A stretch of 64,000 nt of DNA from positions 576,001-640,000 of the forward strand of contig OZ244197.1 of assembly GCA_965216785.1 (NCBI GenBank). Direction: 5' to 3'. Source of the stretch: Thermodesulfobacteriota bacterium (GTDB lineage: Bacteria; Desulfobacterota_D; UBA1144; Nemesobacterales; UBA2774). A model generated the notes under the pieces. It ran no database searches. It was not told where the DNA came from and saw only the letters and a list, made by a program, of their open reading frames with translations. Positions 1-64,000 of this stretch are shown here, piece by piece. The position numbers were made by a program, and so were the translations under genes. How positions within the stretch are numbered: position 1 is the stretch's first letter; every line of letters starts with the position of its first letter.

Positions 1-1701
1 CAGTTTTTCGAACAAAACCTCTCTGAGCTGAAGAGGGGAATTAAGATTAAACTCATGTCCGACCTCGGAGTATATGTCCTTTTCAATCTCTTTAAGCCCG
101 TGACTAAACTCTTTTGAAAGCTCTCCGAGCTTATCGGCATCTATCCTGACGCCGTTCATCTCGATACGCGCGAGCACCTCTATAAATCTGAGCTCGGTAT
201 CTGTGAATACCTCTGTCAGTCCGTATTCTTCGAGCTTGGGCGTAAGTAGGCGGCTGAGTATAAACGCAACGTCCGAGTCTTCGCACGCGTAGTCCCTGGC
301 CACTTCAAGCTCGACCTCGTCAAAGCCTATCTTGGACTTACCTGTCCCGGTTACGTCTTTGTAGCTTATCATTTTGTGCTCGAGGTAGATTTTGGAGAGC
401 TCGTCCAGGCTATAGCTCTGCCTGGAGGAATCTATCATGTGCGCGGCTATCATGGTATCAAACGATATGCCATTTAACTTGATACCGTTTCGCTCAAGCA
501 CTACGATTTCGTACTTTAAGTTCTGGCCTATCTTCTTTATTTTCTCATCTTCCAGTACGGGTTTCAGAGCGCTTATTACATAGGAGAGATCTAGCTGCTT
601 TGTAGAGGCGTCCTTGAGCGCGCGGTGCGCCACGGGGACGTAATATGCCTCGTGTGGAGCGGGACATAGAACAAATCCCACAATGTGGGCAAGCATGGGC
701 TCGGGGGAAGTGGTTTCGAGATCAATTGAGAGAACACCCTCTTTTTTTATTCTAGCTATTACATCTTTAAGGCCCGTTTTGGTTAAAATAAGCTTGTATT
801 TATCATAGGGGACAGAACTGGACTCCTCTTTTTCGAGCTCTGCGTCGTCACTATCGCCAAGCTCGCGAAGAAGGTTCTTAAACTCGAGCTCTAAGAATAA
901 TTTTCTCAGTTTTTTCTCGTCAACTCCTTCGTACTTGTATTTATCCAGTCCGGTTTCGACATCGACGTCTGTTTTTATCGTTACAAGCTCTTTACTAAGG
1001 CGCGCCATGTCCAGGTGCTCTTCAATTAAGCTCTTCTGACGGGGAGTCAGCTCGTCAAGGTGCTCCAGCAGCTCGTCAAACGAGCCATAGGCGCTTATAA
1101 GGCTTACAGCTGTCTTCTCGCCTATTCCCTTTACACCCGGAATGTTGTCCACGGAGTCGCCCATAAGAGTAAAGACATCTATTACTCTTTCAGGGAGGAC
1201 GCCGTATTTTTCAATGACGTCATTCACACGAGTCTCTTTATTCTTCATCGTATCTAGAAGAGTGACCTTATCGGTAACGAGCTGAGCGAAGTCTTTATCC
1301 CCTGTGACGAGTACTACGTCAACACTATCTTTGGATACCTCTTTGGCAATAGTTCCCATAAGATCGTCCGCCTCAAAGCCTTCCTGCTGAATCCGGGTTA
1401 TGTTGAAAGCGTCTACCATATCAAATATTTTCTGGAACTGAGGGACCAGGTCTTCGGGCGGCGCCGTTCTGTTGGCTTTGTACTCTGGATAAATATCGTT
1501 TCTGAAAACATCGCCCTTGGAGTCAAAGACCATGCCCAGGTACTCAGGGTTATAGTCTTTTAAAAACTTGAACAGCATCGCCGTGAAACCGTAAACGGCA
1601 TTTGTGGGAAAACCTTTTGAATTGCTCAGATGCCTGAGCGCGTAGTAGGCGCGGAAGATGTAGGAGCTTCCGTCTATGAGGTACAGGATGGGTTTTTCCA
1701 T
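1..1701 (-). CDS. polA: DNA polymerase I, N-terminal 567 codons (5'-3' exonuclease, 3'-5' exonuclease, start of polymerase domain); truncated by window edge
   Basis: Not in the ORF track. Manual translation from ATG at 1701 gives MEKPILYLIDGSSYIFRAYYALRHLSNSKGFPTNAVYGF...YKANRTAPPEDL...EADDLMGT...LMGDSVDNIPGVKGIGEKTA...SIDLETT. Confidence 0.97.
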   Translation of the reverse strand, partial: MEKPILYLIDGSSYIFRAYYALRHLSNSKGFPTNAVYGFTAMLFKFLKDYNPEYLGMVFDSKGDVFRNDIYPEYKANRTAPPEDLVPQFQKIFDMVDAFNITRIQQEGFEADDLMGTIAKEVSKDSVDVVLVTGDKDFAQLVTDKVTLLDTMKNKETRVNDVIEKYGVLPERVIDVFTLMGDSVDNIPGVKGIGEKTAVSLISAYGSFDELLEHLDELTPRQKSLIEEHLDMARLSKELVTIKTDVDVETGLDKYKYEGVDEKKLRKLFLELEFKNLLRELGDSDDAELEKEESSSVPYDKYKLILTKTGLKDVIARIKKEGVLSIDLETTSPEPMLAHIVGFVLCPAPHEAYYVPVAHRALKDASTKQLDLSYVISALKPVLEDEKIKKIGQNLKYEIVVLERNGIKLNGISFDTMIAAHMIDSSRQSYSLDELSKIYLEHKMISYKDVTGTGKSKIGFDEVELEVARDYACEDSDVAFILSRLLTPKLEEYGLTEVFTDTELRFIEVLARIEMNGVRIDADKLGELSKEFSHGLKEIEKDIYSEVGHEFNLNSPLQLREVLFEKL

Positions 1702-1709
1702 AGGACTGT

Positions 1710-1738
1710 AGTGTAGGTTTTAAAGAGAGGAGTGTCAA
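1710..1738 (-). promoter_or_regulatory. sigma70-type promoter of polA
   Basis: TTGACA (1738-1733), 17 nt spacer, TACACT (1715-1710); 8 nt upstream of the ATG. Confidence 0.65.
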
Positions 1739-1821
1739 AGATGGGATTACCGGAGCTCGTTTGGAAACTTGCAACGGCAAGAATTTCCAAAGTAGACAAA
1801 AAAAAGATAAACTAAAGTATA

Positions 1822-2166
1822 ATGGGATATTTAATAATAAGCTGGCTGATTAGCGCTGTGAGCCTACTCATTGTGGGCCAGGTTATACCAGGATTTGAGG
1901 TTGAAAGCTTTGGTTCTGCGCTTATTGCCGCGATAGTGATCGGGCTGATAAACGCGACTGTGGGGCTGTTCCTGAAAATAATCACCCTCCCAATATCTGT
2001 TCTAACATTTGGGGTATTCCTTCTAGTGATTAACGCCCTAATGCTGATGTTCGCGTCCTCACTGCTCTCCGGGTTTACGGTAACGGGTTTTTGGGCAGCG
2101 TTTTTCGGCGCTGTCGTGCTGGCAATAGTCAATATGGTTTTCAGGAGTATTATCGGGACGGACTAA
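1822..2166 (+). CDS. YvlD/DUF360-type 4-TM membrane protein ('phage holin family IV')
   Basis: 114 aa, four hydrophobic helices, motif LKIITLPISVLTFGVFLLVINALML. Confidence 0.85.
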   Translation: MGYLIISWLISAVSLLIVGQVIPGFEVESFGSALIAAIVIGLINATVGLFLKIITLPISVLTFGVFLLVINALMLMFASSLLSGFTVTGFWAAFFGAVVLAIVNMVFRSIIGTD

Positions 2167-2171
2167 TGAGC

Positions 2172-3197
2172 TTACTTATGGGGCTCGACGATAATCTTGA
2201 TTGAATCCTGAGCTTCCTCAACCATGCGGAAGCCCTGCCCTGTTTCCTCAAGCGGTAGCCTATGAGTGACCATATCACCTACATTTACCCGCTTTGCTCT
2301 TATAAGCTCTAGAGCCTGGGCCAGGTCTGCCGGTGAAGCGGCATAGGAGCTTACAGTCTTTATCCCCGACCACCAGAAATCGTTAAACGGAATCTCGACC
2401 TTGGTATCGGGTCCGGAGGGGGCGAAGAATAGAATCGATCCTCCGGGCTCTACAAGCGTAAATGCCTGCTCGATTGCGGCCTGTGCGCCCGTACATACAA
2501 CGACAAAATCCACCAGCCTACCGGAATTGAGGTCCCTGATATGGGGATCTAGGTCTTTATCCGCATGAACGGAGCTATCGGCGCCAAAGTCGGTCGCGGC
2601 TTTAAGCCGGTGCTCGTTTACGTCGGTAGCTATGATGCGTCCCGCGCCAAGAGCCTTCGCCAGCTGAATATGCAGAAGGCCCGTGATACCGCTCCCCATT
2701 ACGAGCACGCTTGAGGTAAGTGTAAATCCAGCCAAACGCTGTCCCCTTACGACACAGCCCAAAGGCTCAACGAATGAACCCTCTTCATATGAGACTTCAT
2801 CGGGCAGCTTGAGAACCCCTCTGTCAACGTTAATAGCCGGGACGCGGATGTACTCTGAAAACCCGCCCGGATCAAAGTGGGTAGACCTTAAAGTAGAGCA
2901 TGATGAATGATTGTCCCTTAGGCAGTGATAACATGTGTTGCAGGGAACGTGGTGGGTGGCGATAACTCGGTCACCGGGCGTGAATTTCTCTACACCCTCT
3001 CCTACCTCCGTAACCTCGCCGGTTATCTCGTGTCCAAGAACAAGGGGCGCTTTCGGAAGTCTGTACCATTCCATCAAATCGCTCCCGCAGATGCCGCTTG
3101 CGTACACCCGTATGAGTATCTCACCGGGACCGATCTTTGGAACGGGAAGCTCCTCAAGACGTAAGTCCCGGTTGTTATAGTACATGGCTACGCGCAT
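2172..3197 (-). CDS. Zn-dependent alcohol/polyol dehydrogenase (MDR family)
   Basis: GICGSD, GHE, structural Zn motif CNTCYHC..C, GSGITG NAD-binding motif. Confidence 0.92.
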   Translation of the reverse strand: MRVAMYYNNRDLRLEELPVPKIGPGEILIRVYASGICGSDLMEWYRLPKAPLVLGHEITGEVTEVGEGVEKFTPGDRVIATHHVPCNTCYHCLRDNHSSCSTLRSTHFDPGGFSEYIRVPAINVDRGVLKLPDEVSYEEGSFVEPLGCVVRGQRLAGFTLTSSVLVMGSGITGLLHIQLAKALGAGRIIATDVNEHRLKAATDFGADSSVHADKDLDPHIRDLNSGRLVDFVVVCTGAQAAIEQAFTLVEPGGSILFFAPSGPDTKVEIPFNDFWWSGIKTVSSYAASPADLAQALELIRAKRVNVGDMVTHRLPLEETGQGFRMVEEAQDSIKIIVEPHK

Positions 3198-3248
3198 TGG
3201 ATGATCCTTAAGATAAGCGTGAAATCCTCTATTGTGATACCGCGGAGC

Positions 3249-4064
3249 TTATGCATTGGCTGCTTTAGCAGTCTCTTCATCCTTTACTGTGAGAAAGAGA
3301 TCGTGCGCCTGTTTTGCGTTATTACCCTCGTGAACTATGGAGCGTATCGCCCTGATAATGGCTACGGGGTGATCGTTCTGCCAGATGTTTCTTCCCATAT
3401 CCACGCCGATTGCTCCCTGCTGGATGGCGCTGTACGTCATCTCGAGAACGTCCATTTCGGTCTCGAGCTTGGGCCCGCCCGCTATGACAATGGGCGCGGG
3501 GCAGGTGGAGGTAACTTTCTCAAAATCTTCACAGTAGTATGTCTTAACAATATGCGTTCCTAGCTCGGCGCATATCCTGCAGCATAGAGACAAATAACGG
3601 GCGTCTCTTTTCTCAAGCTCTTTGCCTACAGCGGTAATACCGAGCACGGGGATTCCGTACTTTTCGCCCTGATTTACAAGCTCCGCAAGATTGAGAAGGG
3701 TCTGGCGTTCATGATCGCTGCCTACGAACACCGAAATCCCAACACCGGCCACATTGAGCCTGATGGCTTCTTCGAAGGAAGTGGTGAGCCCTTCGTCTGT
3801 AAGATCGGGACCTATGATGCTTGTGCCGCCGGAGACTCTGAGCACTACGTTTGTAGCGGCCTGTGGGTCAACCGAGGAGCGGAGCACGCCTCTTGTGAGC
3901 ATTATGGTGTCTGCGTAGGGAAGGAGCGGCTCAATGGTTTTACGCGGGTTCTCAAGCCTATGAGTAGGCCCGAGGAAGTACCCGTGGTCGAGCGCAAGCA
4001 TTACTGCTTTACCCGTCTCGGGATTTATAATTCTGGACATTCTGTTTTTCATACCCCAGTCCAT
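3249..4064 (-). CDS. lsrF: LsrF-type class I aldolase/thiolase (DhnA family)
   Basis: MDWGMKNRMSRI, LALDHGYFLGP, IVKTYYC, IAGGPK, GVDMGRNIWQ. Start set at ATG 4064 behind RBS GAGAGG; the longer ORF extension is judged spurious. Confidence 0.88.
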   Translation of the reverse strand: MDWGMKNRMSRIINPETGKAVMLALDHGYFLGPTHRLENPRKTIEPLLPYADTIMLTRGVLRSSVDPQAATNVVLRVSGGTSIIGPDLTDEGLTTSFEEAIRLNVAGVGISVFVGSDHERQTLLNLAELVNQGEKYGIPVLGITAVGKELEKRDARYLSLCCRICAELGTHIVKTYYCEDFEKVTSTCPAPIVIAGGPKLETEMDVLEMTYSAIQQGAIGVDMGRNIWQNDHPVAIIRAIRSIVHEGNNAKQAHDLFLTVKDEETAKAANA

Positions 4065-4499
4065 ATCGATATTACCTCTCTTTTTTAGGAATATTTGAGA
4101 GGAAATGTAAAATAAGGCACGGAAAATGTCAATTAAACCCGTGCGCCGAGGAGATTTCGCACACTCCCTTAGTTCGTAGAATAGGGATAAAAAAACTTTT
4201 TTCACACAAAATTAACACTTCTCTGGTATATTTTAGTATATAAATCAAATGAGAAGTACTGTTTCGCTCACATAATTTTCACCCCACCCCCATATTTCGC
4301 AATTGCACATAGCCTGCCTAAAACATTAATTATTATTACATAATTACAGTAGATTAATGGACTCTACAGGCAACGCATTTGCGAAAATACTACTTGACTG
4401 CGTAGCGGAAGCCCTTAAATTTATATATATGAACGATATAAACTCAAATAGGTACGATGCGAGACTGGAAAAGCTCAACGGACAAAGAGGTGTAAGAAC

Positions 4500-5462
4500 A
4501 TGACTGCGGATCAGTCGGGAATAGTGCCGGTAAACGATATAAACATGTACTATGAAATTCATGGTGAAGGAGAGCCCCTGCTGCTGATTGAGGGCCTCGG
4601 GTACTCGAGCTGGATGTGGTATAAGCAAATCCCTGAGCTCTCCAAGGAATACCGCGTGATTGTTTACGACAACAGGGGAGTCGGGCGCTCCGATAAACCT
4701 GATTCAGAGTACACGATCGAACTCATGGCTGATGACGCGGCAGCGCTTCTTACCGTTCTAGGAGTGGAGTCAGCTCACGTGCTGGGAGTCTCTATGGGAG
4801 GCTATATCGCTCAGGAGCTTGCGCTCAGACACCCTGAGAAAGTAAGGAGCTTAATACTTGCCGGCACGAACAAGGGAGAAGGAAATTCGCTCAATAAAAA
4901 TTCGAGTCTCTTAAACGGTTATCTGAAACTGTGGGGGTTACTGCCGGGGATGCTGGAGATAAGCGGGAAAGCAAGCGTGCCCTCAATTAACCATAATTAT
5001 GGAGTGTCCAAAGAGGACAAGATAATGTACGGCCTGTCTGTCGCGCTCTCAAGGGAATTTTTCAGGGACCATCCCGAAGAGATCGACCGAATTGTTAAGT
5101 GGAGATTAGAGAACCCTCAACCGGGCTACGCATGAAAGCGTCAGTTCGCAGCCGGAATTAATTTTGACTCAGGCGGTAGAGCTCAGGAAATCAGGGTCCC
5201 TACCCTGATCGTTTCGGGGTCTCAGGACAATATTGTGTCTACGGAGAGCTCCATAAAGCTTGCGGAGGCAATTCCGGGGGCAAAGGTTGAAATCTTACCG
5301 AGAGCCGGTCATTTACTCTTTATCGAGCGCTCAGGGGAGTTTAACGAGCTTACACTCGGGTTCTTGGATTACCTGAGCGAAAAAGAAGATAAATTTTCGA
5401 AGCAGGAGCCGGTAAAGCTTGGGATGTTGAAAAAGCTCTTACCACTTTCAAAACAGGGATGA
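4500..5462 (+). pseudogene. alpha/beta hydrolase interrupted by one in-frame TGA at 5133-5135
   Basis: GVSMGG nucleophile elbow in ORF 4500-5135. The same frame continues after TGA as KRQFAAGINFD...VPTLIVSGSQDNIV...AGHLLFIE, supplying the catalytic Asp and His, to a stop at 5462. Confidence 0.8.
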
Positions 5463-5472
5463 AGAAGAGGGA

Positions 5473-6651
5473 TTAAATCCCGCACCTGTCCTTAGCATAC
5501 TTAAACGCTTCTAGAGCAGTGTCTATGTGCTCGTCCGTGTGCATCGCCATTAGAGTTGCTCTGATCCTGGACATTCCGTGAGGAACTGAAGGGGGGCGTA
5601 CAGCAGGGGTAAACACTCCTTTTTCTCTTAGCACCGCGGCGAACTCCACTGCGGGTCCGGCTTCACCTATAAGCACCGGCACTACAGCAGAATCAGAGGG
5701 TAGTATCTTAAGCCCGATTGTCTCAAGCTCACTTTTGAATCTATTAATTAACCGCCACAGGCGCTCTCTTCGTTCAGGCTCGTTCTCGATAATATCTATC
5801 GCGGCAATCGAGGCGGCAAGTGAAGAGGCGGGGAGCGAGGTATCGAAGATGTAGGATCTCACCCGGTTTCTAATAAAGTCAATTAGCTCCTGACTACCCG
5901 CTATATAACCTCCTAGAGAACCAACCGCTTTTGAAAGGGTGCCCATGACTACGGGGACGCGGCTCTCTACACCGAAGTGCTCTGTGGCTCCGCTCCCCTT
6001 CTCTCCAAGCACCCCGGTTGCGTGGGCCTCATCAACCATGAGCATAGCTCCGTACTTTTCTGCCAGTTGAACCAAATCGGGCAAAGGAGCGAGGTCACCG
6101 TCCATACTAAAGACAGTATCAGTCACGATGAGCTTTCGGGAAGGAGCTCCGGCATCGGCTTTTAATACCGATTCAAGAAACTCCATATCGAGGTGACGGT
6201 ATACCCTGACACTGGCCTTCGAGAGACGGCAGCCGTCAATAATCGATGCATGATTCAGCTCATCGCTGTAGACAATATCCCCCTCGCCTACAAGCGAGGA
6301 GATGGTTCCGACATTTGCGAGGTACCCGGAGCTAAATAGTATGGCCGCCTCGGTATTCTTAAAACGCGATAAATGTCCTTCAAGCTCACGGTGAAGATCG
6401 GAGCTTCCGCTGACGAGCCTCGAGCCGCCGGAGCCTGTGCCGTATTTCTCTAGCGCAAGCCTTGCGGCCTCTACAACCCTAGGGTCGACAGATAGCCCAA
6501 GGTAACTGTTGGAGGAAAGCAGTATGTGGCTCTTTCCGTTTATAGTAATTTCAGGGGACTGTCCGCTCTCTATATGCGTGAGAGTACGGAAAAGGTTTTT
6601 GTCATTAACTTGCTTTAATTCTTCTAATATCCAGTCAAGAGGGTCTTTCAT
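5473..6651 (-). CDS. bioF: 8-amino-7-oxononanoate synthase
   Basis: SSNSYLGL, GSGGSRLVSG, NHASIIDG, VDEAHATG, GTLSKA (PLP lysine); adjacent to bioA. Confidence 0.95.
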   Translation of the reverse strand: MKDPLDWILEELKQVNDKNLFRTLTHIESGQSPEITINGKSHILLSSNSYLGLSVDPRVVEAARLALEKYGTGSGGSRLVSGSSDLHRELEGHLSRFKNTEAAILFSSGYLANVGTISSLVGEGDIVYSDELNHASIIDGCRLSKASVRVYRHLDMEFLESVLKADAGAPSRKLIVTDTVFSMDGDLAPLPDLVQLAEKYGAMLMVDEAHATGVLGEKGSGATEHFGVESRVPVVMGTLSKAVGSLGGYIAGSQELIDFIRNRVRSYIFDTSLPASSLAASIAAIDIIENEPERRERLWRLINRFKSELETIGLKILPSDSAVVPVLIGEAGPAVEFAAVLREKGVFTPAVRPPSVPHGMSRIRATLMAMHTDEHIDTALEAFKYAKDRCGI

Positions 6652-6690
6652 AGTCTAATACAAGATAGATTAAATGGATGTTGAGGTGTT

Positions 6691-8049
6691 TTAAAGCCCT
6701 TCGGTCGCGTTTTTAATTGAGCTGTATGTTACACGTAGAAGCTTTTTTAAATCATCCATGGGAATTCCAATGGGAGGCATTAGCACCACCACGTTTCCGA
6801 GGGGACGGATGAGCACTTCGTCTTCCATAGCCCGGTCCGCAACCTGCCAACCCATTTTGAGCTCGGGGGCATAGGGGGTCTTGGTCTCTTTATCTTCTAC
6901 AAGCTCGATACCCGCCATGAGTCCTTTGGACCTTACGTCCCCAACGTGCTTTAGGCCGCTGAACTCCCTGAGCTCATCTTCAAAGAGCTCGATCTTCTGG
7001 TCTAATTTTTCGAGAGTACTGTTGTTTTCAAACGCGTCCAGGTTGCCTATGGATGCCGCGCATGAGAGCGGGTTGCCGGCGTAGCTGTGACCGTGAAAAA
7101 ATGTTTTGAACTCTTCATAGTCCCCGAGAAAGGCCTCATATAACTCCTCTGTGGTAATGGTCGCCGAAAGAGGCAGGTATCCTCCTGTCATTCCCTTTCC
7201 GAGAACGAGTATATCGGGGGTTACCTGATCGTGCTCACATGCAAACATCTTGCCTGTTCGCCCAAACCCGGTGGCCACCTCATCCAGTATCATCAGCACG
7301 CCGTATTCGTCACAGTACTCTCTTACTTTTTTCAGATATCCCGGAGGTGATACGATCATGCCACCCGCCGCCTGCACGTAGGGCTCGAAGATCACTCCGA
7401 TAATCTGTTTATTGTGTTCCCTTAGTATTTTTTCAACCCCATCGGCGCACGCGAGATCGCACGACGGGTAGGATTTATTGAGCGGGCATCTGTAGCAATA
7501 ATATGAAGGAGCTTTGTAGTTCTCGATTAACAGGGGCTCAAACGCTGAATGGAACAAATCGATCCCCCCTACAGAAACGGCGCCCAGCGTATCTCCGTGA
7601 TACCCGTTCTCTAGGCTGATGAATTTAGTTTTTTCAGGCTTTCCCTTTAGCTTCCAGTATTGAAATGCCATTTTTAGTGCAACTTCCACAGCGCTTGCTC
7701 CGTCTCCTGAATAGAAAACCTTGCTTAAACCTGGAGGGCAGATATCTATAAGACGCTTAGCGAGCTCTGAAGCGGGAGGGTTAGTCACGCCTAAAAGAGT
7801 GCTGTGCGAAAGTCTGTCGACCTGCTCTTTTATTGAATTGTCGATCTCGGGCACTTTGTGGCCGTGAATATTGACCCAGAGGGAGGAAACGCCGTCAATG
7901 TATCTTTTACCTTCGGTATCGATTAAATAGGCCCCGTCGCCGCTCTCTATGACCACAGGGTCTTTCTCCCTATACTCCTTCATTTGAGTAAACGGGTGCC
8001 AGACGAACTGCTTGTCATACTCACCTAATTTTTTCGTTCGATCGGACAT
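6691..8049 (-). CDS. bioA: adenosylmethionine-8-amino-7-oxononanoate transaminase
   Basis: VWHPFTQM, SSLWVNIHGH, YHGDTLGA, DEVATGFGRTG, FFHGHSYAGNPL. Confidence 0.96.
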   Translation of the reverse strand: MSDRTKKLGEYDKQFVWHPFTQMKEYREKDPVVIESGDGAYLIDTEGKRYIDGVSSLWVNIHGHKVPEIDNSIKEQVDRLSHSTLLGVTNPPASELAKRLIDICPPGLSKVFYSGDGASAVEVALKMAFQYWKLKGKPEKTKFISLENGYHGDTLGAVSVGGIDLFHSAFEPLLIENYKAPSYYCYRCPLNKSYPSCDLACADGVEKILREHNKQIIGVIFEPYVQAAGGMIVSPPGYLKKVREYCDEYGVLMILDEVATGFGRTGKMFACEHDQVTPDILVLGKGMTGGYLPLSATITTEELYEAFLGDYEEFKTFFHGHSYAGNPLSCAASIGNLDAFENNSTLEKLDQKIELFEDELREFSGLKHVGDVRSKGLMAGIELVEDKETKTPYAPELKMGWQVADRAMEDEVLIRPLGNVVVLMPPIGIPMDDLKKLLRVTYSSIKNATEGL

Positions 8050-8409
8050 GATAGTGTTTGAATACTAAATGAATTTAAATTATATTACATATTTTCTGAG
8101 GGGCATTTTTAGATCATTGAGCATTATTTGGGTAAGCCTCACAACTGATTAAAGCGAAGTTTTAGACTACAATAACGGCAATTAAAGTCAACAAAACCGA
8201 ACGCAGGCAAAGCAATTAACTGAATATATTGAATTATATCTGGTAAATCAGAAAATTTATAAGTAATATTATATCAACCAGATGATTCCGGTATACTAGG
8301 TCAAGTTATTAAAACCAATAAACTTGGGATTACACTAGAATATTGAAGCTCATGTGAGTATAGTGCTAATATAAAAGTGCCATGGCCACAGAAGGAGAAA
8401 GACAACATT

Positions 8410-8937
8410 ATGAAACAGGTTTTAACATTAGAAGAAGCTGCACAGTATCTTAAAATCGCTAAACCGACTCTTTACCGTTTGCTTGAAGACGGCAAAATCC
8501 CAGCGTTTAAAGTAGGAAACCAGTGGAGATTTACAAGGGAGCTTATAGATAAATGGCTTTGGGACCAGCTGCCGAAGAAAAAGAATATTCTGGTCGTAGA
8601 TGACGACAACTTAATATGTATGGATTTAAAGAAAATAATAACTTCTGACGGCCATGATGTCGTAACCACAAAAAGCGGTGAAGAAGCAAGCAACCTGATT
8701 GATGATTCAAATTTCCACCTTGTATTTTTGGATTTGATGCTGCCTGATATGGACGGCTTAGAGGTGCTTAAAAGAATAAAGGAATATAAAAGCAATTTGC
8801 CCGTCGTTATTATAACCGGGTACCCTGATAGTGAATTGATGAACCAGGCCCTTGAGCTTGGACCTATCTCTGTGCTTAAAAAACCGTTTAGCCGAAAACA
8901 GATTCAGAGTTTACTTAAGGTATTAAGCACTCCGTAA
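8410..8937 (+). CDS. response regulator with N-terminal excisionase-like HTH (HTH_17) and C-terminal receiver domain
   Basis: LTLEEAAQYLKIAKPTLYRL...IPAFKVGNQWRF followed by ILVVDDD...FLDLMLPDMDG...KPF. ATG 8410 follows AAGGAG; the ORF track starts at GTG 8377. Confidence 0.88.
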   Translation: MKQVLTLEEAAQYLKIAKPTLYRLLEDGKIPAFKVGNQWRFTRELIDKWLWDQLPKKKNILVVDDDNLICMDLKKIITSDGHDVVTTKSGEEASNLIDDSNFHLVFLDLMLPDMDGLEVLKRIKEYKSNLPVVIITGYPDSELMNQALELGPISVLKKPFSRKQIQSLLKVLSTP

Positions 8938-9021
8938 CCGGATGTAGCCGAAGTATATCACAGATAATAATATGATATAATATGCTGTCCCTTTATGAAA
9001 TAACTATAGAAGATAATTTAC

Positions 9022-9399
9022 GTGGCAACCATAATAATCGCTGAAGATGAAAAGATTGTAGCCAAAGACATAGAGAATAAACTAAAAAAGTCAGGCTATG
9101 AGATTCTGGGCGTAGTATCAACAGGAAAAGAGCTTCTGAATATAGTGTCGGAGTCAGCGCCTGACCTTGTGCTTATGGATATTAAGCTCGATGGGGAAAT
9201 GGACGGGATTGAGACTGCAACGAAGCTTAGGGATGGATATGATGTGCCTGTCGTTTATCTTACAGCATATGCTGACAAGCTGACACGAACACGTATTAAT
9301 AAGACCGAGCCGGGCGGTTATGTGCTTAAGCCCTTCAAACTGACCGAGTTAAGAGAGAGTATAGAGATTGCTCTTGGGAATAGCCCGACACAACAATAG
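9022..9399 (+). CDS. single-domain response regulator receiver
   Basis: IIIAEDE, LMDIKLDGEMDG, YLTAY, KPF. Confidence 0.9.
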   Translation: MATIIIAEDEKIVAKDIENKLKKSGYEILGVVSTGKELLNIVSESAPDLVLMDIKLDGEMDGIETATKLRDGYDVPVVYLTAYADKLTRTRINKTEPGGYVLKPFKLTELRESIEIALGNSPTQQ

Positions 9400-9480
9400 A
9401 ATATCACTCGTAAATCGTATACTCTTTTATAACAAACCCATCTTTATTCTGCAAACAACAAATTTGGGAGGTACACAGCC

Positions 9481-10956
9481 CTGGGAAGCGATATAAGAAA
9501 ATACGGCCTATTTATAGATGGTAAAGAACAAGATTCTTTATCAGGTAAAACTTACATAAGAGAAAACCCTGCAACTGAGGAGCCGTTTGCCGAGGTTGCC
9601 GAAGCAGGAGTAAAAGATGTGGATATGGCTGTTGGAGCCGCCCAGCGCGCATTTGAAAAATGGTCGAGAACTCCTGCGTCTGAGAGAATCGGCTACTTAC
9701 GGTCAATCGCAGATGTGCTGAATAAAAACAGAGAAAGTATAGCGCTTACCAACACGCTAGAGACGGGAAAACCGATACGGGAGAGCAGGCTTGTGGAAGT
9801 GGGAGGAGCCATAAAGACTATAGAGTACTACGCTAGCATAGCCGGAAATTTGAGCGGCGAGAGTATGTCGATTTCCGAAAGTCAACTGACTGTAACGCTT
9901 TTAGAACCAATCGGTGTAGTTGGTCATATAATCCCCTGGAATTTCCCTCTTCTTTTATCTTTTTGGAAGATAGCCCCGGCGTTGGCCGCTGGATGTACGA
10001 TTGTGCTGAAACCCGCGGAGCATACACCGTGCGCTATATTAGAAGTGGCGAAACTTGCCTCAGAAGCCGGGCTGCCAGATGGAGTGCTAAACATCATTCC
10101 AGGGCTTGGGGAAGTGTCGGGGCAGGCGCTGGTGGAGCATCCCGGTGTAGGTAAAGTAGCCTTCACGGGCTCAACAGAGGTAGGAAAAATTGTTATGAAA
10201 ACAGCAGCTCAGGAGATAAAGAGGGTCTCTCTAGAGCTAGGCGGCAAGGCGCCCTGTATTGTATATGATGACGCAGATATAGAAAACGCTATAGAAGCTA
10301 CGCTCAGAGGCGGGTTTTTCAACCAGGGAGAGAACTGTACCGCAGTAACGCGGCTCTTGCTGCATGAGGATATATATGACAAATTCCTACCCCCGTTTAT
10401 AGACAGGGTGAAGAAGATCAGGATCGGAGACCCTACGCTTGACGATACGGAGCTTGGCTCGGTTATATCAAAAGAACATTTTCAAAACGTATCATCATAC
10501 TTTGACAAAGGCGTGAAAGAGGGTGCGGAAGTCCTTCACGGCGGCGGACGCCCCGAGGAGCTAAAGAAGGGATACTTCTTTGAACCCACAGTACTGGCGG
10601 ATGTGTCCCCAAAAGCAACTGTGGCATGTGAGGAAATATTCGGGCCGATTGTAGCCGTGATCCCGTTTAAAACTGACGAAGAAGCCATTAGCATTGCAAA
10701 TGATACGGTATATGGGCTTGCCGGGGGGATATGGACTGAGAATTTAAAAAGAGCGCTCAATACAGCTAAGGCTGTTAAAGCAGGCTACCTTTGGGTCAAC
10801 ACATACGGGGGAATTATCCCCGAGACCCCTTACGGCGGATTTAAGCAGAGCGGAATTGGGAAAGAGCTCGGCTCAGACGGACTCGATATGTATCTTGAGA
10901 AGAAGACAGTGAATATTTTTACAGGGGATAAAATACCGAGCTGGTATGCGGGTTGA
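9481..10956 (+). CDS. NAD(P)-dependent aldehyde dehydrogenase; probable CTG start at 9481
   Basis: PWNFP, FTGSTEVG, LELGGKAP, FFNQGENC, EEIFGP. The ALDH-like N-terminus (YGLFIDGKE...ENPATEE) extends 46 codons upstream of the ORF-track start at 9619. Confidence 0.93.
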   Translation: MGSDIRKYGLFIDGKEQDSLSGKTYIRENPATEEPFAEVAEAGVKDVDMAVGAAQRAFEKWSRTPASERIGYLRSIADVLNKNRESIALTNTLETGKPIRESRLVEVGGAIKTIEYYASIAGNLSGESMSISESQLTVTLLEPIGVVGHIIPWNFPLLLSFWKIAPALAAGCTIVLKPAEHTPCAILEVAKLASEAGLPDGVLNIIPGLGEVSGQALVEHPGVGKVAFTGSTEVGKIVMKTAAQEIKRVSLELGGKAPCIVYDDADIENAIEATLRGGFFNQGENCTAVTRLLLHEDIYDKFLPPFIDRVKKIRIGDPTLDDTELGSVISKEHFQNVSSYFDKGVKEGAEVLHGGGRPEELKKGYFFEPTVLADVSPKATVACEEIFGPIVAVIPFKTDEEAISIANDTVYGLAGGIWTENLKRALNTAKAVKAGYLWVNTYGGIIPETPYGGFKQSGIGKELGSDGLDMYLEKKTVNIFTGDKIPSWYAG

Positions 10957-10958
10957 AG

Positions 10959-12443
10959 TTAGGGTAAATCCGTTGTACCCATAAGGTAACGGTCGCATTC
11001 CCTCGCGGCTTCTCTTCCTTCGTTAATTGCCCATACAACAAGGCTCTGACCACGGCGTGCATCGCCTGCGGCGAATACGCCTTCTATGTTTGTTACATAT
11101 TTCCCGTACTCGGCCTTCGCGTTCGAGCGCTCATCTAGCTCAACGCCCATCTGCTCGAGCAAGGGCGCTTCTGGACCCAGAAATCCCATAGCAAGAAGCA
11201 CTAGTTGTGTATCCCAGACCTTTTCCGTCCCGGGAACCTCTTTGAAAAACGGCCGGCCGTTATCACCGGTGCTCCACTCGATTTCCACTGTGTGGAGCTC
11301 TTGTACATTTCCGGCATCGTCACCCTCAAACTTTGTAGTAAGCACCTGATAGCACCTGGGGTCCTCGCCAAACACCGACATCGCCTCTTCCTGACCGTAG
11401 CTGAGAGTGTATATCTTGGGCCACTGAGGCCAGGGGTTATCGGGCGCGCGCTCTTCGGGTGGCATGGGAAGTATCTCGAATTGAAGGAGGCTCCTGCACC
11501 CGTGGCGGATGGAAGTAGCGACGCAGTCTGTACCGGTATCACCTCCACCGAGCACTATGACGTCTTTGTCTTTTGCCGATATATAGTTTCCGTCCTGGAG
11601 ATTACTATTGAGTAAGCTTTTGGTGTTTAATGTGAGAAATTCCATGGCGAAATGAATACCGTTTAGATCCCTTCCTTCCACAGGGAGGTCGCGCGGTCTG
11701 GTGGAGCCTGTACAGATTACAATAGCATCAAAGTCGGCTTTCAAATCTTCGGGGGCGTAGTCTTTTCCGATTTCGGTATTTGTTACAAATTTGACCCCCT
11801 CTTCGGCCAAGAGATTTACCCTTCTGTCGACTACAGCTTTATCCAGATGGGGGTTCGGTATACCGTACATAAGAAGTCCGCCGATCCTGTCTTCCCTCTC
11901 AAAAACTGTTACTGTGTGGCCTGCTTTATTGAGCTGAGCGGCGCAGGAAAGCCCCGCAGGGCCTGAACCTACTACTGCCACGGTCTTACCCGTTCTTGAT
12001 TGGGGAGGCTCCGGCACTATCCAGCCTTTTTCAAATCCCTTGTCTACTATGGCGCACTCGATGGTTTTAATCGTAACCGCGGGCTCGTTTATTCCGAGCA
12101 CGCAAGATCCTTCGCATGGTGCTGGACAAACCCTTCCGGTGAATTCAGGAAAGTTATTGGTCTTATGGAGTCTCTCGAGCGCCTCTTTCCAAAGCCCTTT
12201 GTAAATGAGATCGTTCCATTCGGGAATAAGGTTATTTATGGGACAGCCGACAGCAAGACCCTCGAGCTCGGTACCGCTCTGGCAAAAAGGTATGCCGCAG
12301 TCCATACACCTTGAGCCCTGTACTTTTAGCTTATTCTCGGGAAGATGCTGATGGAACTCTTTCCAGTCCTTTATGCGCTCCTCCGGAGTGCGGTCGGGCT
12401 CGAGCTCTCTATTATGTTCCATAAATCCTGTGGGGTCACCCAT
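10959..12443 (-). CDS. gltD: glutamate synthase small subunit
   Basis: [45 protein letters not shown]. Confidence 0.97.
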
Positions 12444-12517
12444 TAATATTCCTCCAGATGCCGATCAAGCCTGTATTGTTCTTTGAACTAGACTACAAGG
12501 CAGGTCGAGTCAGCTTA

Positions 12518-15500
12518 TCAGTTTCCGCTGACCCGCGCAAGGTCGCTCTTATTTTTCTCAAAGGCCGCCATAAGCGCTTCTTCGCCGCTGAGGCCAGATT
12601 CCTCTACGTGTTCTATAGCTTCAAGCATTCTCTTGTAGTCTTTAGGCATAACTTTCACAAATTTATTCTGTAGGCTGCTAAGATGGGAGAGAATGTCTTT
12701 CGCTCTTTCACTATTTGTGTATTCGATATGTCGTTTTATCATATCCCTAATCTCGTCCAAATCTGTATCCAGAACCGGGTCGAGATCGACCATGCTCTGG
12801 TTGCAAAGTATTGGGAAATCGCCTTTTTCGTCCAGCACGTACGCTATACCGCCTGACATGCCCGCAGCGAAGTTCCGGCCAACAGGACCGAGCACTACGA
12901 CACGCCCGCCTGTCATATATTCACAGCCGTGGTCACCGACGCCTTCTACAACAGCACGCACTCCGCTGTTTCTGACGCAGAAGCGCTCACCCGCCAGACC
13001 GCGTATATAGGCTTCGCCCCCTGTGGCGCCGTAAAAAGCCACGTTTCCTATAATGACATTCTCCTCCGGCACAAAGCTCGAGCCTTTTGGCGGATAGACG
13101 ATGATCTTCCCTCCGGAAAGCCCCTTTCCTATATAGTCGTTAGAGTCGCCCTCAAGAATGAGGGTCATAAACCCGGGCACAAACGCCCCGAAGCTCTGTC
13201 CGGCGGAGCCGTTGAAGTGAAGACGAACGGTATCTTCAGGGAGACCCTCCCTGCCGTAGCGCCTTGTAAGCTCGCTCCCAAGTATCGTACCGGTGGTGCG
13301 GTTAACGTTTCTGATGGGGATAATAGCCTCTACTGGCTCGCCGTTTTCAAGGGTAGGTTTGCATATATCGAGTAATACTGTGTTATCGAGAGCTTCCTCA
13401 AGCCCGTGGTCCTGCTTGATTTGAGCGTAACGGCCCCAATCGGCCGGTACATCGGGCTGATAGAGAATATCGCTTAAATCCACACCCTTAGCCTTCCAAT
13501 GATCTATTACGCCTCTCATTTCAAGCTTGTCAGAGCGGCCTATCATCTCGTCTATGGTCCTGAAGCCGAGCTCTGCCATGATCTCCCGGGCTTCCTGCGC
13601 GATAAAGTTCATGAAATTGACTACGTGGGCCGGGTCGCCCGAGAATTTTTTACGCAGCTCGGGGTTTTGCGTGGCAACCCCTACGGGGCAGGTGTCGAGA
13701 TGGCATACGCGCATCATAATGCAGCCCAGTACAATAAGGGGAGCCGTGGAGAATCCAAACTCCTCTGCTCCAAGAAGAGCCGCTATTACGACGTCCCTTC
13801 CGGTTTTCATCTGCCCGTCGGTCTCCAAAACGACCCGGCTTCTGAGGTTGTTTGTCAGAAGAGTTTGATGGGTCTCGGCAAGACCAAGCTCCCATGGGAG
13901 GCCTGCGTGCTGAATGCTGCTCTGAGGCGAAGCCCCCGTGCCACCGTCATAACCGCTTATGAGAATGACGTCCGCATGCCCCTTTGCTACACCTGCAGCT
14001 ATAGTGCCTACCCCTACTTCAGAGACTAGTTTTACGTTAATCCTGGCCTTGTGGTTCGCGTTTTTTAAATCGTGTATAAGCTCTGCAAGGTCTTCAATCG
14101 AATATATATCGTGGTGAGGAGGCGGGGATATGAGTCCTACTCCCGGTGTGGAGAGCCTTACCTTGGCAATCCAGGGATATACCTTCTTACCCGGAAGCTG
14201 TCCGCCTTCACCAGGCTTTGCGCCCTGGGCGATTTTTATCTGAATCTCCTCTGAATTGACGAGATAATCGTTTGTTACTCCGAAGCGTCCGGACGCTACC
14301 TGTTTGATGGAGCTTCGCCTTAAATCACCGTTTTCATCGGGTATATTGCGCGCGGTGTCTTCTCCCCCTTCGCCCGTGTTACTCTTGCCGCCGATCCTGT
14401 TCATGGCTATAGCGAGGCTCTCGTGAGCTTCTTTGCTTATAGCGCCGTAAGACATTGCCCCTGTCTTGAAACGGGCGCAGATGGATTCGACCGACTCTAC
14501 TTCTTCTAACGGAACGGGTTTGGGCTCTGACTTAATATCCAAAAGGCCCCGCAGCGTACAGAGAGTTTTTGACTCATCATTTACAAGCGCGGTGAACTTT
14601 TTGAACTCTTCGTAATTACCCGAGCGACAGGCGCGCTGGAGCATATGGACAGATTTTGGGTTAAAGGCGTGATGCTCACCCCCGGGGCGCCACTGGTACA
14701 TGCCGCCCTCTTCGAGCGTGTCCGTGACGACTTCTCTCTCGGGATAAGCAGTCTCGTGCCTTAGTCTGACTTCCTCTGTAATTACCTCAATTCCGGCCCC
14801 TTTGATCCTAGTAGGAGTCCAAGTGAAATATTTATCGATAAATTCGTGGTTAAGCCCAATTGCTTCAAATATCTGGGCTCCGTGGTAGCTCTGCACAGCG
14901 GAGATACCGATCTTTGACATTGTTTTCACGACGCCCTTTACGACGCTCTTATTGTAGTTAGCAACAGCGGTTTCATAATCTATGTCCGCAAGCAAGTTCT
15001 CACTGATCATATCGGAGAGAGTCTCGTAGACTAGATAGGGGTTGACGGCGCTTATTCCATATCCGATCAGAAGAGAAAAGTGATGCGTCTCCCTGGGCTC
15101 ACCCGATTCTAATACCAACCCGACTTTCATCCTGTTACCGTTTCTTATGAGGTGATGGTGCAGACCGGCAGAGGCCAAAAGCGCGGGGATAGGCGTTTTA
15201 TCGGGCCCGAAGCCTCTATCTGAGAGAATGAGTATATTAGCACCCTCTGAAATTGCTCTGTCAGCCTCTGAGAAAAGATTATCGAGAGCCTTCTCAAGCC
15301 CTCGGCTTCCCTCATTGATGTTAAATAAAATGTCTAGTACTGCCGATTTGAAATCACCGCTTCGAAGCTCTTTTATCTTGGAAATCTCGGAGTTTCCGAG
15401 TACCGGGGTCGGGATCCATATCTTACGGCAGTTCTCGGGACCCGGGTTTAAAATATTGCGGTCCGGGCCTAGAGTCATTTCAGTCGCAGTAATAAGCTCT

Positions 15501-17122
15501 TCGCGTATAGCGTCGATGGCCGGGTTTGTGACCTGCGCGAATAGCTGTTTGAAGTACTCATACAAGAGCCTTGGCTTGCTGGAGAGAATGGCTACAGGTG
15601 TGTCCTTACCCATTGAGCCAAGAGGCTCTACGGCACTTCCCGCCATTGGACCTATAATTACCCTCAAATCTTCATAGGAATAGCCAAAGGCCCTCTGCCT
15701 TGTGAGAACCGCATCATGGTCATTTTCGGCACTTTGAGATTCTTTATCCGGACTCTCCATATCATGCAGAGAAACCAAGTTGTCATTTAGCCAGTCCCTG
15801 TAGGGATTTTCCGCAGCGAGACTGCTCTTAAGCTCCTCGTCCTCGACTATGCGTCCCTGTACAGTGTCGATTAAGAACATTCTGCCCGGCTGGAGCCTTC
15901 CTTTCTTGAGCACCATGTCGGCTGGTACCTCTAGTACGCCGACCTCAGAGCCCATGATAACCATATCGTCCTTGGTCACGTAATAGCGTGATGGGCGGAG
16001 TCCGTTTCTGTCCAGCACAGCTCCTACCTTGGAGCCGTCAGTAAAGGCGATTGAAGCCGGACCGTCCCAGGGCTCCATGAGACAGCTGTGATATTCGTAA
16101 AAAGCCCTTCTATCCTCGCTCATGGTCTCGTGGTTAGACCAGGGCTCGGGGATCATCATCATTACCGAGTGCTCTATGGGTCTTCCGGCAAGTGTGAGAA
16201 ACTCAACACAGTTATCGAAGTTTGCCGAGTCGCTTCCCTCAGCGGCAATGATGGGGAAAGTCTTGTTGAGGTCCTCCCCGAAAAGATCGGAGGACAGCAC
16301 GGCCTGGCGGGCGTGCATCCAGTTAATATTGCCTCTTAGCGTATTTATCTCACCGTTATGAATTATGTAGCGGCAGGGTTGAGAGCGGTCCCAGCTGGGG
16401 AAAGTATTGGTGCTGAAGCGGGAATGCACCAGAGCTATGGCCGACTGAATATCGGTATCGTTCAGGTCTGGGTAGTACTCATCCAGCTGCCAAGTAGTGA
16501 GCATACCTTTATATACAATTGTAAGGTGTGAGAGACTTAGGACATAAAAGTACTCACCGCCTTTCATACCCGAGAACCTGATCTCATTTTCGGCTCTTTT
16601 TTTTATGACATACAGCTTGCGCTCAAAATCCAAATTGTCAGTTAGCTCCGGGTTACGAGCGATAAACACCTGCTTTACGATAGGCTCGGACTTCTTGGCC
16701 ATATCCCCTAAAGATGAGTTATCGGTAGGAACCTCACGCCAGCCTAAGATAGTTTGTCCTTCTTCCAGTGCTATCCTCTCAAAAGTTTCCACAGATGCTC
16801 TCATGTCATCTGCGTCAGGGGAGAGAAATAACATTCCCACCCCGTATTCACGTGGAGATGGAAGCTCGAATCCCTGTGCGCCGCAAGCCTTTTGTAAAAA
16901 AGCGTGGGGAATCTGCATTAATATGCCTGCCCCGTCCCCTGTATTTTCCTCGCAGCCGCACGCGCCTCTGTGCTGTAGGTTCATAAGGACTGTAATGGCG
17001 TTTCGGACAATCTGGTGTGATTTTTTTCCCTTAATATTAACAACGAATCCTATACCGCAGGAATCGTGCTCAAATTGAGGGTCGTATAGACCCTGTTTAG
17101 GTGGAAATCCAACTGGCTTCAT
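12518..17122 (-). CDS. gltB: glutamate synthase large subunit
   Basis: EHDSCGIG amidotransferase start, [28 protein letters not shown] [3Fe-4S] motif, C-terminal GXGXG domain. Confidence 0.98.
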
Positions 17123-17210
17123 ACAAATACCATCCTAAAAAGTTCAAATTTAAATGTTTGTTGTTTGATAAAAGGATTGACTTTCAGTTACAGCCGATTA
17201 ACCCAGTATT

Positions 17211-17239
17211 ACTTTAAGATGAAACAGGGTACAAGTCAA
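17211..17239 (-). promoter_or_regulatory. sigma70-type promoter of gltBD
   Basis: TTGACT (17239-17234), 17 nt spacer, TAAAGT (17216-17211). Confidence 0.55.
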
Positions 17240-17312
17240 CACGGACTACATACTATGCCAACCCGGTGACTATTATACCATGAATAAAGGGAATACGCAT
17301 ACAGGGCCAAAC

Positions 17313-19049
17313 TCAGCCTCTGTAGAGGTTAGTGATGGGGAAGCGTCGGTCCTTGCCGAAAGCGCGCGCGGTGATTTTTATTCCCGGAGGGCCCTGCCGC
17401 CTTTTATACTCGTTCTGATCGACCATACTTATGACTCTTTTAACAAGTTTTTCATTAAATCCCAGCGAGATGATCTCTGCAGCGCTTAGGTCGTCTTCTA
17501 CATATGCCTTGAGTATGGGGTCAAGAACGTCATAAGGAGGAAGAGAATCGGTATCCAGCTGATCCGGCCTGAGCTCCGCTGAAGGGGGCTTAGTGAGAAT
17601 GGACACAGGGATGATTTCCCTGCCTTTGTACTCATTAATGAACCAGGAGAGTCTGAAAACCATGGTTTTAGGAACATCTTTAATGACCGCGAAGCCGCCC
17701 GCCATATCACCGTAAATAGTGCAGTAACCAACGCTCATCTCGCTCTTGTTTCCGGTTGCAAGAACTAACCATCCGAATTTGTTGGAAGCCGCCATGAGAA
17801 TATTGCCACGAATCCTGGCCTGGATATTCTCTTCGGTTATATCCTCTTTTGTGCCTGTAAAGGTCTTGGAAAGCATGCTTATATATGAATTGTAAGCCTT
17901 TGCTATGGGTATCTTTACAAGCTCTATCCCAAGGTTTGCCGATAGCTTCTCGGAATCCGTTACGCTGCCCTTGGAGCTGAATTTTGAGGGCATTGAGATG
18001 CCCACGACATTTTGTTTACCCAAGGCTTCTACAGCTACTGCGGCTACCAAGGCCGAGTCTATGCCGCCGCTTAATCCGATTACGACTTTCTTGAAACCGT
18101 TTTTAGATACATAGTCCCTGGTGCCCAGTATAAGGGCTTTTAAGATTTCCTCTTCCTTACCGTAAAATTCCCTCACTTCGGATTTTACCGCAGGTTTTTT
18201 GCGGCGCGCCTGTTTTATATCTTTAATCCTGATAACCTCCACGCGCTTTTTATCGGATTTACTATGTTTTTTAATCTTCAGGTCCTGCTTGCGGGAGCGA
18301 AGAACGCTTTTGATATTTATATCCGTAACCACAAGCTCCTCTTTAAAGCCGCCCGCCCTGGCCAGTATATCCCCGCGCTCTCCCACGACAACACTGTGAC
18401 CGTCAAAGACAAGCTCGTCCTGGCCGCCTACTAGGTTGCAGAATGCAACGACAGTTGAGTAGGTTTTGGCTCTTTTTACCAGCATCTGCTCACGAGAGGC
18501 TACTTTTGAGGAGTAGTAGGGGGAGGATGAAATATTTATGATAACCTGCGCGTCACCGGCAATTGACTGCTTTCTCGTTGGGTCGCCCGGATACCATATA
18601 TCCTCGCAGATATTTACACCGAATGTAAACTTACCGAGCTTATATACGGGGACCCTTCGCCCGGACTCAAAATACCTCTCCTCATCGAACACCCCGTAGT
18701 TTGGAAGATAGTGCTTACGGTATACGTCTACAAGCTCATTATCGTGGAGTATGGCGGCTGAATTGTATAAATCGTTTTCCCGCTCCGGATAACCGATTAC
18801 CACGGTAATCCCGCCTGTAGCCTTTCTTACCTCGTCAACTGCGTGAACGCTGTCCTCGATGAATTTGGGTTTAAGAAGAAGATCCTCAGGAGGGTAGCCT
18901 GTGATTGTCAGCTCGGGGAACGCAAGGATGTCTACACCCGAATCTTTTGCAGAGCGTATGTAGCTTAATATCTTTTTCAGGTTGCCCCGGATATCTCCGA
19001 CCCTGACATTTATCTGCGCTAAAGCGATTCTTACAGTGTCCATAGCCAT
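17313..19049 (-). CDS. nadE: glutamine-dependent NAD+ synthetase
   Basis: Nitrilase domain (FPEL, LPNYGVFDE, ICEDIW) plus synthetase domain (GLSGGIDS, ENIQARIRG, TGNKSE, PSAELRPDQ). Confidence 0.97.
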   Translation of the reverse strand: MAMDTVRIALAQINVRVGDIRGNLKKILSYIRSAKDSGVDILAFPELTITGYPPEDLLLKPKFIEDSVHAVDEVRKATGGITVVIGYPERENDLYNSAAILHDNELVDVYRKHYLPNYGVFDEERYFESGRRVPVYKLGKFTFGVNICEDIWYPGDPTRKQSIAGDAQVIINISSSPYYSSKVASREQMLVKRAKTYSTVVAFCNLVGGQDELVFDGHSVVVGERGDILARAGGFKEELVVTDINIKSVLRSRKQDLKIKKHSKSDKKRVEVIRIKDIKQARRKKPAVKSEVREFYGKEEEILKALILGTRDYVSKNGFKKVVIGLSGGIDSALVAAVAVEALGKQNVVGISMPSKFSSKGSVTDSEKLSANLGIELVKIPIAKAYNSYISMLSKTFTGTKEDITEENIQARIRGNILMAASNKFGWLVLATGNKSEMSVGYCTIYGDMAGGFAVIKDVPKTMVFRLSWFINEYKGREIIPVSILTKPPSAELRPDQLDTDSLPPYDVLDPILKAYVEDDLSAAEIISLGFNEKLVKRVISMVDQNEYKRRQGPPGIKITARAFGKDRRFPITNLYRG

Positions 19050-19167
19050 ATATCGAGTAATTATAATACTCTATGAAATAAAATATCCACAGTCGATTAT
19101 AACGATAGCACCAGAACATATTCCTTTTTATTAAGTGAATACCGCTTTCAGAGAGCAAAAAGAGGAC

Positions 19168-19809
19168 TTACGAAAGACCTATGGCTATGTGCACTACGTT
19201 TGCCAGAAAATGAAAGATGATACTGGCCCAGAGGGTGCCTGTGGCTAAGTATAGATAGCCCATAACCAAGGACGGGAAAAAAGTGAGAACGGCCTGAGAG
19301 CATACCGAAATATTATGACTTCCACCGATACAAAGAGTGATAAAATGCCCGATAGCAAAGAGAAGGCTCACGATAATAACTCCTTTCAAATTGTTCCCGA
19401 GCTTATTCTGAAGATAGCCCCTGAAAAAGACCTCTTCGGGCAGCGCTACCAAAAGGAGCTGTACGAGAATAAAGGTGTAGGAAAGCATGCGAAACGAAAG
19501 AGATCTATTTGTATAATAGCCTATGAGCGCCATGGCACCTGTGTATACGAGGAGCAGGATGACGGATACTATGAGCCCGATTACAATACCTCTTAAGTCC
19601 CACCTGAGTGTTGAAGAGCCACTTCCAGTGAAAATGGGTACGGAGAGCATTAAAAAGGCTGCTATTGAGGTAACATATGGCCAGGGGATAAAAAACTTCA
19701 TAGCGAGAATAGCTATGATGATTAGCACGTATATGGATAACGGGACAAGGTATCTGGACTCGCGTAAACTTGTTATCATAAGGAAATCTCGGAACACATT
19801 TTCAGGCAA
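19168..19809 (-). CDS. CPBP (Rce1/Abi) glutamic intramembrane protease, myxosortase/JDVT-sortase-like
   Basis: ALPEEVFFRGYLQ, LFAIGH, TFFPSLVMG, IFHFLAN; multiple TM helices; alternative start ATG 19779. Confidence 0.88.
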   Translation of the reverse strand: MPENVFRDFLMITSLRESRYLVPLSIYVLIIIAILAMKFFIPWPYVTSIAAFLMLSVPIFTGSGSSTLRWDLRGIVIGLIVSVILLLVYTGAMALIGYYTNRSLSFRMLSYTFILVQLLLVALPEEVFFRGYLQNKLGNNLKGVIIVSLLFAIGHFITLCIGGSHNISVCSQAVLTFFPSLVMGYLYLATGTLWASIIFHFLANVVHIAIGLS

Positions 19810-19839
19810 ACCTAAAAATACTTAAGATGCGTATATAGG

Positions 19840-21072
19840 TCAATAAAGCACATAGAATTCAAACTTATTTATGAACAAAACACCCCAGATATTTACTAAG
19901 ATGCTGAGAACAATTAATAATTTGTGATACCACTTGAGCTTTTCGGGAATCCCCTTAAATGTAAGCAATAGAAGAAACGGATAGAAATCGAGAGCATAGC
20001 GGTAACCGAACTGGGTCCATCCCGTACCGCTCTTTGTAAAAATAAGTAGAGCCGGGGGAATGATGGCGAGCCAGCAAGCGAGAGCGAGTTTGTTTCTGAT
20101 TCCCGCGGCGAAAGCAAAGATGAACGCAGGGGTTGTGATAAGTACACTGAGCCCCTCTTTTGACGGAACGATGTAGGGCCATTTTTCAATAAGAGCCGGC
20201 GGCTGCAGGAGGAATGTATATAGGTGATGATGCACATAGGAGAGGCTGAGCAGCCCCTGATCGAACCACGGGGATACCCTGGCTTTAGCTTCTGATATTG
20301 TGTGCATGGAATACGCTACGTCAAAGGGCGAGCCGAAGCGCAGATAGTTGTAGAGAAAGTTTAGACTGATAAATACCCCGACCCCAAGGGCCAAAAGTAA
20401 TAGAGGCTTTAATTTAATCCGCTTTAATATAGAGCTGCCGGAGGACAAGGGAAGCCATAGATCTGAGAGCATTACTATAAAAAACGGGAGTGTTAAGATA
20501 GTTAGAACCCTGGACCAGTATGAAGCCCCTAAAAGAAGACCGATTAGAAACACTCTACGCTTGCCGAATGTCTCAAAGATAGCGAGAAATAGAAAAAAGA
20601 GCGAGACTATATGGGCAAAATACCAGACTGAGCCGATTGTCGACGTGTACCAGTATATGGTGCCAAACGCAAAGAGCAGAGTCATCCACACCTGCTTTTC
20701 AAAACTCTCCGTAAGCCTTCTCATTAGCAAGAAGACAATTGAAACGTTGACGGCGCCAAGAACGATAGATGCGAATACCTGGCTGAAAGAAAGTCCCCAT
20801 ACGGCTACGAAAGGCACCAAAAGCAGTGCCGGCATAGGAGGATATATGGTATAGGAAAGCCCGTCTTTTATAATGAGCTCCTCAAAATAAAACGGGGTGT
20901 CCTGAAGATAAAGTCTGCCGTCAAGCAGAGCGTGCGCAAGGTATATGAAATAGTTAAAGGGGTTGGGCGGAGAAGGCTGCGTTACAAAGTATAAAACAAA
21001 TGAAATCAGGAAAAATAGTACGGCTGCGATGAGCGTGGAGTTTCTTTTATAGCCTGGATTCGATATATTCAT
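19840..21072 (-). CDS. polytopic membrane protein, probable GT-C-fold glycosyltransferase; paralog of 24210-25424
   Basis: About 10 TM segments; YPPMPALLL after the first loop; C-terminal GWTQFGYRYALDFYPFL. ATG 21072 follows GAAGGT. Confidence 0.6.
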   Translation of the reverse strand: MNISNPGYKRNSTLIAAVLFFLISFVLYFVTQPSPPNPFNYFIYLAHALLDGRLYLQDTPFYFEELIIKDGLSYTIYPPMPALLLVPFVAVWGLSFSQVFASIVLGAVNVSIVFLLMRRLTESFEKQVWMTLLFAFGTIYWYTSTIGSVWYFAHIVSLFFLFLAIFETFGKRRVFLIGLLLGASYWSRVLTILTLPFFIVMLSDLWLPLSSGSSILKRIKLKPLLLLALGVGVFISLNFLYNYLRFGSPFDVAYSMHTISEAKARVSPWFDQGLLSLSYVHHHLYTFLLQPPALIEKWPYIVPSKEGLSVLITTPAFIFAFAAGIRNKLALACWLAIIPPALLIFTKSGTGWTQFGYRYALDFYPFLLLLTFKGIPEKLKWYHKLLIVLSILVNIWGVLFINKFEFYVLY

Positions 21073-21165
21073 TGTAACCTTCTTATAAGTAACATTATAT
21101 TCAAGCATTTGTCGGACGGTCAAGAAACTATGGAGACGCGACTCGATCGATAGTATATATCAGCA

Positions 21166-22260
21166 ATGAACCGCAAAGACACACTTAAAGAATTACTGCC
21201 CGTAATAATCATAACGATACTAGGTACGTATTTTTTTTCTTACGTCTCGTACATTTTGATACAGAACGCGTATCCCGAGAGCCTGTTCGAAATATGGACA
21301 AGATGGGATACCGGGCATTATTTGAAGATCGCGGAAAAGGGATACTTGGCATCAGCTGATTATCAGATCGCTTTTTTTCCCCTCTATCCCTACCTAATTA
21401 AAGCCCTTACCCTGGTGTTTCAAAACTATATGTTGTCAGCATTAGTTATATCAAATCTGACTTACGCAGTGGCCGCATATTTTCTGTATGAGCTTGTAAA
21501 ACTTGACTATGATAAAAAAGACGCCTTAAGGACTGTAATATATTTATCCGTTTTCCCGACGGCGTACTTCCTGCACGCGGCTTATACCGAAAGCCTGTTT
21601 CTGGCGCTTTCTATCGGGAGTTTTTACTACGCAAGAAAAAAAAGCTGGGCTCTGGCCGGTATTCTGGGAATGTTTGCGGCGGCGACGCGCATTACCGGCA
21701 TCCTTCTCCTTCCGGTGCTCATCGTGGAGTACCTATCGCAGAAAGAATATAAATTAAGCGGGATAAAAACAGACTTTGTATGGATATGGATAATCGGGCT
21801 TGGCCTGATCTCTTACCTTACATTCAATTACATGGTTACGGGCGATCCTTTCTACTTCTTTGAAGTACAGCAGGCGAGCTGGTCAAGGAAGATCGCGCTT
21901 CCGTATGAGGGATTTCTGAACGCGCTTAGCGGAAGGCCTCCCGGCCGCGAGTCTACGGGGGCGCTGGCGGGGGACTGGGCCGAGATTATATTCGGCGTTT
22001 TGGGATTGGCAGGCGTAATATATAGTTTTTTCAAGCTTCGTATTTCATATAGCCTATATGTTCTGCTTACCTGGTTACTCGTAACCTCTAGCGTGATCTG
22101 GCTCAGTATACCGAGGTTTACGCTTACGATGTTTCCGCTAATAATTCTCCTTGCTCTATTTGGCAGGCGCAGGGGAGCAAATTTTATAATTTTATTTCTT
22201 TCACTTATCTGCTATGCGCTATATTTGTCACAATTTATAAGGTTCAAATGGGCTTTTTAG
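21166..22260 (+). CDS. PIG-V/Gpi18-like (GT76, Mannosyl_trans2) mannosyltransferase, copy 1
   Basis: RWDTGHYLKIAEKGY, AFFPLYP, AYTESLFLAL, ATRITG. Confidence 0.85.
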   Translation: MNRKDTLKELLPVIIITILGTYFFSYVSYILIQNAYPESLFEIWTRWDTGHYLKIAEKGYLASADYQIAFFPLYPYLIKALTLVFQNYMLSALVISNLTYAVAAYFLYELVKLDYDKKDALRTVIYLSVFPTAYFLHAAYTESLFLALSIGSFYYARKKSWALAGILGMFAAATRITGILLLPVLIVEYLSQKEYKLSGIKTDFVWIWIIGLGLISYLTFNYMVTGDPFYFFEVQQASWSRKIALPYEGFLNALSGRPPGRESTGALAGDWAEIIFGVLGLAGVIYSFFKLRISYSLYVLLTWLLVTSSVIWLSIPRFTLTMFPLIILLALFGRRRGANFIILFLSLICYALYLSQFIRFKWAF

Positions 22261-22262
22261 CT

Positions 22263-23390
22263 ATGTCTAGAAAAAAATTTGAAGATATATTAGAAATTCT
22301 TCCAATAATACTGACGGTAATAATCGGCACATTCGTTTTCGGCATTGTGTCTCACCTGGTGATAGAGAATAGATTTCCGGAGAGCTTGCTTGATTTATGG
22401 AATACCTGGGACGTTCAGCACTATATAAAAATAGCCAAGTTCGGATACCCAGCATTATTCGAAGACGGAAGGAACCTGCAGATCGTATTTTTCCCTCTTT
22501 ACCCCCTACTTATAAAGTTATTTTCATTTGTTTTTCAGAATTACATAGTTTCTGCCCTTATTGTATCAAACCTGTCTTATGCTGCAGCGGCATATTACCT
22601 GTATAAGCTCGTAAAAATAGATTTTAAAAAGGATGGCGCTTATAGGGCCGTTATCTATTTCTCTGTATTCCCTACTGCTTATTTTCTGCATGCCGCGTAT
22701 ACGGAGAGCCTGTTTCTGGCTCTTACAATTTCGAGCTTTTATTACGCCAGAAACGGCAGGTGGGCCATTTCCGGTACGCTCGGTATGCTGGCGGCGGCTA
22801 CAAGAATTACGGGGATACTGCTCATTCCGGTGCTAGTAGTAGAATATTTATCACAGAAAGGTTATAAGATAAGAAATATAAGACCGGATATAGTCTGGAT
22901 CGGTATCATAGGGTTTGGATTACTCGCGTATTTAATTCTGAACTATGTAGTTGCCGGAGATCCGTTCTACTTCTTGGAAATACAAAGAGAGCATTGGGCT
23001 AAGAAACTTGATTTCCCATTTAAAGGGTTTATAAGCGCCTGGAATATTATGACCGGAGACTTTGCGCTTAACGTTGACAGCCCCTCGACTAGACTGCTTG
23101 GCGGTCCGGTTGAGATTATATTCTCGTTATTGGGGCTATCGCTAACTATTTATAGTTTTTTCAGGATTAGACTTTCTTACAGTTTATACGCGTTGGCTAC
23201 ATGGATAATCATCACATCTACAGGGTTCTGGCTGAGTATTCCCCGATATACGCTTGCCATGTTCCCGATCTTCATAGCTATGGCTCTTTTGGGAAGGAAA
23301 AAGTACGTCAATTATCTCATAATATTCATATCGATATTGTTCTATGCGCTCTTTTTAATGAATTTTGTGAGGTTCAGGTGGGCGTTTTGA
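22263..23390 (+). CDS. PIG-V/Gpi18-like mannosyltransferase, copy 2
   Basis: TWDVQHYIKIAKFGY, VFFPLYP, AYTESLFLAL; ATG 22263 lies directly after the copy 1 stop. Confidence 0.85.
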   Translation: MSRKKFEDILEILPIILTVIIGTFVFGIVSHLVIENRFPESLLDLWNTWDVQHYIKIAKFGYPALFEDGRNLQIVFFPLYPLLIKLFSFVFQNYIVSALIVSNLSYAAAAYYLYKLVKIDFKKDGAYRAVIYFSVFPTAYFLHAAYTESLFLALTISSFYYARNGRWAISGTLGMLAAATRITGILLIPVLVVEYLSQKGYKIRNIRPDIVWIGIIGFGLLAYLILNYVVAGDPFYFLEIQREHWAKKLDFPFKGFISAWNIMTGDFALNVDSPSTRLLGGPVEIIFSLLGLSLTIYSFFRIRLSYSLYALATWIIITSTGFWLSIPRYTLAMFPIFIAMALLGRKKYVNYLIIFISILFYALFLMNFVRFRWAF

Positions 23391-23479
23391 AAACTTCGTA
23401 GATGAAATGATCCCAAAAGTATTATTCCCCTCTAAAAGATAAAGTGTTAGTATACTTTGCTCACGGAGAAGGTAATTAG

Positions 23480-24181
23480 ATGGAAATTTCAATCGTAATT
23501 CCAACTTATAACGAATCAGAAAACCTACCGATCCTCATTGAGAAAATTACGGCGGCTCTGGATAGTAGCAATATTGAGAGCAGGATTATAGTAGTTGATG
23601 ACGATTCGCCTGACGGGACCTGGAAAACGGCACTTGAGTTAAAGAATACATATGAAAACCTTGAAGTTCTCAGGCGTCAGGACAAGAGGGGTCTTTCTTC
23701 CGCGGTGCTGGACGGGTTTGCTATGTCAGATAGCCCTATCTTGGGAGTGATGGACGCGGACTTGAGCCATCCGCCCGAGAAGATACCTGAGCTAGTGGAG
23801 CCTATAATCAGGGGAGACGCCGATATTACTATAGGCAGCAGATACATAGATGAGGGCGGAATTGAGAAATGGCCTTTGACCCGGAGGATTTATTCTAAGG
23901 TTGCCACTCTGCTCGTACTCGGGTTGACGAATGTAAAAGACCCGATGTCAGGTTTCTTCTTCCTTCACAGAAACGTTATAGAGAACAAGCAATTAAACCC
24001 GCTCGGGTTTAAAATAGGGCTTGAAGTACTGGTGCGGGGCGAGCATGAAAACGTAATTGAAGTACCGATATTGTTTGGGGACAGAATGCATGGCGAGAGT
24101 AAGCTCGGCGGGGGCGTCGTGCTTGATTATCTGCTGCATCTTTCTAATCTTTACATCTATAAGTATTTTATGAGAAAATAG
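23480..24181 (+). CDS. polyprenol-phosphate mannose synthase (DPM1/Ppm1-like GT2)
   Basis: IPTYNE, VDDDSPDGT, RGLSSAV, MDADLSHPP, GSRY, DPMSGFF, RMHGESKL. Confidence 0.9.
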   Translation: MEISIVIPTYNESENLPILIEKITAALDSSNIESRIIVVDDDSPDGTWKTALELKNTYENLEVLRRQDKRGLSSAVLDGFAMSDSPILGVMDADLSHPPEKIPELVEPIIRGDADITIGSRYIDEGGIEKWPLTRRIYSKVATLLVLGLTNVKDPMSGFFFLHRNVIENKQLNPLGFKIGLEVLVRGEHENVIEVPILFGDRMHGESKLGGGVVLDYLLHLSNLYIYKYFMRK

Positions 24182-24209
24182 AAGTTTATATGCTCATAGG
24201 GCTTAAAAT

Positions 24210-25424
24210 ATGAAGGAACTTTTCAAGACAGGATCAAATAACTCAACTTTATTTATAGCAATCGTATTAGCGGTCATATCGTTCGCTATATACTTTTTCA
24301 CAACTAACGGGGCACCCACACAATTTAATAACTTCGTTCTGCTGGCAGACGCTATATTGAACGGACAGCTGCACCTTGATAGAAATCTGAGCTGGATAGA
24401 GCTTGCTCATTATGATGGAATATACTTTATAGTTCCGCCCCCTATACCGACGATTTTGATATTGCCGGTAGTGGCTGTAACAGGTCTTGAAACAAATCAG
24501 ACTTTGCTTTCTTACGTCTTTGGAGCGATAAACGTATCACTGGCCTTTTTAACTGCCAGGTGTGTAAGTAGGAGCGTAAAAGTCCAGATCTGGACGGCAG
24601 TGATGTTCGGTTTCGGAACAATACACTGGTGGGTCGCCGCAAACGGCGGAGTCTGGATGTTTTCGCACACAATATCCGTCACATTTTTATTCATCGGAAT
24701 AATTCTGAGCTTTAAAAAGGCACACCCATTGCTGCCGGGCCTAAGCCTCGGCGCGGCATACTGGACCAGGCTCCCGACTGTACTTAGTTTCCCGTTTTTT
24801 ATGGCTATGTATGTGGATGAGTGGTATAAGAAGGACAGCACACAAAGCATAATAAGAAGGATCAATTTAAAGCCTCTTATTTATATGGGCTCGGGAGCAG
24901 GCATATTCGTAATACTGAACATGATTTATAATTACGTAAGGTTTGATACGCCTTTTGACGTGTCGTACTATCTTATTCCCGGAATCCTGGATGAATACTG
25001 GTATCAGAAAGGTATATTCGATATAAGCTACATACCGAGGCATCTGAAAATTATATTCGGCAGACTGCCAAATTTCTCAAGCGAATTCCCATATGTTACG
25101 GCATCTTGGAACGGGCTCGCAATCTGGATAACAACCCCCGCTTTTATATACGCATTCTTTGCGGGAATTAGAAACAGGATTGCTATTGGGTGCTGGCTTT
25201 CGATTGTGCTTATTGCATTTATAGATTTTTGTCATGGCACGTGGGGCTTTACACAGTTCGGTTACAGGTTCGCTATGGACTTCTATCCGTTCTTATTCCT
25301 CCTAACCGTCAAAGGGATTGGAGATAAGATCCGCTGGCACCATATAACTCTTATATTAATAGGGATACTGGTAAATCTTTGGGGGGTTCTCTGGATATAT
25401 AAATTCGGCTGGACCGGTTATTGA
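24210..25424 (+). CDS. polytopic membrane protein, probable GT-C-fold glycosyltransferase; paralog of 19840-21072
   Basis: VPPPIPTILI, YNYVRFDTPFDV, GFTQFGYRFAMDFYPFL. Confidence 0.6.
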   Translation: MKELFKTGSNNSTLFIAIVLAVISFAIYFFTTNGAPTQFNNFVLLADAILNGQLHLDRNLSWIELAHYDGIYFIVPPPIPTILILPVVAVTGLETNQTLLSYVFGAINVSLAFLTARCVSRSVKVQIWTAVMFGFGTIHWWVAANGGVWMFSHTISVTFLFIGIILSFKKAHPLLPGLSLGAAYWTRLPTVLSFPFFMAMYVDEWYKKDSTQSIIRRINLKPLIYMGSGAGIFVILNMIYNYVRFDTPFDVSYYLIPGILDEYWYQKGIFDISYIPRHLKIIFGRLPNFSSEFPYVTASWNGLAIWITTPAFIYAFFAGIRNRIAIGCWLSIVLIAFIDFCHGTWGFTQFGYRFAMDFYPFLFLLTVKGIGDKIRWHHITLILIGILVNLWGVLWIYKFGWTGY

Positions 25425-25442
25425 TAGGCAGAAGAGATAAGA

Positions 25443-26060
25443 CTATTTCTTAAAAACGAGAAACTTATATCCCAAAAAATTCCAAATAACTACTATAAAT
25501 ACAGACGCAAGAGCCGAAATATTGGCCCATAGCACCGGAGACACGCCGCCAATGGGGCCGACGAAATTAACCAGGAATGAAGCCACAGCAACGTTAATAA
25601 AAAACCCGACGCCGGCAACTGTGAGAAACTTAAAAAACTGCTTCCCCATACCTTTAGTCTCAATACTCTCAAAGGTCCAGAACTTGTTCCACAAATAACT
25701 GTTAGTTACGGCTGAGAGAAAGGAGACAGCCTTAAAAATCGAAAATAGGTAACCTTTTTCGACACCGGACAAGAAGATAAGAAGGTTAAGTATCCCGAAG
25801 TCAATTGAAACATTGGACATGCCAATGGGAATGAATTTGCCGAATTGAAAGAGTGAGTGCCGATAGGAGCCGAGACGCGAAAAAATATATACCCATAAAG
25901 AGACCAAGGGGGGAATAACTATCAGAGCAAATGGCCAGTACTCAAGATACGAATGATAACCCTGGGGAATCTCGGCTTTTAGAGCATTCAGCATCGCCAC
26001 GGTAAAAACCGATATTATGAGTCCGATAATAAGCGAGGATATTAGATCTGTTCTTTTCAT
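25443..26060 (-). CDS. GtrA-family lipid-linked sugar flippase with two extra N-terminal helices
   Basis: [44 protein letters not shown]. Confidence 0.88.
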
Positions 26061-26148
26061 AATCCGAGATGTATAAATTCAAACCGGCCGGAGTATATAG
26101 CTATATAATCTTAAGGAATGATAGCATGTACTTTTATTTCAAACGACA

Positions 26149-27462
26149 TTATCTCCAGGATTCAAGCCACATATATTGTTCGTGTTTATGATTTTCCATA
26201 TTTACTGCCGCAGTAATCGGATAGAAATAGATGAACACCGCCACAGCCGCAAGCAGGTACAGGACCACAAGTATTTTCCCGAACTTAGAATTCATGTTCC
26301 AAATGCGGTCGAGAAAATAGGCGCTTATTATGAGAATGAAGATAAAAGCGGGTATATAATGGTATAAAAAAGTTATCTTTCTCGGAGAAACCGCCCACGG
26401 AAGCCAAAGCGCAAGCACGCTTACGACGGCGAATATGAGAGGCGGATACTCTTTTCTTATGGCCTGAACCGCGCCCAGAACAAAGAACACACACCCCGTC
26501 CACCATATAAATGGGTTACCGAGCATATAAATATGCGCTCTGATACCTTCCCCTAAATCGTCAAAGTGAAGATATACGGGCTCGAGCATAAGAGGCCACT
26601 GCCACCACCTGGATTCATATGGGTGATGAGTTTCCACCCCGCCGTGAAAACCGTACATGGCATCCTGAAGACTAAGGAAGTCGACAAATGAATTACCAAA
26701 ATAGAAAAAAGGAATGTAAGTGGCAATGTAGACAAGTAAAGGCAGCACTCCGAACGCAATAGCCATTCTCGGAATTATATTTAGAACCGACTTTATATAG
26801 GAGCGGTCTTTTGAATCAGACAGACTGACTTCATAGTAATAGATTAGAAAAAAAGAGACCCCCGCAAGGAATATCCATATGTATACACCGCTCCATTTAA
26901 TGGACATCGAGGCCCCCGCAAACAACCCTGCCAGCATAAGAAACAAGATCTTTCTAGTTCTCGCGTACTTTACTACAAATAGAGACGCCAGGAGCAAAAA
27001 ATCGACCATAAAAATATCGACCATAGTAATCCGGCTGAGCACAAATATAAATGAATCGAGACTGTAGAGTACCGCAGCAATTAACCCTACTCCTTTACTT
27101 AGAAATAGGTTCTTCGCTAAAAGGTATATTAGAAGCGCGCCCAAGCCGCCGAAGAATGCCTGAAAAAACCGCCAGCCAAATGTATTATTGCCGAATATCT
27201 TGATGCCGATTGCGCTCAGCTCCTTACCCAGAGGAGGGTGTGACCATTCATATGCGAGATCCTCGGGAGCGTGACCGGTATTCTGCCAGGCGTGCTTGTT
27301 TCCCTTAGCCATCTCTTGGGCAGTGAAAGCATAATATACTTCGTCGAAATAGTAGCTTTGGGGTATTTCCAAACGGTATAATTTAGTGCCTAAGCTGAAA
27401 ATAAGCACTAAAAACAAGAGTATCTCGAATCTGAATTTATAGAGTAGCGAGTTTGAAGACAT
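26149..27462 (-). CDS. protein O-mannosyltransferase (PMT, GT39)
   Basis: YFDEVYY (DE motif), HPPLGK, FGWRF, KWSG, HPYESRWWQWP, FLYHYIPA. Confidence 0.9.
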   Translation of the reverse strand: MSSNSLLYKFRFEILLFLVLIFSLGTKLYRLEIPQSYYFDEVYYAFTAQEMAKGNKHAWQNTGHAPEDLAYEWSHPPLGKELSAIGIKIFGNNTFGWRFFQAFFGGLGALLIYLLAKNLFLSKGVGLIAAVLYSLDSFIFVLSRITMVDIFMVDFLLLASLFVVKYARTRKILFLMLAGLFAGASMSIKWSGVYIWIFLAGVSFFLIYYYEVSLSDSKDRSYIKSVLNIIPRMAIAFGVLPLLVYIATYIPFFYFGNSFVDFLSLQDAMYGFHGGVETHHPYESRWWQWPLMLEPVYLHFDDLGEGIRAHIYMLGNPFIWWTGCVFFVLGAVQAIRKEYPPLIFAVVSVLALWLPWAVSPRKITFLYHYIPAFIFILIISAYFLDRIWNMNSKFGKILVVLYLLAAVAVFIYFYPITAAVNMENHKHEQYMWLESWR

Positions 27463-27464
27463 TT

Positions 27465-28829
27465 CTAATTCCCTGAACCGATATGTGCAATGTGCTCTTT
27501 AGTAGATTCCAGATGCTCTTTTGAAGCTCCTTTATACCTGAGCGTATTTTTTATAAAATCATAGAACAAATACAGGAAAACAAAAAGGTATAGAAAAAAC
27601 AGCCCGGGTATAAATAATCCGGAATATTCTTCAGGAATTCCCTTGTATAGTGTGACTAATTGTATATAGGAATAGATCATATTCAAAACGTAAACAAGGG
27701 AGACGATAGCATATAAATACCATAATATCCAATGGCGATAAGTGAGCAGAGTGAAAAACACGATTGCGGGGAGGAGGTGTCTTTCGTGGGCGCGCGTGAT
27801 AAATAAAAAGAGAGAGAATATAATAAGAGTAATCGCCTGGTATATAAAATAAGAGAAATCCTTGCCATACTCTCCGCGGCTTACGTAGACTACACGGATA
27901 AGGAGAGCGCCGATCACAGTGTATATGGAGAAAAATATCACCGTACCCCAGCTCTTGTATGATAAACCCAGAAATAATAGACCGTCGTTCCTCCACATAG
28001 CAAAAGATCCCCAGAAATTAAAAGCGTTGAGAGAGGAATATGGGTACTGATCATAGGCTGCAAAGAATCTGGCTCTGATAAGTTCTAGAGGTCCGGTGAA
28101 TATATAGGTGAAAGTATCGAGCTTATCCCATATGAAGGGTAGCGATAAAATTGTAGAAGTTATTAGTATCGCCAGCACTACTTTAAGTGTCGGTATAAAT
28201 GTTTTAATTGTTGGCTTTCTGTATTGCCTGAATAAGGGCTCAACTGCTATAAGTCCTATTAACGGGAACACCACAATGCTCGGGGGCTTAATCATAAACG
28301 CCAGGGCCGCGAATATGCCTGAGAGTACATATCGCCTGCCTAAAGCTGTTATTATGGAAAGAAGTATGGGCAGGGCGTGAAAAGAATCTACTTGCCCCCA
28401 AAATGTTGAGTTTGAAAGAGAAGCGGGATTGAAAAGATAAACGACAGAGGCAATCATAGCGTTTCTGACTGTAGTAATGCGCCTCAGTGCGTAGAATATT
28501 GAAACGGATATGCCGAGATCAGCAAGATTGGCCGGTAATTTAAACAGTATATCTGTTGAAAACGCGGGGAAAGCGGAACTTATCCTGTCGAGCGCCCACA
28601 GTACGTAGAGATAACCTGGCATATAGTCACACCAGAATCTGTCGTAAAACTTGCTGAAGCCGACCCACGAAATCTGACTACCCCATATTTTCCAGGCCAT
28701 AAAGTCATTTTCGTAGGTAAGGAATAGAGAAAATATAATTCTCAGTAAAAACCCCGCCGCGAGTATCAGAACAAAAAGAACATAGGGATCTTTGAGGTTT
28801 GTGTACCTACCTACTTTAGCGGAGCTCAT
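27465..28829 (-). CDS. GT-C glycosyltransferase (ALG6/GT87/DUF2029-like)
   Basis: DYMPGYLYVLW, KLPANLADL, NSTFWGQVDS, SLNAFNFW, HERHLLPA; about 11 TM segments. Confidence 0.75.
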   Translation of the reverse strand: MSSAKVGRYTNLKDPYVLFVLILAAGFLLRIIFSLFLTYENDFMAWKIWGSQISWVGFSKFYDRFWCDYMPGYLYVLWALDRISSAFPAFSTDILFKLPANLADLGISVSIFYALRRITTVRNAMIASVVYLFNPASLSNSTFWGQVDSFHALPILLSIITALGRRYVLSGIFAALAFMIKPPSIVVFPLIGLIAVEPLFRQYRKPTIKTFIPTLKVVLAILITSTILSLPFIWDKLDTFTYIFTGPLELIRARFFAAYDQYPYSSLNAFNFWGSFAMWRNDGLLFLGLSYKSWGTVIFFSIYTVIGALLIRVVYVSRGEYGKDFSYFIYQAITLIIFSLFLFITRAHERHLLPAIVFFTLLTYRHWILWYLYAIVSLVYVLNMIYSYIQLVTLYKGIPEEYSGLFIPGLFFLYLFVFLYLFYDFIKNTLRYKGASKEHLESTKEHIAHIGSGN

Positions 28830-29523
28830 CTCTAAGTTTCCAGGATTCTTTGAACATTCTTAGTATTACTTTAATATTAGCACCTGATTGCGTGCCGAAT
28901 TTCCGGGGAAAGTGGCGTATGGGAAATTCCTTTAGCTTATACCCGTGGTTTTTTAATTTGATCAGAAACTCGGCTGTAAAAAGCGCCCCACCTGAGATAA
29001 TGGGTCTAACACAGTGATAAGCCTTAGTGGGAATGACCTTAAAAGCGCAGTCCATATCCTTAACTTTTAGTCCGAACATAAAATATATGTACATCGCGTA
29101 AAGCCAAGCGTTAAGTGATCGCACGGGTGAGTCCGCTCTATCTTCTCTATAGCCGATAAGCACATCGTTTTCATTAACCGAGGGCAGCATACGATCAAGA
29201 TCGCTTATGTCGAATTGCCCGTCGCTGTCCATGAAGAAAATGTAATCGAGAGAAGCTTTTTCAAAACCACTCAGGAGCGCACCTCCATAGCCTCTATTTA
29301 CTTCGTGGTTAACCAATATGACAGATGGATTTGTGGATGCGAGCTGATCCACAATGGCCCCGGTATTATCGCTTGAGCCGTCGTTTACGACTATTACCTC
29401 GTAAGTACCGACATTATTCTCAAGATACGAAACACACTGGTTTACAGTGGTTTCAATATTTTCTTCTTCATTATGCGCAGGAAGAACTGCTGAAAGAGAT
29501 ATATCTGCTCTCATTTTATCCAT
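28816..29523 (-). CDS. GT2 polyprenol-phosphate glycosyltransferase (DPM/DPG synthase-like)
   Basis: LPAHNEE, VNDGSSD, NRGYGGAL, MDSDGQFD, DMDCAFK. Confidence 0.88.
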   Translation of the reverse strand: MDKMRADISLSAVLPAHNEEENIETTVNQCVSYLENNVGTYEVIVVNDGSSDNTGAIVDQLASTNPSVILVNHEVNRGYGGALLSGFEKASLDYIFFMDSDGQFDISDLDRMLPSVNENDVLIGYREDRADSPVRSLNAWLYAMYIYFMFGLKVKDMDCAFKVIPTKAYHCVRPIISGGALFTAEFLIKLKNHGYKLKEFPIRHFPRKFGTQSGANIKVILRMFKESWKLRDELR

Positions 29524-29549
29524 CCACCATTTGACCCAAGCACCTGATT

Positions 29550-31127
29550 CTATTTATCAGACTTGTCTACAGCTATAATATCACACTTTATTTCACTAAT
29601 CTGAAACTCTCTACCGGACTCAACAGAGACGTCTTTAAATGAACATTCCTTTCCACTCGGCCAGGTGACTTTAATGTCGGCTTTATCGAATTTACCGAGA
29701 CCGAAATACAGGGGTAGCATATCCTGTTCGGTGCCGCCCCTCCCTCCTGAGACCTCCCTTAGCTGGGATCCTGCCGGGGTAGACAAAATTACACGCGCAC
29801 CTATGGCAGAGCGGTTACTCAATAGCCCGTCACCAACCAGCTGCAAGGTTATGGATTTATTGGAATTGCCTTCGTTTCTCTTAAGTGAGTTCCCGATGTG
29901 CCCATTCAGATAGACATCGAGAAAACCGTCTCGGTCATAATCTCCCCAGGTCACGGCGAAAACATCTATGGGCTTGGCCAGATTAACCTCTACAGCTACA
30001 TCCCGGAACACACCGTTACCTAGGTTTCTATAAAGCTTATTGTTCCAGGTATGGTTTGTGGTCAAGAGATCGACCCTTCCGTCCGCATCAAAGTCTATCC
30101 AAGCACAAGTCCTGCCGTCACCTAAATCATGAGTGCCGGTTTCCCATGTTACGTCTGTAAAGGTGCCGTCTTTGTTGTTCCTGTAAAGTGTGTTTTTTTT
30201 GGCTTTCCCAATGTTCGTTATGTATATATCTAAATAGCCGTCTCCATTATAATCACCACTGCAAGCAGATGTGGTATGCCAGTACGGGGCGCCATCTAAC
30301 CCTGAGCTCACCGAAGCATCGGTAAAAGTGCCGTCTCCGTTGTTCAGATAAAATATGTTATAGCCTCCGTTTGCGAGGAATAGATCCGGCCACCCGTCGT
30401 TGTCCGCATCGAAGAATATGGCTGCTAGCCCGTTGCTAGGCTCAGTAATACCGGCGCGTGAGGAGACGTCCTCGAACGTGCCGTCGCCTTTATTGCGGTA
30501 AAGGTAGGATTGCTTGTTGCCGGGAGCAAAAAGATCAAGGAATCCGTCACGGTCATAATCAACCCAGATTGTATGCCTAGTAGTGGAACCTTCTTTTGTT
30601 ATGCCAGCCTCTTGAGAGATATCGATAAAAGAGATGCCATCCAGGTTTTTGTATAGAATCGGCGGTGTAGAGGACTTTATCGTGGCAACAGCAAGGTCAA
30701 GTATCCCGTCATTATCATAGTCGGCCCAAGATGCGGTTTTTATGATATCGTTTGGAATACCTGATATTAACACGACATCACTAAATTTGACGCCTGATTC
30801 ATTTTGGAATAAGAACAAATTTTTCTTTTTAGGAATTCTAACAGGTATTGCCGGCGCGGGCTTTCCGCGGTCTCTTCTGCTTCGTCGGGGACGTCTGCCG
30901 CCTCTATAACGGTCGGTATTGGAAATAATGAGGTCCTGCCAACCGTCACCGTTAAAGTCGCCCCATACAGCAGTTTGTCCCATAGAGCCGGTATCGAATA
31001 TACCTACAGCATTTTCAGAGTCGGTAAATACGGGAAGCTCGTCTGATGGTTGTTCCTGCGCAAAAACTATCCAGGATATGGATAAAATTACATAAAAAGC
31101 GATTGGGTTTAAAACGAATTGAATCAA
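29550..31127 (-). CDS. secreted FG-GAP repeat protein with C-terminal ASPIC/UnbV domain (CRTAC1 family)
   Basis: Signal peptide; repeated DxDxDGxxD-type Ca-binding blades (GDFNGDGWQD, ADYDNDGILD and others); SNRSAIGARV...LYFGLG...VTWPSG. Confidence 0.9.
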   Translation of the reverse strand: MIQFVLNPIAFYVILSISWIVFAQEQPSDELPVFTDSENAVGIFDTGSMGQTAVWGDFNGDGWQDLIISNTDRYRGGRRPRRSRRDRGKPAPAIPVRIPKKKNLFLFQNESGVKFSDVVLISGIPNDIIKTASWADYDNDGILDLAVATIKSSTPPILYKNLDGISFIDISQEAGITKEGSTTRHTIWVDYDRDGFLDLFAPGNKQSYLYRNKGDGTFEDVSSRAGITEPSNGLAAIFFDADNDGWPDLFLANGGYNIFYLNNGDGTFTDASVSSGLDGAPYWHTTSACSGDYNGDGYLDIYITNIGKAKKNTLYRNNKDGTFTDVTWETGTHDLGDGRTCAWIDFDADGRVDLLTTNHTWNNKLYRNLGNGVFRDVAVEVNLAKPIDVFAVTWGDYDRDGFLDVYLNGHIGNSLKRNEGNSNKSITLQLVGDGLLSNRSAIGARVILSTPAGSQLREVSGGRGGTEQDMLPLYFGLGKFDKADIKVTWPSGKECSFKDVSVESGREFQISEIKCDIIAVDKSDK

Positions 31128-31133
31128 GGCGCA

Positions 31134-32780
31134 TTAACCTTTCTTGATAGATTCTAAAAGCAGCTCGGCGGAACGTAAACTCAAGGCCTCGATTGTCAAT
31201 GAGGGTGCTTCACCTCCGCCTGAGGTGGGGAATACACTCGCATCAGTTACTAAGAGATTTGGGATACCGTGATATCTGAGGCTCGAGTCCACTACCGAGT
31301 TTTTGGGGTCATTGCCCATTCTACATGTTCCAAAGACATGCGTTGCAGCAAATAAATCGTAGGAGGAGGATTGCTCCACTACTTTATCAGCACCCGCGGA
31401 CTTTAAAATCTCCATTGTCTTTTTTTGCATGAATTCAAGAGTTTTAAGCTCAGGATCACCCAGAAATGATTGTATGCTCGCTACGGGGAACCCGAATTCA
31501 TCTTTTTTTTCTGGATCTAGAGTAACAAATGAATTTTCGTTCGGTAAGAACTCCGATATGCCGCCCACGGCTATAGCATGACCGAACGACTCTTTCATGC
31601 CGTTAGTCAAATTTTCCCCCCAACCCCTTTTGTAATACCTAAGTGCATAGTTTAGCGGCCCGATGGCGCTTCCTACCGTTGGAAACATTCTCAATCCGCC
31701 TGGAAAACCGCGCTTGGGATCAGGATCGTTCCAATCCCATATAATACCGTCAATAGGTATTCCTCTATATGAATCCGTCCGTTCTGGATGGAAAGCAACG
31801 GCTTCATAAAAATTAGTCTCCATGAAGTTCTTGCCAACATTGCCGTTCCCGTTAAGCTCTGAATTTAAGAGGAGCTTGGGGGTTTCGACTGCTCCGCACG
31901 CTACCGCTACGTAGTCAGCCTCTACAAAATGCTCTTTCTTATCCCGGTCAAAATAAGTTACACCTTTAGCCTTGCCGCTTTTTTTATCCACTTCGATTTT
32001 CTCTGCAAAAGCGAAGGGTAGAATCTCGCAGTTCCCGGTATCCTCAGCCAGGGGTACGAATGTTACATCAACGCTTCCTTTATCCTTTCGTGGGCATCCC
32101 CAGACGCACCCGTTACAGTAATTACAAGGGGGGGCATCTCTATAGACCTCAGATAATATGGCTACGGTGTTGGGCTCTATGTTTATGCCAAGCTTATTGC
32201 ACCCTTTGTTTACAACCTGGCTCGCGTAACTGAGGTCATGGGGTTTAAGCGGATATGGTTTGGTCCTTGGCCGAGAGGGGACTTTGTCCGGTCCGGCTAC
32301 ACCTATGATATTCTCAACACTCGTGTAATATGGCTCTAAATCCTTATATTCAATAGGCCAGTCTACCGCAACGTCGAAAAGGGTCTTCATCCGGAAAGCC
32401 TTTTCATTTAGCCGGTGCGCCTCTCCCTGGTAATGGAGCGTAGTGCCTCCGACACCCGGGACCTGCTGGTACATGAGGTACTTTCTATGATCTGTCTTGT
32501 TGAAAGTGCCAGAGCCCATATTCCAGGACTTGAGACTTTCGTATTGGGAATCTAAATTCTGCGCCTTTCCGTATGTGACTTTTATCTTTTTCTTGTAAGG
32601 GAAGCCCTTTGTTTCCCAATCCTGATCGGCAAGCGCGTAATCTTTTAAGGGATTATAGCGGGCTCCGGCTTCAAGCACTAGAACCTTCATGCCAGAAGAC
32701 GCAAGCTTCCATGCAAACGGAGCTCCACCGGGGCCAGAACCTATCACTACACAGTCATATTTTTTATCTTTAGAAGGCAT
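31134..32780 (-). CDS. GMC-family flavoprotein oxidoreductase (sugar/gluconate 2-dehydrogenase large-subunit-like)
   Basis: GSGPGG, VGGTTLHY, CNYCNGCVWGC Fe-S motif, HVFGTCRMG, DASVFPT; no signal peptide. Confidence 0.9.
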   Translation of the reverse strand: MPSKDKKYDCVVIGSGPGGAPFAWKLASSGMKVLVLEAGARYNPLKDYALADQDWETKGFPYKKKIKVTYGKAQNLDSQYESLKSWNMGSGTFNKTDHRKYLMYQQVPGVGGTTLHYQGEAHRLNEKAFRMKTLFDVAVDWPIEYKDLEPYYTSVENIIGVAGPDKVPSRPRTKPYPLKPHDLSYASQVVNKGCNKLGINIEPNTVAILSEVYRDAPPCNYCNGCVWGCPRKDKGSVDVTFVPLAEDTGNCEILPFAFAEKIEVDKKSGKAKGVTYFDRDKKEHFVEADYVAVACGAVETPKLLLNSELNGNGNVGKNFMETNFYEAVAFHPERTDSYRGIPIDGIIWDWNDPDPKRGFPGGLRMFPTVGSAIGPLNYALRYYKRGWGENLTNGMKESFGHAIAVGGISEFLPNENSFVTLDPEKKDEFGFPVASIQSFLGDPELKTLEFMQKKTMEILKSAGADKVVEQSSSYDLFAATHVFGTCRMGNDPKNSVVDSSLRYHGIPNLLVTDASVFPTSGGGEAPSLTIEALSLRSAELLLESIKKG

Positions 32781-32879
32781 ACTTGTGAGCGGTTGATAAT
32801 ATAAATAACCTATTGCTTTATGTCAATTTATAAGTTATACATTTGCCTTTATTCCATTAGTAGAAGAGAGGATTTAAAT

Positions 32880-33713
32880 ATGAAAAGGTTATTGGTACTG
32901 CTCATTCTGCCGGTTGTGATAGTAGCCGCTTGCGGAGCTCCGGATAAGAGTGAGGATAAAGCTGAGAATAAGACGGTAAACGAATCGGGCAATAAATCTC
33001 CGGAACAGGCGCAAAGCGCGTTGAAAATAGACCCTAAACCGCAAAGAGACAGTAAAGTGGTAGCGAGGGTGAACGGGGTACCCATCTATGAGGACGAGCT
33101 CAAAGGCAGGCCACTGCAGTATTTGATCACTGAGGAAGTGCTTTATCAAAAAGGACTCGGGCTCGGGCTTGGTGAGAAATATGCCGAAAAGATTAGGGAT
33201 TACAATAAACAGCTGATTGTTCACGATTTAAAAATGGATATTCTTGAGAATTTACCTCCTACAAAAGAGATATCCGATGAGGAAGTGAAGGCCTATTACG
33301 ATAATAACCCTGAAAGGTATACATTCGTACGAATGCATGAAGTAGGCTTTGTGGATAAGAATCTGGGCGATGAAATACTGGCTAAGGTCAAGAACGGTGA
33401 AGACTTAACCGAGATCGTAAACGCTTACGTAGAATCCGGGGCTAACGTAGTGGGCAGAGATCTGGGATTCAACAGAGAGATGGTAAAAGAATTCGATAAC
33501 ATTGAGCTTGGAGCCGTAACTGATGTACTTACAAAACCCGACGGCTCGTACAGCGTAATTAAAATTGTGGAGATAAAACCAATCCCACTCCGACAAACGG
33601 AACGCGCTATCAGGCAACTGCTCGAGGCAAAAAGAAAATCTTACGCAAATGACAATTATGCAAATCAAATTATTGAAGAAAACGGTATAGAAGTTGAGAT
33701 TATAGACAATTAG
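32880..33713 (+). CDS. lipoprotein with PrsA/parvulin-like foldase domain
   Basis: Lipobox IVAAC after MKR and a hydrophobic stretch; VVARVNGVPI, EEVKAYYDNNPERY, GRDLGF; ATG 32880 follows GAGG. Confidence 0.75.
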   Translation: MKRLLVLLILPVVIVAACGAPDKSEDKAENKTVNESGNKSPEQAQSALKIDPKPQRDSKVVARVNGVPIYEDELKGRPLQYLITEEVLYQKGLGLGLGEKYAEKIRDYNKQLIVHDLKMDILENLPPTKEISDEEVKAYYDNNPERYTFVRMHEVGFVDKNLGDEILAKVKNGEDLTEIVNAYVESGANVVGRDLGFNREMVKEFDNIELGAVTDVLTKPDGSYSVIKIVEIKPIPLRQTERAIRQLLEAKRKSYANDNYANQIIEENGIEVEIIDN

Positions 33714-33752
33714 AAGAAGCTTTAGTAAAGTGCGGGAGCATTCAGAATAATA

Positions 33753-34280
33753 ATGGCAAATTCAAGAAGAGCTTTTATAAAAACACTGACTGTCGGGGTA
33801 TTGGGCTCTGAAGCTATAGCCGTATTGCCAAAAAAGGCTTTTGCTAAAAACGAGACCAAATCATCGGGCATCGAAATTCAAAAAGGATATAAGGTATTTG
33901 ATCCCAATACACAAAAAACGATGGAAGCGCTTACTGAAGCTCTGATACCCGGTTCAGAGGAATTTGGAATTAATGAAAAAATCTTTAGCTATGTTCAAAG
34001 AGACAGGGCCGCCGCCACTTTTTTTGACGCGGGGCTTTGGAATATAGATGCCGTATCTAGACAAAAATATGACAAGCCTTTTTATGAGTTGACGAATAAA
34101 GAGGAGACAATAGAAATAATAAATCATGTTAAAAAAAATAATAGAAGGTTTTTCGTGCAATTCAGATACCTTACAATGAGACTATTCTTTGCTGACCCCA
34201 AGGTATGGGAAAGCCTTTCTTACAACGGCCCTCCTCAGACAAAAGGCTTTTTGAATTATTCAGAGCCCCCCGAAAGCTAA
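33753..34280 (+). CDS. Tat-exported gluconate 2-dehydrogenase subunit 3-family protein
   Basis: SRRAFIK twin-arginine signal; ALTEALIPG, FFADPKVWESLSYNGP. Confidence 0.78.
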   Translation: MANSRRAFIKTLTVGVLGSEAIAVLPKKAFAKNETKSSGIEIQKGYKVFDPNTQKTMEALTEALIPGSEEFGINEKIFSYVQRDRAAATFFDAGLWNIDAVSRQKYDKPFYELTNKEETIEIINHVKKNNRRFFVQFRYLTMRLFFADPKVWESLSYNGPPQTKGFLNYSEPPES

Positions 34281-34294
34281 ATAATAAGTTTTTG

Positions 34295-35419
34295 TTAAGG
34301 TTTGTAAACAGATATAAGACCTAGCGTCTTATCCACAAGGTTATCTATATCGATCCGATCCTCAAGCTCTTTTATGTGTCTATGGTTGGCCCTGGTTCTG
34401 GGATTTGAAGATACAATTGAGCAGCAGTCCTTATAGGATACAATGGAACCCTCGTAAGTTCCTATTTTCTTGGCAAGATCTACAATCTCCTGTTTATCAT
34501 AAGATATTAGCGGTTGAAATATCGGTAAAGAAACCGCTGAGCTAACCTCTGCTATGTTATCCATTGTCTGTGAGGCGACCTGACCCAGACTGTCACCAGT
34601 CACAAGGGCTTTACAGCCGTTCTTAATGGCTAAGCGCTCGGCTACCTTAACCATGAACCTCCTGAACAAAACAAGCTCGTGTCCTTTTGTGTTTATTTCC
34701 TTGAGCATTTCGGTCTCAAAAAGATAGTAAGGGGCCAGATATAAAACATATTCGTTTTGAAACTTGCCTAAGCAGCTTAATATCTGGACCATCTTGGTAT
34801 TTTTTACATGTTCGTTCTCTGAGAAAACGTGAAAATGAAGATAATGCACAACGCAGCCCCTTTTCATCATAAGGTACGAGGCTACCGGGGAGTCGATACC
34901 CCCGGATAGAAGCGATAGTACTTTACCGCTCACACCGACAGGGAGGCCTTTTAAGCCCTGTTTTTTCTTAAAATAGACATATACCTCATCAGCGATCTCT
35001 ATAAATACACTGAGCCCCGGATTTTTTAGATCAACCTTCATACCGTACTCAGTAAGCACTTCATTACCTATTATTTTCGCCGTTTCCACTGAGTCGTATG
35101 GAAAACCTTTATCCGAGCGTTTCACATATATACCAAAGCTAGGCTTAGATTGGTTTCTCTTACCAACCTCTTCTAAAGCGGCCTTCTTAATAGAATCCAG
35201 ATTCTTGTCCACTATAAGAGCCTCTGCAAACCAAGAAATTCCAAATATATTTTGGAGGTTATCGGGGTTTCCGCCGTCAAGCACAAACCGTCCTCTAAAG
35301 CGCTTTATGCGACCTCCCGTTGCGGTCTCTATATTGTCTTTTAATCTGATTTCGAATAAATCTCTATTCCTGCCTTTAAGTGACAGCTCACCATAGTGAA
35401 TAAGAGTTACTTTTTTCAT
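34295..35419 (-). CDS. thiI: tRNA 4-thiouridine synthase (THUMP plus PP-loop, no rhodanese domain)
   Basis: HYGELSLKGRNR, LLSGGIDSPVA, GDSLGQVASQT, DCC. Confidence 0.95.
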   Translation of the reverse strand: MKKVTLIHYGELSLKGRNRDLFEIRLKDNIETATGGRIKRFRGRFVLDGGNPDNLQNIFGISWFAEALIVDKNLDSIKKAALEEVGKRNQSKPSFGIYVKRSDKGFPYDSVETAKIIGNEVLTEYGMKVDLKNPGLSVFIEIADEVYVYFKKKQGLKGLPVGVSGKVLSLLSGGIDSPVASYLMMKRGCVVHYLHFHVFSENEHVKNTKMVQILSCLGKFQNEYVLYLAPYYLFETEMLKEINTKGHELVLFRRFMVKVAERLAIKNGCKALVTGDSLGQVASQTMDNIAEVSSAVSLPIFQPLISYDKQEIVDLAKKIGTYEGSIVSYKDCCSIVSSNPRTRANHRHIKELEDRIDIDNLVDKTLGLISVYKP

Positions 35420-35483
35420 ATGCCTTACCGAATTGTAAATTTTGATTTACGACAGTTTATGAAATGAAAGGATATATGAATAT

Positions 35484-35521
35484 AAAAAAACCCGGAAGAG
35501 CTAATTTCTAACTCTCCCGGG
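35484..35521 (-). terminator. rho-independent terminator (second of two) after the CTERM surface-protein gene
   Basis: Minus strand CCCGGGAGAGTTAGAAATTAGCTCTTCCGGG hairpin followed by T7. Confidence 0.8.
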
Positions 35522-35548
35522 GTTAATTGTTATCTTAATGTAAAACCG

Positions 35549-35589
35549 AAGAAAGAATAAGAGACGGCAGGACCGAAGATCCCGCCGTC
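35549..35589 (-). terminator. rho-independent terminator (first of two) after the CTERM surface-protein gene
   Basis: Minus strand GACGGCGGGATC-TTC-GGTCCTGCCGTC (12 bp stem) followed by TCTTATTCTTTC. Confidence 0.7.
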
Positions 35590-35604
35590 AAGGGTTAGTC
35601 TAAG

Positions 35605-37560
35605 TTATTTCTTTCTTCTTCTCATAGCTCTGATACCGAATACGAACGCTACAGGTACCAGCGGAATCAGTACGTTGGCGAATGCCGTGCCAAGCTGTAC
35701 AGGGTTTCCGGCGATTGCGCAGCTACCACTTCCGCCACCACGGTTAGGCGTGGTCGTCGGAGGAGCCGTCGTCGGTCCGAGTGTCGGAGCCGTCGTCGGA
35801 GGAGCCGTCGTCGGAGGTCCTACGAAGTTGTCGCTAAGAATAAGCGCTTCGTCGATTCCGAGTCTTGCGAAACAAACTGGAAGCTCGCCGCAACTCGTGA
35901 ACTTCTCTACGTCGTTCCAGATACCGACTACCGCGTTGATGAAAGCTGCCTGCGGTGTATATGAAGGCAGATATTCATCATAGAAGTTGATGTGAACTGC
36001 ATCAGCTCCAGCAGTACCTGTCTGGGCATCGAACTGTCCTGCGAATACGTTCGGAACGATTACGTCTAGGAACGCATTCTCGGATCCGTCAAGGATACCG
36101 TCACACTCGAGTGTTTCAATAATAGTGTCGAGTACTGTGAAGTTATCTACAAAAGCTCCAGTGTTGTCGCCACCATCTGTACAACCCGCCTCAGAAGTCT
36201 GTCCGGTGATGTACTGAACAGCATAAGTACCAGGTCCGTCTATGGAAAGTGACTCGCCAGTGAAGAACGCAGAGCGGCCAGCTATAAAGTCGAAGTTACT
36301 ACCAGCACCTGATACGTTGTACTGCTGTGCATCAGTACCCAAACCTGTACATGTATTACCATTAGCAGGGTCATCGCCGAGCGCTGCCGCGTTATAACAC
36401 CTGCAGTCCTCGAAGTTAGCAACACCAGTGGTGTCATCAATTATACAGACCATCGCATAGTTAGCACAGGTCGTAAAACTATCCGGAAGCAGGAACGATA
36501 GGTCATAGGTAAGAGTTTTACTCTCATCAGTCGTGAAAATGTTACTGGTTACAACAGTCACGTTCGTCTCAAAAGCAGCACCCGAATCAATAAGGTTCGG
36601 TCGTGCGAGCTCAGTAAACGGCCCACCCTGGTATGGTAGAGACGGATTGAAAGTTGATGAGACTGCAAAACCCATGAACAAGTTAGAGTTGGGGTTATCA
36701 GCGTCAGGGCCAGAAGCAGCAGGTATCGGTACAGTTCCCACAGCTATATTAGCCTCGGTGATTCCACTCGATTGACCCTGGCCAACTGACCATGGTCCGA
36801 TGGTCGGTCCATTCTGGAAACTTCCATTCTGGACAAGGTTAACTGTTGTCGTTGTTGTTATATCAAAGCAAACACCCTCTCTGTGATAGGTAGCAAAACC
36901 ATACATGTAATCTGATTCTGCAACACTTTTAATGAAAGTGTTACCAGCTAGATAGTCATGCTCTTGCGCTTGACCAGGAGTCGGGCAGTTGTCAACAGCC
37001 GTTACAGTTACAAAACCCTCTTTACCCTGAAGGTTAGCATCGGCTTCGTCAACACCTATGTTTGAAATGATATCTCCAAAGTTATATACGTGAGTATCGA
37101 ACTCAGTGTAGAAATCACAGAAGTTTCTGATTTCAACACAGTTTTCGTCAAATATATGCACGTGAACCCAGGTACCAGTTTCGTTTATAGCGTTGGTTAC
37201 CTGAAGGTACGTGTTTCTGCCATCTTTCTGTGTCCACCAAGAAACAATCTGTGAACCAGTTTCGTTAGTCGGTGTAGGACTGAAGAAAGAGGTAAAATCT
37301 ACATGCTGCCAGTCCATACCACCGTGTAGCGGCCCTCCGATAAGGCTATCGACGGTACCGATGAGCGCACCCGAGAAGTCCGGGAACGGCAAAGCCGGAG
37401 CAGCCTCTACATTTACTTCTAGCCAACCTGTAGTGTCTGGTACAGCCGGGCAGAACAGGCCGTCAGTGCCAACTTGGGCCTGAGCCTGGTTCTGAAAACC
37501 AAACCCTAGCAAGACAAGCATTATTACAGCTACCAAAGAAAATCTTAACTTGCTTATCAT
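35605..37560 (-). CDS. acidic secreted surface protein (S-layer candidate) with Pro/Thr linker and Cys-containing C-terminal sorting signal
   Basis: Signal peptide ending AQA; D/E/T/G/N-rich; ends PPTTAPPTTAPTLGPTTAPPTTTPNRGGGSGSC, hydrophobic helix, RAMRRRKK; strong RBS AAGGAGG. Confidence 0.85.
   Translation of the reverse strand: MISKLRFSLVAVIMLVLLGFGFQNQAQAQVGTDGLFCPAVPDTTGWLEVNVEAAPALPFPDFSGALIGTVDSLIGGPLHGGMDWQHVDFTSFFSPTPTNETGSQIVSWWTQKDGRNTYLQVTNAINETGTWVHVHIFDENCVEIRNFCDFYTEFDTHVYNFGDIISNIGVDEADANLQGKEGFVTVTAVDNCPTPGQAQEHDYLAGNTFIKSVAESDYMYGFATYHREGVCFDITTTTTVNLVQNGSFQNGPTIGPWSVGQGQSSGITEANIAVGTVPIPAASGPDADNPNSNLFMGFAVSSTFNPSLPYQGGPFTELARPNLIDSGAAFETNVTVVTSNIFTTDESKTLTYDLSFLLPDSFTTCANYAMVCIIDDTTGVANFEDCRCYNAAALGDDPANGNTCTGLGTDAQQYNVSGAGSNFDFIAGRSAFFTGESLSIDGPGTYAVQYITGQTSEAGCTDGGDNTGAFVDNFTVLDTIIETLECDGILDGSENAFLDVIVPNVFAGQFDAQTGTAGADAVHINFYDEYLPSYTPQAAFINAVVGIWNDVEKFTSCGELPVCFARLGIDEALILSDNFVGPPTTAPPTTAPTLGPTTAPPTTTPNRGGGSGSCAIAGNPVQLGTAFANVLIPLVPVAFVFGIRAMRRRKK
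35744..35822 (-). repeat. imperfect 15-nt tandem repeat (CCTCCGACGACGGCT) encoding PPTTA units
   Basis: Forward strand gtcgtcggaggagcc units with one PTLG interruption. Confidence 0.85.
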
Positions 37561-37631
37561 TTATTTATCCTCCTTTTTGAATTTTGTTACGCAATTGTAA
37601 GTCATTGTTGTTTACCTTTGTCATTTTTATT

Positions 37632-38753
37632 TTAAAGATCCTCTGTCGGCTCTAACGTAGGAGGAAAATCTTCCTCGTCATCCGAAGCAAGCCAAGAATC
37701 CATGGATCCCGTACCGTTTCCGTTGTTAAGGCCTAAGAAACCAACGAAAAATAGATCTTCATCTGGGGAATCCTCAAAGAAGACCGGCAGGTACAACCAA
37801 CCAGCGTCATTGGATTCGCTGAGCGTGCTGTCGTTGCATATACGGTTACCCAAGTCAGCCTGCTTACTGTTAGGAATAGAGTTATCTATACCTCTGTTGA
37901 AGTTGCCAATCGAGCAGTCAAAGAATGTCGGGCTGCAAGACGTACCGTCTTCAAATTCATCGAATATATGAACCTGCGGGTTGCTAACTTCAAACGGGTC
38001 ACCAGAATTGGAGCCGAATGTAATTCCAAAGAATGGTGATGCGGTAACAGTATCGAAGTCAACCTCTTCATAGACTATACCAACAACATCTGAGAGGTTA
38101 TTGCCGTCTACGTTATTGAAGTTCAATATGAAATCTGTCGTTTCATCCCCAAAGAAGTCTTCTCCCGCTGCATTAGTTCTGTATTCATAACCAGAAGCGT
38201 CTAATATGCGGAATAAGCCAATCATCGCGAAGTCGTCACCCGAGATAAGCGAAATCGAAACGAAACCGTAACTGTTGGACAGATCCGGGTCCGGAGCCGA
38301 TTCACACTCGGAATTTGGTAATCCGTCGGCTGTACAGTTGCTTACCAAGTTCTCAATATCGTAAACGTGTGTATCGCCCTTAGTGTAAACATCGTCCCAG
38401 TTTACCTCTTCGCATGCACCAAAAGGCTGGTCAACAGTAGTTGCACCAACATTAAAAATCTGTACGTGAACAACTATTGTGCTCGTCGATGTATTGGTCA
38501 GCTGAAATAGGGTGTCCCTATCTCTTGTATCCCAATAGTAGATGAGTCTGTTCACTCCAGTATCTGTCTGGTCAACCAGCGGCAATACGTTACCGCCGGG
38601 GCCGCCAGCGATTGACTGCGTCGGTAGAACCAGCATTGGTAAAACCAAAAGAAAAGCAAGTACTAACAAGTACTTTATTTTGGACATAATATCCTGTAGC
38701 ATTGAACCTTTCCTCCTTGTTATAGTATTGTTGATTATGTTTCCTTTGTTCAT
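37632..38753 (-). CDS. acidic secreted protein, paralog of 35605-37560 without the anchor
   Basis: Signal peptide; shared motifs (QLTN, VHVQIF, DTHVYD, GFV, TSC, GID). Two in-frame AAGGAGG-preceded starts at 38753 and 38702. Confidence 0.85.
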   Translation of the reverse strand: MNKGNIINNTITRRKGSMLQDIMSKIKYLLVLAFLLVLPMLVLPTQSIAGGPGGNVLPLVDQTDTGVNRLIYYWDTRDRDTLFQLTNTSTSTIVVHVQIFNVGATTVDQPFGACEEVNWDDVYTKGDTHVYDIENLVSNCTADGLPNSECESAPDPDLSNSYGFVSISLISGDDFAMIGLFRILDASGYEYRTNAAGEDFFGDETTDFILNFNNVDGNNLSDVVGIVYEEVDFDTVTASPFFGITFGSNSGDPFEVSNPQVHIFDEFEDGTSCSPTFFDCSIGNFNRGIDNSIPNSKQADLGNRICNDSTLSESNDAGWLYLPVFFEDSPDEDLFFVGFLGLNNGNGTGSMDSWLASDDEEDFPPTLEPTEDL

Positions 38754-38890
38754 ATACATCCTCCTTTTATTTTTCAAATTTCAGTAAATATCCAGGATTT
38801 GCAAGCGTTAGGCAAGCTCCATCTCCTTTAATTTAACATAAGAACATACGCAAAAACGCAAACTTATAAACAAATTCACAACTGCACAGA

Positions 38891-38919
38891 ATTACAACAT
38901 AGAATAAAAGCCTTGTCAA
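38891..38919 (-). promoter_or_regulatory. sigma70 promoter P1 of the surface-protein pair
   Basis: TTGACA-aggcttttattctatgt(17)-TGTAAT with an extended TG. Confidence 0.7.
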
Positions 38920-38994
38920 GTCCTTTTCTCTTGCAATTATTAAGAACTTGGGGGCTATGTTGTCTCATGCACTGCCTCCTTCAAAATTAAAGCA

Positions 38995-39023
38995 ATTACA
39001 TCATAAATAAAAGCCGATGTCAA
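38995..39023 (-). promoter_or_regulatory. sigma70 promoter P2, near-duplicate of P1
   Basis: TTGACA-tcggcttttatttatga(17)-TGTAAT with an extended TG. Confidence 0.7.
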
Positions 39024-39689
39024 GCGTTTTAAGAAAGCGCTAAAAATTCGATCCGGGCTTGTATTTATGACTAAAATCTAACCTGTGGTTTGTAATTATA
39101 AACATTTTTGAATCTTTTGTACATAGCTCTATCCGATATTTATGGAAGGAAGATGATTTTCGGTATCAAAATTAGAATAGAAGTTAATGAGGCTATCTTA
39201 CTTTTATATATTAACCCTTCAGCCTGCCTCTGGGGCGTTTTGATATATACAATTGGCTATTCAGCATGAAACGCCCTTTGTGAGCACTATATACATAGGG
39301 TTTTCTCTCACCCTGCGTCTCCCGTCGGGTTTTCTGATTAACCGGTAGTATTGACTCATATGAGAATCCACTGAACTTTAGAGCCCTTAATACCTGGCGG
39401 CTGAGCAAACGGCATAAGGCATATGGGTATATATTATATATGTGTAATATATTACATGAAGCGGAAGTAGTTCATAATAAATACCCACCTAATATAAAAA
39501 TCGGTTAAAATTATCTTTCGGACTAAGAGCTATAGACGTGTATCATTATCTGGGGCGGGGGCAATTGAAACTCGGAGCAAAAATGTTAACCTAGCCAAAT
39601 TAAATATTAAACGGTAAAGAGTTAAAAATTGAGTGGAGAATATTGTAAAGATTTGACCTTATATATATTATGAAGACTAAGGAGAATAT

Positions 39690-42641
39690 ATGTTGAAGAG
39701 ATTTACAAACACATCCAAAAAACTATCACTTATACTCATAGCCGCCGCACTCACATACATTCTACTCGTATCGCCCTGGCCTGGAAGTCTGAAGAGTCCG
39801 GGCGGGGCCCAATCCCAAGCCCAAACAAACAATCTGAATATAACGCACGTCGTAATGCAGTACGTAAAGCGCTATTACGTCAACCAGGGGAATATAGAAC
39901 CGAAAGCTATGCTGATCGAGGGTCTCGGAACGCTTGAGAGAATACACGACCAGATACTCGTGGACTTTCCAAACGGGGAGGAGAGCGCGAGCTTTGAAGT
40001 CCAGGCAGTGGACGAGAAAGCGAGCTTTGATATGAGCCAGGTGGATGATCTGGATGACGTTACTAAAACGCTCGAGCAGGTCTTCGGATTTATAACTCCC
40101 CGCATATCGGACAAGGAACCAGAAATACAGGACGTGGAATACGCGGTACTTGACCAGATGCTTAAATCCCTGGATCAACACTCGGGAATAATTACCCCTG
40201 AGGTATATAAGGAGTTCATGATTGAAACAGAGGGGAGCTTCGGGGGACTCGGAATAGTGATCGGGATCAGGGACGGTGAGTTGACAGTAATTTCCCCGAT
40301 AGAAGGGACACCGGCTTACAGAGTGGGAATTAAGCCGAATGACAAGATCGTTCAGATAGAGCACGAATCTACAGTGAACATGTCGCTAATTGAGGCAGTG
40401 AGCAAGCTCAGAGGCCGTAAGGGTACAGACGTTACTATATATATAGATAGAGAGACCTTTCCCAAGCCTAAGGAATTTAGCATCACAAGGGACACGATCA
40501 AAATCGAGAGCGTAGAGACTTTCGATCTTGATGACGGGATAAGGTATGTGAGGATTAGGGATTTTCAAAAAAACACACTTGACAGCATTATTGAGAATTT
40601 GAATGACTCTCCTAACAGCCCGAGCGGTATGATCGTTGACCTAAGGGGCAACCCCGGAGGGCTGCTGGACCAGGCAGAGAGGATTTCGGACCTCTTTCTG
40701 ACAAGCGGAGTGATAGTTACTACAAAGGTGGGTAATTCCGCAAAACGCTACCATGCAAACGACAAGGACCACCAGTACGAGGGTAAGGTCGTTGTGCTGG
40801 TGGATTCGGGCTCGGCCAGCGCGTCTGAAATTTTGGCGGGAGCGCTTAAGAATAATGAGCGCGCCGTGGTGATAGGGGAGAGGACTTTCGGAAAGGGCTC
40901 TGTTCAGCAAATATTCGACATGACCGACGGCTCTGCCCTTAAACTCACAATAGCGCAGTACCTGACCCCGGGAGACATATCCATACAGGATGTGGGCGTG
41001 ACCCCGGATATCGTACTCCATCCCGCAATTATTACCGAGGACACGGTTGTATTCGATACTACCGCACCTAAACTTAGAAACAATAATGAGAAGAAGTCTA
41101 AAAAGAGCGAGCAGGAGCTTGAGAAACCGATTTATTCCATAAGGTACCTGGAAAGTAATTTTGTAGAGAACGATGACGAGGAACCTACACCTGAGGAAGC
41201 TTTAACCCGCGAGGAAAGGCTCGAGAAACTAAAGAATGATTTTTACGTATCTCTTGCAAAAGACATTCTACTTTCCTCAACCTCTCCTACCAGAGAGGAC
41301 TCCCTGGGCAAAATACAAGACAACATAGGCAAGATAACAAAGGACCAGGAAGATAAGATAGTAGATAAATGGCAGCTCATGGGAGTTGACTGGTCTACAT
41401 CTAAAACGAATGCCGGGAACTCGTCTGTATCAGTAAATGTTTTGCCGCCCCTCCCCACCGGAAAAGCAGGTGAGGAGCTTGAAGTAAAAGTAGAAGTGGA
41501 AAATACGGGTACCGAGCCGATCTACAGACTGCACGCAACGACTGATTCTGAGAACGTTATATTCGCGGGAAAAGAATTTATATTCGGCAAGCTCGCTCCG
41601 GGAGAAAAGAAATCCTGGACTACCACGGTAGAGCTGCCTAAATGGTCTCTCACCCGCCAAGACGGGATTACACTTGAGTTTATAGACGCAAACGACTCCA
41701 AGATAGGGGACTATGCTTTTAACGCTTCGATACAAGCGCTGCCGAGACCGCTTTACGCCTTTAATTATGAAATTGTGGATGACGGCAGATTAAGCTCGAG
41801 CGGCAACTCAAACGGGATAGCTGAGACCGGTGAGATGGTTACGCTGCTGCTTAGAGTTAAAAACATAGGTGACGGAACTTCAGAAAAAACGGTTTTATCA
41901 TTAAAAAACGAATCCGGTGAAAACATATTTCTCGATAAGGGCCGGGTCGAGCTCGAAATGCTTGAGCCCGGGGAGACAAGGGAAGCCGTATTTTCCTTCC
42001 ATTTGCTTAAGCCCTCTAATCTGATTGAGATGGAGCTGCAGATTGTGGACGAGATATTCAGGGAAGGAATTATGAGTAATGTTTTGATACCGGGAAAAAT
42101 AAAGGATACAGCGTTTACGCCGGAAGAATCTTTTGTAGCGGTGCCGCAGGCGAGCACGCCTATTAGAGGGGGGAGCTATCAGCAAGCCCCTATCATAGCG
42201 ATCTCTCAGAAGGACGCGGTCTTTAAAGCAATCGGAACGAACGGTAATTGGGTAAAAATAGAGCTCGATGATAGTCTTACCGGCTGGATAAATAAAAATA
42301 AGGTGCAGCCCGCTCAGAGTTCTAACGGCAAAATAGATGCAAAGGCATTATATATAGAAACTTTTGAGACCCCGCCGATAATCAGCATCAGCAGCCCTCC
42401 TCTTTTTACGAGTACGGGGACTGTGACCCTAAGCGGGGATGTAAACGATAACGACGGGATAGAGCTCATATCGGTCTTCGTCGGAGACGACAAGGTAGCG
42501 CTGCTGCCGTCCTCTCAAACCAAGGTGCCGGTATCGCTGGAGCTTGAGCTGGACGAGGAAGTAAACCTGATCACGATTATTGCTAAAGATACCAAGGGGC
42601 TCCTCTCAAAACAGAGTTTTGTTGTCAGAAAAGAGGGCTGA
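39690..42641 (+). CDS. large S41 carboxyl-terminal processing protease (PDZ + S41 + Ig/CARDB-like + SH3-like domains; MXAN_5808-like architecture)
   Basis: FGGLGIVI, DLRGNPGGLL, SASASEI, TFGKGSVQ; N-terminal TM/signal; long beta-rich C-terminal extension. Confidence 0.9.
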   Translation: MLKRFTNTSKKLSLILIAAALTYILLVSPWPGSLKSPGGAQSQAQTNNLNITHVVMQYVKRYYVNQGNIEPKAMLIEGLGTLERIHDQILVDFPNGEESASFEVQAVDEKASFDMSQVDDLDDVTKTLEQVFGFITPRISDKEPEIQDVEYAVLDQMLKSLDQHSGIITPEVYKEFMIETEGSFGGLGIVIGIRDGELTVISPIEGTPAYRVGIKPNDKIVQIEHESTVNMSLIEAVSKLRGRKGTDVTIYIDRETFPKPKEFSITRDTIKIESVETFDLDDGIRYVRIRDFQKNTLDSIIENLNDSPNSPSGMIVDLRGNPGGLLDQAERISDLFLTSGVIVTTKVGNSAKRYHANDKDHQYEGKVVVLVDSGSASASEILAGALKNNERAVVIGERTFGKGSVQQIFDMTDGSALKLTIAQYLTPGDISIQDVGVTPDIVLHPAIITEDTVVFDTTAPKLRNNNEKKSKKSEQELEKPIYSIRYLESNFVENDDEEPTPEEALTREERLEKLKNDFYVSLAKDILLSSTSPTREDSLGKIQDNIGKITKDQEDKIVDKWQLMGVDWSTSKTNAGNSSVSVNVLPPLPTGKAGEELEVKVEVENTGTEPIYRLHATTDSENVIFAGKEFIFGKLAPGEKKSWTTTVELPKWSLTRQDGITLEFIDANDSKIGDYAFNASIQALPRPLYAFNYEIVDDGRLSSSGNSNGIAETGEMVTLLLRVKNIGDGTSEKTVLSLKNESGENIFLDKGRVELEMLEPGETREAVFSFHLLKPSNLIEMELQIVDEIFREGIMSNVLIPGKIKDTAFTPEESFVAVPQASTPIRGGSYQQAPIIAISQKDAVFKAIGTNGNWVKIELDDSLTGWINKNKVQPAQSSNGKIDAKALYIETFETPPIISISSPPLFTSTGTVTLSGDVNDNDGIELISVFVGDDKVALLPSSQTKVPVSLELELDEEVNLITIIAKDTKGLLSKQSFVVRKEG

Positions 42642-42656
42642 CCAAGGGTTCCGGGC

Positions 42657-43589
42657 TTGATATTAAAATTCATACTGAGCCGACTATTCACCGGAATTTT
42701 CGTCATAATCGCAGTAGTCACGATTACTTTTTTTCTGTTGAGAGCGCTTCCCGGAGGCCCCTTTGATACGGAAAAGAAACTACCCCCAGAGATACAAAAA
42801 AATATAGAGGCGAAGTATAATCTGAATGAGCCCGTATGGAAACAGTACCTACTGTACGTAAAAGGGCTTTCGAGCGGGGATTTCGGTCCGTCATATAAAT
42901 ACATTGACAGATCGGTTAACGATATCATAAAGGAGACGCTGCCGGTCTCGGCAGAGCTCGGGGTCATCGCGCTCATTTTGTCCATAGCGATAGGGAGCGT
43001 TTTCGGAATCTTATCGGCAACTAAGCCGAGCGGATTTTTAGACTTCCTTTCCGTGTCCGTTTCAACCGCACTAGTTTCGGTGCCGAGCTTTGTAGTCGGC
43101 GCTGTGCTTATATACGTGTTCGCGGTTAAACTGAGATGGCTTCCGGCAGCTCTTTGGGACGGTCCTAAGTACATCGTGCTTCCGGCGCTTACCCTTGCCG
43201 CAGGACCCGCAGCATATCTGGCGCGCCTCATAAGGGCGAGTATGCTCGAAACCTCAGGGGCGCTCTTCATAAGAACCGCCCGCGCAAAAGGCCTTAGTGA
43301 ATTTGTTGTAACGACAAGACATATACTGAGAAACGCACTTATTCCGGTAGTGACCGTAATGGGACCGATTACGGCTTTTCTGATTACAGGCTCCTTTGTG
43401 GTAGAGCACATATTCGCAATACCGGGAATCGGTAAATTTTTTGTGCTCGCGGTCTCAAACAGAGACTATCCGCTGGTAATGGGAATTACGATTGTATATA
43501 CGATCGTCCTGGTACTGGCCAACCTGGTAGTGGACCTTTGCTATGTGCTTCTCGATCCTCGGATAAAGTTTGACAAGGGCGGGATATAG
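42657..43589 (+). CDS. oppB: oligopeptide ABC transporter permease (OppB/DppB)
   Basis: LPGGPF, GDFGPSY, RTARAKGL, RNALIPVVT, LLDPRIK. Confidence 0.88.
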   Translation: MILKFILSRLFTGIFVIIAVVTITFFLLRALPGGPFDTEKKLPPEIQKNIEAKYNLNEPVWKQYLLYVKGLSSGDFGPSYKYIDRSVNDIIKETLPVSAELGVIALILSIAIGSVFGILSATKPSGFLDFLSVSVSTALVSVPSFVVGAVLIYVFAVKLRWLPAALWDGPKYIVLPALTLAAGPAAYLARLIRASMLETSGALFIRTARAKGLSEFVVTTRHILRNALIPVVTVMGPITAFLITGSFVVEHIFAIPGIGKFFVLAVSNRDYPLVMGITIVYTIVLVLANLVVDLCYVLLDPRIKFDKGGI

Positions 43590-43592
43590 CTG

Positions 43593-44330
43593 ATGAGAAA
43601 CATAAAGCTCGTAATAGAATATGACGGCTCTGAGTACCACGGGTGGCAGCGCCAACCCGACGGCCCTACAATTCAGGAAACGATCGAGAATTCGCTTAGT
43701 GAAATTACGGGCGAGGAAATTGTTATATACGGCTCGGGCAGAACCGATTCAGGTGTACACGCGTTAGGACAGGTAGCTAACTTTAATACACAAAGCGCAA
43801 TCACGGCAGAGGAATTTCAAAAGGGACTAAATTCGATACTCCCCAAAGATATAGTGATACTCGGCTCCGAAGAGGCCCATGCCGAATTCCATGCTCAGTT
43901 TTCCTCCAAAAGTAAGGAATATGTATATAAGTTGTTAAACCGTCCTTACGGATCGGCGCTTTTAAGAAAAAGGGTGTGGCACGTTCCTTACAGTCTAACA
44001 CTAGACTCTATGTGTGAAGCCGCAAGTGAGCTTATTGGTGAGCACGATTTCAGCGCTTTCGCTCAGGCAGGCACGGATGTGAAGAGTAAAGTTAGAACCG
44101 TAATCTCAGCTGAGTTCAACAGAAGCGGCAATGATATGATTGAATTTACGATCGAGGCGGATGGTTTTCTGAAACGGATGGTAAGACTGATCGTAGGGAC
44201 TCTGGTACAGGTGGGAAAGGGAAGACTGAGCCCCGTAGAGTTTTCCGATATATCAAATTCGGGGAATAAGAACAAATTTGTTCTAGCTGCTCCTGCTACC
44301 GGCCTATACCTTAAAGAGGTTAAATACTAA
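43593..44330 (+). CDS. truA: tRNA pseudouridine(38-40) synthase
   Basis: YDGSEYHGWQRQ, GRTDSGVHA, FLKRMVRLIVG. Confidence 0.96.
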   Translation: MRNIKLVIEYDGSEYHGWQRQPDGPTIQETIENSLSEITGEEIVIYGSGRTDSGVHALGQVANFNTQSAITAEEFQKGLNSILPKDIVILGSEEAHAEFHAQFSSKSKEYVYKLLNRPYGSALLRKRVWHVPYSLTLDSMCEAASELIGEHDFSAFAQAGTDVKSKVRTVISAEFNRSGNDMIEFTIEADGFLKRMVRLIVGTLVQVGKGRLSPVEFSDISNSGNKNKFVLAAPATGLYLKEVKY

Positions 44331-44388
44331 GGTAATATATCAGCCGTAATTTGACAGGCCTGTACATGAAAAACAAAGAGGTGAAGAA

Positions 44389-45147
44389 ATGAAATATGTG
44401 AGATTCAGCGACAATGGCTCGATTGCAAGATACGGAGTGCTTGAAGGAGATACAGTAAAGGAAATCGAGGGCGAGATATTTGGTGACCATAAAATCACGG
44501 ATAAAGCCTACATAAGAAGTGAGGTAAAGATACTTCCACCCTGCGAGCCTACGAAGATAGTGGCTATAGGTCTTAACTACAGTGATCACGCCGAGGAAAT
44601 GGGGAGCGAGCTGCCTGAAGAGCCCCGTATGTTTTTAAAGCCCCACACCGCGGTTATAGCAGACGGGGAGAAAATCGAATACCCTGACCACATGTCGCAG
44701 AGGGTCGATTTTGAGGGAGAGCTAGGAGTAGTAATAGGAAAGAAGGCAAGCTATGTAAATAAAAACGATGCCATGGACTATGTGTTCGGGTATACGTGCA
44801 TGAACGACGTTACGGCCCGCGATCTACAGAAAAAAGATATACAGTTCACACGGGCAAAGGGATTTGACACTTTCGCTCCCATGGGGCCCGTGATTGAGAC
44901 AGAGCTTGACCCCGGAGGGCTTGAAATCAGGACTAATCTTAACGGGGAGTTAAAACAGCACTCAAACACATCTCACCTGATTTTTAATGTTCCGCACCTA
45001 GTGAGCTTTATCTCTCAGGTGATGACGCTCCTTCCAGGAGATGTAATCTCAACGGGAACTCCCGAGGGGGTAGCTCCTATGAAAAAAGGGGATAAGGTTG
45101 AAGTAACGGTAGAGGGCATAGGAACTCTTACAAATTATGTAGATTAA
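44389..45147 (+). CDS. fumarylacetoacetate hydrolase family protein
   Basis: IGLNYSDHAEE, DFEGELGVVIG, NDVTARDLQ, RAKGFDTF, TGTPEGV. Confidence 0.92.
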   Translation: MKYVRFSDNGSIARYGVLEGDTVKEIEGEIFGDHKITDKAYIRSEVKILPPCEPTKIVAIGLNYSDHAEEMGSELPEEPRMFLKPHTAVIADGEKIEYPDHMSQRVDFEGELGVVIGKKASYVNKNDAMDYVFGYTCMNDVTARDLQKKDIQFTRAKGFDTFAPMGPVIETELDPGGLEIRTNLNGELKQHSNTSHLIFNVPHLVSFISQVMTLLPGDVISTGTPEGVAPMKKGDKVEVTVEGIGTLTNYVD

Positions 45148-45162
45148 TAAAAGCTTGGATTT

Positions 45163-47208
45163 TTAGGGTGTCGGCTGCCGCATTTCTAATATTGAGCGGG
45201 CTTCTTGAAGAGCACTGCCCTGTATACCTTTATTTATAGCTAATCTCGCCTGAGTTTTGGCTTTCTGTATATTTCCGAGCCGTGCGTATATTACTGCAAG
45301 CTTGAGATGAGACTCGGCTATAGCATCTTTTAAATCGACCGACTTTTCCAAATGCACCCGGGCAACCTCAAAAAATTGAGGATTTTGTTCCATCTCCCCT
45401 TTTATCAAATAAATACTCCCCAGTAGGTAATAGGCATAGGAGTGTTCGGGGTTTAGCTCGGTTACCCTGATTAAGTATTCCTCAGCGCTGTCGGGATCAT
45501 TTTTCTTAAGGGAAAAAAGAGCCATATTAAGATTAAATTTCCCTTTGTACTCAGGTTTTAGCGATAGAGCCGCTTTGAATGATCTCTCGGCGCTATCAAA
45601 ATCGCCCTCGTTTAAATAAAGCTGTCCGAGACTCTCTGCAGCCAGAGCTTTAGTCTTGTTATTGCCGTAGGTTTTGGGGCTGAGAGCATCGGTGTATTGA
45701 ACTATGGCTTCATCACTCATATTGGCAGTTATGAGAGCGTTTGCATAATTCATTTTAGGAACGATTTCTCTTGGAGATTTTGAGACTGCGTACTCCCACA
45801 AGCTGAGCTCATTTTTCCATATAACCTGCCCTTTTACAGTCATGAAAATAAAAGATAGACATAGAGCCGCTCCGAAAAGATATGAAAGCTTAACGCGGCC
45901 AAATCTTATGCCCGTATGAATGATTACATAACCTGCCAGGAGGCAAAAACCTGCCGAGGGTATGTAGAGGAACCTTTCGGCAAACCTGGTAATAGCCAGG
46001 GGGAAGATGGCAATCATAACAGCGGGACCTAGTGTGGCGAAGATCCAGAGTAAAGAGAACCCGGTTACGTTCTCTTTTTTCCTGACAGATACAATGGCGA
46101 CAACTATGAGCGCGGCAATAACTATGATTGATATCATTGTATAGAGCAGATCACCGCCGGGTATTGTTCCGATGAAGGGGTTTAGATCGAAAGGAAAAAC
46201 GAGCTTCTTAAGATAGAATAGATAGGAGTTCAGGAAGATTGTTACAACTTCCCCTATCTGAGATCCGGCACCTGAGCTCAGGTACTCGCGATTGCTCAGT
46301 ATATCCATAAAGCTCATACGTTTTTGGGACCTTAAAAAAAGATAAGTAACAAAAGCAAGACCGAGGATAAGATATTTAAACAAATTAAGCCTGCTTTTTA
46401 TCCTGCGGCTGATAAGATCGAACCCGACTATAACAATAGGAAACGAAAGGGCTACCTCCTTGGATAGAAACGATAGATAAAAACTAATTGCCGCGGGCAC
46501 GATGTAGAGAAAACGCCTGTACGAGAGCAAGTAAAAAATAAAAGTCAGAAAGAAAAACACTGCCGCAAGAATATCGCCTCTCGCAGCTATAAACGAAACG
46601 GATTCTACGTGAAGCGGATAAAGCGCAAACAGCATTGATGAAAGAAACGCTACGGGATATCTGGCAGACACTTTGAACTCTTTTAAAACGAGAAGGAACA
46701 GGAAATACATAAGTATTGTAGATATGGAATACAAAATAATATTTGTCAGGTGAAAACCCAGAGGAGAGCTGCCCCAGAGCTTTGCGTCAATAATAATTGA
46801 ATACATGAATACCGGCCTGAAATATTTTTGTGTGTTTTTAGATTTGCGTTCCTTTCCATCTATCTTATTCTTGCGCGTTCTATTTTTTCTTTCTTTCTTA
46901 GATTTACTCGGAGAATCGAGATTGAGCCTGCGCCTTTCCTTTCTTTTTTTTCTAGCCTCGCTTCGGTTGCGATCCTGGGAAATTAAGTCTTTTATGCTAA
47001 GTTCTTGTCTCTGGAGCTGGTTGATGCGTTTTTTTATAAAGCTTATGTCGTCCCAAACAAAGTCGCTTGAGAGAGAGGGGACAAATACCGCAAACGAGAC
47101 AAGGAAGAGAAAGACTGAAACAAAAACGCAGTTATTAAAGAGGCTTTTGATTATATTGGAAGGGCTTTTTTCGATTTCATGTAAACCCTCTTTGTTTTTA
47201 CTATTCAT
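45163..47208 (-). CDS. TMTC-like (GT105/DUF1736) membrane O-mannosyltransferase with C-terminal TPR repeats
   Basis: FVWDD, YFRP, FHLTN, HVESVSFIAARGD, SKE, AERFLYIPS, WKNELSLW, then TPRs. Confidence 0.85.
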   Translation of the reverse strand: MNSKNKEGLHEIEKSPSNIIKSLFNNCVFVSVFLFLVSFAVFVPSLSSDFVWDDISFIKKRINQLQRQELSIKDLISQDRNRSEARKKRKERRRLNLDSPSKSKKERKNRTRKNKIDGKERKSKNTQKYFRPVFMYSIIIDAKLWGSSPLGFHLTNIILYSISTILMYFLFLLVLKEFKVSARYPVAFLSSMLFALYPLHVESVSFIAARGDILAAVFFFLTFIFYLLSYRRFLYIVPAAISFYLSFLSKEVALSFPIVIVGFDLISRRIKSRLNLFKYLILGLAFVTYLFLRSQKRMSFMDILSNREYLSSGAGSQIGEVVTIFLNSYLFYLKKLVFPFDLNPFIGTIPGGDLLYTMISIIVIAALIVVAIVSVRKKENVTGFSLLWIFATLGPAVMIAIFPLAITRFAERFLYIPSAGFCLLAGYVIIHTGIRFGRVKLSYLFGAALCLSFIFMTVKGQVIWKNELSLWEYAVSKSPREIVPKMNYANALITANMSDEAIVQYTDALSPKTYGNNKTKALAAESLGQLYLNEGDFDSAERSFKAALSLKPEYKGKFNLNMALFSLKKNDPDSAEEYLIRVTELNPEHSYAYYLLGSIYLIKGEMEQNPQFFEVARVHLEKSVDLKDAIAESHLKLAVIYARLGNIQKAKTQARLAINKGIQGSALQEARSILEMRQPTP

Positions 47209-47407
47209 ATCGAGTGTATTATTCCGGGCAACTTATATATTGTGTGGATAATTTATCTGCTCCGAAAGACTAATACCAATTAAATTGAAGACGCAACTCG
47301 AATCGATAAGAGTTTTGCCGACCAGCCTGTAAGCCAAATTATTTTACAACCACTGACCGGTGGGTAAAATACGGGACTTTAATAATGGACGAGAAAGGAG
47401 AATTAAA

Positions 47408-48481
47408 TTGCCTAAAGTACTGGTTTTGTCGGGAGACGGAATAGGGGTTGAAGTTACACAGGTGAGCCTTGATTTACTTGAAATAGTAGGCGAGAAGCAC
47501 GGAATAGAATTTGAGTTTGAGAAAGCTCACTTCGGAGGCTCTTCGCTTGACGCGCACGGTGTACCGGTAACTGAGGAGGTGCTGGAAAAAGCAAAATCCT
47601 CTGACGCCGTGTTAATGGGCGCCGTAGGGGGCCCGAAATGGGAATCTCACGAGCACGAGTTAAAGCCTGAGAGCGGGCTGCTCGCGCTTAGAAAAGAGCT
47701 CGACGCATTCGCTAACCTAAGACCCGCAGTTGTGTACCCGGCCCTTGCAGACGCATCGAGCCTGAAGAGAGAAGTTGTAGAAGGCACGGATATAATGGTC
47801 GTGAGGGAGCTTACCGGGGGCATATATTTCGGAAAACCAAGAGGCATCGAGGATATTCCCGGGGGCGGCAAAAAAGCATACAACACCCTAGTATACAATA
47901 CGGAAGAGGTGGAGAGGATCGCAAGAGTCGCATTTGATATCGCAAGAAAGAGGAAAAAGAGGCTGACCTCTATTGATAAATCAAACGTGCTTGAGGTAAT
48001 GCAGTTCTGGAGAGATATCGTAAGCAGGATTCAGGAAAACGAATACCCGGACATTGAGCTTGACCACCTGTATGTGGATAACGCAGCGATGCAGCTCATC
48101 AGAAGACCAAAGAGCTTTGACGTGATACTTGCGGGTAATATGTTCGGTGATATTATCAGCGACGAGGCAGCGCAATTGACGGGATCGCTGGGGATGCTGC
48201 CATCGGCGAGTATCGGGAAAGGAGCGATATACGAGCCTGTCCACGGGAGCGCCCCTGACATAGCGGGGCAAGACCTGGCAAACCCGATAGCTTCGGTTCT
48301 AACCTCGGCTATGATGCTCAAATATTCACTCAACCAGGACGAGGCCGCAAAGGAGCTCGAGCAGGCGGTTGAAGCTGTGCTTGAAAAAGGTTACAGAACG
48401 GCTGACATATACCATGAAGGAACAAAGAAAGTAGGTTGTGAGGAAATGGGGAGTCTCCTCAAGACTGAAATTAAGGCATAG
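47408..48481 (+). CDS. leuB: 3-isopropylmalate dehydrogenase
   Basis: GDGIG, RELTGGIYFG, NMFGDIISDE, EPVHGSAPDIAG; TTG start at 47408 after AAGGAG. Confidence 0.96.
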   Translation: MPKVLVLSGDGIGVEVTQVSLDLLEIVGEKHGIEFEFEKAHFGGSSLDAHGVPVTEEVLEKAKSSDAVLMGAVGGPKWESHEHELKPESGLLALRKELDAFANLRPAVVYPALADASSLKREVVEGTDIMVVRELTGGIYFGKPRGIEDIPGGGKKAYNTLVYNTEEVERIARVAFDIARKRKKRLTSIDKSNVLEVMQFWRDIVSRIQENEYPDIELDHLYVDNAAMQLIRRPKSFDVILAGNMFGDIISDEAAQLTGSLGMLPSASIGKGAIYEPVHGSAPDIAGQDLANPIASVLTSAMMLKYSLNQDEAAKELEQAVEAVLEKGYRTADIYHEGTKKVGCEEMGSLLKTEIKA

Positions 48482-48523
48482 AATGAATATTCTATTCTCT
48501 ATATTTCCGATACTATAAATCGC

Positions 48524-51500
48524 GTGGCCAATGACAAGCATCACGGTATAGAAGAAATTTATAAATCTCTTGAAAAGAGCGATCCGTTTCGCTCGCTCCT
48601 AAAGCGGGTCAAGTCCGGAGAGCGCAGTATTTCCGCTTCAGGCTTAACCGGACCAGCAAAGCCATATCTAATTAGCGCCTTAACCCGAAAAATCAAAAAC
48701 CCCCTGCTCTATATATCCCCTACAAAGGAAAGCGCGCTCAGGACCCAAAGAGATTTTGCTTACTTTCTCGGAACCTCACCCGGTTTGCTGCTCAAGAAAA
48801 GTCTGGACACGCGAACTTCTCTATTCGCCTCAGACACTGAGTTCTATACGGAAAGGATAGGCCTGCTCCAGTGCCTTACGGAAGGAAAGCTCGTTATAGC
48901 GCAGCCAGAGTGTCTATTCGAGACATTCATGCCTAGAGCCGTCTATAATAAATCACTGATTACAATCTCCAAAGGCGACACACTTTTAAGGGATGATTTT
49001 ATATCTAATCTAAGATCTCTTGGCTATAGCGAGACCGACTTTGTACAGCGGGCGGGAGAAATGGGAACAAGGGGCGCTATTGTGGACATATTCAGCCCGG
49101 GTCGGGACAGTCCGCTGAGAATTGAATTTTTAGGGGACGAAATAGGCTCTATAAGGAAATTCAGCTCAGAAGACCAGAAATCTAAAGAAAAAATAGATAG
49201 CGCGCTCGTTTTGCCGGCGAGTGAAATTATTATGACCCAAAAGGCTATCGGGGACGCAATAAAATACCTTAAGATTAAAGCCGGGGAGAACGAGGTTACC
49301 GCAAGAAATAAACTCTCTGTAATTGAAGAGATAGAGCGCACAGACAGGTTCTTGAACATCGAATGGCTCCTGCCCGCGTTTTACAAAGAATTGAGTACAG
49401 TGTGGGACTATTTAGCAGAAAATACCGTCGTTGTATATGATGAGCCTATTGAGATATCAAGCGCATACGGAGCATTCGAAGCTTCACTGCCCGAAACTAA
49501 AGCTCTACTGAAAAAACACCTTAAGATTTGGCCCGAAACAACTGAGCTTTTTATTACTAGGAAAGATGTGGAAAGGCATATATCTGATAACAGAGGTATT
49601 GACCTGAGCGAGCTTGAGGTAGGCGGGGAAAAACAAAGCGCGGCAATATTTCATACAGAGCCCGTGTCACTTAAAACCGGCACAGAGGCTGAATCCCCGG
49701 TAGACGCTCTTATTGAAGAATATTCAGAGCGCAAAAAAGAAGGGACCGAGTTTCGCCTCGCTTTTAATACGGAGAACGAGAGTGATAAGATGAGGGCACT
49801 CTTAAAAGACCGGGAGATCGAGGATTTAAATATTCAGACCGGAAGCCTCTCGGGGAGCTTCAGATTCACTGAAGCAAGGCTTGAAATACTTTGTGAAAAG
49901 GACATATTCGGCGAAAAACGGCGGCGGGCCTCATATAAAGCCTCAAAAGATGTCCCATCCGCGTTTATTACCTCATTCAGCGATCTTAAGCCGGGTGATT
50001 ATATAGTGCATGTGGACTTTGGCATAGGGATATTCAGAAACCTGAAGAGGCTTAAAATAGGAGAGGCCGAAGGGGATTTTATACAGTGTGAGTACGCGGG
50101 CGGCGACAAGATATATGTGCCGATTGATAAGATCAAACTTGTGCAGCGCTACGTGGGTGACGGTAAGCCCGCTAAGATCGATAAGCTCGGGCAGGAGAGC
50201 TGGGGCAGAAGAGTAAAAAGGGTAAGAAGGGCTGTTGAATCGGTAGCAAGAGAGCTGCTCATACTCTACGCCCGGAGAAAAGCCGTGAAGGGATTTGGAT
50301 TCTCGCCAAGGGACGAGATGTTCTCAGAGTTTGAGCTCAGCTTCCCATATGACGAGACACCTGATCAGGAAGCCGCGATCGAAGAGGTTTTGTCCGACAT
50401 GGAAAAGCCCTCGCCTATGGACAGACTGATTTGCGGCGATGTGGGTTTTGGGAAAACGGAAGTGGCCTTACGGGCCGCATTTAGGGCAGCGGCGGACGGA
50501 AAGCAGGTTGCGCTCCTGGTTCCTACAACGCTCCTTGCGCACCAGCACTACAAGACCTCAGTCGAAAGGCTTTCCGGGTATGCGATCACCGTGGACGTGC
50601 TCTCACGCTTTCGCTCGGCCAAGGAAGAAAAAGAAATATTATCAAAATTGAAAGAGGGGAAGCTGGACATCATAATCGGGACACATAAGCTCCTTGGCGA
50701 TAAAATAGCGTTTAAAGACCTAGGGCTCGTTATAGTGGACGAAGAGCACCGCTTCGGCGTCACGCAAAAGGAAAAGCTCAAAAAATTAAAAGAGGCCGTA
50801 GACACTGTTTCCATGAGCGCAACCCCTATTCCCAGAACGCTGCAGCTCTCACTTGCGAAGATACGCGACATAAGCCTTATCAACACTCCGCCCCTGGGAC
50901 GGCAGTCTATAGAAACTTATGTTCACCACTCCGAGCAGAAGATCATTACCGATGCGATACAAAGAGAGCTTGCGCGCAGCGGAAGTGTGTTTTTCATACA
51001 TAACCGTATCCAGGATATTCACCGTGTGGCGGAAAAAGTAAGCAAGCTCGTACCAGAGGCAAGGATTGAAGTGACACACGGGCGGATGAGAGAGAAACCT
51101 CTTGAAGAGGCGATATCCCGGTTCATCCGGGGTGAAGCGGATATACTGGTGAGCACCGCCATTGTGGAATCGGGTCTCGATATACCAAGAGCAAACACAA
51201 TTATTATTGACGACGCCCACACGTTCGGGCTTGCAGACTTGTATCAGCTAAGGGGCAGAGTGGGACGCTCGCAGAGAAAGGCTTACGCTTATTTACTCAT
51301 CCCCGGGAGGGGATCTATCACCCAGGACGCCCGCAGAAGATTAAAAGCTATTTCTCAGTTAAAAGAGCTTGGCTCAGGCTACAGGCTCGCTCTTACCGAT
51401 TTGGAAATACGGGGGGCCGGGCACCTGTTCGGGAACGAGCAGTCGGGGCATATTGCCGATGTGGGACTCGAGCTTTATCTGGATATGCTTGAAGGGGCGG

Positions 51501-51943
51501 TCAAAAGGCTCGAAGGTAAAGTCTCGCGGGAAGAAATCGAACCCGACATAACGGTAAGTCTGCCTGCATTCATACCGGACGACTACATTCCGAGCGACAG
51601 TGAGAGGCTGCTATTCTATAAGAGATTGTCGGCGAGTGCCACGAATAAGGAGCTTAAAGCCCTTAAGGCCGAGCTGCAAGACCGGTTCGGCAAGGCTCCG
51701 CAACAGGTATTAAATCTTATCGAGCTTATAGAGCTTAAGATATTTTTGAAGAAGCTAGGAGTGGAAAAAGCGGAGATCGGGAAAAAGAAAGTTTCCATAA
51801 AATTCCTTTCAGACTCCAAGCTGTATAGCGTGTTTCCACCTGAGGGCAAGATGGAGATTTTTCTTGAAGACAAGCCCTATATAGGCGATATAAAGAACAT
51901 ACTGCAATATCTTGTCGATAAGGGAAAGAACTCCAAAACATAA
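48524..51943 (+). CDS. mfd: transcription-repair coupling factor
   Basis: UvrB-like N-terminus, CarD/RID (GDYIVHVDFGIG), GDVGFGKT, DEEHRFG, QLRGRVGRS, TRCF domain. Confidence 0.96.
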   Translation: MANDKHHGIEEIYKSLEKSDPFRSLLKRVKSGERSISASGLTGPAKPYLISALTRKIKNPLLYISPTKESALRTQRDFAYFLGTSPGLLLKKSLDTRTSLFASDTEFYTERIGLLQCLTEGKLVIAQPECLFETFMPRAVYNKSLITISKGDTLLRDDFISNLRSLGYSETDFVQRAGEMGTRGAIVDIFSPGRDSPLRIEFLGDEIGSIRKFSSEDQKSKEKIDSALVLPASEIIMTQKAIGDAIKYLKIKAGENEVTARNKLSVIEEIERTDRFLNIEWLLPAFYKELSTVWDYLAENTVVVYDEPIEISSAYGAFEASLPETKALLKKHLKIWPETTELFITRKDVERHISDNRGIDLSELEVGGEKQSAAIFHTEPVSLKTGTEAESPVDALIEEYSERKKEGTEFRLAFNTENESDKMRALLKDREIEDLNIQTGSLSGSFRFTEARLEILCEKDIFGEKRRRASYKASKDVPSAFITSFSDLKPGDYIVHVDFGIGIFRNLKRLKIGEAEGDFIQCEYAGGDKIYVPIDKIKLVQRYVGDGKPAKIDKLGQESWGRRVKRVRRAVESVARELLILYARRKAVKGFGFSPRDEMFSEFELSFPYDETPDQEAAIEEVLSDMEKPSPMDRLICGDVGFGKTEVALRAAFRAAADGKQVALLVPTTLLAHQHYKTSVERLSGYAITVDVLSRFRSAKEEKEILSKLKEGKLDIIIGTHKLLGDKIAFKDLGLVIVDEEHRFGVTQKEKLKKLKEAVDTVSMSATPIPRTLQLSLAKIRDISLINTPPLGRQSIETYVHHSEQKIITDAIQRELARSGSVFFIHNRIQDIHRVAEKVSKLVPEARIEVTHGRMREKPLEEAISRFIRGEADILVSTAIVESGLDIPRANTIIIDDAHTFGLADLYQLRGRVGRSQRKAYAYLLIPGRGSITQDARRRLKAISQLKELGSGYRLALTDLEIRGAGHLFGNEQSGHIADVGLELYLDMLEGAVKRLEGKVSREEIEPDITVSLPAFIPDDYIPSDSERLLFYKRLSASATNKELKALKAELQDRFGKAPQQVLNLIELIELKIFLKKLGVEKAEIGKKKVSIKFLSDSKLYSVFPPEGKMEIFLEDKPYIGDIKNILQYLVDKGKNSKT

Positions 51944-52072
51944 ATTGTATGGGTACTAATTTGGATTAATAAATGAAGATGCTGGAAGTTATCACGCTAT
52001 CCCTTATAATTATTGGATACTGAAATACAAAACCGGGAAATCGGGATTTATTTAAACGGGAGTCATATCATA

Positions 52073-53053
52073 ATGAAAACAATAACAGCGCTGATGGCTA
52101 AAACACTGGCACTGATACTGGTTGTATCATTTTCACTTCAAACTGTGGTGGCGCAGGAAACTGTGGACAGAGTCGTAGCTGTAGTAAACGATGATGTTAT
52201 TACGTTATCGGAGCTAACGGAAATGGCTCTTAGCTTGAACCCTACCTCTACACAGCCAATGAATGACAGGGAGCTTCTGGATAAAATGATCGAGCAGAAG
52301 CTTTTTGAGCAGGAAGCTGAAAAACGGGGGATAACGGTATCGGAGGCGGAGCTCGATGCAAGCATCGAAGGGGTAAAACAAAGATACAACCTGAACGATG
52401 AGCAGATGGCTGAGGTGCTTAAAAAACAGGGGCTGACACCAGAGGCGTTCAGGGCACAGTGGAAAGCGCAGACTCTGGGCAACAAACTACTTGAGTCGCA
52501 GCTTAAGAATAAAATCGTTGTGACTGATGATGAAATAAGAAGATACTATGAACGTAACTACCTGGGTACAGGTTCAAACGGCTCTACGCTGGATGAGGAG
52601 ACAGTACGTATTGCGCACATAATGATTTCGTATAAGACTCAGGACGCCGCAAAAGTAGCGGAGCAAGTGGCGGACCTGGCGAAATCGGGCGAAGACTTCG
52701 ACAACCTTGCCGAGAAGTTCTCAGACGACGCGTCATCGGCTGATAACGGAGGAGACATGGGTTACTTTAGGAAAGGTGATTTGATAGATAGTATGGAGTA
52801 CGCTGTCGTAGCGACCCCTGTGGGCAGTATAACGGGCCCGGTCGAGTCACCTGCCGGATATCACATAATTAAGGTACTGGAAAGATCTGAGCCTGATTAC
52901 GATACAGGCTCTGACGAGGCCGAGCTTGTCGAAATAGACGACGCTACCAAAACTGAAATCCATGAGACCTTGATGAGGGAAAAAGCCCAGAACCAGCTCA
53001 AGGCCTGGCTTGAAGGTATGAGGGAAAACGCTTATATAGAGAATAAATATTAA
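52073..53053 (+). CDS. surA: SurA-like periplasmic peptidyl-prolyl isomerase/chaperone
   Basis: VDRVVAVVNDDVIT, AHIMI, FSDDASSADNGGDMG, GYHIIKV; follows mfd. Confidence 0.8.
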   Translation: MKTITALMAKTLALILVVSFSLQTVVAQETVDRVVAVVNDDVITLSELTEMALSLNPTSTQPMNDRELLDKMIEQKLFEQEAEKRGITVSEAELDASIEGVKQRYNLNDEQMAEVLKKQGLTPEAFRAQWKAQTLGNKLLESQLKNKIVVTDDEIRRYYERNYLGTGSNGSTLDEETVRIAHIMISYKTQDAAKVAEQVADLAKSGEDFDNLAEKFSDDASSADNGGDMGYFRKGDLIDSMEYAVVATPVGSITGPVESPAGYHIIKVLERSEPDYDTGSDEAELVEIDDATKTEIHETLMREKAQNQLKAWLEGMRENAYIENKY

Positions 53054-53101
53054 TCCTCGTTTTTCCCTAACAAACCCCTACTCTTAATTAATTGATAACA
53101 G

Positions 53102-53608
53102 TTACTCGGGTGTAAGTCTGAGAATCATTTCCCGTTGGCTCGGGTATTGATCGAGAAGCGCCCGCCTTTCGGGAAACTCATGATCCGAGAAGTCAAAACC
53201 GGGCGCAACTGTTGTTCCCATGAGCGCGAAATTTCCGCCTTCCAGTAGAAACGAGCCCTGCCAAACCCCTGCCGGAACAACCACTTGGACAAACTGTCCT
53301 ACCTGTAGGTCCTGCCCCAGAAAAAGTACCTTGGTGGTACCGTCGGGGAATAGCTGAACCATTTGTACGGGGTCCCCGAGGTAGAAGTGATAAATCTCAT
53401 CTGATTTCAACCTGTGTATATTGGATTGTGTTTCGGGCGTCAGGAGATAGAATATCGCCGTGCTTTGTGCCTTGTCAGTACCGTAACGCTCGTGGAGCGC
53501 AGCTTTATCCACGAGCTCGTTTGATCTGTATGTTTCTGAATAGTATCCGCCTTCTCCAGGCAGGAGTTTCATATTGTACAGCTTGATAATCCTTTCTGCG
53601 GTTATCAT
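53102..53608 (-). CDS. cupin_5 (DUF985) family protein
   Basis: PGEGGYYSETYRS, STAIFYLL, HRLKSDEIYHFYLG, VAPGFDF. Confidence 0.88.
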   Translation of the reverse strand: MITAERIIKLYNMKLLPGEGGYYSETYRSNELVDKAALHERYGTDKAQSTAIFYLLTPETQSNIHRLKSDEIYHFYLGDPVQMVQLFPDGTTKVLFLGQDLQVGQFVQVVVPAGVWQGSFLLEGGNFALMGTTVAPGFDFSDHEFPERRALLDQYPSQREMILRLTPE

Positions 53609-53737
53609 CCGGCGCCTCCAAAATTATGGATTCAATATATTAACCAGATTTCGCCGGAGTTTAAAAATTGCCTCTTGAAGTGCCGGAAAACGTGATTAAT
53701 TTCAAAGTGTAAAGATAAAATATGACATCAGGAGGTA

Positions 53738-54172
53738 TTGAAAATGAGACTTAAAGTTTGGGAACCTTTTAGAAGCTTTAAACCCTTTTACGGGGATATG
53801 GAAAGATGGTTTGATGACGCTCCGGGAAGCGTTGAGGAAAGGGCGTGGCGCCCCGATGTTGACGTTTACGAGACAGAGGGAAGTTATGTGCTTAAGGCGG
53901 ACCTTCCGGGCATAAATAAAGAAGACATCAAGATCGATGTAAACGATAACACCCTTACGTTTAAAGGGGAAAAGAAGTTCGAAGAGAAGACCGAGAAAGA
54001 GGGCTACGTTAGAGTAGAGAGGAGTTACGGAAGCTTTACGAGAAGCTTCTCGCTATCGGACAACGTCGATCCGGAGAACATCAAAGCAAGCTACAAAGAC
54101 GGCGTATTAGAAATTACGCTTGCCAAGAGAGAAGAAGCGAAACCAAAAGAAATAAACATAGAAGTCAACTAA
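53738..54172 (+). CDS. Hsp20/alpha-crystallin small heat shock protein
   Basis: WRPDVDVYE, DLPGINKEDI, ERSYGSFTRSF, ASYKDGVLEI; RBS GGAGG. Confidence 0.95.
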   Translation: MKMRLKVWEPFRSFKPFYGDMERWFDDAPGSVEERAWRPDVDVYETEGSYVLKADLPGINKEDIKIDVNDNTLTFKGEKKFEEKTEKEGYVRVERSYGSFTRSFSLSDNVDPENIKASYKDGVLEITLAKREEAKPKEINIEVN

Positions 54173-54180
54173 AGTTATCA

Positions 54181-54210
54181 GAGCGGCTCCACAAGGAGCC
54201 GCTCATTTTT
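54181..54210 (+). terminator. rho-independent terminator after hsp20
   Basis: GAGCGGCTCC-ACAA-GGAGCCGCTC followed by ATTTTT. Confidence 0.85.
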
Positions 54211-54230
54211 CCCCTACTAAAAATATCCAT

Positions 54231-55169
54231 CTAGATACCGAGCTTTTCCCTTAGAACAAGGTCCATGGGCTTATTTTTATTCCAATAGTCGGTAATGAGG
54301 GTTTTATCTATGGTTGCTTTTGTTGTGAGCTCGCGCGCGTTCTCGCCAAATCCGCTTTTGTAAGTTTCCTCCCATGAGACTATCTCGTAGGGGAAATCCT
54401 TTTTGAATGTGACGAGTAACGAGCGGTTTGAGTCAGGATAAGTAATCTTATAGTCCATGAGTGAAGAGGGATCTTCAGTATTTCTTCCGAGAGAAGCCTC
54501 TGCGGACTCAACTGCAAGCTCTCTGTGGGTAAGTCTTGAGGCCATTGCTCCGGGGATTATATTAATCTTCCCGATGGGAAGGCTGTCGGGGTTTATCCTG
54601 ATACGGGTCCAGAGCTCGTCTTCTAAAAACTCTTCTTCCAGATCAAATGTTCTATCTCCTTCTGACTCAAAGTAAGAAAAACTCTGAACCTGATAACCTT
54701 TGTCCTGCAGATTTAACTGAGTGAAAGTGTTACCGCACCATTCCTGAGAGGATGAGGACAATTTGAGGGTATTGGGGAACCGCTCTATATCTACAGGCGT
54801 AAATACAGAGTCCATCATCGAGTAGCGGTATATACCCGTATCGAACTTCTTTATCCTGTTGAGCTTCATAATTCTTACCTTGTCGGCACCAGCCCGAGCT
54901 GGCCTGTCTAATTTGACCTGTTTTTCCTTAGAGAAATCCTCGGTGACGAAAACGAGTACCGAATAGCCGCTGTGTAGCTCTCCGTAGCGCGCCTGCTCGA
55001 GCTTGTAACTCGTGATTTCGGCTTTCCCGGAGTTCCAGTAGTTTTTAAATTGGGGGGAGTCAATGGAATTCCGTTTTGCCTGAGTTTCTCCATAAACATC
55101 AAAAGTTATAAAAAGTGAGGATATCGTTAGAAAAAGCACGGAAATCCATAATATATTCTTAGTATTCAT
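54231..55169 (-). CDS. conserved secreted hypothetical protein (family often mislabelled 'septum formation inhibitor Maf')
   Basis: Signal peptide; YWNSGKAEITSYKLEQARYGE, FVTEDF, SSQEWCG, SYFESEGD. Confidence 0.7.
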   Translation of the reverse strand: MNTKNILWISVLFLTISSLFITFDVYGETQAKRNSIDSPQFKNYWNSGKAEITSYKLEQARYGELHSGYSVLVFVTEDFSKEKQVKLDRPARAGADKVRIMKLNRIKKFDTGIYRYSMMDSVFTPVDIERFPNTLKLSSSSQEWCGNTFTQLNLQDKGYQVQSFSYFESEGDRTFDLEEEFLEDELWTRIRINPDSLPIGKINIIPGAMASRLTHRELAVESAEASLGRNTEDPSSLMDYKITYPDSNRSLLVTFKKDFPYEIVSWEETYKSGFGENARELTTKATIDKTLITDYWNKNKPMDLVLREKLGI

Positions 55170-55302
55170 TTATGCACTGCCTCCTGTTTGATAGCTAAAA
55201 GTGTAGCATGAGAAAACGGTCTTACTCACAGAAAATTTAGATGAGAGTCAGGGGAGTAAGATGCAGTAAAGTAGAAAAGTTAAGACCAGGACAGGTTTTA
55301 AT

Positions 55303-55347
55303 AAAAACAAGGGCAAGCCAGTGAAAGCGGATTTCACCGGCTCGCCC
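55303..55347 (-). terminator. rho-independent terminator with no upstream minus-strand CDS
   Basis: GGGCGAGCCGGTGAAA-TCCGC-TTTCACTGGCTTGCCC (16 bp, two G-U pairs that only form on the minus strand) followed by TTGTTTTT. Confidence 0.75.
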
Positions 55348-55420
55348 TATGGAGGATGATGGCGGAATTACCTTAAAAAACATCTTATAAAATATCTCTT
55401 AGAAAAATGCCGAGGCGGAA

Positions 55421-55434
55421 TTGATTTGAATCAA
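55421..55434. promoter_or_regulatory. FNR/FixK/Anr-type box
   Basis: TTGAT-ttga-ATCAA, exact consensus, inside the longer palindrome GAATTGATT-TG-AATCAATTC. Confidence 0.55.
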
Positions 55435-55660
55435 TTCAACCATCACCCGATACTAACTATAAACCTAATGTGGAAAATAAGACAGTGGACTCAGGTATGT
55501 ATTTTACTTCATGCTTTTTACTTATATAAAGAACACGCTAATACTTTTGTATTAAGGCTAAAGTTAATATTTCCGAGGGCTAAATCTAGGGGGAAGAAAC
55601 GACTTTCATTTAATATACACTACTTTAAAAACACTTACCATAAACTTATGGTAATTTTAT

Positions 55661-56686
55661 ATGCCCGAGAGGGTATTTAATCAAATGAAAAAGATTATTG
55701 ATAACTGGGTACATATTCCGGGAGTACACTGCGGCTCGGTTACGCTAAGGGACGTGGCGACATACTACGGCTATGATTGGTCGGAACCGCTTTGTTTCGG
55801 TATAGGAGGGGGTCTGGGGTTCTACTACACAAAAAGAGACGACATTAGCCCTACTCGTATGATATTCGTAAGGGGGCCTCATATGGAGCCTACGTTTTTT
55901 AGCCTTGCAGACAAACCGACCGAATGGAAGCACGGGAATGGGGAAACCCTGGGTATTATAAAAAGCTCTATCGATAGGAAAGTCCCTGTTATTATTCAGA
56001 CAGACATTTATTACCTCCACTATTACGAGTCCTCCACTCACTTCCCGGGGCACATAGTATCGGTATGGGGGTACGATGACGATGAAGAGAAGATATTCGT
56101 TGCCGACAACCATTTTGAGGGACTGAAAGAAGTAGATTTCGCGTCATTTCTGGAGGGTATGGGTTCCAAAGAAAAGTCAAACCCTCTTGATTACAACTAT
56201 ATAGAAGCGGAACCGGGCAAGCTGAGGGAGCTTACGGAGCTTATTCCGCTGGCAATACGGGAGAACGCGAGAAAAATGATTGAGGGTGTAAGCGGGGGAC
56301 GAGGTGAGTCGGGCGTTTCTCTCATTAAATCTTGGGCTGAGGACTTGCCCAATTGGCATCAGGTACGGGACTGGAAGTGGTGCGCAAGATTTGGGTATCA
56401 GGTGATTAAGAAAAGGGGCGTCGGGGGCGCCGGATTCAGGTGGATATACAGGGATTTTCTGAGGGAGGCTGAGGAAACTCTGCCCGCTCTCAAAGATTTG
56501 AATTTATCCCGGGAAATGGATGAGATCGGGGAGAGGTGGAGCGGTATCGCGGAGCTCTTGAAAGAGATAAGCATAAAAGAGGCGCCAGATAAATATCTTC
56601 TCAAAAAAGCATCTGAAAGGGCTTTTGAGATTTGGGAAATGGAAAGAGAGTTCTATGAGAAAGCGCTTAGGGAAGTGAATGTATGA
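55661..56686 (+). CDS. BtrH N-terminal/DUF4872 protein (papain-like Cys-His fold)
   Basis: PGVHCGS, SEPLCFGIGGGLGFYY, DIYYLHYY, HFPGHIVSVWGYD, GGAGFRWIYRDFL; alternative start ATG 55685. Confidence 0.8.
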   Translation: MPERVFNQMKKIIDNWVHIPGVHCGSVTLRDVATYYGYDWSEPLCFGIGGGLGFYYTKRDDISPTRMIFVRGPHMEPTFFSLADKPTEWKHGNGETLGIIKSSIDRKVPVIIQTDIYYLHYYESSTHFPGHIVSVWGYDDDEEKIFVADNHFEGLKEVDFASFLEGMGSKEKSNPLDYNYIEAEPGKLRELTELIPLAIRENARKMIEGVSGGRGESGVSLIKSWAEDLPNWHQVRDWKWCARFGYQVIKKRGVGGAGFRWIYRDFLREAEETLPALKDLNLSREMDEIGERWSGIAELLKEISIKEAPDKYLLKKASERAFEIWEMEREFYEKALREVNV

Positions 56687-57360
56687 AGCTGCTACTATTT
56701 GACATTGACGGGACACTGCTTAGAACCAACGGAGCGGGCTCAAGGGCTGTGCAGAAGGCTTTTGAAAGGGTACACGGCCTGGATATCGCTATTGAAGCAA
56801 TAGACTTTGCGGGAAAGACAGACCCGCTTATTCTGAAAGAGATATATAAAAATGAGCTCGATAGGGAACACTCTGTAGAAGAAGCCCGGGAAATTTACAG
56901 ACATTATATCTACCACCTCAGGGAAGAGATAAAAACCGCTGAGATTACTGTAATGCCGGGGGTGAGAGAGCTCCTGCAATTACTCTCACAGAGAGAGGAC
57001 CTGGCGCTCGGGGTAGCAACCGGCAACATCGAGGAAGGGGCGTATATAAAACTCACCAAAGCAAATCTTGAAACGCACTTTAGCTTCGGGGGCTTCGGCT
57101 CAGACTCGGAAATTAGAGAAGAGCTTGTAAGAAGGGCTATAGAAAGGGCTCACGCGCATACAAACCACAAGGGCGTTTTCGAGGAGACTTATGTAATCGG
57201 GGATACCCCATTTGATATAAACCACGGAAGGGCCGCAGGGGCACTGACTGTGGCGGTATCAACCGGGAGTTACACGAAAATGGAGCTAAGTGAGCACAAG
57301 CCTGATTATCTTTACGATGACCTTACCGACATTGGCAGCCTTATGAAGTTATTCAACTGA
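56683..57360 (+). CDS. HAD-superfamily phosphatase
   Basis: LFDIDGTL, ATGN, IGDTPFD; overlaps the upstream stop (ATGA). Confidence 0.92.
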   Translation: MKLLLFDIDGTLLRTNGAGSRAVQKAFERVHGLDIAIEAIDFAGKTDPLILKEIYKNELDREHSVEEAREIYRHYIYHLREEIKTAEITVMPGVRELLQLLSQREDLALGVATGNIEEGAYIKLTKANLETHFSFGGFGSDSEIREELVRRAIERAHAHTNHKGVFEETYVIGDTPFDINHGRAAGALTVAVSTGSYTKMELSEHKPDYLYDDLTDIGSLMKLFN

Positions 57361-57412
57361 TTTAAACCAAGAAGACTTTCTGAAACAAAATTACGGATTT
57401 CACAAACCTAAT

Positions 57413-57450
57413 AAAAAAGCGGGCTGACCTAAGACAGGAAAGCCCGCTTT
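57413..57450 (-). terminator. terminator after groEL, possibly bidirectional
   Basis: AAAGCGGGCT...AGCCCGCTTT inverted repeat with a T-tract on the minus strand. Confidence 0.8.
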
Positions 57451-57489
57451 ACAGTTTCATAAGTTTTATCTTTTTCTTTTTGGTACAGC

Positions 57490-59154
57490 TTACATCATGC
57501 CTGTGCCCATACCGCCCATCATGCCGCCTACCTGGGGTGGACCGCCGCCCATGCCTCCGCCGCCGGCTTCGACTTCAATCGGTTTTTCAGCAACTAGGGC
57601 TTCTGTTGTTAGGAGGAGTCCCGCTACTGAGGATGCGTTAAGGATGGCGCTCCTACTTACCTTCGCAGGATCGATGATGCCGGCTGCTATGAGGTCTGTG
57701 TACTCTAGCTTGCCTGCGTCAAACCCCTCAGGGCCCTTGGCCTCGCTCACTTTGCCTACTACTATGGAGCCGTCCCAGCCTGCGTTGCCCGCTATGCCCC
57801 TTAAAGGCTCTTCGAGAACTCGCTTAACTATACGTACTCCCGCTTTCTCCTCTTCGTCAGCTCCGGTGAACGCGTCTACCGCTTTAATGGCTCTTATGAA
57901 CCCTACGCCGCCACCGGGGACTATCCCCTCTTCTACCGCGGCTCTTGTAGCGTTCAGTGCGTCCTCCACTCTTGCTTTCTTCTCTTTCATCTCGGCCTCT
58001 GTAGCTGCTCCTACTCTTATTACCGCTACTCCGCCTGCGAGCTTCGCGAGACGCTCCTGGAGCTTCTCACGGTCATACTCACCTGAAGCATTGTCTACCT
58101 GGGCTTTGATCTGTTTTATTCTTCCTTCGATCTCGCCCTTCTTGCCTGCTCCGCCAACTATTGTCGTGTTGTCTTTATCTATTACTACTTTCTTTGCTCT
58201 TCCAAGATCGGTGAGCTTTGTGCCCTCTAGCTTCATACCAACCTCTTCGGCTACCACTTTACCGCCTGTGAGTATCGCTATGTCCTCTAGCATTGACTTA
58301 CGTCTGTCGCCAAACCCAGGGGCTTTTATTGCGGCCACTTTAAGCGTGCCTCTGATCTTGTTCACTACGAGTGTTGCGAGAGCCTCGCCCTCTATGTCCT
58401 CTGCCATTACTAAAAGAGGCTTGGTGCTCCTGGCTACTTCCTCAAGGAGAGGTACCAGGTCTTTCATGTTGGAGATTTTTTTGTCGTACATTAAGATGAC
58501 AGGGTCTTCGAGCTCGATCTGCATCTTCTCAGGCTCTGTTACGAAGTAGGGGCTTAGGTAGCCTCTGTCAAACTGCATTCCCTCAACCACGTCAAGCTCT
58601 GTGTCGAGGCTTCTTCCCTCTTCTACGGTGATTACGCCGTCTTTACCAACTTTTTCCATTGCGTCCGCGATGATGTTACCGATAGTCGCATCGCCGTTTG
58701 CGGATACCGTAGCTACCTGGGCTATTTCTGTTCTGCCCTTTACCTGCTTACTCTGCTTACGGATGCTCTCTACCACTACCTCTACGGCTTTGTCTATGCC
58801 CCTTTTGAGTTTCATCGGGTCATGGCCCGCGGCTACGAGTTTAATGCCCTCGCGGAATATTGCCTGTGCAAGCACTGTCGCCGTCGTCGTGCCGTCTCCG
58901 GCTACGTCACTTGTGCGCGACGCTACCTCTTTTACCATCTGAGCGCCCATGTTCTCGAACTTGTCCTCTAGCTCTATCTCTTTGGCTACCGTTACGCCGT
59001 CCTTGGTTACCACGGGGGCGCCGAATGTCTTTTCTATAAGTACGTTTCTACCCCTGGGGCCCAGTGTGGCTTTTACCGCGTTTGCCAGCTGGTTTACTCC
59101 GCTCAGTACTGCCTCCTGAGCCTCTCTGTCAAATTTAATTTCCTTTGCTGCCAT
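57490..59154 (-). CDS. groL: chaperonin GroEL
   Basis: [32 protein letters not shown]-rich tail. Confidence 0.99.
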
Positions 59155-59200
59155 TTGTTTGTTGCCTCCTCAGAATAAAATCTGAATATTTGAACTCTAT

Positions 59201-59491
59201 TTAATCAACTACGGCCAGAATCTCATCCTCTCGGAGGATAATATATTCCACACCCTCTACACCGATCTCTGCCCCGCCGTACTTACCGAAAATTACTTTA
59301 TCGCCTTTTTTGACGTCCGGCTTCTTGATGCTTCCGTCATCGAGAACCTTCCCTCTACCGACAGCGACTACTTTTCCCTCTTGCGACCTTTCCTTGTCAA
59401 CGGTGTCGGGAATGATGATTCCGCCCTCTGTTTTTTCGTCTTCAGCGGTTTTTTCAATTAATACTTTGTCATGCAACGGTTTTAGCTTCAT
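59201..59491 (-). CDS. groS: co-chaperonin GroES
   Basis: [30 protein letters not shown]; ATG 59491 follows AAGGAGG. Confidence 0.97.
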
Positions 59492-59782
59492 TACAAATTC
59501 CTCCTTAAAAATTTTTAATATGGATTTATTTCTGGTTGGATGTCTGCAATATGTATATAGTGACCCTGTATTTTCTCTTAAGATATCTATTAAGTGTGTT
59601 TTGTCAAGGTCTCCGGGCTTGAAAAATGCAAACGAATACGATAAATGAAAATTCCAACAAAAACAAATTGCGCCAGAAAATAATTTATCACGCCGGGCGA
59701 GCTTGAAAAGATTGTCCAAAATAGATATGTTTTCCGCCGTGTATAAAAAAAGCTGCAGTATTAACAGGGGACTATTCTTACA

Positions 59783-60406
59783 TTGGCCAAAAGGACGCAA
59801 GTAATAAATTCTCACAATCCCGACTGTGGTTTAATCGCATCTGAAGTGCTTGAAAGAGGCGGCGTGGTGGTATACCCGACTGAAACGCTCTACGGTATTG
59901 CTGCGCCCGCTCTGGACAAAAAAGCTGTAGACAGGGTATATGAGATCAAGGGCAGACCGAAAGACATGCCCATACCTTTACTCGTGAGAGATTTCAGCAT
60001 GCTGGCCTCCGTGGCTGAAGTCAATGAGAGGGTCTCTGCGCTTGCCGAGAATTTCTGGCCGGGCGCGCTTACTCTAGTCCTGAAAGAGAAAGGAAATCTG
60101 CCAAAAGTTATTACAGCGGGAACGGGGAAAGTGGCTGTAAGAATCTCCGGGAACGAATTTGTAAAATCCCTCTTTAAATATTTCAATCAGCCTATAACAT
60201 CCACTAGCGCAAATGTGAGCGGAGGGGAAAATTTAACTACTTTCGATGATATACAAAAGGTGTTTATCAATAGAGTTGACCTTATAATTGATTCTGGTAA
60301 TATCCCAGCTTCCAAGGGCTCTACAGTTCTGGACTTAACGGTAAATCCGCCGAAAATACTTCGCCCGGGGGATATTAAAGAACAAGAGTTAAAGGAGTAT
60401 ATTTGA
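59783..60406 (+). CDS. tsaC: L-threonylcarbamoyladenylate synthase (TsaC/Sua5)
   Basis: [36 protein letters not shown]. Confidence 0.93.
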
Positions 60407-61620
60407 TGGCTATAGTGAATGGTTTTAAAGCGATAAGATATAACCCGGAGATAATAAACGACTTTGCTAAGGTGCTTGCGCCCCCCTACGACGTGATAAA
60501 TAAGGATGAGCAGGAAGAGCTTTTTGAGAAAGACCCTCATAACGTCATACGACTGATACTCCCAAAGGGTGAAGGGGACACTAAATATGAGCTTGCAGCC
60601 AAAACATTCAGAGATTGGTTCGTTGAAGATATCCTGATGCAGGACGATGATGAAGCCATATACCCCTACTACCAGGAGTTTGAGGAGAAAGGGAGAAAGC
60701 TGACCAGAAAAGGGTTTATCGCAAGAGTTAAAATCGAGGATTTTTCAACAAAAACCATACTCCCCCACGAAAGGACTTTCCCAAAGCATAAAGCGGACAG
60801 AATGAAGCTTATGACGGCATGCAAAGCCAATATGAGCCCTGTATTCTCGGTATATTCGGACCCGGAAGGGACAGTGGAAAAGGCTATTGATTTGACTGTA
60901 ACAGATAAACCGATATTTGAAGTTGAAGGTAATGAAGGCGTGATCAACAAGATGTGGCAGATATCGGACCCGACCCTTCTAAAGCTGGTGAAAGAAACCA
61001 TGGCGGATACAAGCCTGCTTATAGCGGACGGACACCACCGTTATGAGACCGCTCTTGAGTATAGAAATAATAGAAGGGCGGACACGGGATTGGGAACTGG
61101 AGAAGAGTCTTATGAATATGTGATGATGTTTCTCGCAAGAGGTGAAGGTGAGGGTCTTGTTATAAACCCTACTCATAGAGTCGTAAAGAACCTCGGCGGG
61201 CTATCGGACCAAGATCTTTTAAATAAGCTCGGAGAAGAATTTGAGCTTAGGAAATTACCGTTTGACGAAGCCGTCTCTGGTATCGGGGACGATGAATTTA
61301 CACTGCTTTTCGGCGACACCGAATACGCGTACAGAGCGATTCCTAAAGAGCGAGGGAGAGGCCTTGCGGTTACAACGCTTCACGCAAACGTGTTCAATAA
61401 GATTATAGATGAAGAAACCGCGGGCATATTGTATTCGAAATTTCTTGATGAAACTGTGGAGCTTGTGAGATCGGGAGAATATAAGCTTGCATTTATACTG
61501 CCTGAGCTAAAAGCGGGTGATATATTCGATGTGGTCTCAAGCGGAGACAGAATGCCCCATAAAACTACTTACTTTTATCCCAAAATACTGTCCGGATTAA
61601 CCTTTAACCCGCTTTGGTAG
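60406..61620 (+). CDS. DUF1015 family protein
   Basis: APPYDVI, ILPHERT, IADGHHRYETAL, MPHKTTYFYPK. Confidence 0.9.
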   Translation: MAIVNGFKAIRYNPEIINDFAKVLAPPYDVINKDEQEELFEKDPHNVIRLILPKGEGDTKYELAAKTFRDWFVEDILMQDDDEAIYPYYQEFEEKGRKLTRKGFIARVKIEDFSTKTILPHERTFPKHKADRMKLMTACKANMSPVFSVYSDPEGTVEKAIDLTVTDKPIFEVEGNEGVINKMWQISDPTLLKLVKETMADTSLLIADGHHRYETALEYRNNRRADTGLGTGEESYEYVMMFLARGEGEGLVINPTHRVVKNLGGLSDQDLLNKLGEEFELRKLPFDEAVSGIGDDEFTLLFGDTEYAYRAIPKERGRGLAVTTLHANVFNKIIDEETAGILYSKFLDETVELVRSGEYKLAFILPELKAGDIFDVVSSGDRMPHKTTYFYPKILSGLTFNPLW

Positions 61621-61732
61621 AGGACCAGACATAGCTTAAGCAGCCTCCGCAGTTTGTTGATTTATAGGGCAAATTGCATTATTAATTTAATGTGGTTTGT
61701 GGAGTCAAATCCAATCTAAGCAGGAGGCACTA

Positions 61733-62290
61733 ATGTCTGGATTTCTTATAATACTGGCCATAGTCGCAGTAGTGGTAATCGCGGCTGTTGGTATCTACAA
61801 TGGATTAATCAGGCTCAGAAACACCTCGGAGCAGGCATGGAGCGATGTGGATGTGCAGCTTAAGCGCAGATACGACCTGGTACCGAACCTGGTCGAGACT
61901 GTAAAGGGTTACGCTTCCCACGAGAAGGAGACTTTTGAAAAAGTCGTGCAAGCCAGAAACCAGGCGATGGGTGCCGCAAGTCCCGGGGATAAGGCTCAGG
62001 CGGAAAACTTCCTACAGGCTACTTTGAAGAGCCTCTTCGCGCTGGCTGAGGCTTACCCGGAGCTAAAAGCAAACCAGAATTTCATCGAGCTTCAGGGAGA
62101 GCTCTCAGAGATCGAAGAGCATATCCAGCTGGCCAGAAGATACTATAACGCAGTTGTAAGAGACCTGAACACAAAGATAGAGTCCGTGCCGAGCAACATT
62201 GTCGCAAACATGTTCGGGTTCCAAAAACGCGAATACTTCGAGCTTGATTCAACTGAAGAGAGAAAAGTCCCTGAAGTGGATTTCAGCTAA
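61733..62290 (+). CDS. lemA: LemA family protein
   Basis: YNGLIRLRN, DVQLKRRYDLVPNLV, EAYPELKAN, ARRYYN; ATG 61733 follows AGGAGG. Confidence 0.94.
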   Translation: MSGFLIILAIVAVVVIAAVGIYNGLIRLRNTSEQAWSDVDVQLKRRYDLVPNLVETVKGYASHEKETFEKVVQARNQAMGAASPGDKAQAENFLQATLKSLFALAEAYPELKANQNFIELQGELSEIEEHIQLARRYYNAVVRDLNTKIESVPSNIVANMFGFQKREYFELDSTEERKVPEVDFS

Positions 62291-62320
62291 CCCGGCCACA
62301 ACACGCATCACCCTTAGAAG

Positions 62321-64000
62321 ATGCTAACAAAAACACTCACCGCTTGTCTCTTCATTCTCATATATTCATTTGCCTCCGCCGCATACTCTGAGGAGATACT
62401 GAATTTCAACGCAGATCTCTTTCTGAGCAGCGAAGGGACGATAATCGTTGATGAAAAGATAGAATACGACTTTCAACACGCGTACCGTCACGGGATATAC
62501 AGGGATATTCCTTATAAATATGACTACGGCTATAAGAAACAGAGTATCGGGCTCCACGTTGAGGAAGTGACGGATTTTAATGGCAATCCGTATCAATATA
62601 AAGTCAGTAAATCGGGAGACAGGGTCAAAATTAGAATTGGAGACCCGGACATTACGATCACGGGAGTTCACGGTTACACAATAACGTACTTCGTGGACGG
62701 GGCGATAGCCTACTTTGATGATTACGACGAGATTTACTGGAACGTGACGGGTAATGAGTGGAGGGTGCCTATAAAGAGAGCGAGCGCAAAAGTGTCATTT
62801 GAAGATGGAGTTCCCGAAGGAGTAAAAGCAAAATGTTTTACCGGCTCTTACGGCTCAAAGAGCGAGGATTGTGAAATAAGAATCAACAAGGATTCAATAG
62901 AGTTTGAAGCACTTCGTAGTCTCTACGCCGGCCAGGGTATGAGTATTGTCATAGGAGTACCCAAAGGGATTGTAAAAGAGCCCTCTGCAATCACAAAATT
63001 ATTAAGGCTTGTTTCGGATAACTGGTATTTCGCGCTCCCGTTTGTAACTCTGATTTCGCTCTATTACATATGGCGTACGCGCGGTAAAGACCCCGCGGTC
63101 GGAGGTGTTATCGCAGTAAAATACGAGCCGCCCGAAGACCTGACTCCGGCTGAGGCTGGCACTCTGATCGACGAAAAGGCGCAAATGCTGGATATAAGCT
63201 CAACAGTTATCGACCTTGCAGTCAGGGGATATTTAAAAATAGAGGAGATAAAGAGCACTGTATTCTATTTCTTCACCGATCGGGACTACAAGCTTATTAG
63301 GATTCCCGATAGGGACGAGGCCAAGCTTAAATCCCACGAGAAGAAAGTGCTTTCCGGGATCTTTAATGGAAAAGAGGAGACGATGGTATCTGAGCTCAAG
63401 AACAAGTTTTATAAAGAGCTCCCGGGGATTAAAAAAGAGCTTTATAAAGAGCTTATAGACAAGAGTTATTTCCCCGCAAACCCAGAGAAAGTGAGAAGTA
63501 TCTACAAGTGGGTGGGCGCATTAGCTATCCCGATCGGGGTATTTCTAATAGGCAATCTGCCTTTGGGAATTTCTGTAATTATATCGGGAATCATAATACT
63601 ATTTTTTTCCGGGCACATGCCGCGCAAAACCAAGAAAGGGTCTGTAATGAACGAAGAGATTTTGGGGTTCAGAGAGTTTATTGAGCGCGCGGAGGAAGAC
63701 AGGATCAGAAGACTTGCGAAAGAAGACCCGACACTCTTTGACAGGGTACTCCCTTACGCGCTGGTATTCGGGCTCGAGGACAAGTGGGCGGAGGCTTTCC
63801 GCGGGATGTACACCGAGCCTCCCAGCTGGTATTACTCGCCCTATTACGCAGATACTTTTTCTCCTAATTTATTCGTAAATGATTTGGGACGGAGTCTTAG
63901 TGTTATGCAAAGCTCACTTGCTTCGACTCCTAAGAGATCGGGATCGAGCGGGTTCAGCGGAGGCGGAGGGTTCTCGGGAGGAGGATTCGGAGGCGGAGGC
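62321..64000 (+). CDS. DUF2207 membrane protein, truncated just before its stop
   Basis: Not in the ORF track. Manual translation gives MLTKTLTACL...RHGIYRDIP...EIYWNVTGNEW...LPYALVFG...GGGFSGGGFGGGG; this family typically follows lemA. Confidence 0.9.
   Translation, partial: MLTKTLTACLFILIYSFASAAYSEEILNFNADLFLSSEGTIIVDEKIEYDFQHAYRHGIYRDIPYKYDYGYKKQSIGLHVEEVTDFNGNPYQYKVSKSGDRVKIRIGDPDITITGVHGYTITYFVDGAIAYFDDYDEIYWNVTGNEWRVPIKRASAKVSFEDGVPEGVKAKCFTGSYGSKSEDCEIRINKDSIEFEALRSLYAGQGMSIVIGVPKGIVKEPSAITKLLRLVSDNWYFALPFVTLISLYYIWRTRGKDPAVGGVIAVKYEPPEDLTPAEAGTLIDEKAQMLDISSTVIDLAVRGYLKIEEIKSTVFYFFTDRDYKLIRIPDRDEAKLKSHEKKVLSGIFNGKEETMVSELKNKFYKELPGIKKELYKELIDKSYFPANPEKVRSIYKWVGALAIPIGVFLIGNLPLGISVIISGIIILFFSGHMPRKTKKGSVMNEEILGFREFIERAEEDRIRRLAKEDPTLFDRVLPYALVFGLEDKWAEAFRGMYTEPPSWYYSPYYADTFSPNLFVNDLGRSLSVMQSSLASTPKRSGSSGFSGGGGFSGGGFGGGG

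Follow-up and report, generated by a model that had tools for sequence, protein, structure and literature searches.

The protease and the glycosyltransferases encoded side by side in the window (the whole stretch of 64,000 nucleotides analyzed here, from a Candidatus Dadabacteria genome that is 92% complete) come apart across genomes, such that the CPBP-family protease tracks Cys-containing C-terminal tails across the class and not the transferases, and the glycosylation cassette, built on an ALG6-like and PMT core, is self-contained and separable from the protease. We consider it rather probable that these two separable systems meet on one substrate, with the protease acting on the Cys tail and the lipid-linked cassette glycosylating the stalk of a predicted two-subunit, S-layer-like protein, a model drawn from gene content, distributions, fusions, and motifs.

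Table 1. Features of the locus, with positions counted from the first nucleotide of the window.
Feature	Position	Strand	Evidence
CPBP/Rce1-like intramembrane protease, candidate myxosortase-like	19168..19809	-	PF02517
GT-C-fold protein GTa, no Pfam family, variable slot	19840..21123	-	GTb paralog
PIG-V-like GT-C copy 1, variable slot	21166..22260	+	PF04188
PIG-V-like GT-C copy 2, variable slot	22248..23390	+	PF04188
GT2a, DPMS-like GT2, variable slot	23480..24181	+	5MLZ E 3e-64
GT-C-fold protein GTb, variable slot	24210..25424	+	AF2 and Foldseek
GtrA-family flippase-like protein, core cassette	25443..26060	-	PF04138
PMT (GT39)-like protein O-glycosyltransferase, core cassette	26149..27462	-	PF02366, PF16192
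ALG6/GT87-like GT-C, core cassette	27465..28829	-	Weak GT87 matches; ORF fused with PMT elsewhere
GT2b polyprenyl-P-sugar synthase, core cassette	28816..29523	-	ArnC 1e-14, DPMS 1.5e-10
Intervening block: FG-GAP/ASPIC protein, GMC oxidoreductase, PPIase, gluconate-2-DH subunit 3	29550..34280	.	Domain matches; conserved
thiI, housekeeping	34295..35419	-	TIGR00342, 341 bits (cut-off 264)
Two terminator-like hairpins 3' of the tailed gene	35491..35589	-	Consensus scan alone
651-aa tailed subunit: signal peptide, beta core, CBM-like insert, Thr/Pro stalk, Cys tail	35605..37560	-	
Cys-containing C-terminal sorting tail, residues 608-651, Cys614, conserved mid-helix Pro	35608..35739	-	
Thr/Pro stalk, residues ~583-605, predicted O-glycan acceptor	35746..35814	-	Composition
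CBM-like jelly-roll insert, residues 238-480	36121..36849	-	Fold match
Untailed 381-aa paralog, predicted partner subunit	37632..38777	-	E 6e-9 to tailed protein

The protease passes the CPBP family model at 70.3 bits (cut-off 22.4), carries the motifs EEVFFR at residue 125, FxxxH from 151 (ending in H155), and H200..N204, and falls below every myxosortase cut-off: Mrt_core (NF040914) 72.9/100, MrtP 76.8/250, MrtC 59.7/195, MrtS 55.8/130, MrtX 42.5/180, and MrtJ 37.6/75. Class-wide profile searches covered 120 Dadabacteria-class genomes including the host, relatives that are not independent of one another, and placed the protease in 85, with Cys tails in 82 of these (protease alone in 3, tail alone in 12, neither in 23); the 12 tail-only genomes are fragmented drafts, single weak matches, or genomes with partly missing sequence. 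PMT, by comparison, is present in 41 of the 85 protease-positive genomes and absent from 44, and the tails of PMT-free genomes are genuine C-terminal GGGC-TM motifs. One such genome on a single contig (G090, 99% complete) keeps the protease and 5 tails and has no match to PMT, PIG-V-like, GTa/b, ALG6-like, TMTC, or DPMS-like GT2 proteins, and in G019 and the genus g26 the protease and tails likewise persist where matches to PIG-V-like, GTa/b, and PMT proteins are lacking. Genus g26, where the cassette is absent, is not free of glycosylation, since it carries DPMS-GtrA fusions and TMTC-like genes, one of which (in G057) lies two genes from the protease. The original prediction had coupled the protease to a mannosylation line, a claim that these 44 genomes and G090 speak against; of the co-occurrence among protease, transferases, and tails that it expected, the protease and tails do co-occur and the transferases do not follow them. 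Its conservative model of independent O-glycosylation plus Cys-tail processing is supported.

The enzyme likely clips the Cys tail off surface proteins and is the candidate for all ten Cys-tail proteins of the host, which are dispersed over the genome, where the T2SS marker GspD also passes its cut-off. There are two further CPBP paralogs, and the second of the three (best to MrtA, 87.9/200) was set aside as the sortase because just 16 of 120 genomes carry it. Of 40 protease loci compared, 36 have nadE as a flank of the protease and 26 have a GT-C gene within the stretch examined; in the window, 16 kb separate the protease from the 651-aa gene. The secreted 651-aa protein ends as first described: a Thr/Pro linker leads into GGGSGSC (Cys614), followed by a TM helix and RRRKK. 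Its tail matches none of the NCBIfam CTERM models tried (MYXO-CTERM TIGR03901, JDVT-CTERM NF033191, and Synerg-CTERM TIGR04564), which match 2, 2, and 1 of 15 aligned tails (E up to 0.1), and one other tail of the host passes TIGR03901 (20.3 against a cut-off of 20). The likeness to myxosortase and MYXO-CTERM lies in a Gly-rich motif with an invariant Cys, a TM helix and a basic end, a single-copy CPBP enzyme with many scattered clients, and the presence of a T2SS, whereas the window tail contains a single Cys and a Pro in mid-helix and lacks the DP motif, and the Dadabacteria protease is shorter, scores below all Mrt cut-offs, and comes from another lineage; the name 'Dadabacteria' is absent from the main text of the Haft preprint.

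Every gene named in the original prediction (CPBP, two GT2, GtrA, two PIG-V-like, PMT, and tailed protein) lies where it was placed. Among the core genes, GtrA passes its Pfam model, and PMT passes both of its own, aligns its DE motif with yeast Pmt1 (6p25, E 7.5e-8), reaches 115 bits against 800 for the actinobacterial Pmt equivalog NF058602, and occurs in 42 of 120 genomes. The ALG6/GT87 label of the neighboring GT-C is weak: 14 of 22 homologs match GT87, and 1 of 22 matches ALG6/8 (PF03155 family, GT57; E 0.034). PDB sequence searches with the ALG6-like and PIG-V-like proteins returned no meaningful match, and it is by the motifs DYxPGY and HERH that we take the former to resemble ALG6. Six GT-C enzymes had been predicted, and of these the two PIG-V-like proteins, PMT, and the paralogs of no known family (GTb with a modeled fold) hold up, the ALG6/GT87 label less so. 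The two predicted polyprenol-P-sugar synthases are both there: GT2a, likely a polyprenyl-P-mannose synthase by its sequence match to the DPMS structure, and GT2b, a generic polyprenyl-P-sugar synthase closer to ArnC than to DPMS. Orthologs of GT2b (E 1e-48 to 1e-87) accompany PMT in all 5 PMT-bearing genomes tested, whereas GT2a is missing beside PMT in G008, G009, and G021; in G021 PMT occurs without any DPMS-like match, and 5 PMT-bearing Microgenomates-type genomes have only distant ones. Because the GT2 that travels with PMT is thus not DPMS-like, the sugar may not be mannose, and mannosylation remains a prediction.

That the core behaves as a unit is seen in its fusions and in its movement. 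ALG6-like and PMT form a single ORF in G001 and G031 and partly so in G032, where the GT2b-ALG6-PMT-GtrA unit has been relocated away from the protease and kept together, and catalytic-type motifs are retained in cassette homologs; GT2b-ALG6 single ORFs (G013, L162) were left out of the fusion counts because the G013 contig has frameshifts. The window also encodes together the three components of a three-component system, namely a GT2 polyprenyl-P-sugar synthase, GtrA, and a GT-C. According to published work, bacterial PMTs prefer Pro-rich Ser/Thr sites and have their glycan extended by other transferases (PMC12331936), and ALG6-type lumen transferases are described as apparently unique to eukaryotes (PMC4973528), so that a bacterial ALG6-like extender fused to PMT offers a testable lead on GT-C evolution. 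The combination was not known to have been described, and the literature searched, mostly open-access journals, gave no description of this locus or cassette.

The remaining transferases occupy a slot that differs between loci in gene number and orientation, much like a serotype locus. GTa and GTb are paralogs (E 2e-111); the AF2 model of GTb (pLDDT 93) has a GT-C fold, which we infer for GTa from that model. Foldseek places GTb at TM 0.4-0.56 to PglB, ArnT, ALG12, PimE, Pmt4, and GPI-MT1, a range that bears out the GT-C fold and shows no preference for GPI mannosyltransferases. The GTb family occurs in 36 of 120 genomes, with homologs fused to GT2 (L167 among them), and in an unrooted tree of 26 selected rows, which gives no direction of transfer, the Dadabacteria copies cluster (96/97) with the long-branch L134 apart. 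The PIG-V-like proteins pass PF04188 at 39 and 42.3 bits; their family is found in at least 31 of 120 genomes, and an adjacent pair only in the host and G099 among the loci compared.

The presumed substrate is a pair of paralogs, the untailed 381-aa gene lying directly upstream of the 651-aa gene (381 aa is its longest ORF, and its true start is probably later). Five genes, for an FG-GAP/ASPIC protein, a GMC oxidoreductase, a PPIase, gluconate-2-DH subunit 3, and ThiI, separate the transferases from the tailed gene. The 651-aa family occurs in 34 of 120 genomes, some members being untailed or having other C-termini; the untailed-then-tailed order is conserved, and G079, G016, and G017 carry the pair in several copies. 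The stalk sets the 651-aa protein apart from the other 9 tailed proteins of the host, with S+T at 0.31 and P at 0.26 against at most 0.23 and 0.14. Its CBM-like insert, absent from shorter homologs and a gap in the G008 match, resembles 8xmz_B (VIA; Z 12.8, rmsd 2.7, 133 aligned), and Foldseek searches with the 651-aa model yielded nothing beyond weak matches (query TM at most 0.15). The two subunits are predicted to form a heterodimer: their complex score is 0.88 against 0.09 for the best control, at a mark that 116 of 157 solved pairs attain, as do 2 of 215 mismatched ones, although the score may reflect a homodimer-like fit because both are paralogs; runs share at least 79% of contacts, with partner pLDDT at least 79. 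P0435, with two cores and a tail, gives weak support for a natural fusion of both subunits, and P0325 was rejected as one since its internal tail and signal peptide look like read-through.

Codon use is suggestive of high expression, with the pair ranking 5 and 6 of 1621 in a first test and 19 and 51 of 1621 against a ribosomal-protein reference, by which the controls EF-Tu (639) and GroEL (1453) fail; the pair is ribosomal-like (z 6.8 and 4.3) and a second such pair in the host is not. In our reading the pair looks S-layer-like. The original idea of an S-layer glycoprotein gains from the complex prediction and codon use and finds no counterpart in family models, as neither protein matches a Pfam or NCBIfam S-layer family; an Atlas link to Slr4 (0.79, with 22% of members) is a lead only.

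Linking cassette to stalk, PMT and the stalk-protein family are found together in 29 of 120 genomes, the stalk-protein family alone in 5, PMT alone in 13, and neither in 73, which may be mere block loss because the unrelated GMC oxidoreductase gene (40/120) has the same profile as PMT. Exceptions run both ways: the 99% complete G012 encodes a Thr/Pro-stalk homolog but lacks a PMT ortholog, and G031 and G032 have PMT with no match to the pair. Outside the class, the ALG6-PMT fusion recurs in 14 Microgenomates-type loci (an assignment inferred from gene order for 8 of them), adjoined by GTa/b in 12 and PIG-V-like genes in 2. Thr/Pro-rich neighbors stand at all 14 and LPxxG-TM tails at 13, against 0 of 5 non-fusion loci, and of the Microgenomates-type genomes tested 5 of 5 have sortase and 0 of 5 a match to the window CPBP. 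Because the cassette there adjoins Thr/Pro-stalk LPxxG proteins in sortase genomes without a CPBP match, the glycan appears to follow the stalk and not the anchor, a case resting on two lineages. An LCP gene flanks the Microgenomates cassette, and its product could be the glycan-attaching enzyme. At a Phycisphaerae locus (L184), ALG6-like adjoins PMT with no stalk protein within the flank examined.

Under the favored model, both subunits would be Sec-exported, the 651-aa protein held by its C-terminal helix and binding the 381-aa one. GT2b would load a sugar onto polyprenyl phosphate, GtrA would move it across the membrane, the PMT-like enzyme would transfer it to Thr/Ser of the stalk, and extension would fall to the ALG6-like enzyme, the likely product of the cassette being a short O-glycan carried by the Thr/Pro stalk. 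More speculatively, GTa/b and the PIG-V-like proteins, fed by GT2a, may add strain-variable sugars. By analogy with MrtX, a separate enzyme would lipidate Cys614, CPBP would cut behind it, and the T2SS would export the complex to the surface.

An unlikely alternative, yet one that carries some weight, is that the GT-Cs, above all GTa/b and the PIG-V-like proteins, modify a non-protein glycoconjugate (a PI-mannoside-like lipid, LPS, or an envelope polymer) as stacked three-component systems, with only PMT, if any, acting on protein. All 10 Dadabacteria tested have an inositol-1-phosphate synthase (Ino1) above cut-off, and the host has an IPCT/DIPPS-like gene pair and a PIP-synthase-like gene (NF040950 147.7 against 180, NF045883 122.5 against 170); GTb is as similar to ArnT, PimE, and ALG12 as to PMT, the slot varies like a serotype locus, and GT2-GtrA-GT-C systems for envelope glycans are already known. 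Ino1, however, occurs regardless of the cassette (G090, G019, G057, G026), and a search of 2 cassette-bearing Microgenomates-type genomes found it in neither, and the company kept by the ALG6-PMT fusion (GTa/b in 12 and stalk proteins in 14 of 14 loci) points to protein. Still less probable is that gene order is simply inherited, the transferases acting on many periplasmic proteins and the pair being a lectin-like adhesin, not an S-layer, and having no particular link with the cassette. The equal synteny of nadE, gltB, thiI, truA, leuB, and mfd, the PMT-like profile of the GMC gene, the CBM-like fold, and the pair-family members with no tail or another C-terminus would fit this; a cassette that, in a distant lineage, adjoins stalk proteins anchored in another way, a stalk unique among the ten tailed proteins, and codon use particular to the window pair would not.

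A single GPI-like pathway, in which the GT-Cs, PIG-V-like ones included, would mannosylate an inositol lipid and the CPBP-cleaved protein would be attached to it, we regard as highly improbable, and we rejected GPI-like coupling of protease and transferases on their distribution across genomes. Protease and tails survive without the cassette (G090, G019, g26), the cassette survives without the protease beside LPxxG tails, and no peptidase C13/GPI8 transamidase was found in 12 of 12 genomes searched (the control rings in 1/14), which together speak against the predicted GPI-anchor-like pathway even with PF04188 passed twice, a DPMS-like synthase, inositol-lipid genes (Ino1, and PIP-synthase-like below cut-offs), 26 of 40 loci in which protease and transferases are neighbors, and a literature that has yet to name the enzyme modifying the Cys in myxosortase systems. 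In published descriptions, moreover, CPBP enzymes are hydrolases that act once the Cys has been lipidated, and MrtX cleaves in E. coli, where transferases of this kind are lacking; GTb does not favor GPI mannosyltransferases. Bacterial homologs for the PIG-A/PIG-L GlcN-PI steps and the ethanolamine-phosphate bridge are too widespread to be informative. A narrower version, to which we give equally little credence, would have some Dadabacteria lineages only make PI and mannosylate it by GT2a, PIG-V-like, and GTa/b enzymes, the glycolipid anchoring a Cys-tailed, O-glycosylated S-layer subunit as a convergent GPI-like addition to a myxosortase-type system.

Compared with known systems, the two-system model most resembles parts of several. 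In the Haloferax S-layer glycoprotein, a Thr-rich, probably O-glycosylated stretch precedes a tripartite tail that is removed by ArtA with lipid anchoring (PMC6098224); the window differs in protease family and motif, diderm host, two subunits, and identifiable candidate O-glycosylation enzymes. Sulfolobales SlaA/SlaB likewise pair one anchored with one unanchored subunit, whereas the window subunits are paralogs, of which the larger would be the anchored one, its tail likely cleaved. Actinobacterial O-mannosylation (Ppm1, Pmt, PimE) shares a polyprenyl-P-sugar synthase, a PMT with DE motif, Pro-rich Ser/Thr acceptors, and a second, extending GT-C, but the window extender is ALG6-like and often fused to PMT, and GT2b is not DPMS-like. 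Eukaryotic GPI synthesis (DPM1, PIG-M/V/B, GPI8) has PF04188, a DPMS-like synthase, inositol-lipid genes, and a cleavable hydrophobic C-terminal signal in common with the window, which differs in lacking GPI8 across the 12 genomes, in its Cys motif with basic end, and in its separable protease and transferases. Actinomyces oris GspA/LcpA joins an LCP gene, glycosylation genes, and sortase-type stalk proteins as the Microgenomates version does, except that LcpA is a phosphotransferase and not a GT-C, and the Dadabacteria block is without an LCP gene.

If the two-system model is true, an uncultured and widespread lineage has as its main surface coat a glycosylated two-subunit layer with a myxosortase-type Cys anchor. 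The ALG6-like and PMT proteins, often joined in one polypeptide, would then form with an uncatalogued GT-C family a portable O-glycan cassette that follows Thr/Pro stalks in both Dadabacteria and Microgenomates, whose anchoring systems are unrelated, and the small CPBP and its tail would offer a compact model for the Cys-lipidation step. Promoter-like sites in the window are at chance level in a consensus scan (8 against 8.9). The S41 protease near the block and a gene that we take to be TMTC-like from TPR matches and motifs were rejected as pathway members, with no link found and both kept in G019, where the block is gone; the S41 protease is itself an MXAN_5808-family enzyme (827 bits against a cut-off of 661).

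The window occupies G000:C1:576001-640000 of the source genome, a single contig of 3.12 Mb at 92% completeness, and close homologs of the window proteins carry the name Ca. Dadabacteria. Every gene that the original prediction had named was found in the window, in the order nadE, CPBP (the candidate protease of Cys tails), GTa, two PIG-V-like genes, GT2a, GTb, GtrA, PMT, ALG6-like and GT2b, followed by FG-GAP, GMC, PPIase and gluconate-2-DH subunit genes, thiI, the genes of a tailed 651-aa and an untailed 381-aa protein, and then S41 protease, oppB, truA, FAA hydrolase, TMTC-like, leuB and mfd. Five genes, housekeeping thiI among them, lie between the transferases and the gene of the tailed protein. 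The GTb model (pLDDT 93) has a GT-C fold whose structural matches do not favor GPI enzymes, and GT2a is DPMS-like while GT2b is not.

The source genome encodes ten Cys-tail proteins, dispersed around the chromosome and unrelated to one another in their domains, each with a C-terminal tail made up of a Gly-rich motif, a single Cys, a TM helix that carries a conserved Pro, and basic residues at the very end. The window tail matched none of the curated CTERM models. The genome also holds 54 proteins with an IPTL-CTERM pattern (the single one checked passes TIGR04174), and therefore two C-terminal sorting systems side by side. Among its three CPBP genes the window copy is closest to the myxosortase core yet falls under every cut-off. 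Across 120 genomes of the class, the window-type CPBP was present in 85 and the tail profile matched 94, with 82 genomes having both, 3 the protease only, 12 the tail only and 23 neither, a co-occurrence counted over related, non-independent genomes. The 12 tail-only genomes comprise 7 fragmented drafts, 4 with single weak hits and 1 only partly readable genome, and four genomes lacking both protease and tail gave no Mrt_core match. A second CPBP paralog occurs in 16/120 genomes, and GspD is above cut-off in the source genome and in 10/12 tested genomes. This distribution fits the housekeeping behavior of myxosortase described by Haft (bioRxiv 2023.06.07.544157) and the model of Guo et al. (PMC11980579), in which a separate enzyme lipidates the Cys, cleavage comes next and T2SS export last. 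Taken by itself, the reading as a myxosortase-like Cys-tail system is one that we hold with considerable confidence. Tails vary in their settings: genome G019 has 43 matches, on long proteins, in 2 Mb; collagen-like repeats precede the tails of G090; and one G061 protein (locus L110) bears an internal plus a terminal tail.

The protease occurs with or without the transferases. PMT occurs in 42/120 genomes, GTa/b in 36/120 and PIG-V-like proteins (PF04188) in at least 31/120, and PMT is absent from 44 of the 85 protease-positive genomes; tails inspected in five PMT-free genomes were real. In genus g26 the protease is present in 35/36 genomes and PMT, PIG-V-like and GTa/b each in 0/36, with the caveat that DPMS-GtrA fusions and TMTC-like genes are present, one of these lying close to the protease in G057. 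The clearest example is G090 (99% complete, one contig), which has the order nadE-CPBP-GtrA-thiI, 5 tails and one other PMT_2-family protein, and which gave zero matches for PMT, PIG-V-like, GTa/b, TMTC, DPMS-like GT2 and ALG6-like proteins, one search behind these absences covering five genomes with no positive control among them. nadE flanks the protease in 36 of 40 loci and a GT-C gene lies inside the same stretch in 26, these loci being chosen by us, weighted to the two nearest families and in some cases cut by contig ends. The CPBP-GtrA interval varies in content and orientation, and GtrA-PMT-ALG6-GT2b is stable. At three g26 loci (L123, L126, L127) a DPMS-GtrA fusion sits immediately beside at least one TMTC-like gene; these genomes lack the PMT cassette and carry this other lipid-linked module for glycosylation.

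These absences, with no peptidase C13 found in 12 genomes, weigh heavily against the GPI-like coupling of protease and transferases that had been proposed, and we consider it very improbable. In its favor one might cite Ino1 (inositol-1-phosphate synthase), a PIP-synthase-like gene and an IPCT/DIPPS-like pair, which by homology suggest inositol lipids in this lineage. An inositol glycolipid is possible in Dadabacteria because Ino1 was found in 10/10 tested and the PIP-synthase-like gene is in the source genome; the distribution of Ino1 does not follow the cassette.

Coordinates of features in the source genome (G000)
Feature	Coordinates
Ino1	G000:C1:1404477-1405826
PIP-synthase-like gene	G000:C1:419590-420339
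IPCT/DIPPS-like pair	G000:C1:1371254-1373372
FG-GAP/ASPIC, GMC oxidoreductase, PPIase, gluconate-2-DH subunit 3 (conserved block)	window 29550-34280
Start region of 381-aa ORF	window 38700-38777
Second subunit pair	L079:6908-9645 (G000:C1:1054907-1057644)

What the cassette does follow is the Thr/Pro stalk, present among the ten tailed proteins only in the 651-aa protein; in its homologs the stalk has a mean S+T of 0.36 and P of 0.31 (71 of 75 aligned homologs scorable). Within the class, 29 genomes have both PMT and the stalk-protein family, 13 PMT only, 5 the family only and 73 neither, a co-occurrence explained equally well by block loss, since the GMC gene (40/120 genomes), like its block, shows the PMT profile. 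G012 has the stalk and no PMT ortholog, and G017 has Cys-rich repeats in place of the stalk and a PMT-like gene at only 24%. In four genomes whose transferases have moved or gone (G021, G032, G016 and G017), the FG-GAP/GMC/PPIase block still adjoins the protease or subunit pairs; it could provide the surface layer with a sugar dehydrogenase and a foldase that act in the periplasm.

Other lineages bear on the same question. A single ORF encodes both ALG6-like and PMT in G001 and in G031 (889 and 876 aa, respectively); in G032 the joining is partial, and there the four-gene core has moved away from the protease. Scanning an ALG6-like alignment against 185,579 genomes gave 50 loci, of which 23 were examined and 27 set aside as resembling Dadabacteria loci already seen. 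The fusion was found in fourteen non-Dadabacteria loci (13 assemblies), six of them under the name Woesebacteria, Microgenomates or Patescibacteria, the other eight assigned there from shared gene order only. It adjoins GTa/b in 12/14, PIG-V-like in 2/14 and Thr/Pro-rich proteins in 14/14; these carry LPxxG and a TM helix in 13/14, and in 0/5 non-fusion loci, LPxxG being a pattern of our own with three such proteins lacking an NCBIfam match. The motifs FDE in PMT and DYxPGY/HERH in ALG6-like are retained. Five of five Microgenomates-type genomes tested have a sortase, and the window protease had no match in the same five. GT2b orthologs occur in 5/5 PMT-bearing genomes tested (E 1e-48 to 1e-87), whereas GT2a lacks an ortholog in G021 and, across the Microgenomates-type set, gives nothing closer than distant hits, the best at about 1e-21, so the core sugar donor is likely made by GT2b, judging from sequence. 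Mycobacterial PMT prefers Pro-rich Ser/Thr regions and a second GT-C extends the glycan, according to PMC12331936. Counting two lineages rather than 14 events, we find it probable that a separable polyprenyl-P-sugar O-glycan cassette acts on the Thr/Pro stalk. LCP, FemAB and MurJ are among the flanks of the Microgenomates-type loci, and L176-L193 share the row FemAB, PcrA-like helicase, LCP, GTa/b, fusion, tandem Thr/Pro LPxxG proteins, PilO-like and MurJ; they are candidates for a surface array that is glycosylated and anchored to the wall.

The Cys-tail system and the cassette would meet on the 651-aa protein and its 381-aa paralog, neither of which falls into any family of Pfam or NCBIfam; at 50% identity, 391 sequences represent the family of the 381-aa protein. 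Structure prediction gave an all-beta model for the 651-aa protein (pLDDT 86); it contains an insert of CBM-like fold (Z 12.8), and its core is in part similar to Thermotoga TM1070 (Z 10.1, rmsd 2.1, 106 aligned). The predicted complex scored 0.88 (best control 0.09), the mark on this score being reached by 116/157 solved and 2/215 mismatched pairs, counts only roughly valid for the alignments used; contact agreement between runs was at least 79% and partner pLDDT at least 79, and the modeling supports binding between the two proteins. Codon use ranks the pair 5 and 6 of 1621 against a reference including EF-Tu and GroEL, and 19 and 51 when the reference is restricted to ribosomal proteins, a setting that places EF-Tu itself at 639. 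Two hairpins lie 3' of the 651-aa gene, and the true start of the 381-aa ORF is probably Met26 because a conserved RRKGSM stretch near its start coincides with an AGGAGG site. We lean slightly toward an S-layer-like role, for which Haloferax SLG/ArtA and SlaA/SlaB, as treated in PMC6098224, are analogies, and rather more toward convergence of the two systems on a surface-layer protein predicted to be a heterodimer. The individual parts each resemble a known system in how they work but fail strict family membership, and literature searches found no paper on the fused ALG6-PMT cassette or the 651/381 pair.

The order of the pair is conserved, untailed gene first, and it is multiplied in some genomes: G079 has four pairs in tandem at this locus, and G016 and G017 also contain several copies. 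A second pair in the source genome has ordinary codon use (ranks about 1200-1360), and its larger member has hexapeptide-like repeats at the C-terminus instead of a Cys tail. Several arrays in G079:C1 (L082, L140) hold at least 11 diverged tailed copies interleaved with untailed paralogs, their stalks and tails near-identical despite the divergence, an arrangement that resembles a variable surface-cassette system.

Follow-up and report, generated by a model that had tools for sequence, protein, structure and literature searches.

The window, by which we mean the whole stretch of 64,000 nucleotides analysed here, contains the gene of a single-copy, myxosortase-related protease that is likely a housekeeping sorting enzyme of the Dadabacteria, predicted to cut the cysteine-containing C-terminal tails of 11 proteins. 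Cysteine-type C-terminal sorting, for which the only experimental work that we found concerns MrtX of M. xanthus, would thereby be extended to a further phylum. The Dadabacteria tail and protease would make up an unnamed subfamily of their own, both parts of which current NCBIfam models miss, and the patchy loss of the system within the phylum would provide natural knock-outs of a kind that the myxobacterial system does not offer. A literature search for Dadabacteria in connection with CTERM or sortase, which covered few subscription papers and stopped short of the species supplement of the Haft preprint, found no paper. The protease gene and its motifs are as follows:

19168-19779, minus strand: Mrt-like CPBP (Rce1-type) glutamic intramembrane protease, 203 residues from the likely ATG
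19408-19446, minus strand: ALPEEVFFRGYLQ, with the catalytic EExxxR (E115, E116), which forms part of the first of two signature segments of myxosortases
19345-19359, minus strand: FxxxH motif, FAIGH (F141, H145)
19267-19281, minus strand: FFPSL, the second myxosortase signature segment
19198-19212, minus strand: HxxxN motif, HFLAN (H190, N194)

The longest open reading frame at this position (19168-19809, minus strand, 213 residues) starts with a TTG at 19809. The ATG at 19779 appears the more likely start, since the 15 closest homologues have 202-203 residues and align to 95% of the TTG form. The protein scored 70.3 bits against PF02517 (cut-off 22.4), as expected of a CPBP/Rce1-like protein, and carries all of EExxxR, FxxxH and HxxxN; every motif read in the initial annotation (EExxFR, FxxxH, HxxxN, ALPEEVFFRGYLQ and FFPSL) was located on this minus-strand frame. 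According to PMC11980579, the HxxxN pair forms the oxyanion hole in MrtX and MmRce1. Residues E115, E116, H145, H190 and N194, together with F167 and P169, were unchanged across 93 aligned sequences, and the catalytic residues were conserved in at least 119 of 120 homologues. Among named relatives the nearest, at 83% identity, is from a Candidatus Dadabacteria record, and the genome is taken as that of a Dadabacterium. The predicted structure (pLDDT 88.9) gave MmRce1 (PDB 4CAD) as its best structural match, with a probability of 1.00, a TM of 0.61, 17% identity and a weak E-value, and SpdC as its second (TM 0.67); these top matches had E-values of 0.005-0.05 and none reached 0.001. A sequence search of the PDB with the protease returned no match. 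In Dadabacteria orthologues a short loop with two cysteines, present in 117 of 120 homologues, follows the FxxxH helix (residues ~149-161) and may form a disulfide.

Against NCBIfam, the six best matches of the protease were all to Mrt models, and every one lay below its cut-off. The scores in bits, with cut-offs in brackets, were 76.8 (250) for MrtP, 72.9 (100) for Mrt_core NF040914, 59.7 (195) for MrtC, 55.8 (130) for MrtS NF040589, 43.9 (325) for MrtZ and 42.5 (180) for MrtX; MrtJ NF033192, outside these six, gave 37.6 (75). The core regions of all seven Dadabacteria orthologues scanned were also under the Mrt_core cut-off, at 59-71 bits. The protease is outside every named Mrt or CTERM model, and its suggested place in one of the named families, myxosortase or JDVT, was not borne out. 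What did hold is the reading that two of the motifs mark sorting-associated CPBP proteins. In the SIMBAL analysis of MrtX, two 13-residue segments gave the strongest specificity signals (Haft, bioRxiv 10.1101/2023.06.07.544157), and it is to these that the two motifs correspond. Both segments are present in the query and in all 11 proteins that passed the Mrt_core cut-off among the 43 core regions scanned, and in 0 of 20 paralogue cores, the paralogues having been sampled as all PF02517 matches in five genomes with a related protease (38 matches, 30 taken as loci).

A tree of 66 cores and 117 columns, with its in-group gathered by similarity to the query, its bootstrap unsettled and its paralogue branches long, placed the query in a 46-row group (support 98/94) with all 11 core-passing proteins. 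It left 19 paralogues outside, including the second CPBP protein of the query's own genome, so that the protease groups with the myxosortases and not, as the initial annotation had allowed that it might, with generic paralogues. The 11 core-passing proteins themselves sat within a 15-row subgroup (83/92) that holds no Dadabacteria. The comparison set was one without MrtS, MrtA or adjacent-pair MrtJ references or any broad MrtS/MrtJ/MrtA sample, and it omitted the third CPBP protein described below, locus L187 and four paralogue loci with no recognisable motif or match. In this tree the protease is nearer to the Mrt proteins than to the other CPBP paralogues, as expected of a myxosortase in the broad sense. 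The second CPBP protein (genome G000, C1:282579-283214; L001:7580-8215, plus strand) has WE in place of EE; its best model is the archaeal MrtA (87.9 of 200), and it was found in 16 of 120 genomes. A divergent third one (C1:2858487-2859371; L002:7488-8372, plus strand) has no EExxxR and lies 3.4 kb from a tail protein.

The substrates predicted for the protease are represented in the window by one protein:

35605-37560, minus strand: 651-residue exported protein that belongs to no known family and carries a Thr/Pro linker and a Cys tail; it is among the 11 likely clients
35605-35742, minus strand: its sorting tail, comprising a Gly/Ser run, Cys614 (codon 35719-35721), a spacer, a hydrophobic helix with Pro and an RRRKK end

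The Cys-containing tail that had been noted at 35605-35745 is thus real and belongs to the minus-strand 651-residue protein. A genome-wide screen turned up 11 tail proteins of 348-1882 residues. Each of their tails opens with a run of Gly, Ser and Asn, followed by C[SA][LIV], a spacer, a Leu-rich helix containing Pro and a stretch of basic residues, and in all of them the Cys, the Pro and one Arg are unchanged. A strict rule, which was drawn up from the tails themselves, picked out 10 of 1288 C-termini of open reading frames of at least 300 residues and 0 of 38,809 internal windows, and a profile made from the 11 tails found no twelfth in the genome (next match E 0.15). The tail Cys was unchanged across 60 aligned tails, rows that were selected for having it, with one Cys-less variant (L119) left out. 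The N-termini of the clients resemble signal peptides by eye, in four cases only from a later start codon. Their bodies vary and carry domains of surface type (NHL propellers, subtilase, thaumatin, DUF11, choice-of-anchor Q and G8), and for 4 of the 11 there are tail-less homologues in the genome. The 651-residue client had no Pfam, NCBIfam or Atlas family match, and a co-fold of its tail with the protease scored 0.01 (mark 0.32; controls not folded).

Searched with TIGR03901 (MYXO-CTERM, cut-off 20), one of the 11 tails scored 20.3, one 15.9 and nine gave no match, and across the 60 aligned tails there were weak MYXO-CTERM matches in 16 at E 0.1. With TIGR04564 (Synerg-CTERM) the best of the 11 reached 13.6 against a cut-off of 22.5. 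A search of the genome with NF033191 (JDVT-CTERM) was blank, as were its controls. The 651-residue protein is accompanied by a tail-less neighbour of 381 residues (window 35605-38777) to which it is weakly homologous and which likewise has no Pfam, NCBIfam or Atlas match; a similar gene pair lies at C1:1054907-1057644, and genome G079 carries at least 11 copies of the 651-residue type. It is possible that this type is a major surface protein. Further on in the window, a long S41 peptidase (39690-42641) scores above the TIGR03900 (MXAN_5808 family) cut-off, and in G019 an S41 peptidase gene of the TIGR03900 type lies directly upstream of the protease.

The nearest relatives known are MrtX, MrtC and MrtP, which act with MYXO-CTERM (models compared: NF040914, NF040593, NF040594 and NF040674, with the tail model TIGR03901). 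Like them, the query has an Rce1-type core with EExxxR, FxxxH and HxxxN, both signature segments and a single gene copy, and, like them, it is associated with many unlinked clients, a tripartite Cys tail and type II secretion, and falls in the same tree group. Unlike them, it is under all the cut-offs, outside the 83/92 subgroup and from another phylum; the identity of its core to the 11 core-passing proteins is 34-43%. The Dadabacteria tail differs from MYXO-CTERM in having a single Cys, no GCGC and a Pro in the helix, whereas the MYXO-CTERM helix is without Pro according to the paper on myxosortases (10.1101/2023.06.07.544157). It resembles Synerg-CTERM, the partner of MrtS, in the Ser/Gly run closing on one Cys, in the association with type II secretion and in the Pro inside a Leu-rich helix (11 of 11 Dadabacteria tails here), but has a spacer of ~8-15 residues after the Cys that Synerg-CTERM lacks, and comes from another phylum. 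With MrtJ and JDVT-CTERM it shares a single-Cys tail of comparable length and, broadly, the group to which its CPBP protease belongs, but not the Asp-Pro nine residues past the Cys; in place of an adjacent pair there are 11 clients, the nearest 16.4 kb off. The likeness to MmRce1 and eukaryotic Rce1 lies in the catalytic residues and the fold match given above (TM 0.61, weak E-value), while the substrate differs: Rce1 acts on short prenylated CAAX ends, and in the predicted substrate of the query a membrane helix comes after the Cys.

Over 120 genomes of the phylum, the protease was detected in 85 and tails in 91 by each of two profiles. After inspection, 84 genomes had both, 28 neither, one the protease only and seven tails only, which makes 112 of 120 concordant. 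A single protease match was seen in 84 of the 85 positive genomes, the one extra being a 32-residue piece at a contig end, and in genus g26 the orthologue was the sole PF02517 match in 35 of 36 genomes; the same sole-CPBP argument was used by Haft for MrtA (10.1101/2023.06.07.544157). A single copy that co-occurs with a tripartite, invariant-Cys tail is what characterises an Mrt protein in the broad sense, and both were found. Occurrence of the protease in genomes lacking such tails, which by the initial annotation would speak against its reading, was seen among the Dadabacteria only in G070, an assembly of 240 contigs in which no tail was found. Six of the tails-only genomes are in 110-350 contigs and the seventh, G047 (7 contigs, 90% complete), is also without GspD; in these genomes the protease may be truly absent. 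The number of tails in a tail-bearing genome ranges from 1 to more than 30. Three genomes that had been candidates for lacking tails (G052, G058 and G063) proved on inspection to have real ones, one of them in G063, and a weak match in G118 proved not to be a tail. G018 and G030 were scored as tail-negative, their uninspected first-profile matches (E 0.005 and 0.008) having gone with the broader profile.

Most double absences (25 of 28) are accounted for by the whole of families f6 and f9, which have small genomes (0.8-1.6 Mb). Since the PF01694 rhomboid (87 of 120 genomes) and GspD (89 of 120) show the same family-level pattern of absence, f6 and f9 provide weak evidence, and only about three independent absences bear weight in the co-occurrence argument. 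The genomes that discriminate best are G020 (99% complete), which has kept GspD and in which neither protease nor tails were found, and G019 and G090, each a single contig and 99% complete, where tails occur with one CPBP protein and without a PF01694 rhomboid. GspC, D, E, F, G and K of the query genome score above their cut-offs in a type II secretion operon, and GspD is present in 86 of the 91 tail-positive genomes.

Beyond the phylum, a related protease adjoins a Cys-tail gene in two Nitrospirota and four Planctomycetota loci among 80 inspected, with homologues of the type II secretion genes of the query genome alongside:

L038:9986-12840 and L039; L070, L076, L078 and L081: loci in Nitrospirota and Planctomycetota where genes for the protease, a Cys-tail protein and type II secretion homologues lie together

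In G125 (Nitrospirota) and G128, the two such genomes searched, the adjoining tail was the only one found, so that these pairs apparently involve one client per genome. With the Dadabacteria profile, no genuine tail was recovered from three distant genomes that have a related protease (G126, G127 and G129); their tails may be lineage-specific, or the protease may have a different job there.

A different job in the Dadabacteria themselves, for instance as an SpdC-like non-cleaving partner or a quality-control protease, with the tails serving as uncut membrane anchors, seems unlikely. Such a role would fit a protein that misses every named sorting-protease cut-off and has SpdC as its second structural match, and the co-absence of unrelated genes from the streamlined families leaves room for it. 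It accounts poorly for the retention of the catalytic residues in nearly every homologue, for the unchanged tail Cys (with the selection of those rows in mind) and for the two-gene pairs of protease and Cys tail in two other phyla, all of which favour a sorting protease.

The gene neighbourhood bears on whether that sorting protease serves one client or many:

17313-19049, minus strand: nadE, glutamine-dependent NAD synthase, 118 bp downstream of the protease and its most constant neighbour
19840-21123, minus strand: GT-C-like membrane protein, encoded immediately upstream of the protease, which elsewhere is retained without it
19840-29523: glycosylation cluster, given as context (two PIG-V-like, two GT2, one GtrA, one Pmt, one GT87-like and two GT-C-like genes)

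The initial annotation had placed the protease directly downstream of, and co-oriented with, a GT-C-like gene. The position stands, since that gene ends 60 bp before the protease ATG on the same strand. Its identity as a glycosyltransferase was not secured by any cut-off: 19840-21123 has no Pfam match and a weak glycosyltransferase match of 30.1 bits (cut-off 200), and a GT-C-like protein is plausible. It is paralogous to a second GT-C-like membrane protein at 24210-25424 (46% identical, no Pfam match in either). That the protease heads the cluster is true of the coordinate order; in transcription the GT-C-like gene precedes it and nadE follows, and the cluster itself is interrupted by a plus-strand block at 21166-25424.

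It had further been proposed that the protease is the dedicated sortase of the 651-residue protein, and from this one could construct a single surface-glycoprotein module in which the protease works with the glycosylation cluster. Among the 29 genomes that encode a homologue of the 651-residue protein, which here lies at the far end of the cluster, 19 have this gene and the protease ~20 kb or less apart on one contig, a GT-C-like gene directly precedes the protease in 16 of 28 close loci, and the client's Thr/Pro linker ahead of the tail might be matched with the Pmt-type gene of the cluster. In the same 28 loci, however, nadE follows the protease in 26, which points to gene order being conserved generally, and the proximity of the 651-residue protein is equally compatible with such conservation and with a module. 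The 651-residue client is 16.4 kb from the protease and the other ten tail proteins are 97 kb to 2.3 Mb away; the protease is in 85 of 120 genomes against 29 for the 651-residue protein and 35 for the GT-C-like gene; and in genus g26 no glycosylation gene was nearby in any of the seven loci inspected. Since the protease persists where the GT-C-like gene, the 651-residue client and the rhomboid are missing, its link to the glycosylation cluster is positional. We regard the dedicated module as very unlikely, and neither the word dedicated nor the functional tie to glycosylation can be kept.

That the tails are cut by another protease, namely the rhomboid (as in GlyGly-CTERM sorting), the second CPBP protein or exosortase H, is highly improbable. 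In its favour, the tails do begin with a glycine run, the rhomboid has a similar family pattern and MrtA is the best model of the second CPBP protein. Yet at E 1e-5 the rhomboid gave no match to rhombosortases, and no PF01694 rhomboid was found in the tail-bearing G019, G090 and G078. G019 and G090 (single contigs, 99%) have one CPBP protein, the orthologue, which contradicts a role for the second; that second protein has WE for EE, was found in 16 of 120 genomes and lies outside the Mrt group. XrtH (93.6 of 86) has 56 IPTL-type motif matches of its own. These 56 C-terminal matches represent a second, larger sorting system in the genome, in which exosortase H and the membrane protein associated with it, both above cut-off, lie at C1:983548-984745 (L165); XrtH presumably pairs with the IPTL-type tails.

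For a myxosortase-related protease with 11 clients, we infer by analogy to MrtX cleavage, its site, lipidation and surface display of the clients, and propose the following order of events. The client would be exported by Sec and its signal peptide removed, after which the tail helix would anchor it in the inner membrane with the basic end inside. A lipid would then be attached to the tail cysteine, and the protease would cleave distal to that cysteine by means of E115/E116, H145, H190 and N194. Finally, the type II secretion system would carry the lipid-anchored client to the surface. PMC11980579, a paper of 2025, describes Cys-dependent cleavage by MrtX, demonstrated in E. coli, and gives lipidation as a proposal. 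Its authors describe the acyl-transferase of myxosortase sorting as unidentified, with Lgt the leading candidate.

We tentatively take an enzyme of the Lgt family as the best candidate for the lipidation step here too, with one paralogue as the specific lead:

Genome G000, C1:1249474-1250244 (L214:1453-2223), minus strand: Lgt2, upstream of trkA, 105.3 bits

The genome has three Lgt genes, with scores of 125.6/118.9 for Lgt1, 105.3 for Lgt2 and 108.3 for Lgt3; Lgt1 is beside lnt, and Lgt3 is among genes that by eye resemble metal transporters. It is the patchy loss of protease and tails that points to Lgt2. At least two Lgt matches were present in 84 of the 85 protease-positive genomes and one in all six genomes of f6, all 19 of f9 and G020. 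In a quick tree of 42 Lgt rows, Lgt2 (with Lgt3) was apart from Lgt1 (SH-aLRT 99), and the Lgt retained in f6, G020 and G063 was Lgt1. Lgt2 normally lies between recJ and trkA. Across the trkA loci sampled (18 from 20 genomes searched and 4 further loci), it was upstream in 10 and missing in 11, one locus having no upstream DNA. In G020 and all six f6 genomes recJ abuts trkA, in f9 another gene occupies the gap, and the family relatives of G020 (G018, G019, G021 and G022) all retain Lgt2. A second Lgt match in G020 was considered as a decayed paralogue and dropped, being below cut-off, with nothing significant from tblastn with six Lgt queries.

Several observations count against this lead. 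G063 has an intact protease and one detected tail, and Lgt2 is missing there, the next gene abutting trkA; the Nitrospirota genome G125 has a protease/tail pair and yet one Lgt. MrtX needs no special partner to cleave in E. coli (PMC11980579), and lspA-lgt operons are housekeeping in M. xanthus (PMC8689077). The column that by motif likeness matches His103 of E. coli Lgt, which was not itself aligned, is Tyr in 12 of 12 Lgt1 proteins, and the same column, again by motif likeness only, is Leu, Phe, Ala, Val or Trp in 9 of 9 Lgt2 proteins, so Lgt2 may or may not be enzymatically active. Perhaps the Dadabacteria possess all three parts of a Cys-tail pathway, with a duplicated, specialised Lgt2 lipidating the tail Cys before the protease cuts; if this is true, Lgt2 would be the missing lipidating enzyme of myxosortase-type sorting. 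That Lgt2 is an orthologue of the myxobacterial Lgt paralogues was unsupported, as in the Lgt tree it is nearer to Dadabacteria Lgt1. Passages of PMC13184517 and 10.64898/2026.02.05.703148 gave no further information about the lipidating enzyme. In two f6 loci (L218 and L235) a gene other than lnt directly follows the retained lgt, and lnt may have been lost or moved. At L066:6242-10678, a run on one strand comprises ileS, lspA, lgt and a myxosortase-like gene that passes Mrt_core; the lgt directly upstream of the myxosortase is below the TIGR00544 cut-off, and a second lgt 4 kb upstream passes it.

Follow-up and report, generated by a model that had tools for sequence, protein, structure and literature searches.

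The window, that is, the whole stretch of 64,000 nucleotides that was analysed, belongs to a 3.1-Mb genome of Candidatus Dadabacteria (G000 in our numbering) and contains the following features around the gene of a 651-aa predicted secreted protein, the presumed client of a sorting system:

35605..37560, minus strand: 651-aa predicted secreted client protein, predicted to be all-beta, with an N-terminal hydrophobic region
35605..35742, minus strand: putative Cys-type C-terminal sorting tail, residues 607-651 plus stop
35605-35607, minus strand: stop codon of the 651-aa reading frame
35608..35631, minus strand: basic terminus RAMRRRKK, as read from the sequence
35632..35685, minus strand: predicted transmembrane helix, about A626 to I643, with P633 and P636 inside (hydropathy 2.25 over 17 residues)
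35719..35721, minus strand: codon of Cys614, the signature residue and putative lipidation site
35722-35739, minus strand: GGGSGS run directly before Cys614
35743..35820, minus strand: Thr/Pro-rich linker, residues 581-606, seen in the sequence, with a pLDDT below 50 at the C-terminal end of the model
37632..38777, minus strand: upstream gene of a tail-less secreted homologue that shares part of the client's N-terminal domain (E 1.3e-4 at G000:C1:614322-614564)
19168..19809, minus strand: myxosortase-like CPBP intramembrane protease, the candidate cutter (likely start 19779, 203 aa)
19840..29523: cluster between protease and client with two GT2, GtrA, PMT, two PIG-V-like and three unassigned membrane proteins

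The C-terminal end of the 651-aa protein reads RGGGSGS-C614-AIAGNPVQLGTAFANVLIPLVPVAFVFGI-RAMRRRKK. The preliminary description of this DNA had recognised a tripartite tail consisting of a Gly/Ser run ending in Cys, a hydrophobic helix and a basic end, and all three parts have been found in the sequence as described. The placing of the Cys at residue 614, the 38th residue counted from the C-terminus, agrees with its codon, and the conservation proposed for it holds in 11/11 tails of the genome and in 74/74 homologues that reach the tail. Among 77 homologues of the 651-aa protein, the Cys lies 36-39 residues from the C-terminus in 74, and the remaining three are short (377-466 aa) and end ahead of the tail. 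The double-Pro pattern ANVLIPLVP, which had been regarded as a hallmark of the signal, has turned out instead to be a trait of the query's orthologues (8/75 aligned tails). A search of NCBIfam and Pfam at E≤10 has given no match for the 651-aa protein or for its last 51 or 60 residues.

Single-sequence folding of the client has resulted in a pLDDT of 33, and a model of the mature protein based on a 72-sequence alignment is all-beta with a pLDDT of 88.4. The predicted middle domain resembles a carbohydrate-binding-module-like jelly roll (8xmz_B, Z 12.8, rmsd 2.7, 133 aligned, in a search of mainly residues 209-449), a modelled likeness that shows fold and no function, and a search of the ESM Atlas has given no usable match. 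That the client is an S-layer protein would be a guess. Named homologues of the client come from Candidatus Dadabacteria or from MAGs labelled Thermodesulfobacteriota or Deltaproteobacteria, and contigs of related 651-aa-gene copies occur in seawater RNA libraries; these runs were found with that gene, so they give no ranking of expression. In the genome G079, at least ten full-length paralogs of the 651-aa protein with near-identical tails form tandem groups (e.g., C1:553615-562218 and 712266-722303), which suggests surface variation. The Thr/Pro linker ahead of the tail is predicted to be disordered and is a possible O-glycosylation site, which the GT2/GtrA/PMT/PIG-V-like cluster could glycosylate. 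The client lies 16 kb from the protease in this window and is thus not adjacent to it, and many genomes of the families f1 and f2 have the two about 15 kb apart with the same cluster between them. At the protease loci of family f8, protease and tails have been retained and the GT2/GtrA/PMT cluster is absent, and therefore the cluster is not required for sorting. Also encoded in the window is an S41 peptidase (39690-42641), which scores above the cut-off of the MXAN_5808 family (827 vs 661 bits) and is divergent from the client operon.

A C-terminal pattern scan of G000 has produced 22 candidates, of which 11 have been retained as the query tail type; those discarded were mostly tails of the IPTL type or short frames judged spurious. 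The 11 tagged proteins are 348-1882 aa long, carry the Cys 34-45 residues from the end and possess, as judged by hydropathy, an N-terminal hydrophobic region in 11/11 cases. They include a subtilase, a thaumatin-domain protein, NHL propellers, a G8/CEMIP protein, and DUF11 and PMP-repeat proteins, and fall into seven groups between which no homology of the bodies has been found; three body homologues in the same genome lack the tail. When each tail was left out in turn and searched for among 8,676 ORFs, all 11 ranked first among the non-seed ORFs, a result beyond what chance would give. The expected occurrence of the tail on several unrelated, predicted secreted proteins has been borne out. 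The query tail is the weakest of them, scoring 14.5 bits (E 0.011; runner-up 11.4) with the profile of the other ten, which reach 19.0-42.8 bits in their own rounds. Position, several occurrences per genome, and the combination of motif, helix and basic cluster are attributes that the G000 tail shares with tripartite sorting signals as characterised by Haft, and the same applies to the N-terminal hydrophobic regions, the clients' unrelated bodies and the existence of tail-less homologues. A second tail type, for which we take IPTL to be the family name, ends about 58 proteins of G000, and an exosortase-family gene, found mostly in family f1, is located at C1:983629-984054; the two point to a known sorting system of another kind.

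Throughout the class, 120 genomes have been sampled, comprising 92 tail-positive and 28 tail-negative ones. The tail-positive number was lowered from 95 by removing three apparent matches (G018, G107, G108) in which the Cys part of the profile is missing, and it includes several f8 genomes counted on weak, individually uninspected matches (best E 0.01-0.035). The closed 2.0-Mb genome G019 has 57 tail matches, mostly in frames of 700-2100 aa, and with up to that number in one genome the tag offers a means of listing probable surface proteins. Its core is G-C-[AS]-[ILV]-A, followed by the helix and Arg/Lys. In 75 class tails, G has been found at -1 in 58, C in 75, A or S at +1 in 73 and A at +3 in 60, counts that are partly circular since the profile used to find the tails embodies this very pattern. 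Pro occurs at +13 to +25 relative to the Cys in 58/75, a second Cys within four residues of the first in 0/75, and a DP motif likewise in 0/75.

The candidate protease carries the motifs EExxxR, FxxxH and HxxxN, which are invariant in 12/12 aligned orthologues, as are the catalytic residues E115, E116, R120, H145, H190 and N194. A Cys pair in a loop (C150 and C160; gene 19171-19779) is equally invariant in all 12 and possibly forms a disulfide. Of the three PF02517 proteins in G000, the window CPBP reaches 72.9 bits with Mrt_core (NF040914, cut-off 100 bits), the others 15.4 and no hit; one of them (C1:282579-283214) scores 87.9 bits with the archaeal MrtA model, whose cut-off is 200. The window CPBP stays below all Mrt cut-offs (MrtP 76.8/250, MrtC 59.7/195, MrtX 42.5/180, MrtJ 37.6/75, MrtS 55.8/130), and Mrt_core at 100 bits is reached by the protease in 0/120 class genomes. 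The generic CPBP of G119 has a Pfam score of 78.8, higher than that of the window CPBP, yet only 31.9 bits with Mrt_core, and has not been counted as an orthologue. When 1.84 billion representatives were searched with a profile, the best 150 hits were followed up, and 89 of them, selected from below the top ranks for their greater length, were scanned; 50 of these 89 pass Mrt_core, ten MrtP and two MrtC, which makes the myxosortases MrtP and MrtC the nearest named relatives among the scanned hits. In a 38-row CPBP tree, the Dadabacteria and Nitrospirota enzymes fall outside a 15-row MrtP/MrtC clade (98/97), with an unreliable root as the outgroups sit on very long branches; a trimming error at an upstream motif affects two MrtP rows of this tree, and the intended outgroup L105 is absent from it. 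The named genomes closest by this CPBP are Dadabacteria, and the nearest homologues outside the phylum are from Nitrospirota, in which the protease frame lies at most 160 nt from a tail-bearing frame in 10/13 loci and is once flanked by two. At two Nitrospirota loci (L231 and L235), protease and tail-bearing gene directly follow an apparent T2SS operon, and at other loci the cassette follows pilMNOPQ-like genes, as judged by eye.

A strong protease orthologue (54-73 bits) has been found in 85/120 class genomes. Tail and protease occur together in 84, the protease without the tail in one (G070), the tail without the protease in eight, and neither in 27, so that the proposed co-occurrence of the tail with the CPBP gene is seen in 84/92 tail-positive vs 1/28 tail-negative genomes. 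These genomes include kin that are not independent, and two or three events underlie the counts. Seven of the eight tail-positive genomes lacking the protease are fragmented (110-350 contigs, 59-92% complete); in the eighth, G047, both protease and gspD are missing, which suggests an assembly gap. The TrkA tree places the tail-less G020 within family f4 (95/93), groups f6 with f4 and f8 (99/99) and leaves f9 as the outgroup, and therefore indicates two separate joint losses of tail and protease, in G020 and in f6. With 0.8-1.6 Mb, the tail-negative genomes of f6 and f9 are small, and the joint absence may therefore partly reflect general gene loss. G000 encodes a full-length GspD (491.7 bits, cut-off 351), which is present in nearly all tail-positive genomes, absent from f6 and f9, and retained in G020. 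Direct observations are the tag, its spread, the catalytic motifs of the protease, and the finding that tag and protease occur together and, in Nitrospirota, side by side.

Regarding the catalogued Cys-type tags, there is a resemblance in layout to MYXO-CTERM with MrtX, MrtC and MrtP: a Cys motif with helix and Arg cluster is placed about 35-40 aa ahead of the C-terminus, many clients occur per genome, the CPBP is single-copy and apart from its clients, a T2SS is present, and the protease motifs ALPEExFxRGY and FFPxLxxG are myxosortase-like. Sharing of the Cys is partly circular in this comparison, the tails having been chosen by a Cys pattern. MYXO-CTERM has been described as having a helix free of Pro and charged residues and, in many cases, two Cys (10.1101/2023.06.07.544157), whereas the Dadabacteria tag has a single Cys (no second one in 75/75), the G-C-[AS]-[ILV]-A core and usually Pro in the helix. 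The tail mostly and the protease wholly score below the model cut-offs, the protease is short (203 aa) with its invariant Cys pair unlike the myxosortases, and the hosts are the phylum Dadabacteria plus, in cassette form, Nitrospirota. JDVT-CTERM (NF033191) and MrtJ (NF033192) share the single Cys after a Gly run and, in the Nitrospirota relatives, the adjacency of protease and client. JDVT-CTERM, however, carries a DP motif nine residues downstream of its Cys (10.1101/2023.06.07.544157), which is missing here, has one tagged protein per genome vs up to 57 matches, and its models leave both tag and protease under their cut-offs. Likewise, Synerg-CTERM (TIGR04564) and MrtS (NF040589) correspond in the Ser/Gly run ending in one Cys, the Pro inside a Leu-rich helix and the T2SS association, but the Synerg-CTERM Cys is without a following spacer (10.1101/2023.06.07.544157), whereas several residues lie between Cys and helix in our tails, scores are again under the cut-offs, and the host is not from Synergistota. 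The shared tag design, the myxosortase-like CPBP and the adjacency in Nitrospirota therefore identify the Dadabacteria tail and protease as a genuine variant of the Cys-CTERM/myxosortase mechanism that has yet to be catalogued, and not as a new kind. In the largely open-access literature covered, nothing on a CTERM system in Dadabacteria has been found; a mention elsewhere is possible.

The tail is a portable Cys-type C-terminal tag, and we consider it quite probable that it is processed like MYXO-CTERM by the CPBP at 19168-19809. Cleavage, Cys dependence, surface localisation and a T2SS model have been reported for MrtX (Guo, Haft and Wall, PMC11980579), and it is from Myxococcus that we infer cleavage, lipidation and T2SS transport for Dadabacteria. 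The tagged client would first be exported by Sec and then be held in the inner membrane by the helix with its basic end inside. Next, the tag Cys would be lipidated, most likely by a transferase of the Lgt family, for which the conserved second copy described below would be the leading candidate in Dadabacteria; the CPBP would cut just after the Cys, and the T2SS would carry the lipid-anchored protein to the surface. Such a sequence would resemble the Lgt/LspA lipoprotein pathway in that the Cys would presumably be lipidated before a cut is made within the membrane, and differ from it in the inverted topology, the lack of a lipobox and a cut distal to the Cys, the dedicated Lgt paralog being a proposal. 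As the mechanism class is already known, the value of the system lies in the cognate protease and a testable Lgt candidate; a sorting mechanism proven in one myxobacterium would be extended to Dadabacteria and, as a cassette, to Nitrospirota.

Could the tail be nothing other than MYXO-CTERM, with a protease that is an ordinary myxosortase underrated by the present models? Among the 11 tails of the genome, one does pass TIGR03901 (20.3 bits, cut-off 20) and another reaches 15.9, Haft calls lineage-specific models necessary for counting MYXO-CTERM proteins (10.1101/2023.06.07.544157), and MrtP and MrtC are the nearest named relatives of the protease among the 89 scanned hits. The query tail itself has no hit with this model, in line with the preliminary remark that it matches none of the MYXO-, JDVT- and Synergist-CTERM tags. 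At E≤1, 18 of the 75 class tails match MYXO-CTERM, 21 JDVT-CTERM and 10 Synerg-CTERM, the best E-values for the latter two being 0.0011 and 0.0085 (cut-offs 27 bits for NF033191 and 22.5 bits for TIGR04564), but only 2/75 come near the MYXO-CTERM cut-off (E≤0.0007). Together with the helix Pro, the missing second Cys and a protease below the Mrt_core cut-off in every genome, this renders the assignment to MYXO-CTERM proper unlikely; it differs from the explanation by an uncatalogued variant in naming, not in mechanism. Accordingly, the lineage-specific sorting signal that had been postulated survives as a portable, lineage-restricted Cys tail, and not as a separate class defined by a double-Pro helix.

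A plain C-terminal membrane anchor, with the helix uncut and the Cys at most acylated or disulfide-bonded in place, would fit the strong conservation of the whole tail within the 651-aa family, which is possible for a structural anchor, and cleavage in Dadabacteria is indeed a step reached by inference. The recurrence of one core on seven unrelated protein groups, and the way the tail tracks one CPBP subfamily and adjoins it in Nitrospirota, nevertheless make a mere anchor very unlikely. Processing by another enzyme has also been considered, namely a rhombosortase, as for GlyGly-CTERM, in view of the Gly run, an exosortase, or the second CPBP at G000:C1:282579. Many tails have GG ahead of the Cys, and G000 has an exosortase-family match as well as two further CPBPs. 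However, exosortase is rare or absent where tails abound, with 0/37 f8, 0/5 f4 and 1/15 f2 genomes having it and 37, 3 and 15 of these having tails; rhombosortase TIGR03902 exceeds its cut-off in 0/5 tail-bearing genomes tested, with no match in G019 and G066; and the protease is the sole PF02517 match in 35/36 genomes of genus g26 and in G019, which leaves no second CPBP there. A different processing enzyme is thus very unlikely, and the window CPBP is retained as the presumed cutter.

For the lipidation step assumed in CPBP processing, PMC11980579 states that the tag-Cys acyl-transferase is yet to be identified, Lgt being favoured there since MrtX was functional in E. coli. In Dadabacteria, a second copy of this enzyme, besides lgt1 (G000:C1:3072420-3073235), comes into question:

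G000:C1:1249474-1250244: lgt2, conserved second Lgt, the paralog of the recJ-lgt2-trkA locus

At least two PF01790 (Lgt) matches have been found in 89/92 tail-positive vs 2/28 tail-negative genomes, counts that may include fragments or a metal-island copy, as not all matches were inspected. A single Lgt is present in f6 (6/6), f9 (19/19) and G020. An lgt pseudogene suspected in G020 (18.4 bits, two stops) has been rejected since tblastn found nothing at the site, and G020 is therefore counted as having one Lgt. In a 49-row Lgt tree, the second copies form one clade over six families (17 rows, 99/92); they adjoin trkA, usually after recJ. Where tail and protease are lost, lgt2 is cleanly missing from this locus, and recJ and trkA are retained without an lgt between them in G020, G026, G028 and G111. 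A non-housekeeping paralog whose presence goes along with that of tag and protease could be cloned as a specific candidate for the lipidation enzyme, and the lipidation step is therefore testable in E. coli.

Several observations speak against this candidate or limit it. The closed genome G063 has lost lgt2 and retained the protease and one true tail, and of 13 Nitrospirota genomes, eight show just one Lgt match and another shows no match at all; the host Lgt alone may be sufficient for the tag, as in E. coli. Tail-less Dadabacteria lineages have been described as streamlined (10.1101/2020.06.22.165886). In a control for background gene loss, which covered 1.78 of the 1.99 Mb of G020 and a reference set biased to protease neighbourhoods, 36/90 reference genes are missing; the missing genes include housekeeping ones, probably located in the remaining sequence. 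The catalytic residue of E. coli Lgt is His103 (PMC8689077), an equivalent of which is absent from both Dadabacteria paralogs (Tyr in lgt1, variable in lgt2), and therefore the activity of lgt2 is not assured; the equivalents of Arg143 and Arg239 appear to be retained. A complete mirror image of the lipoprotein pathway, in which Lgt2 would lipidate the tag Cys, the CPBP would remove the helix and the T2SS would display the product, is accordingly offered as a tentative proposal that we hold to be somewhat less than an even chance; if true, the acyl-transferase still sought in the myxosortase papers would be Lgt2. In both paralogs, the HGG motif known from E. coli is without its His, and a GRIGCxLVGDDYG motif is common to them. 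A third lgt (G000:C1:1211639-1212412) lies in an apparent metal-efflux island, its neighbours having been judged by eye, and branches at the base of the lgt2 clade.
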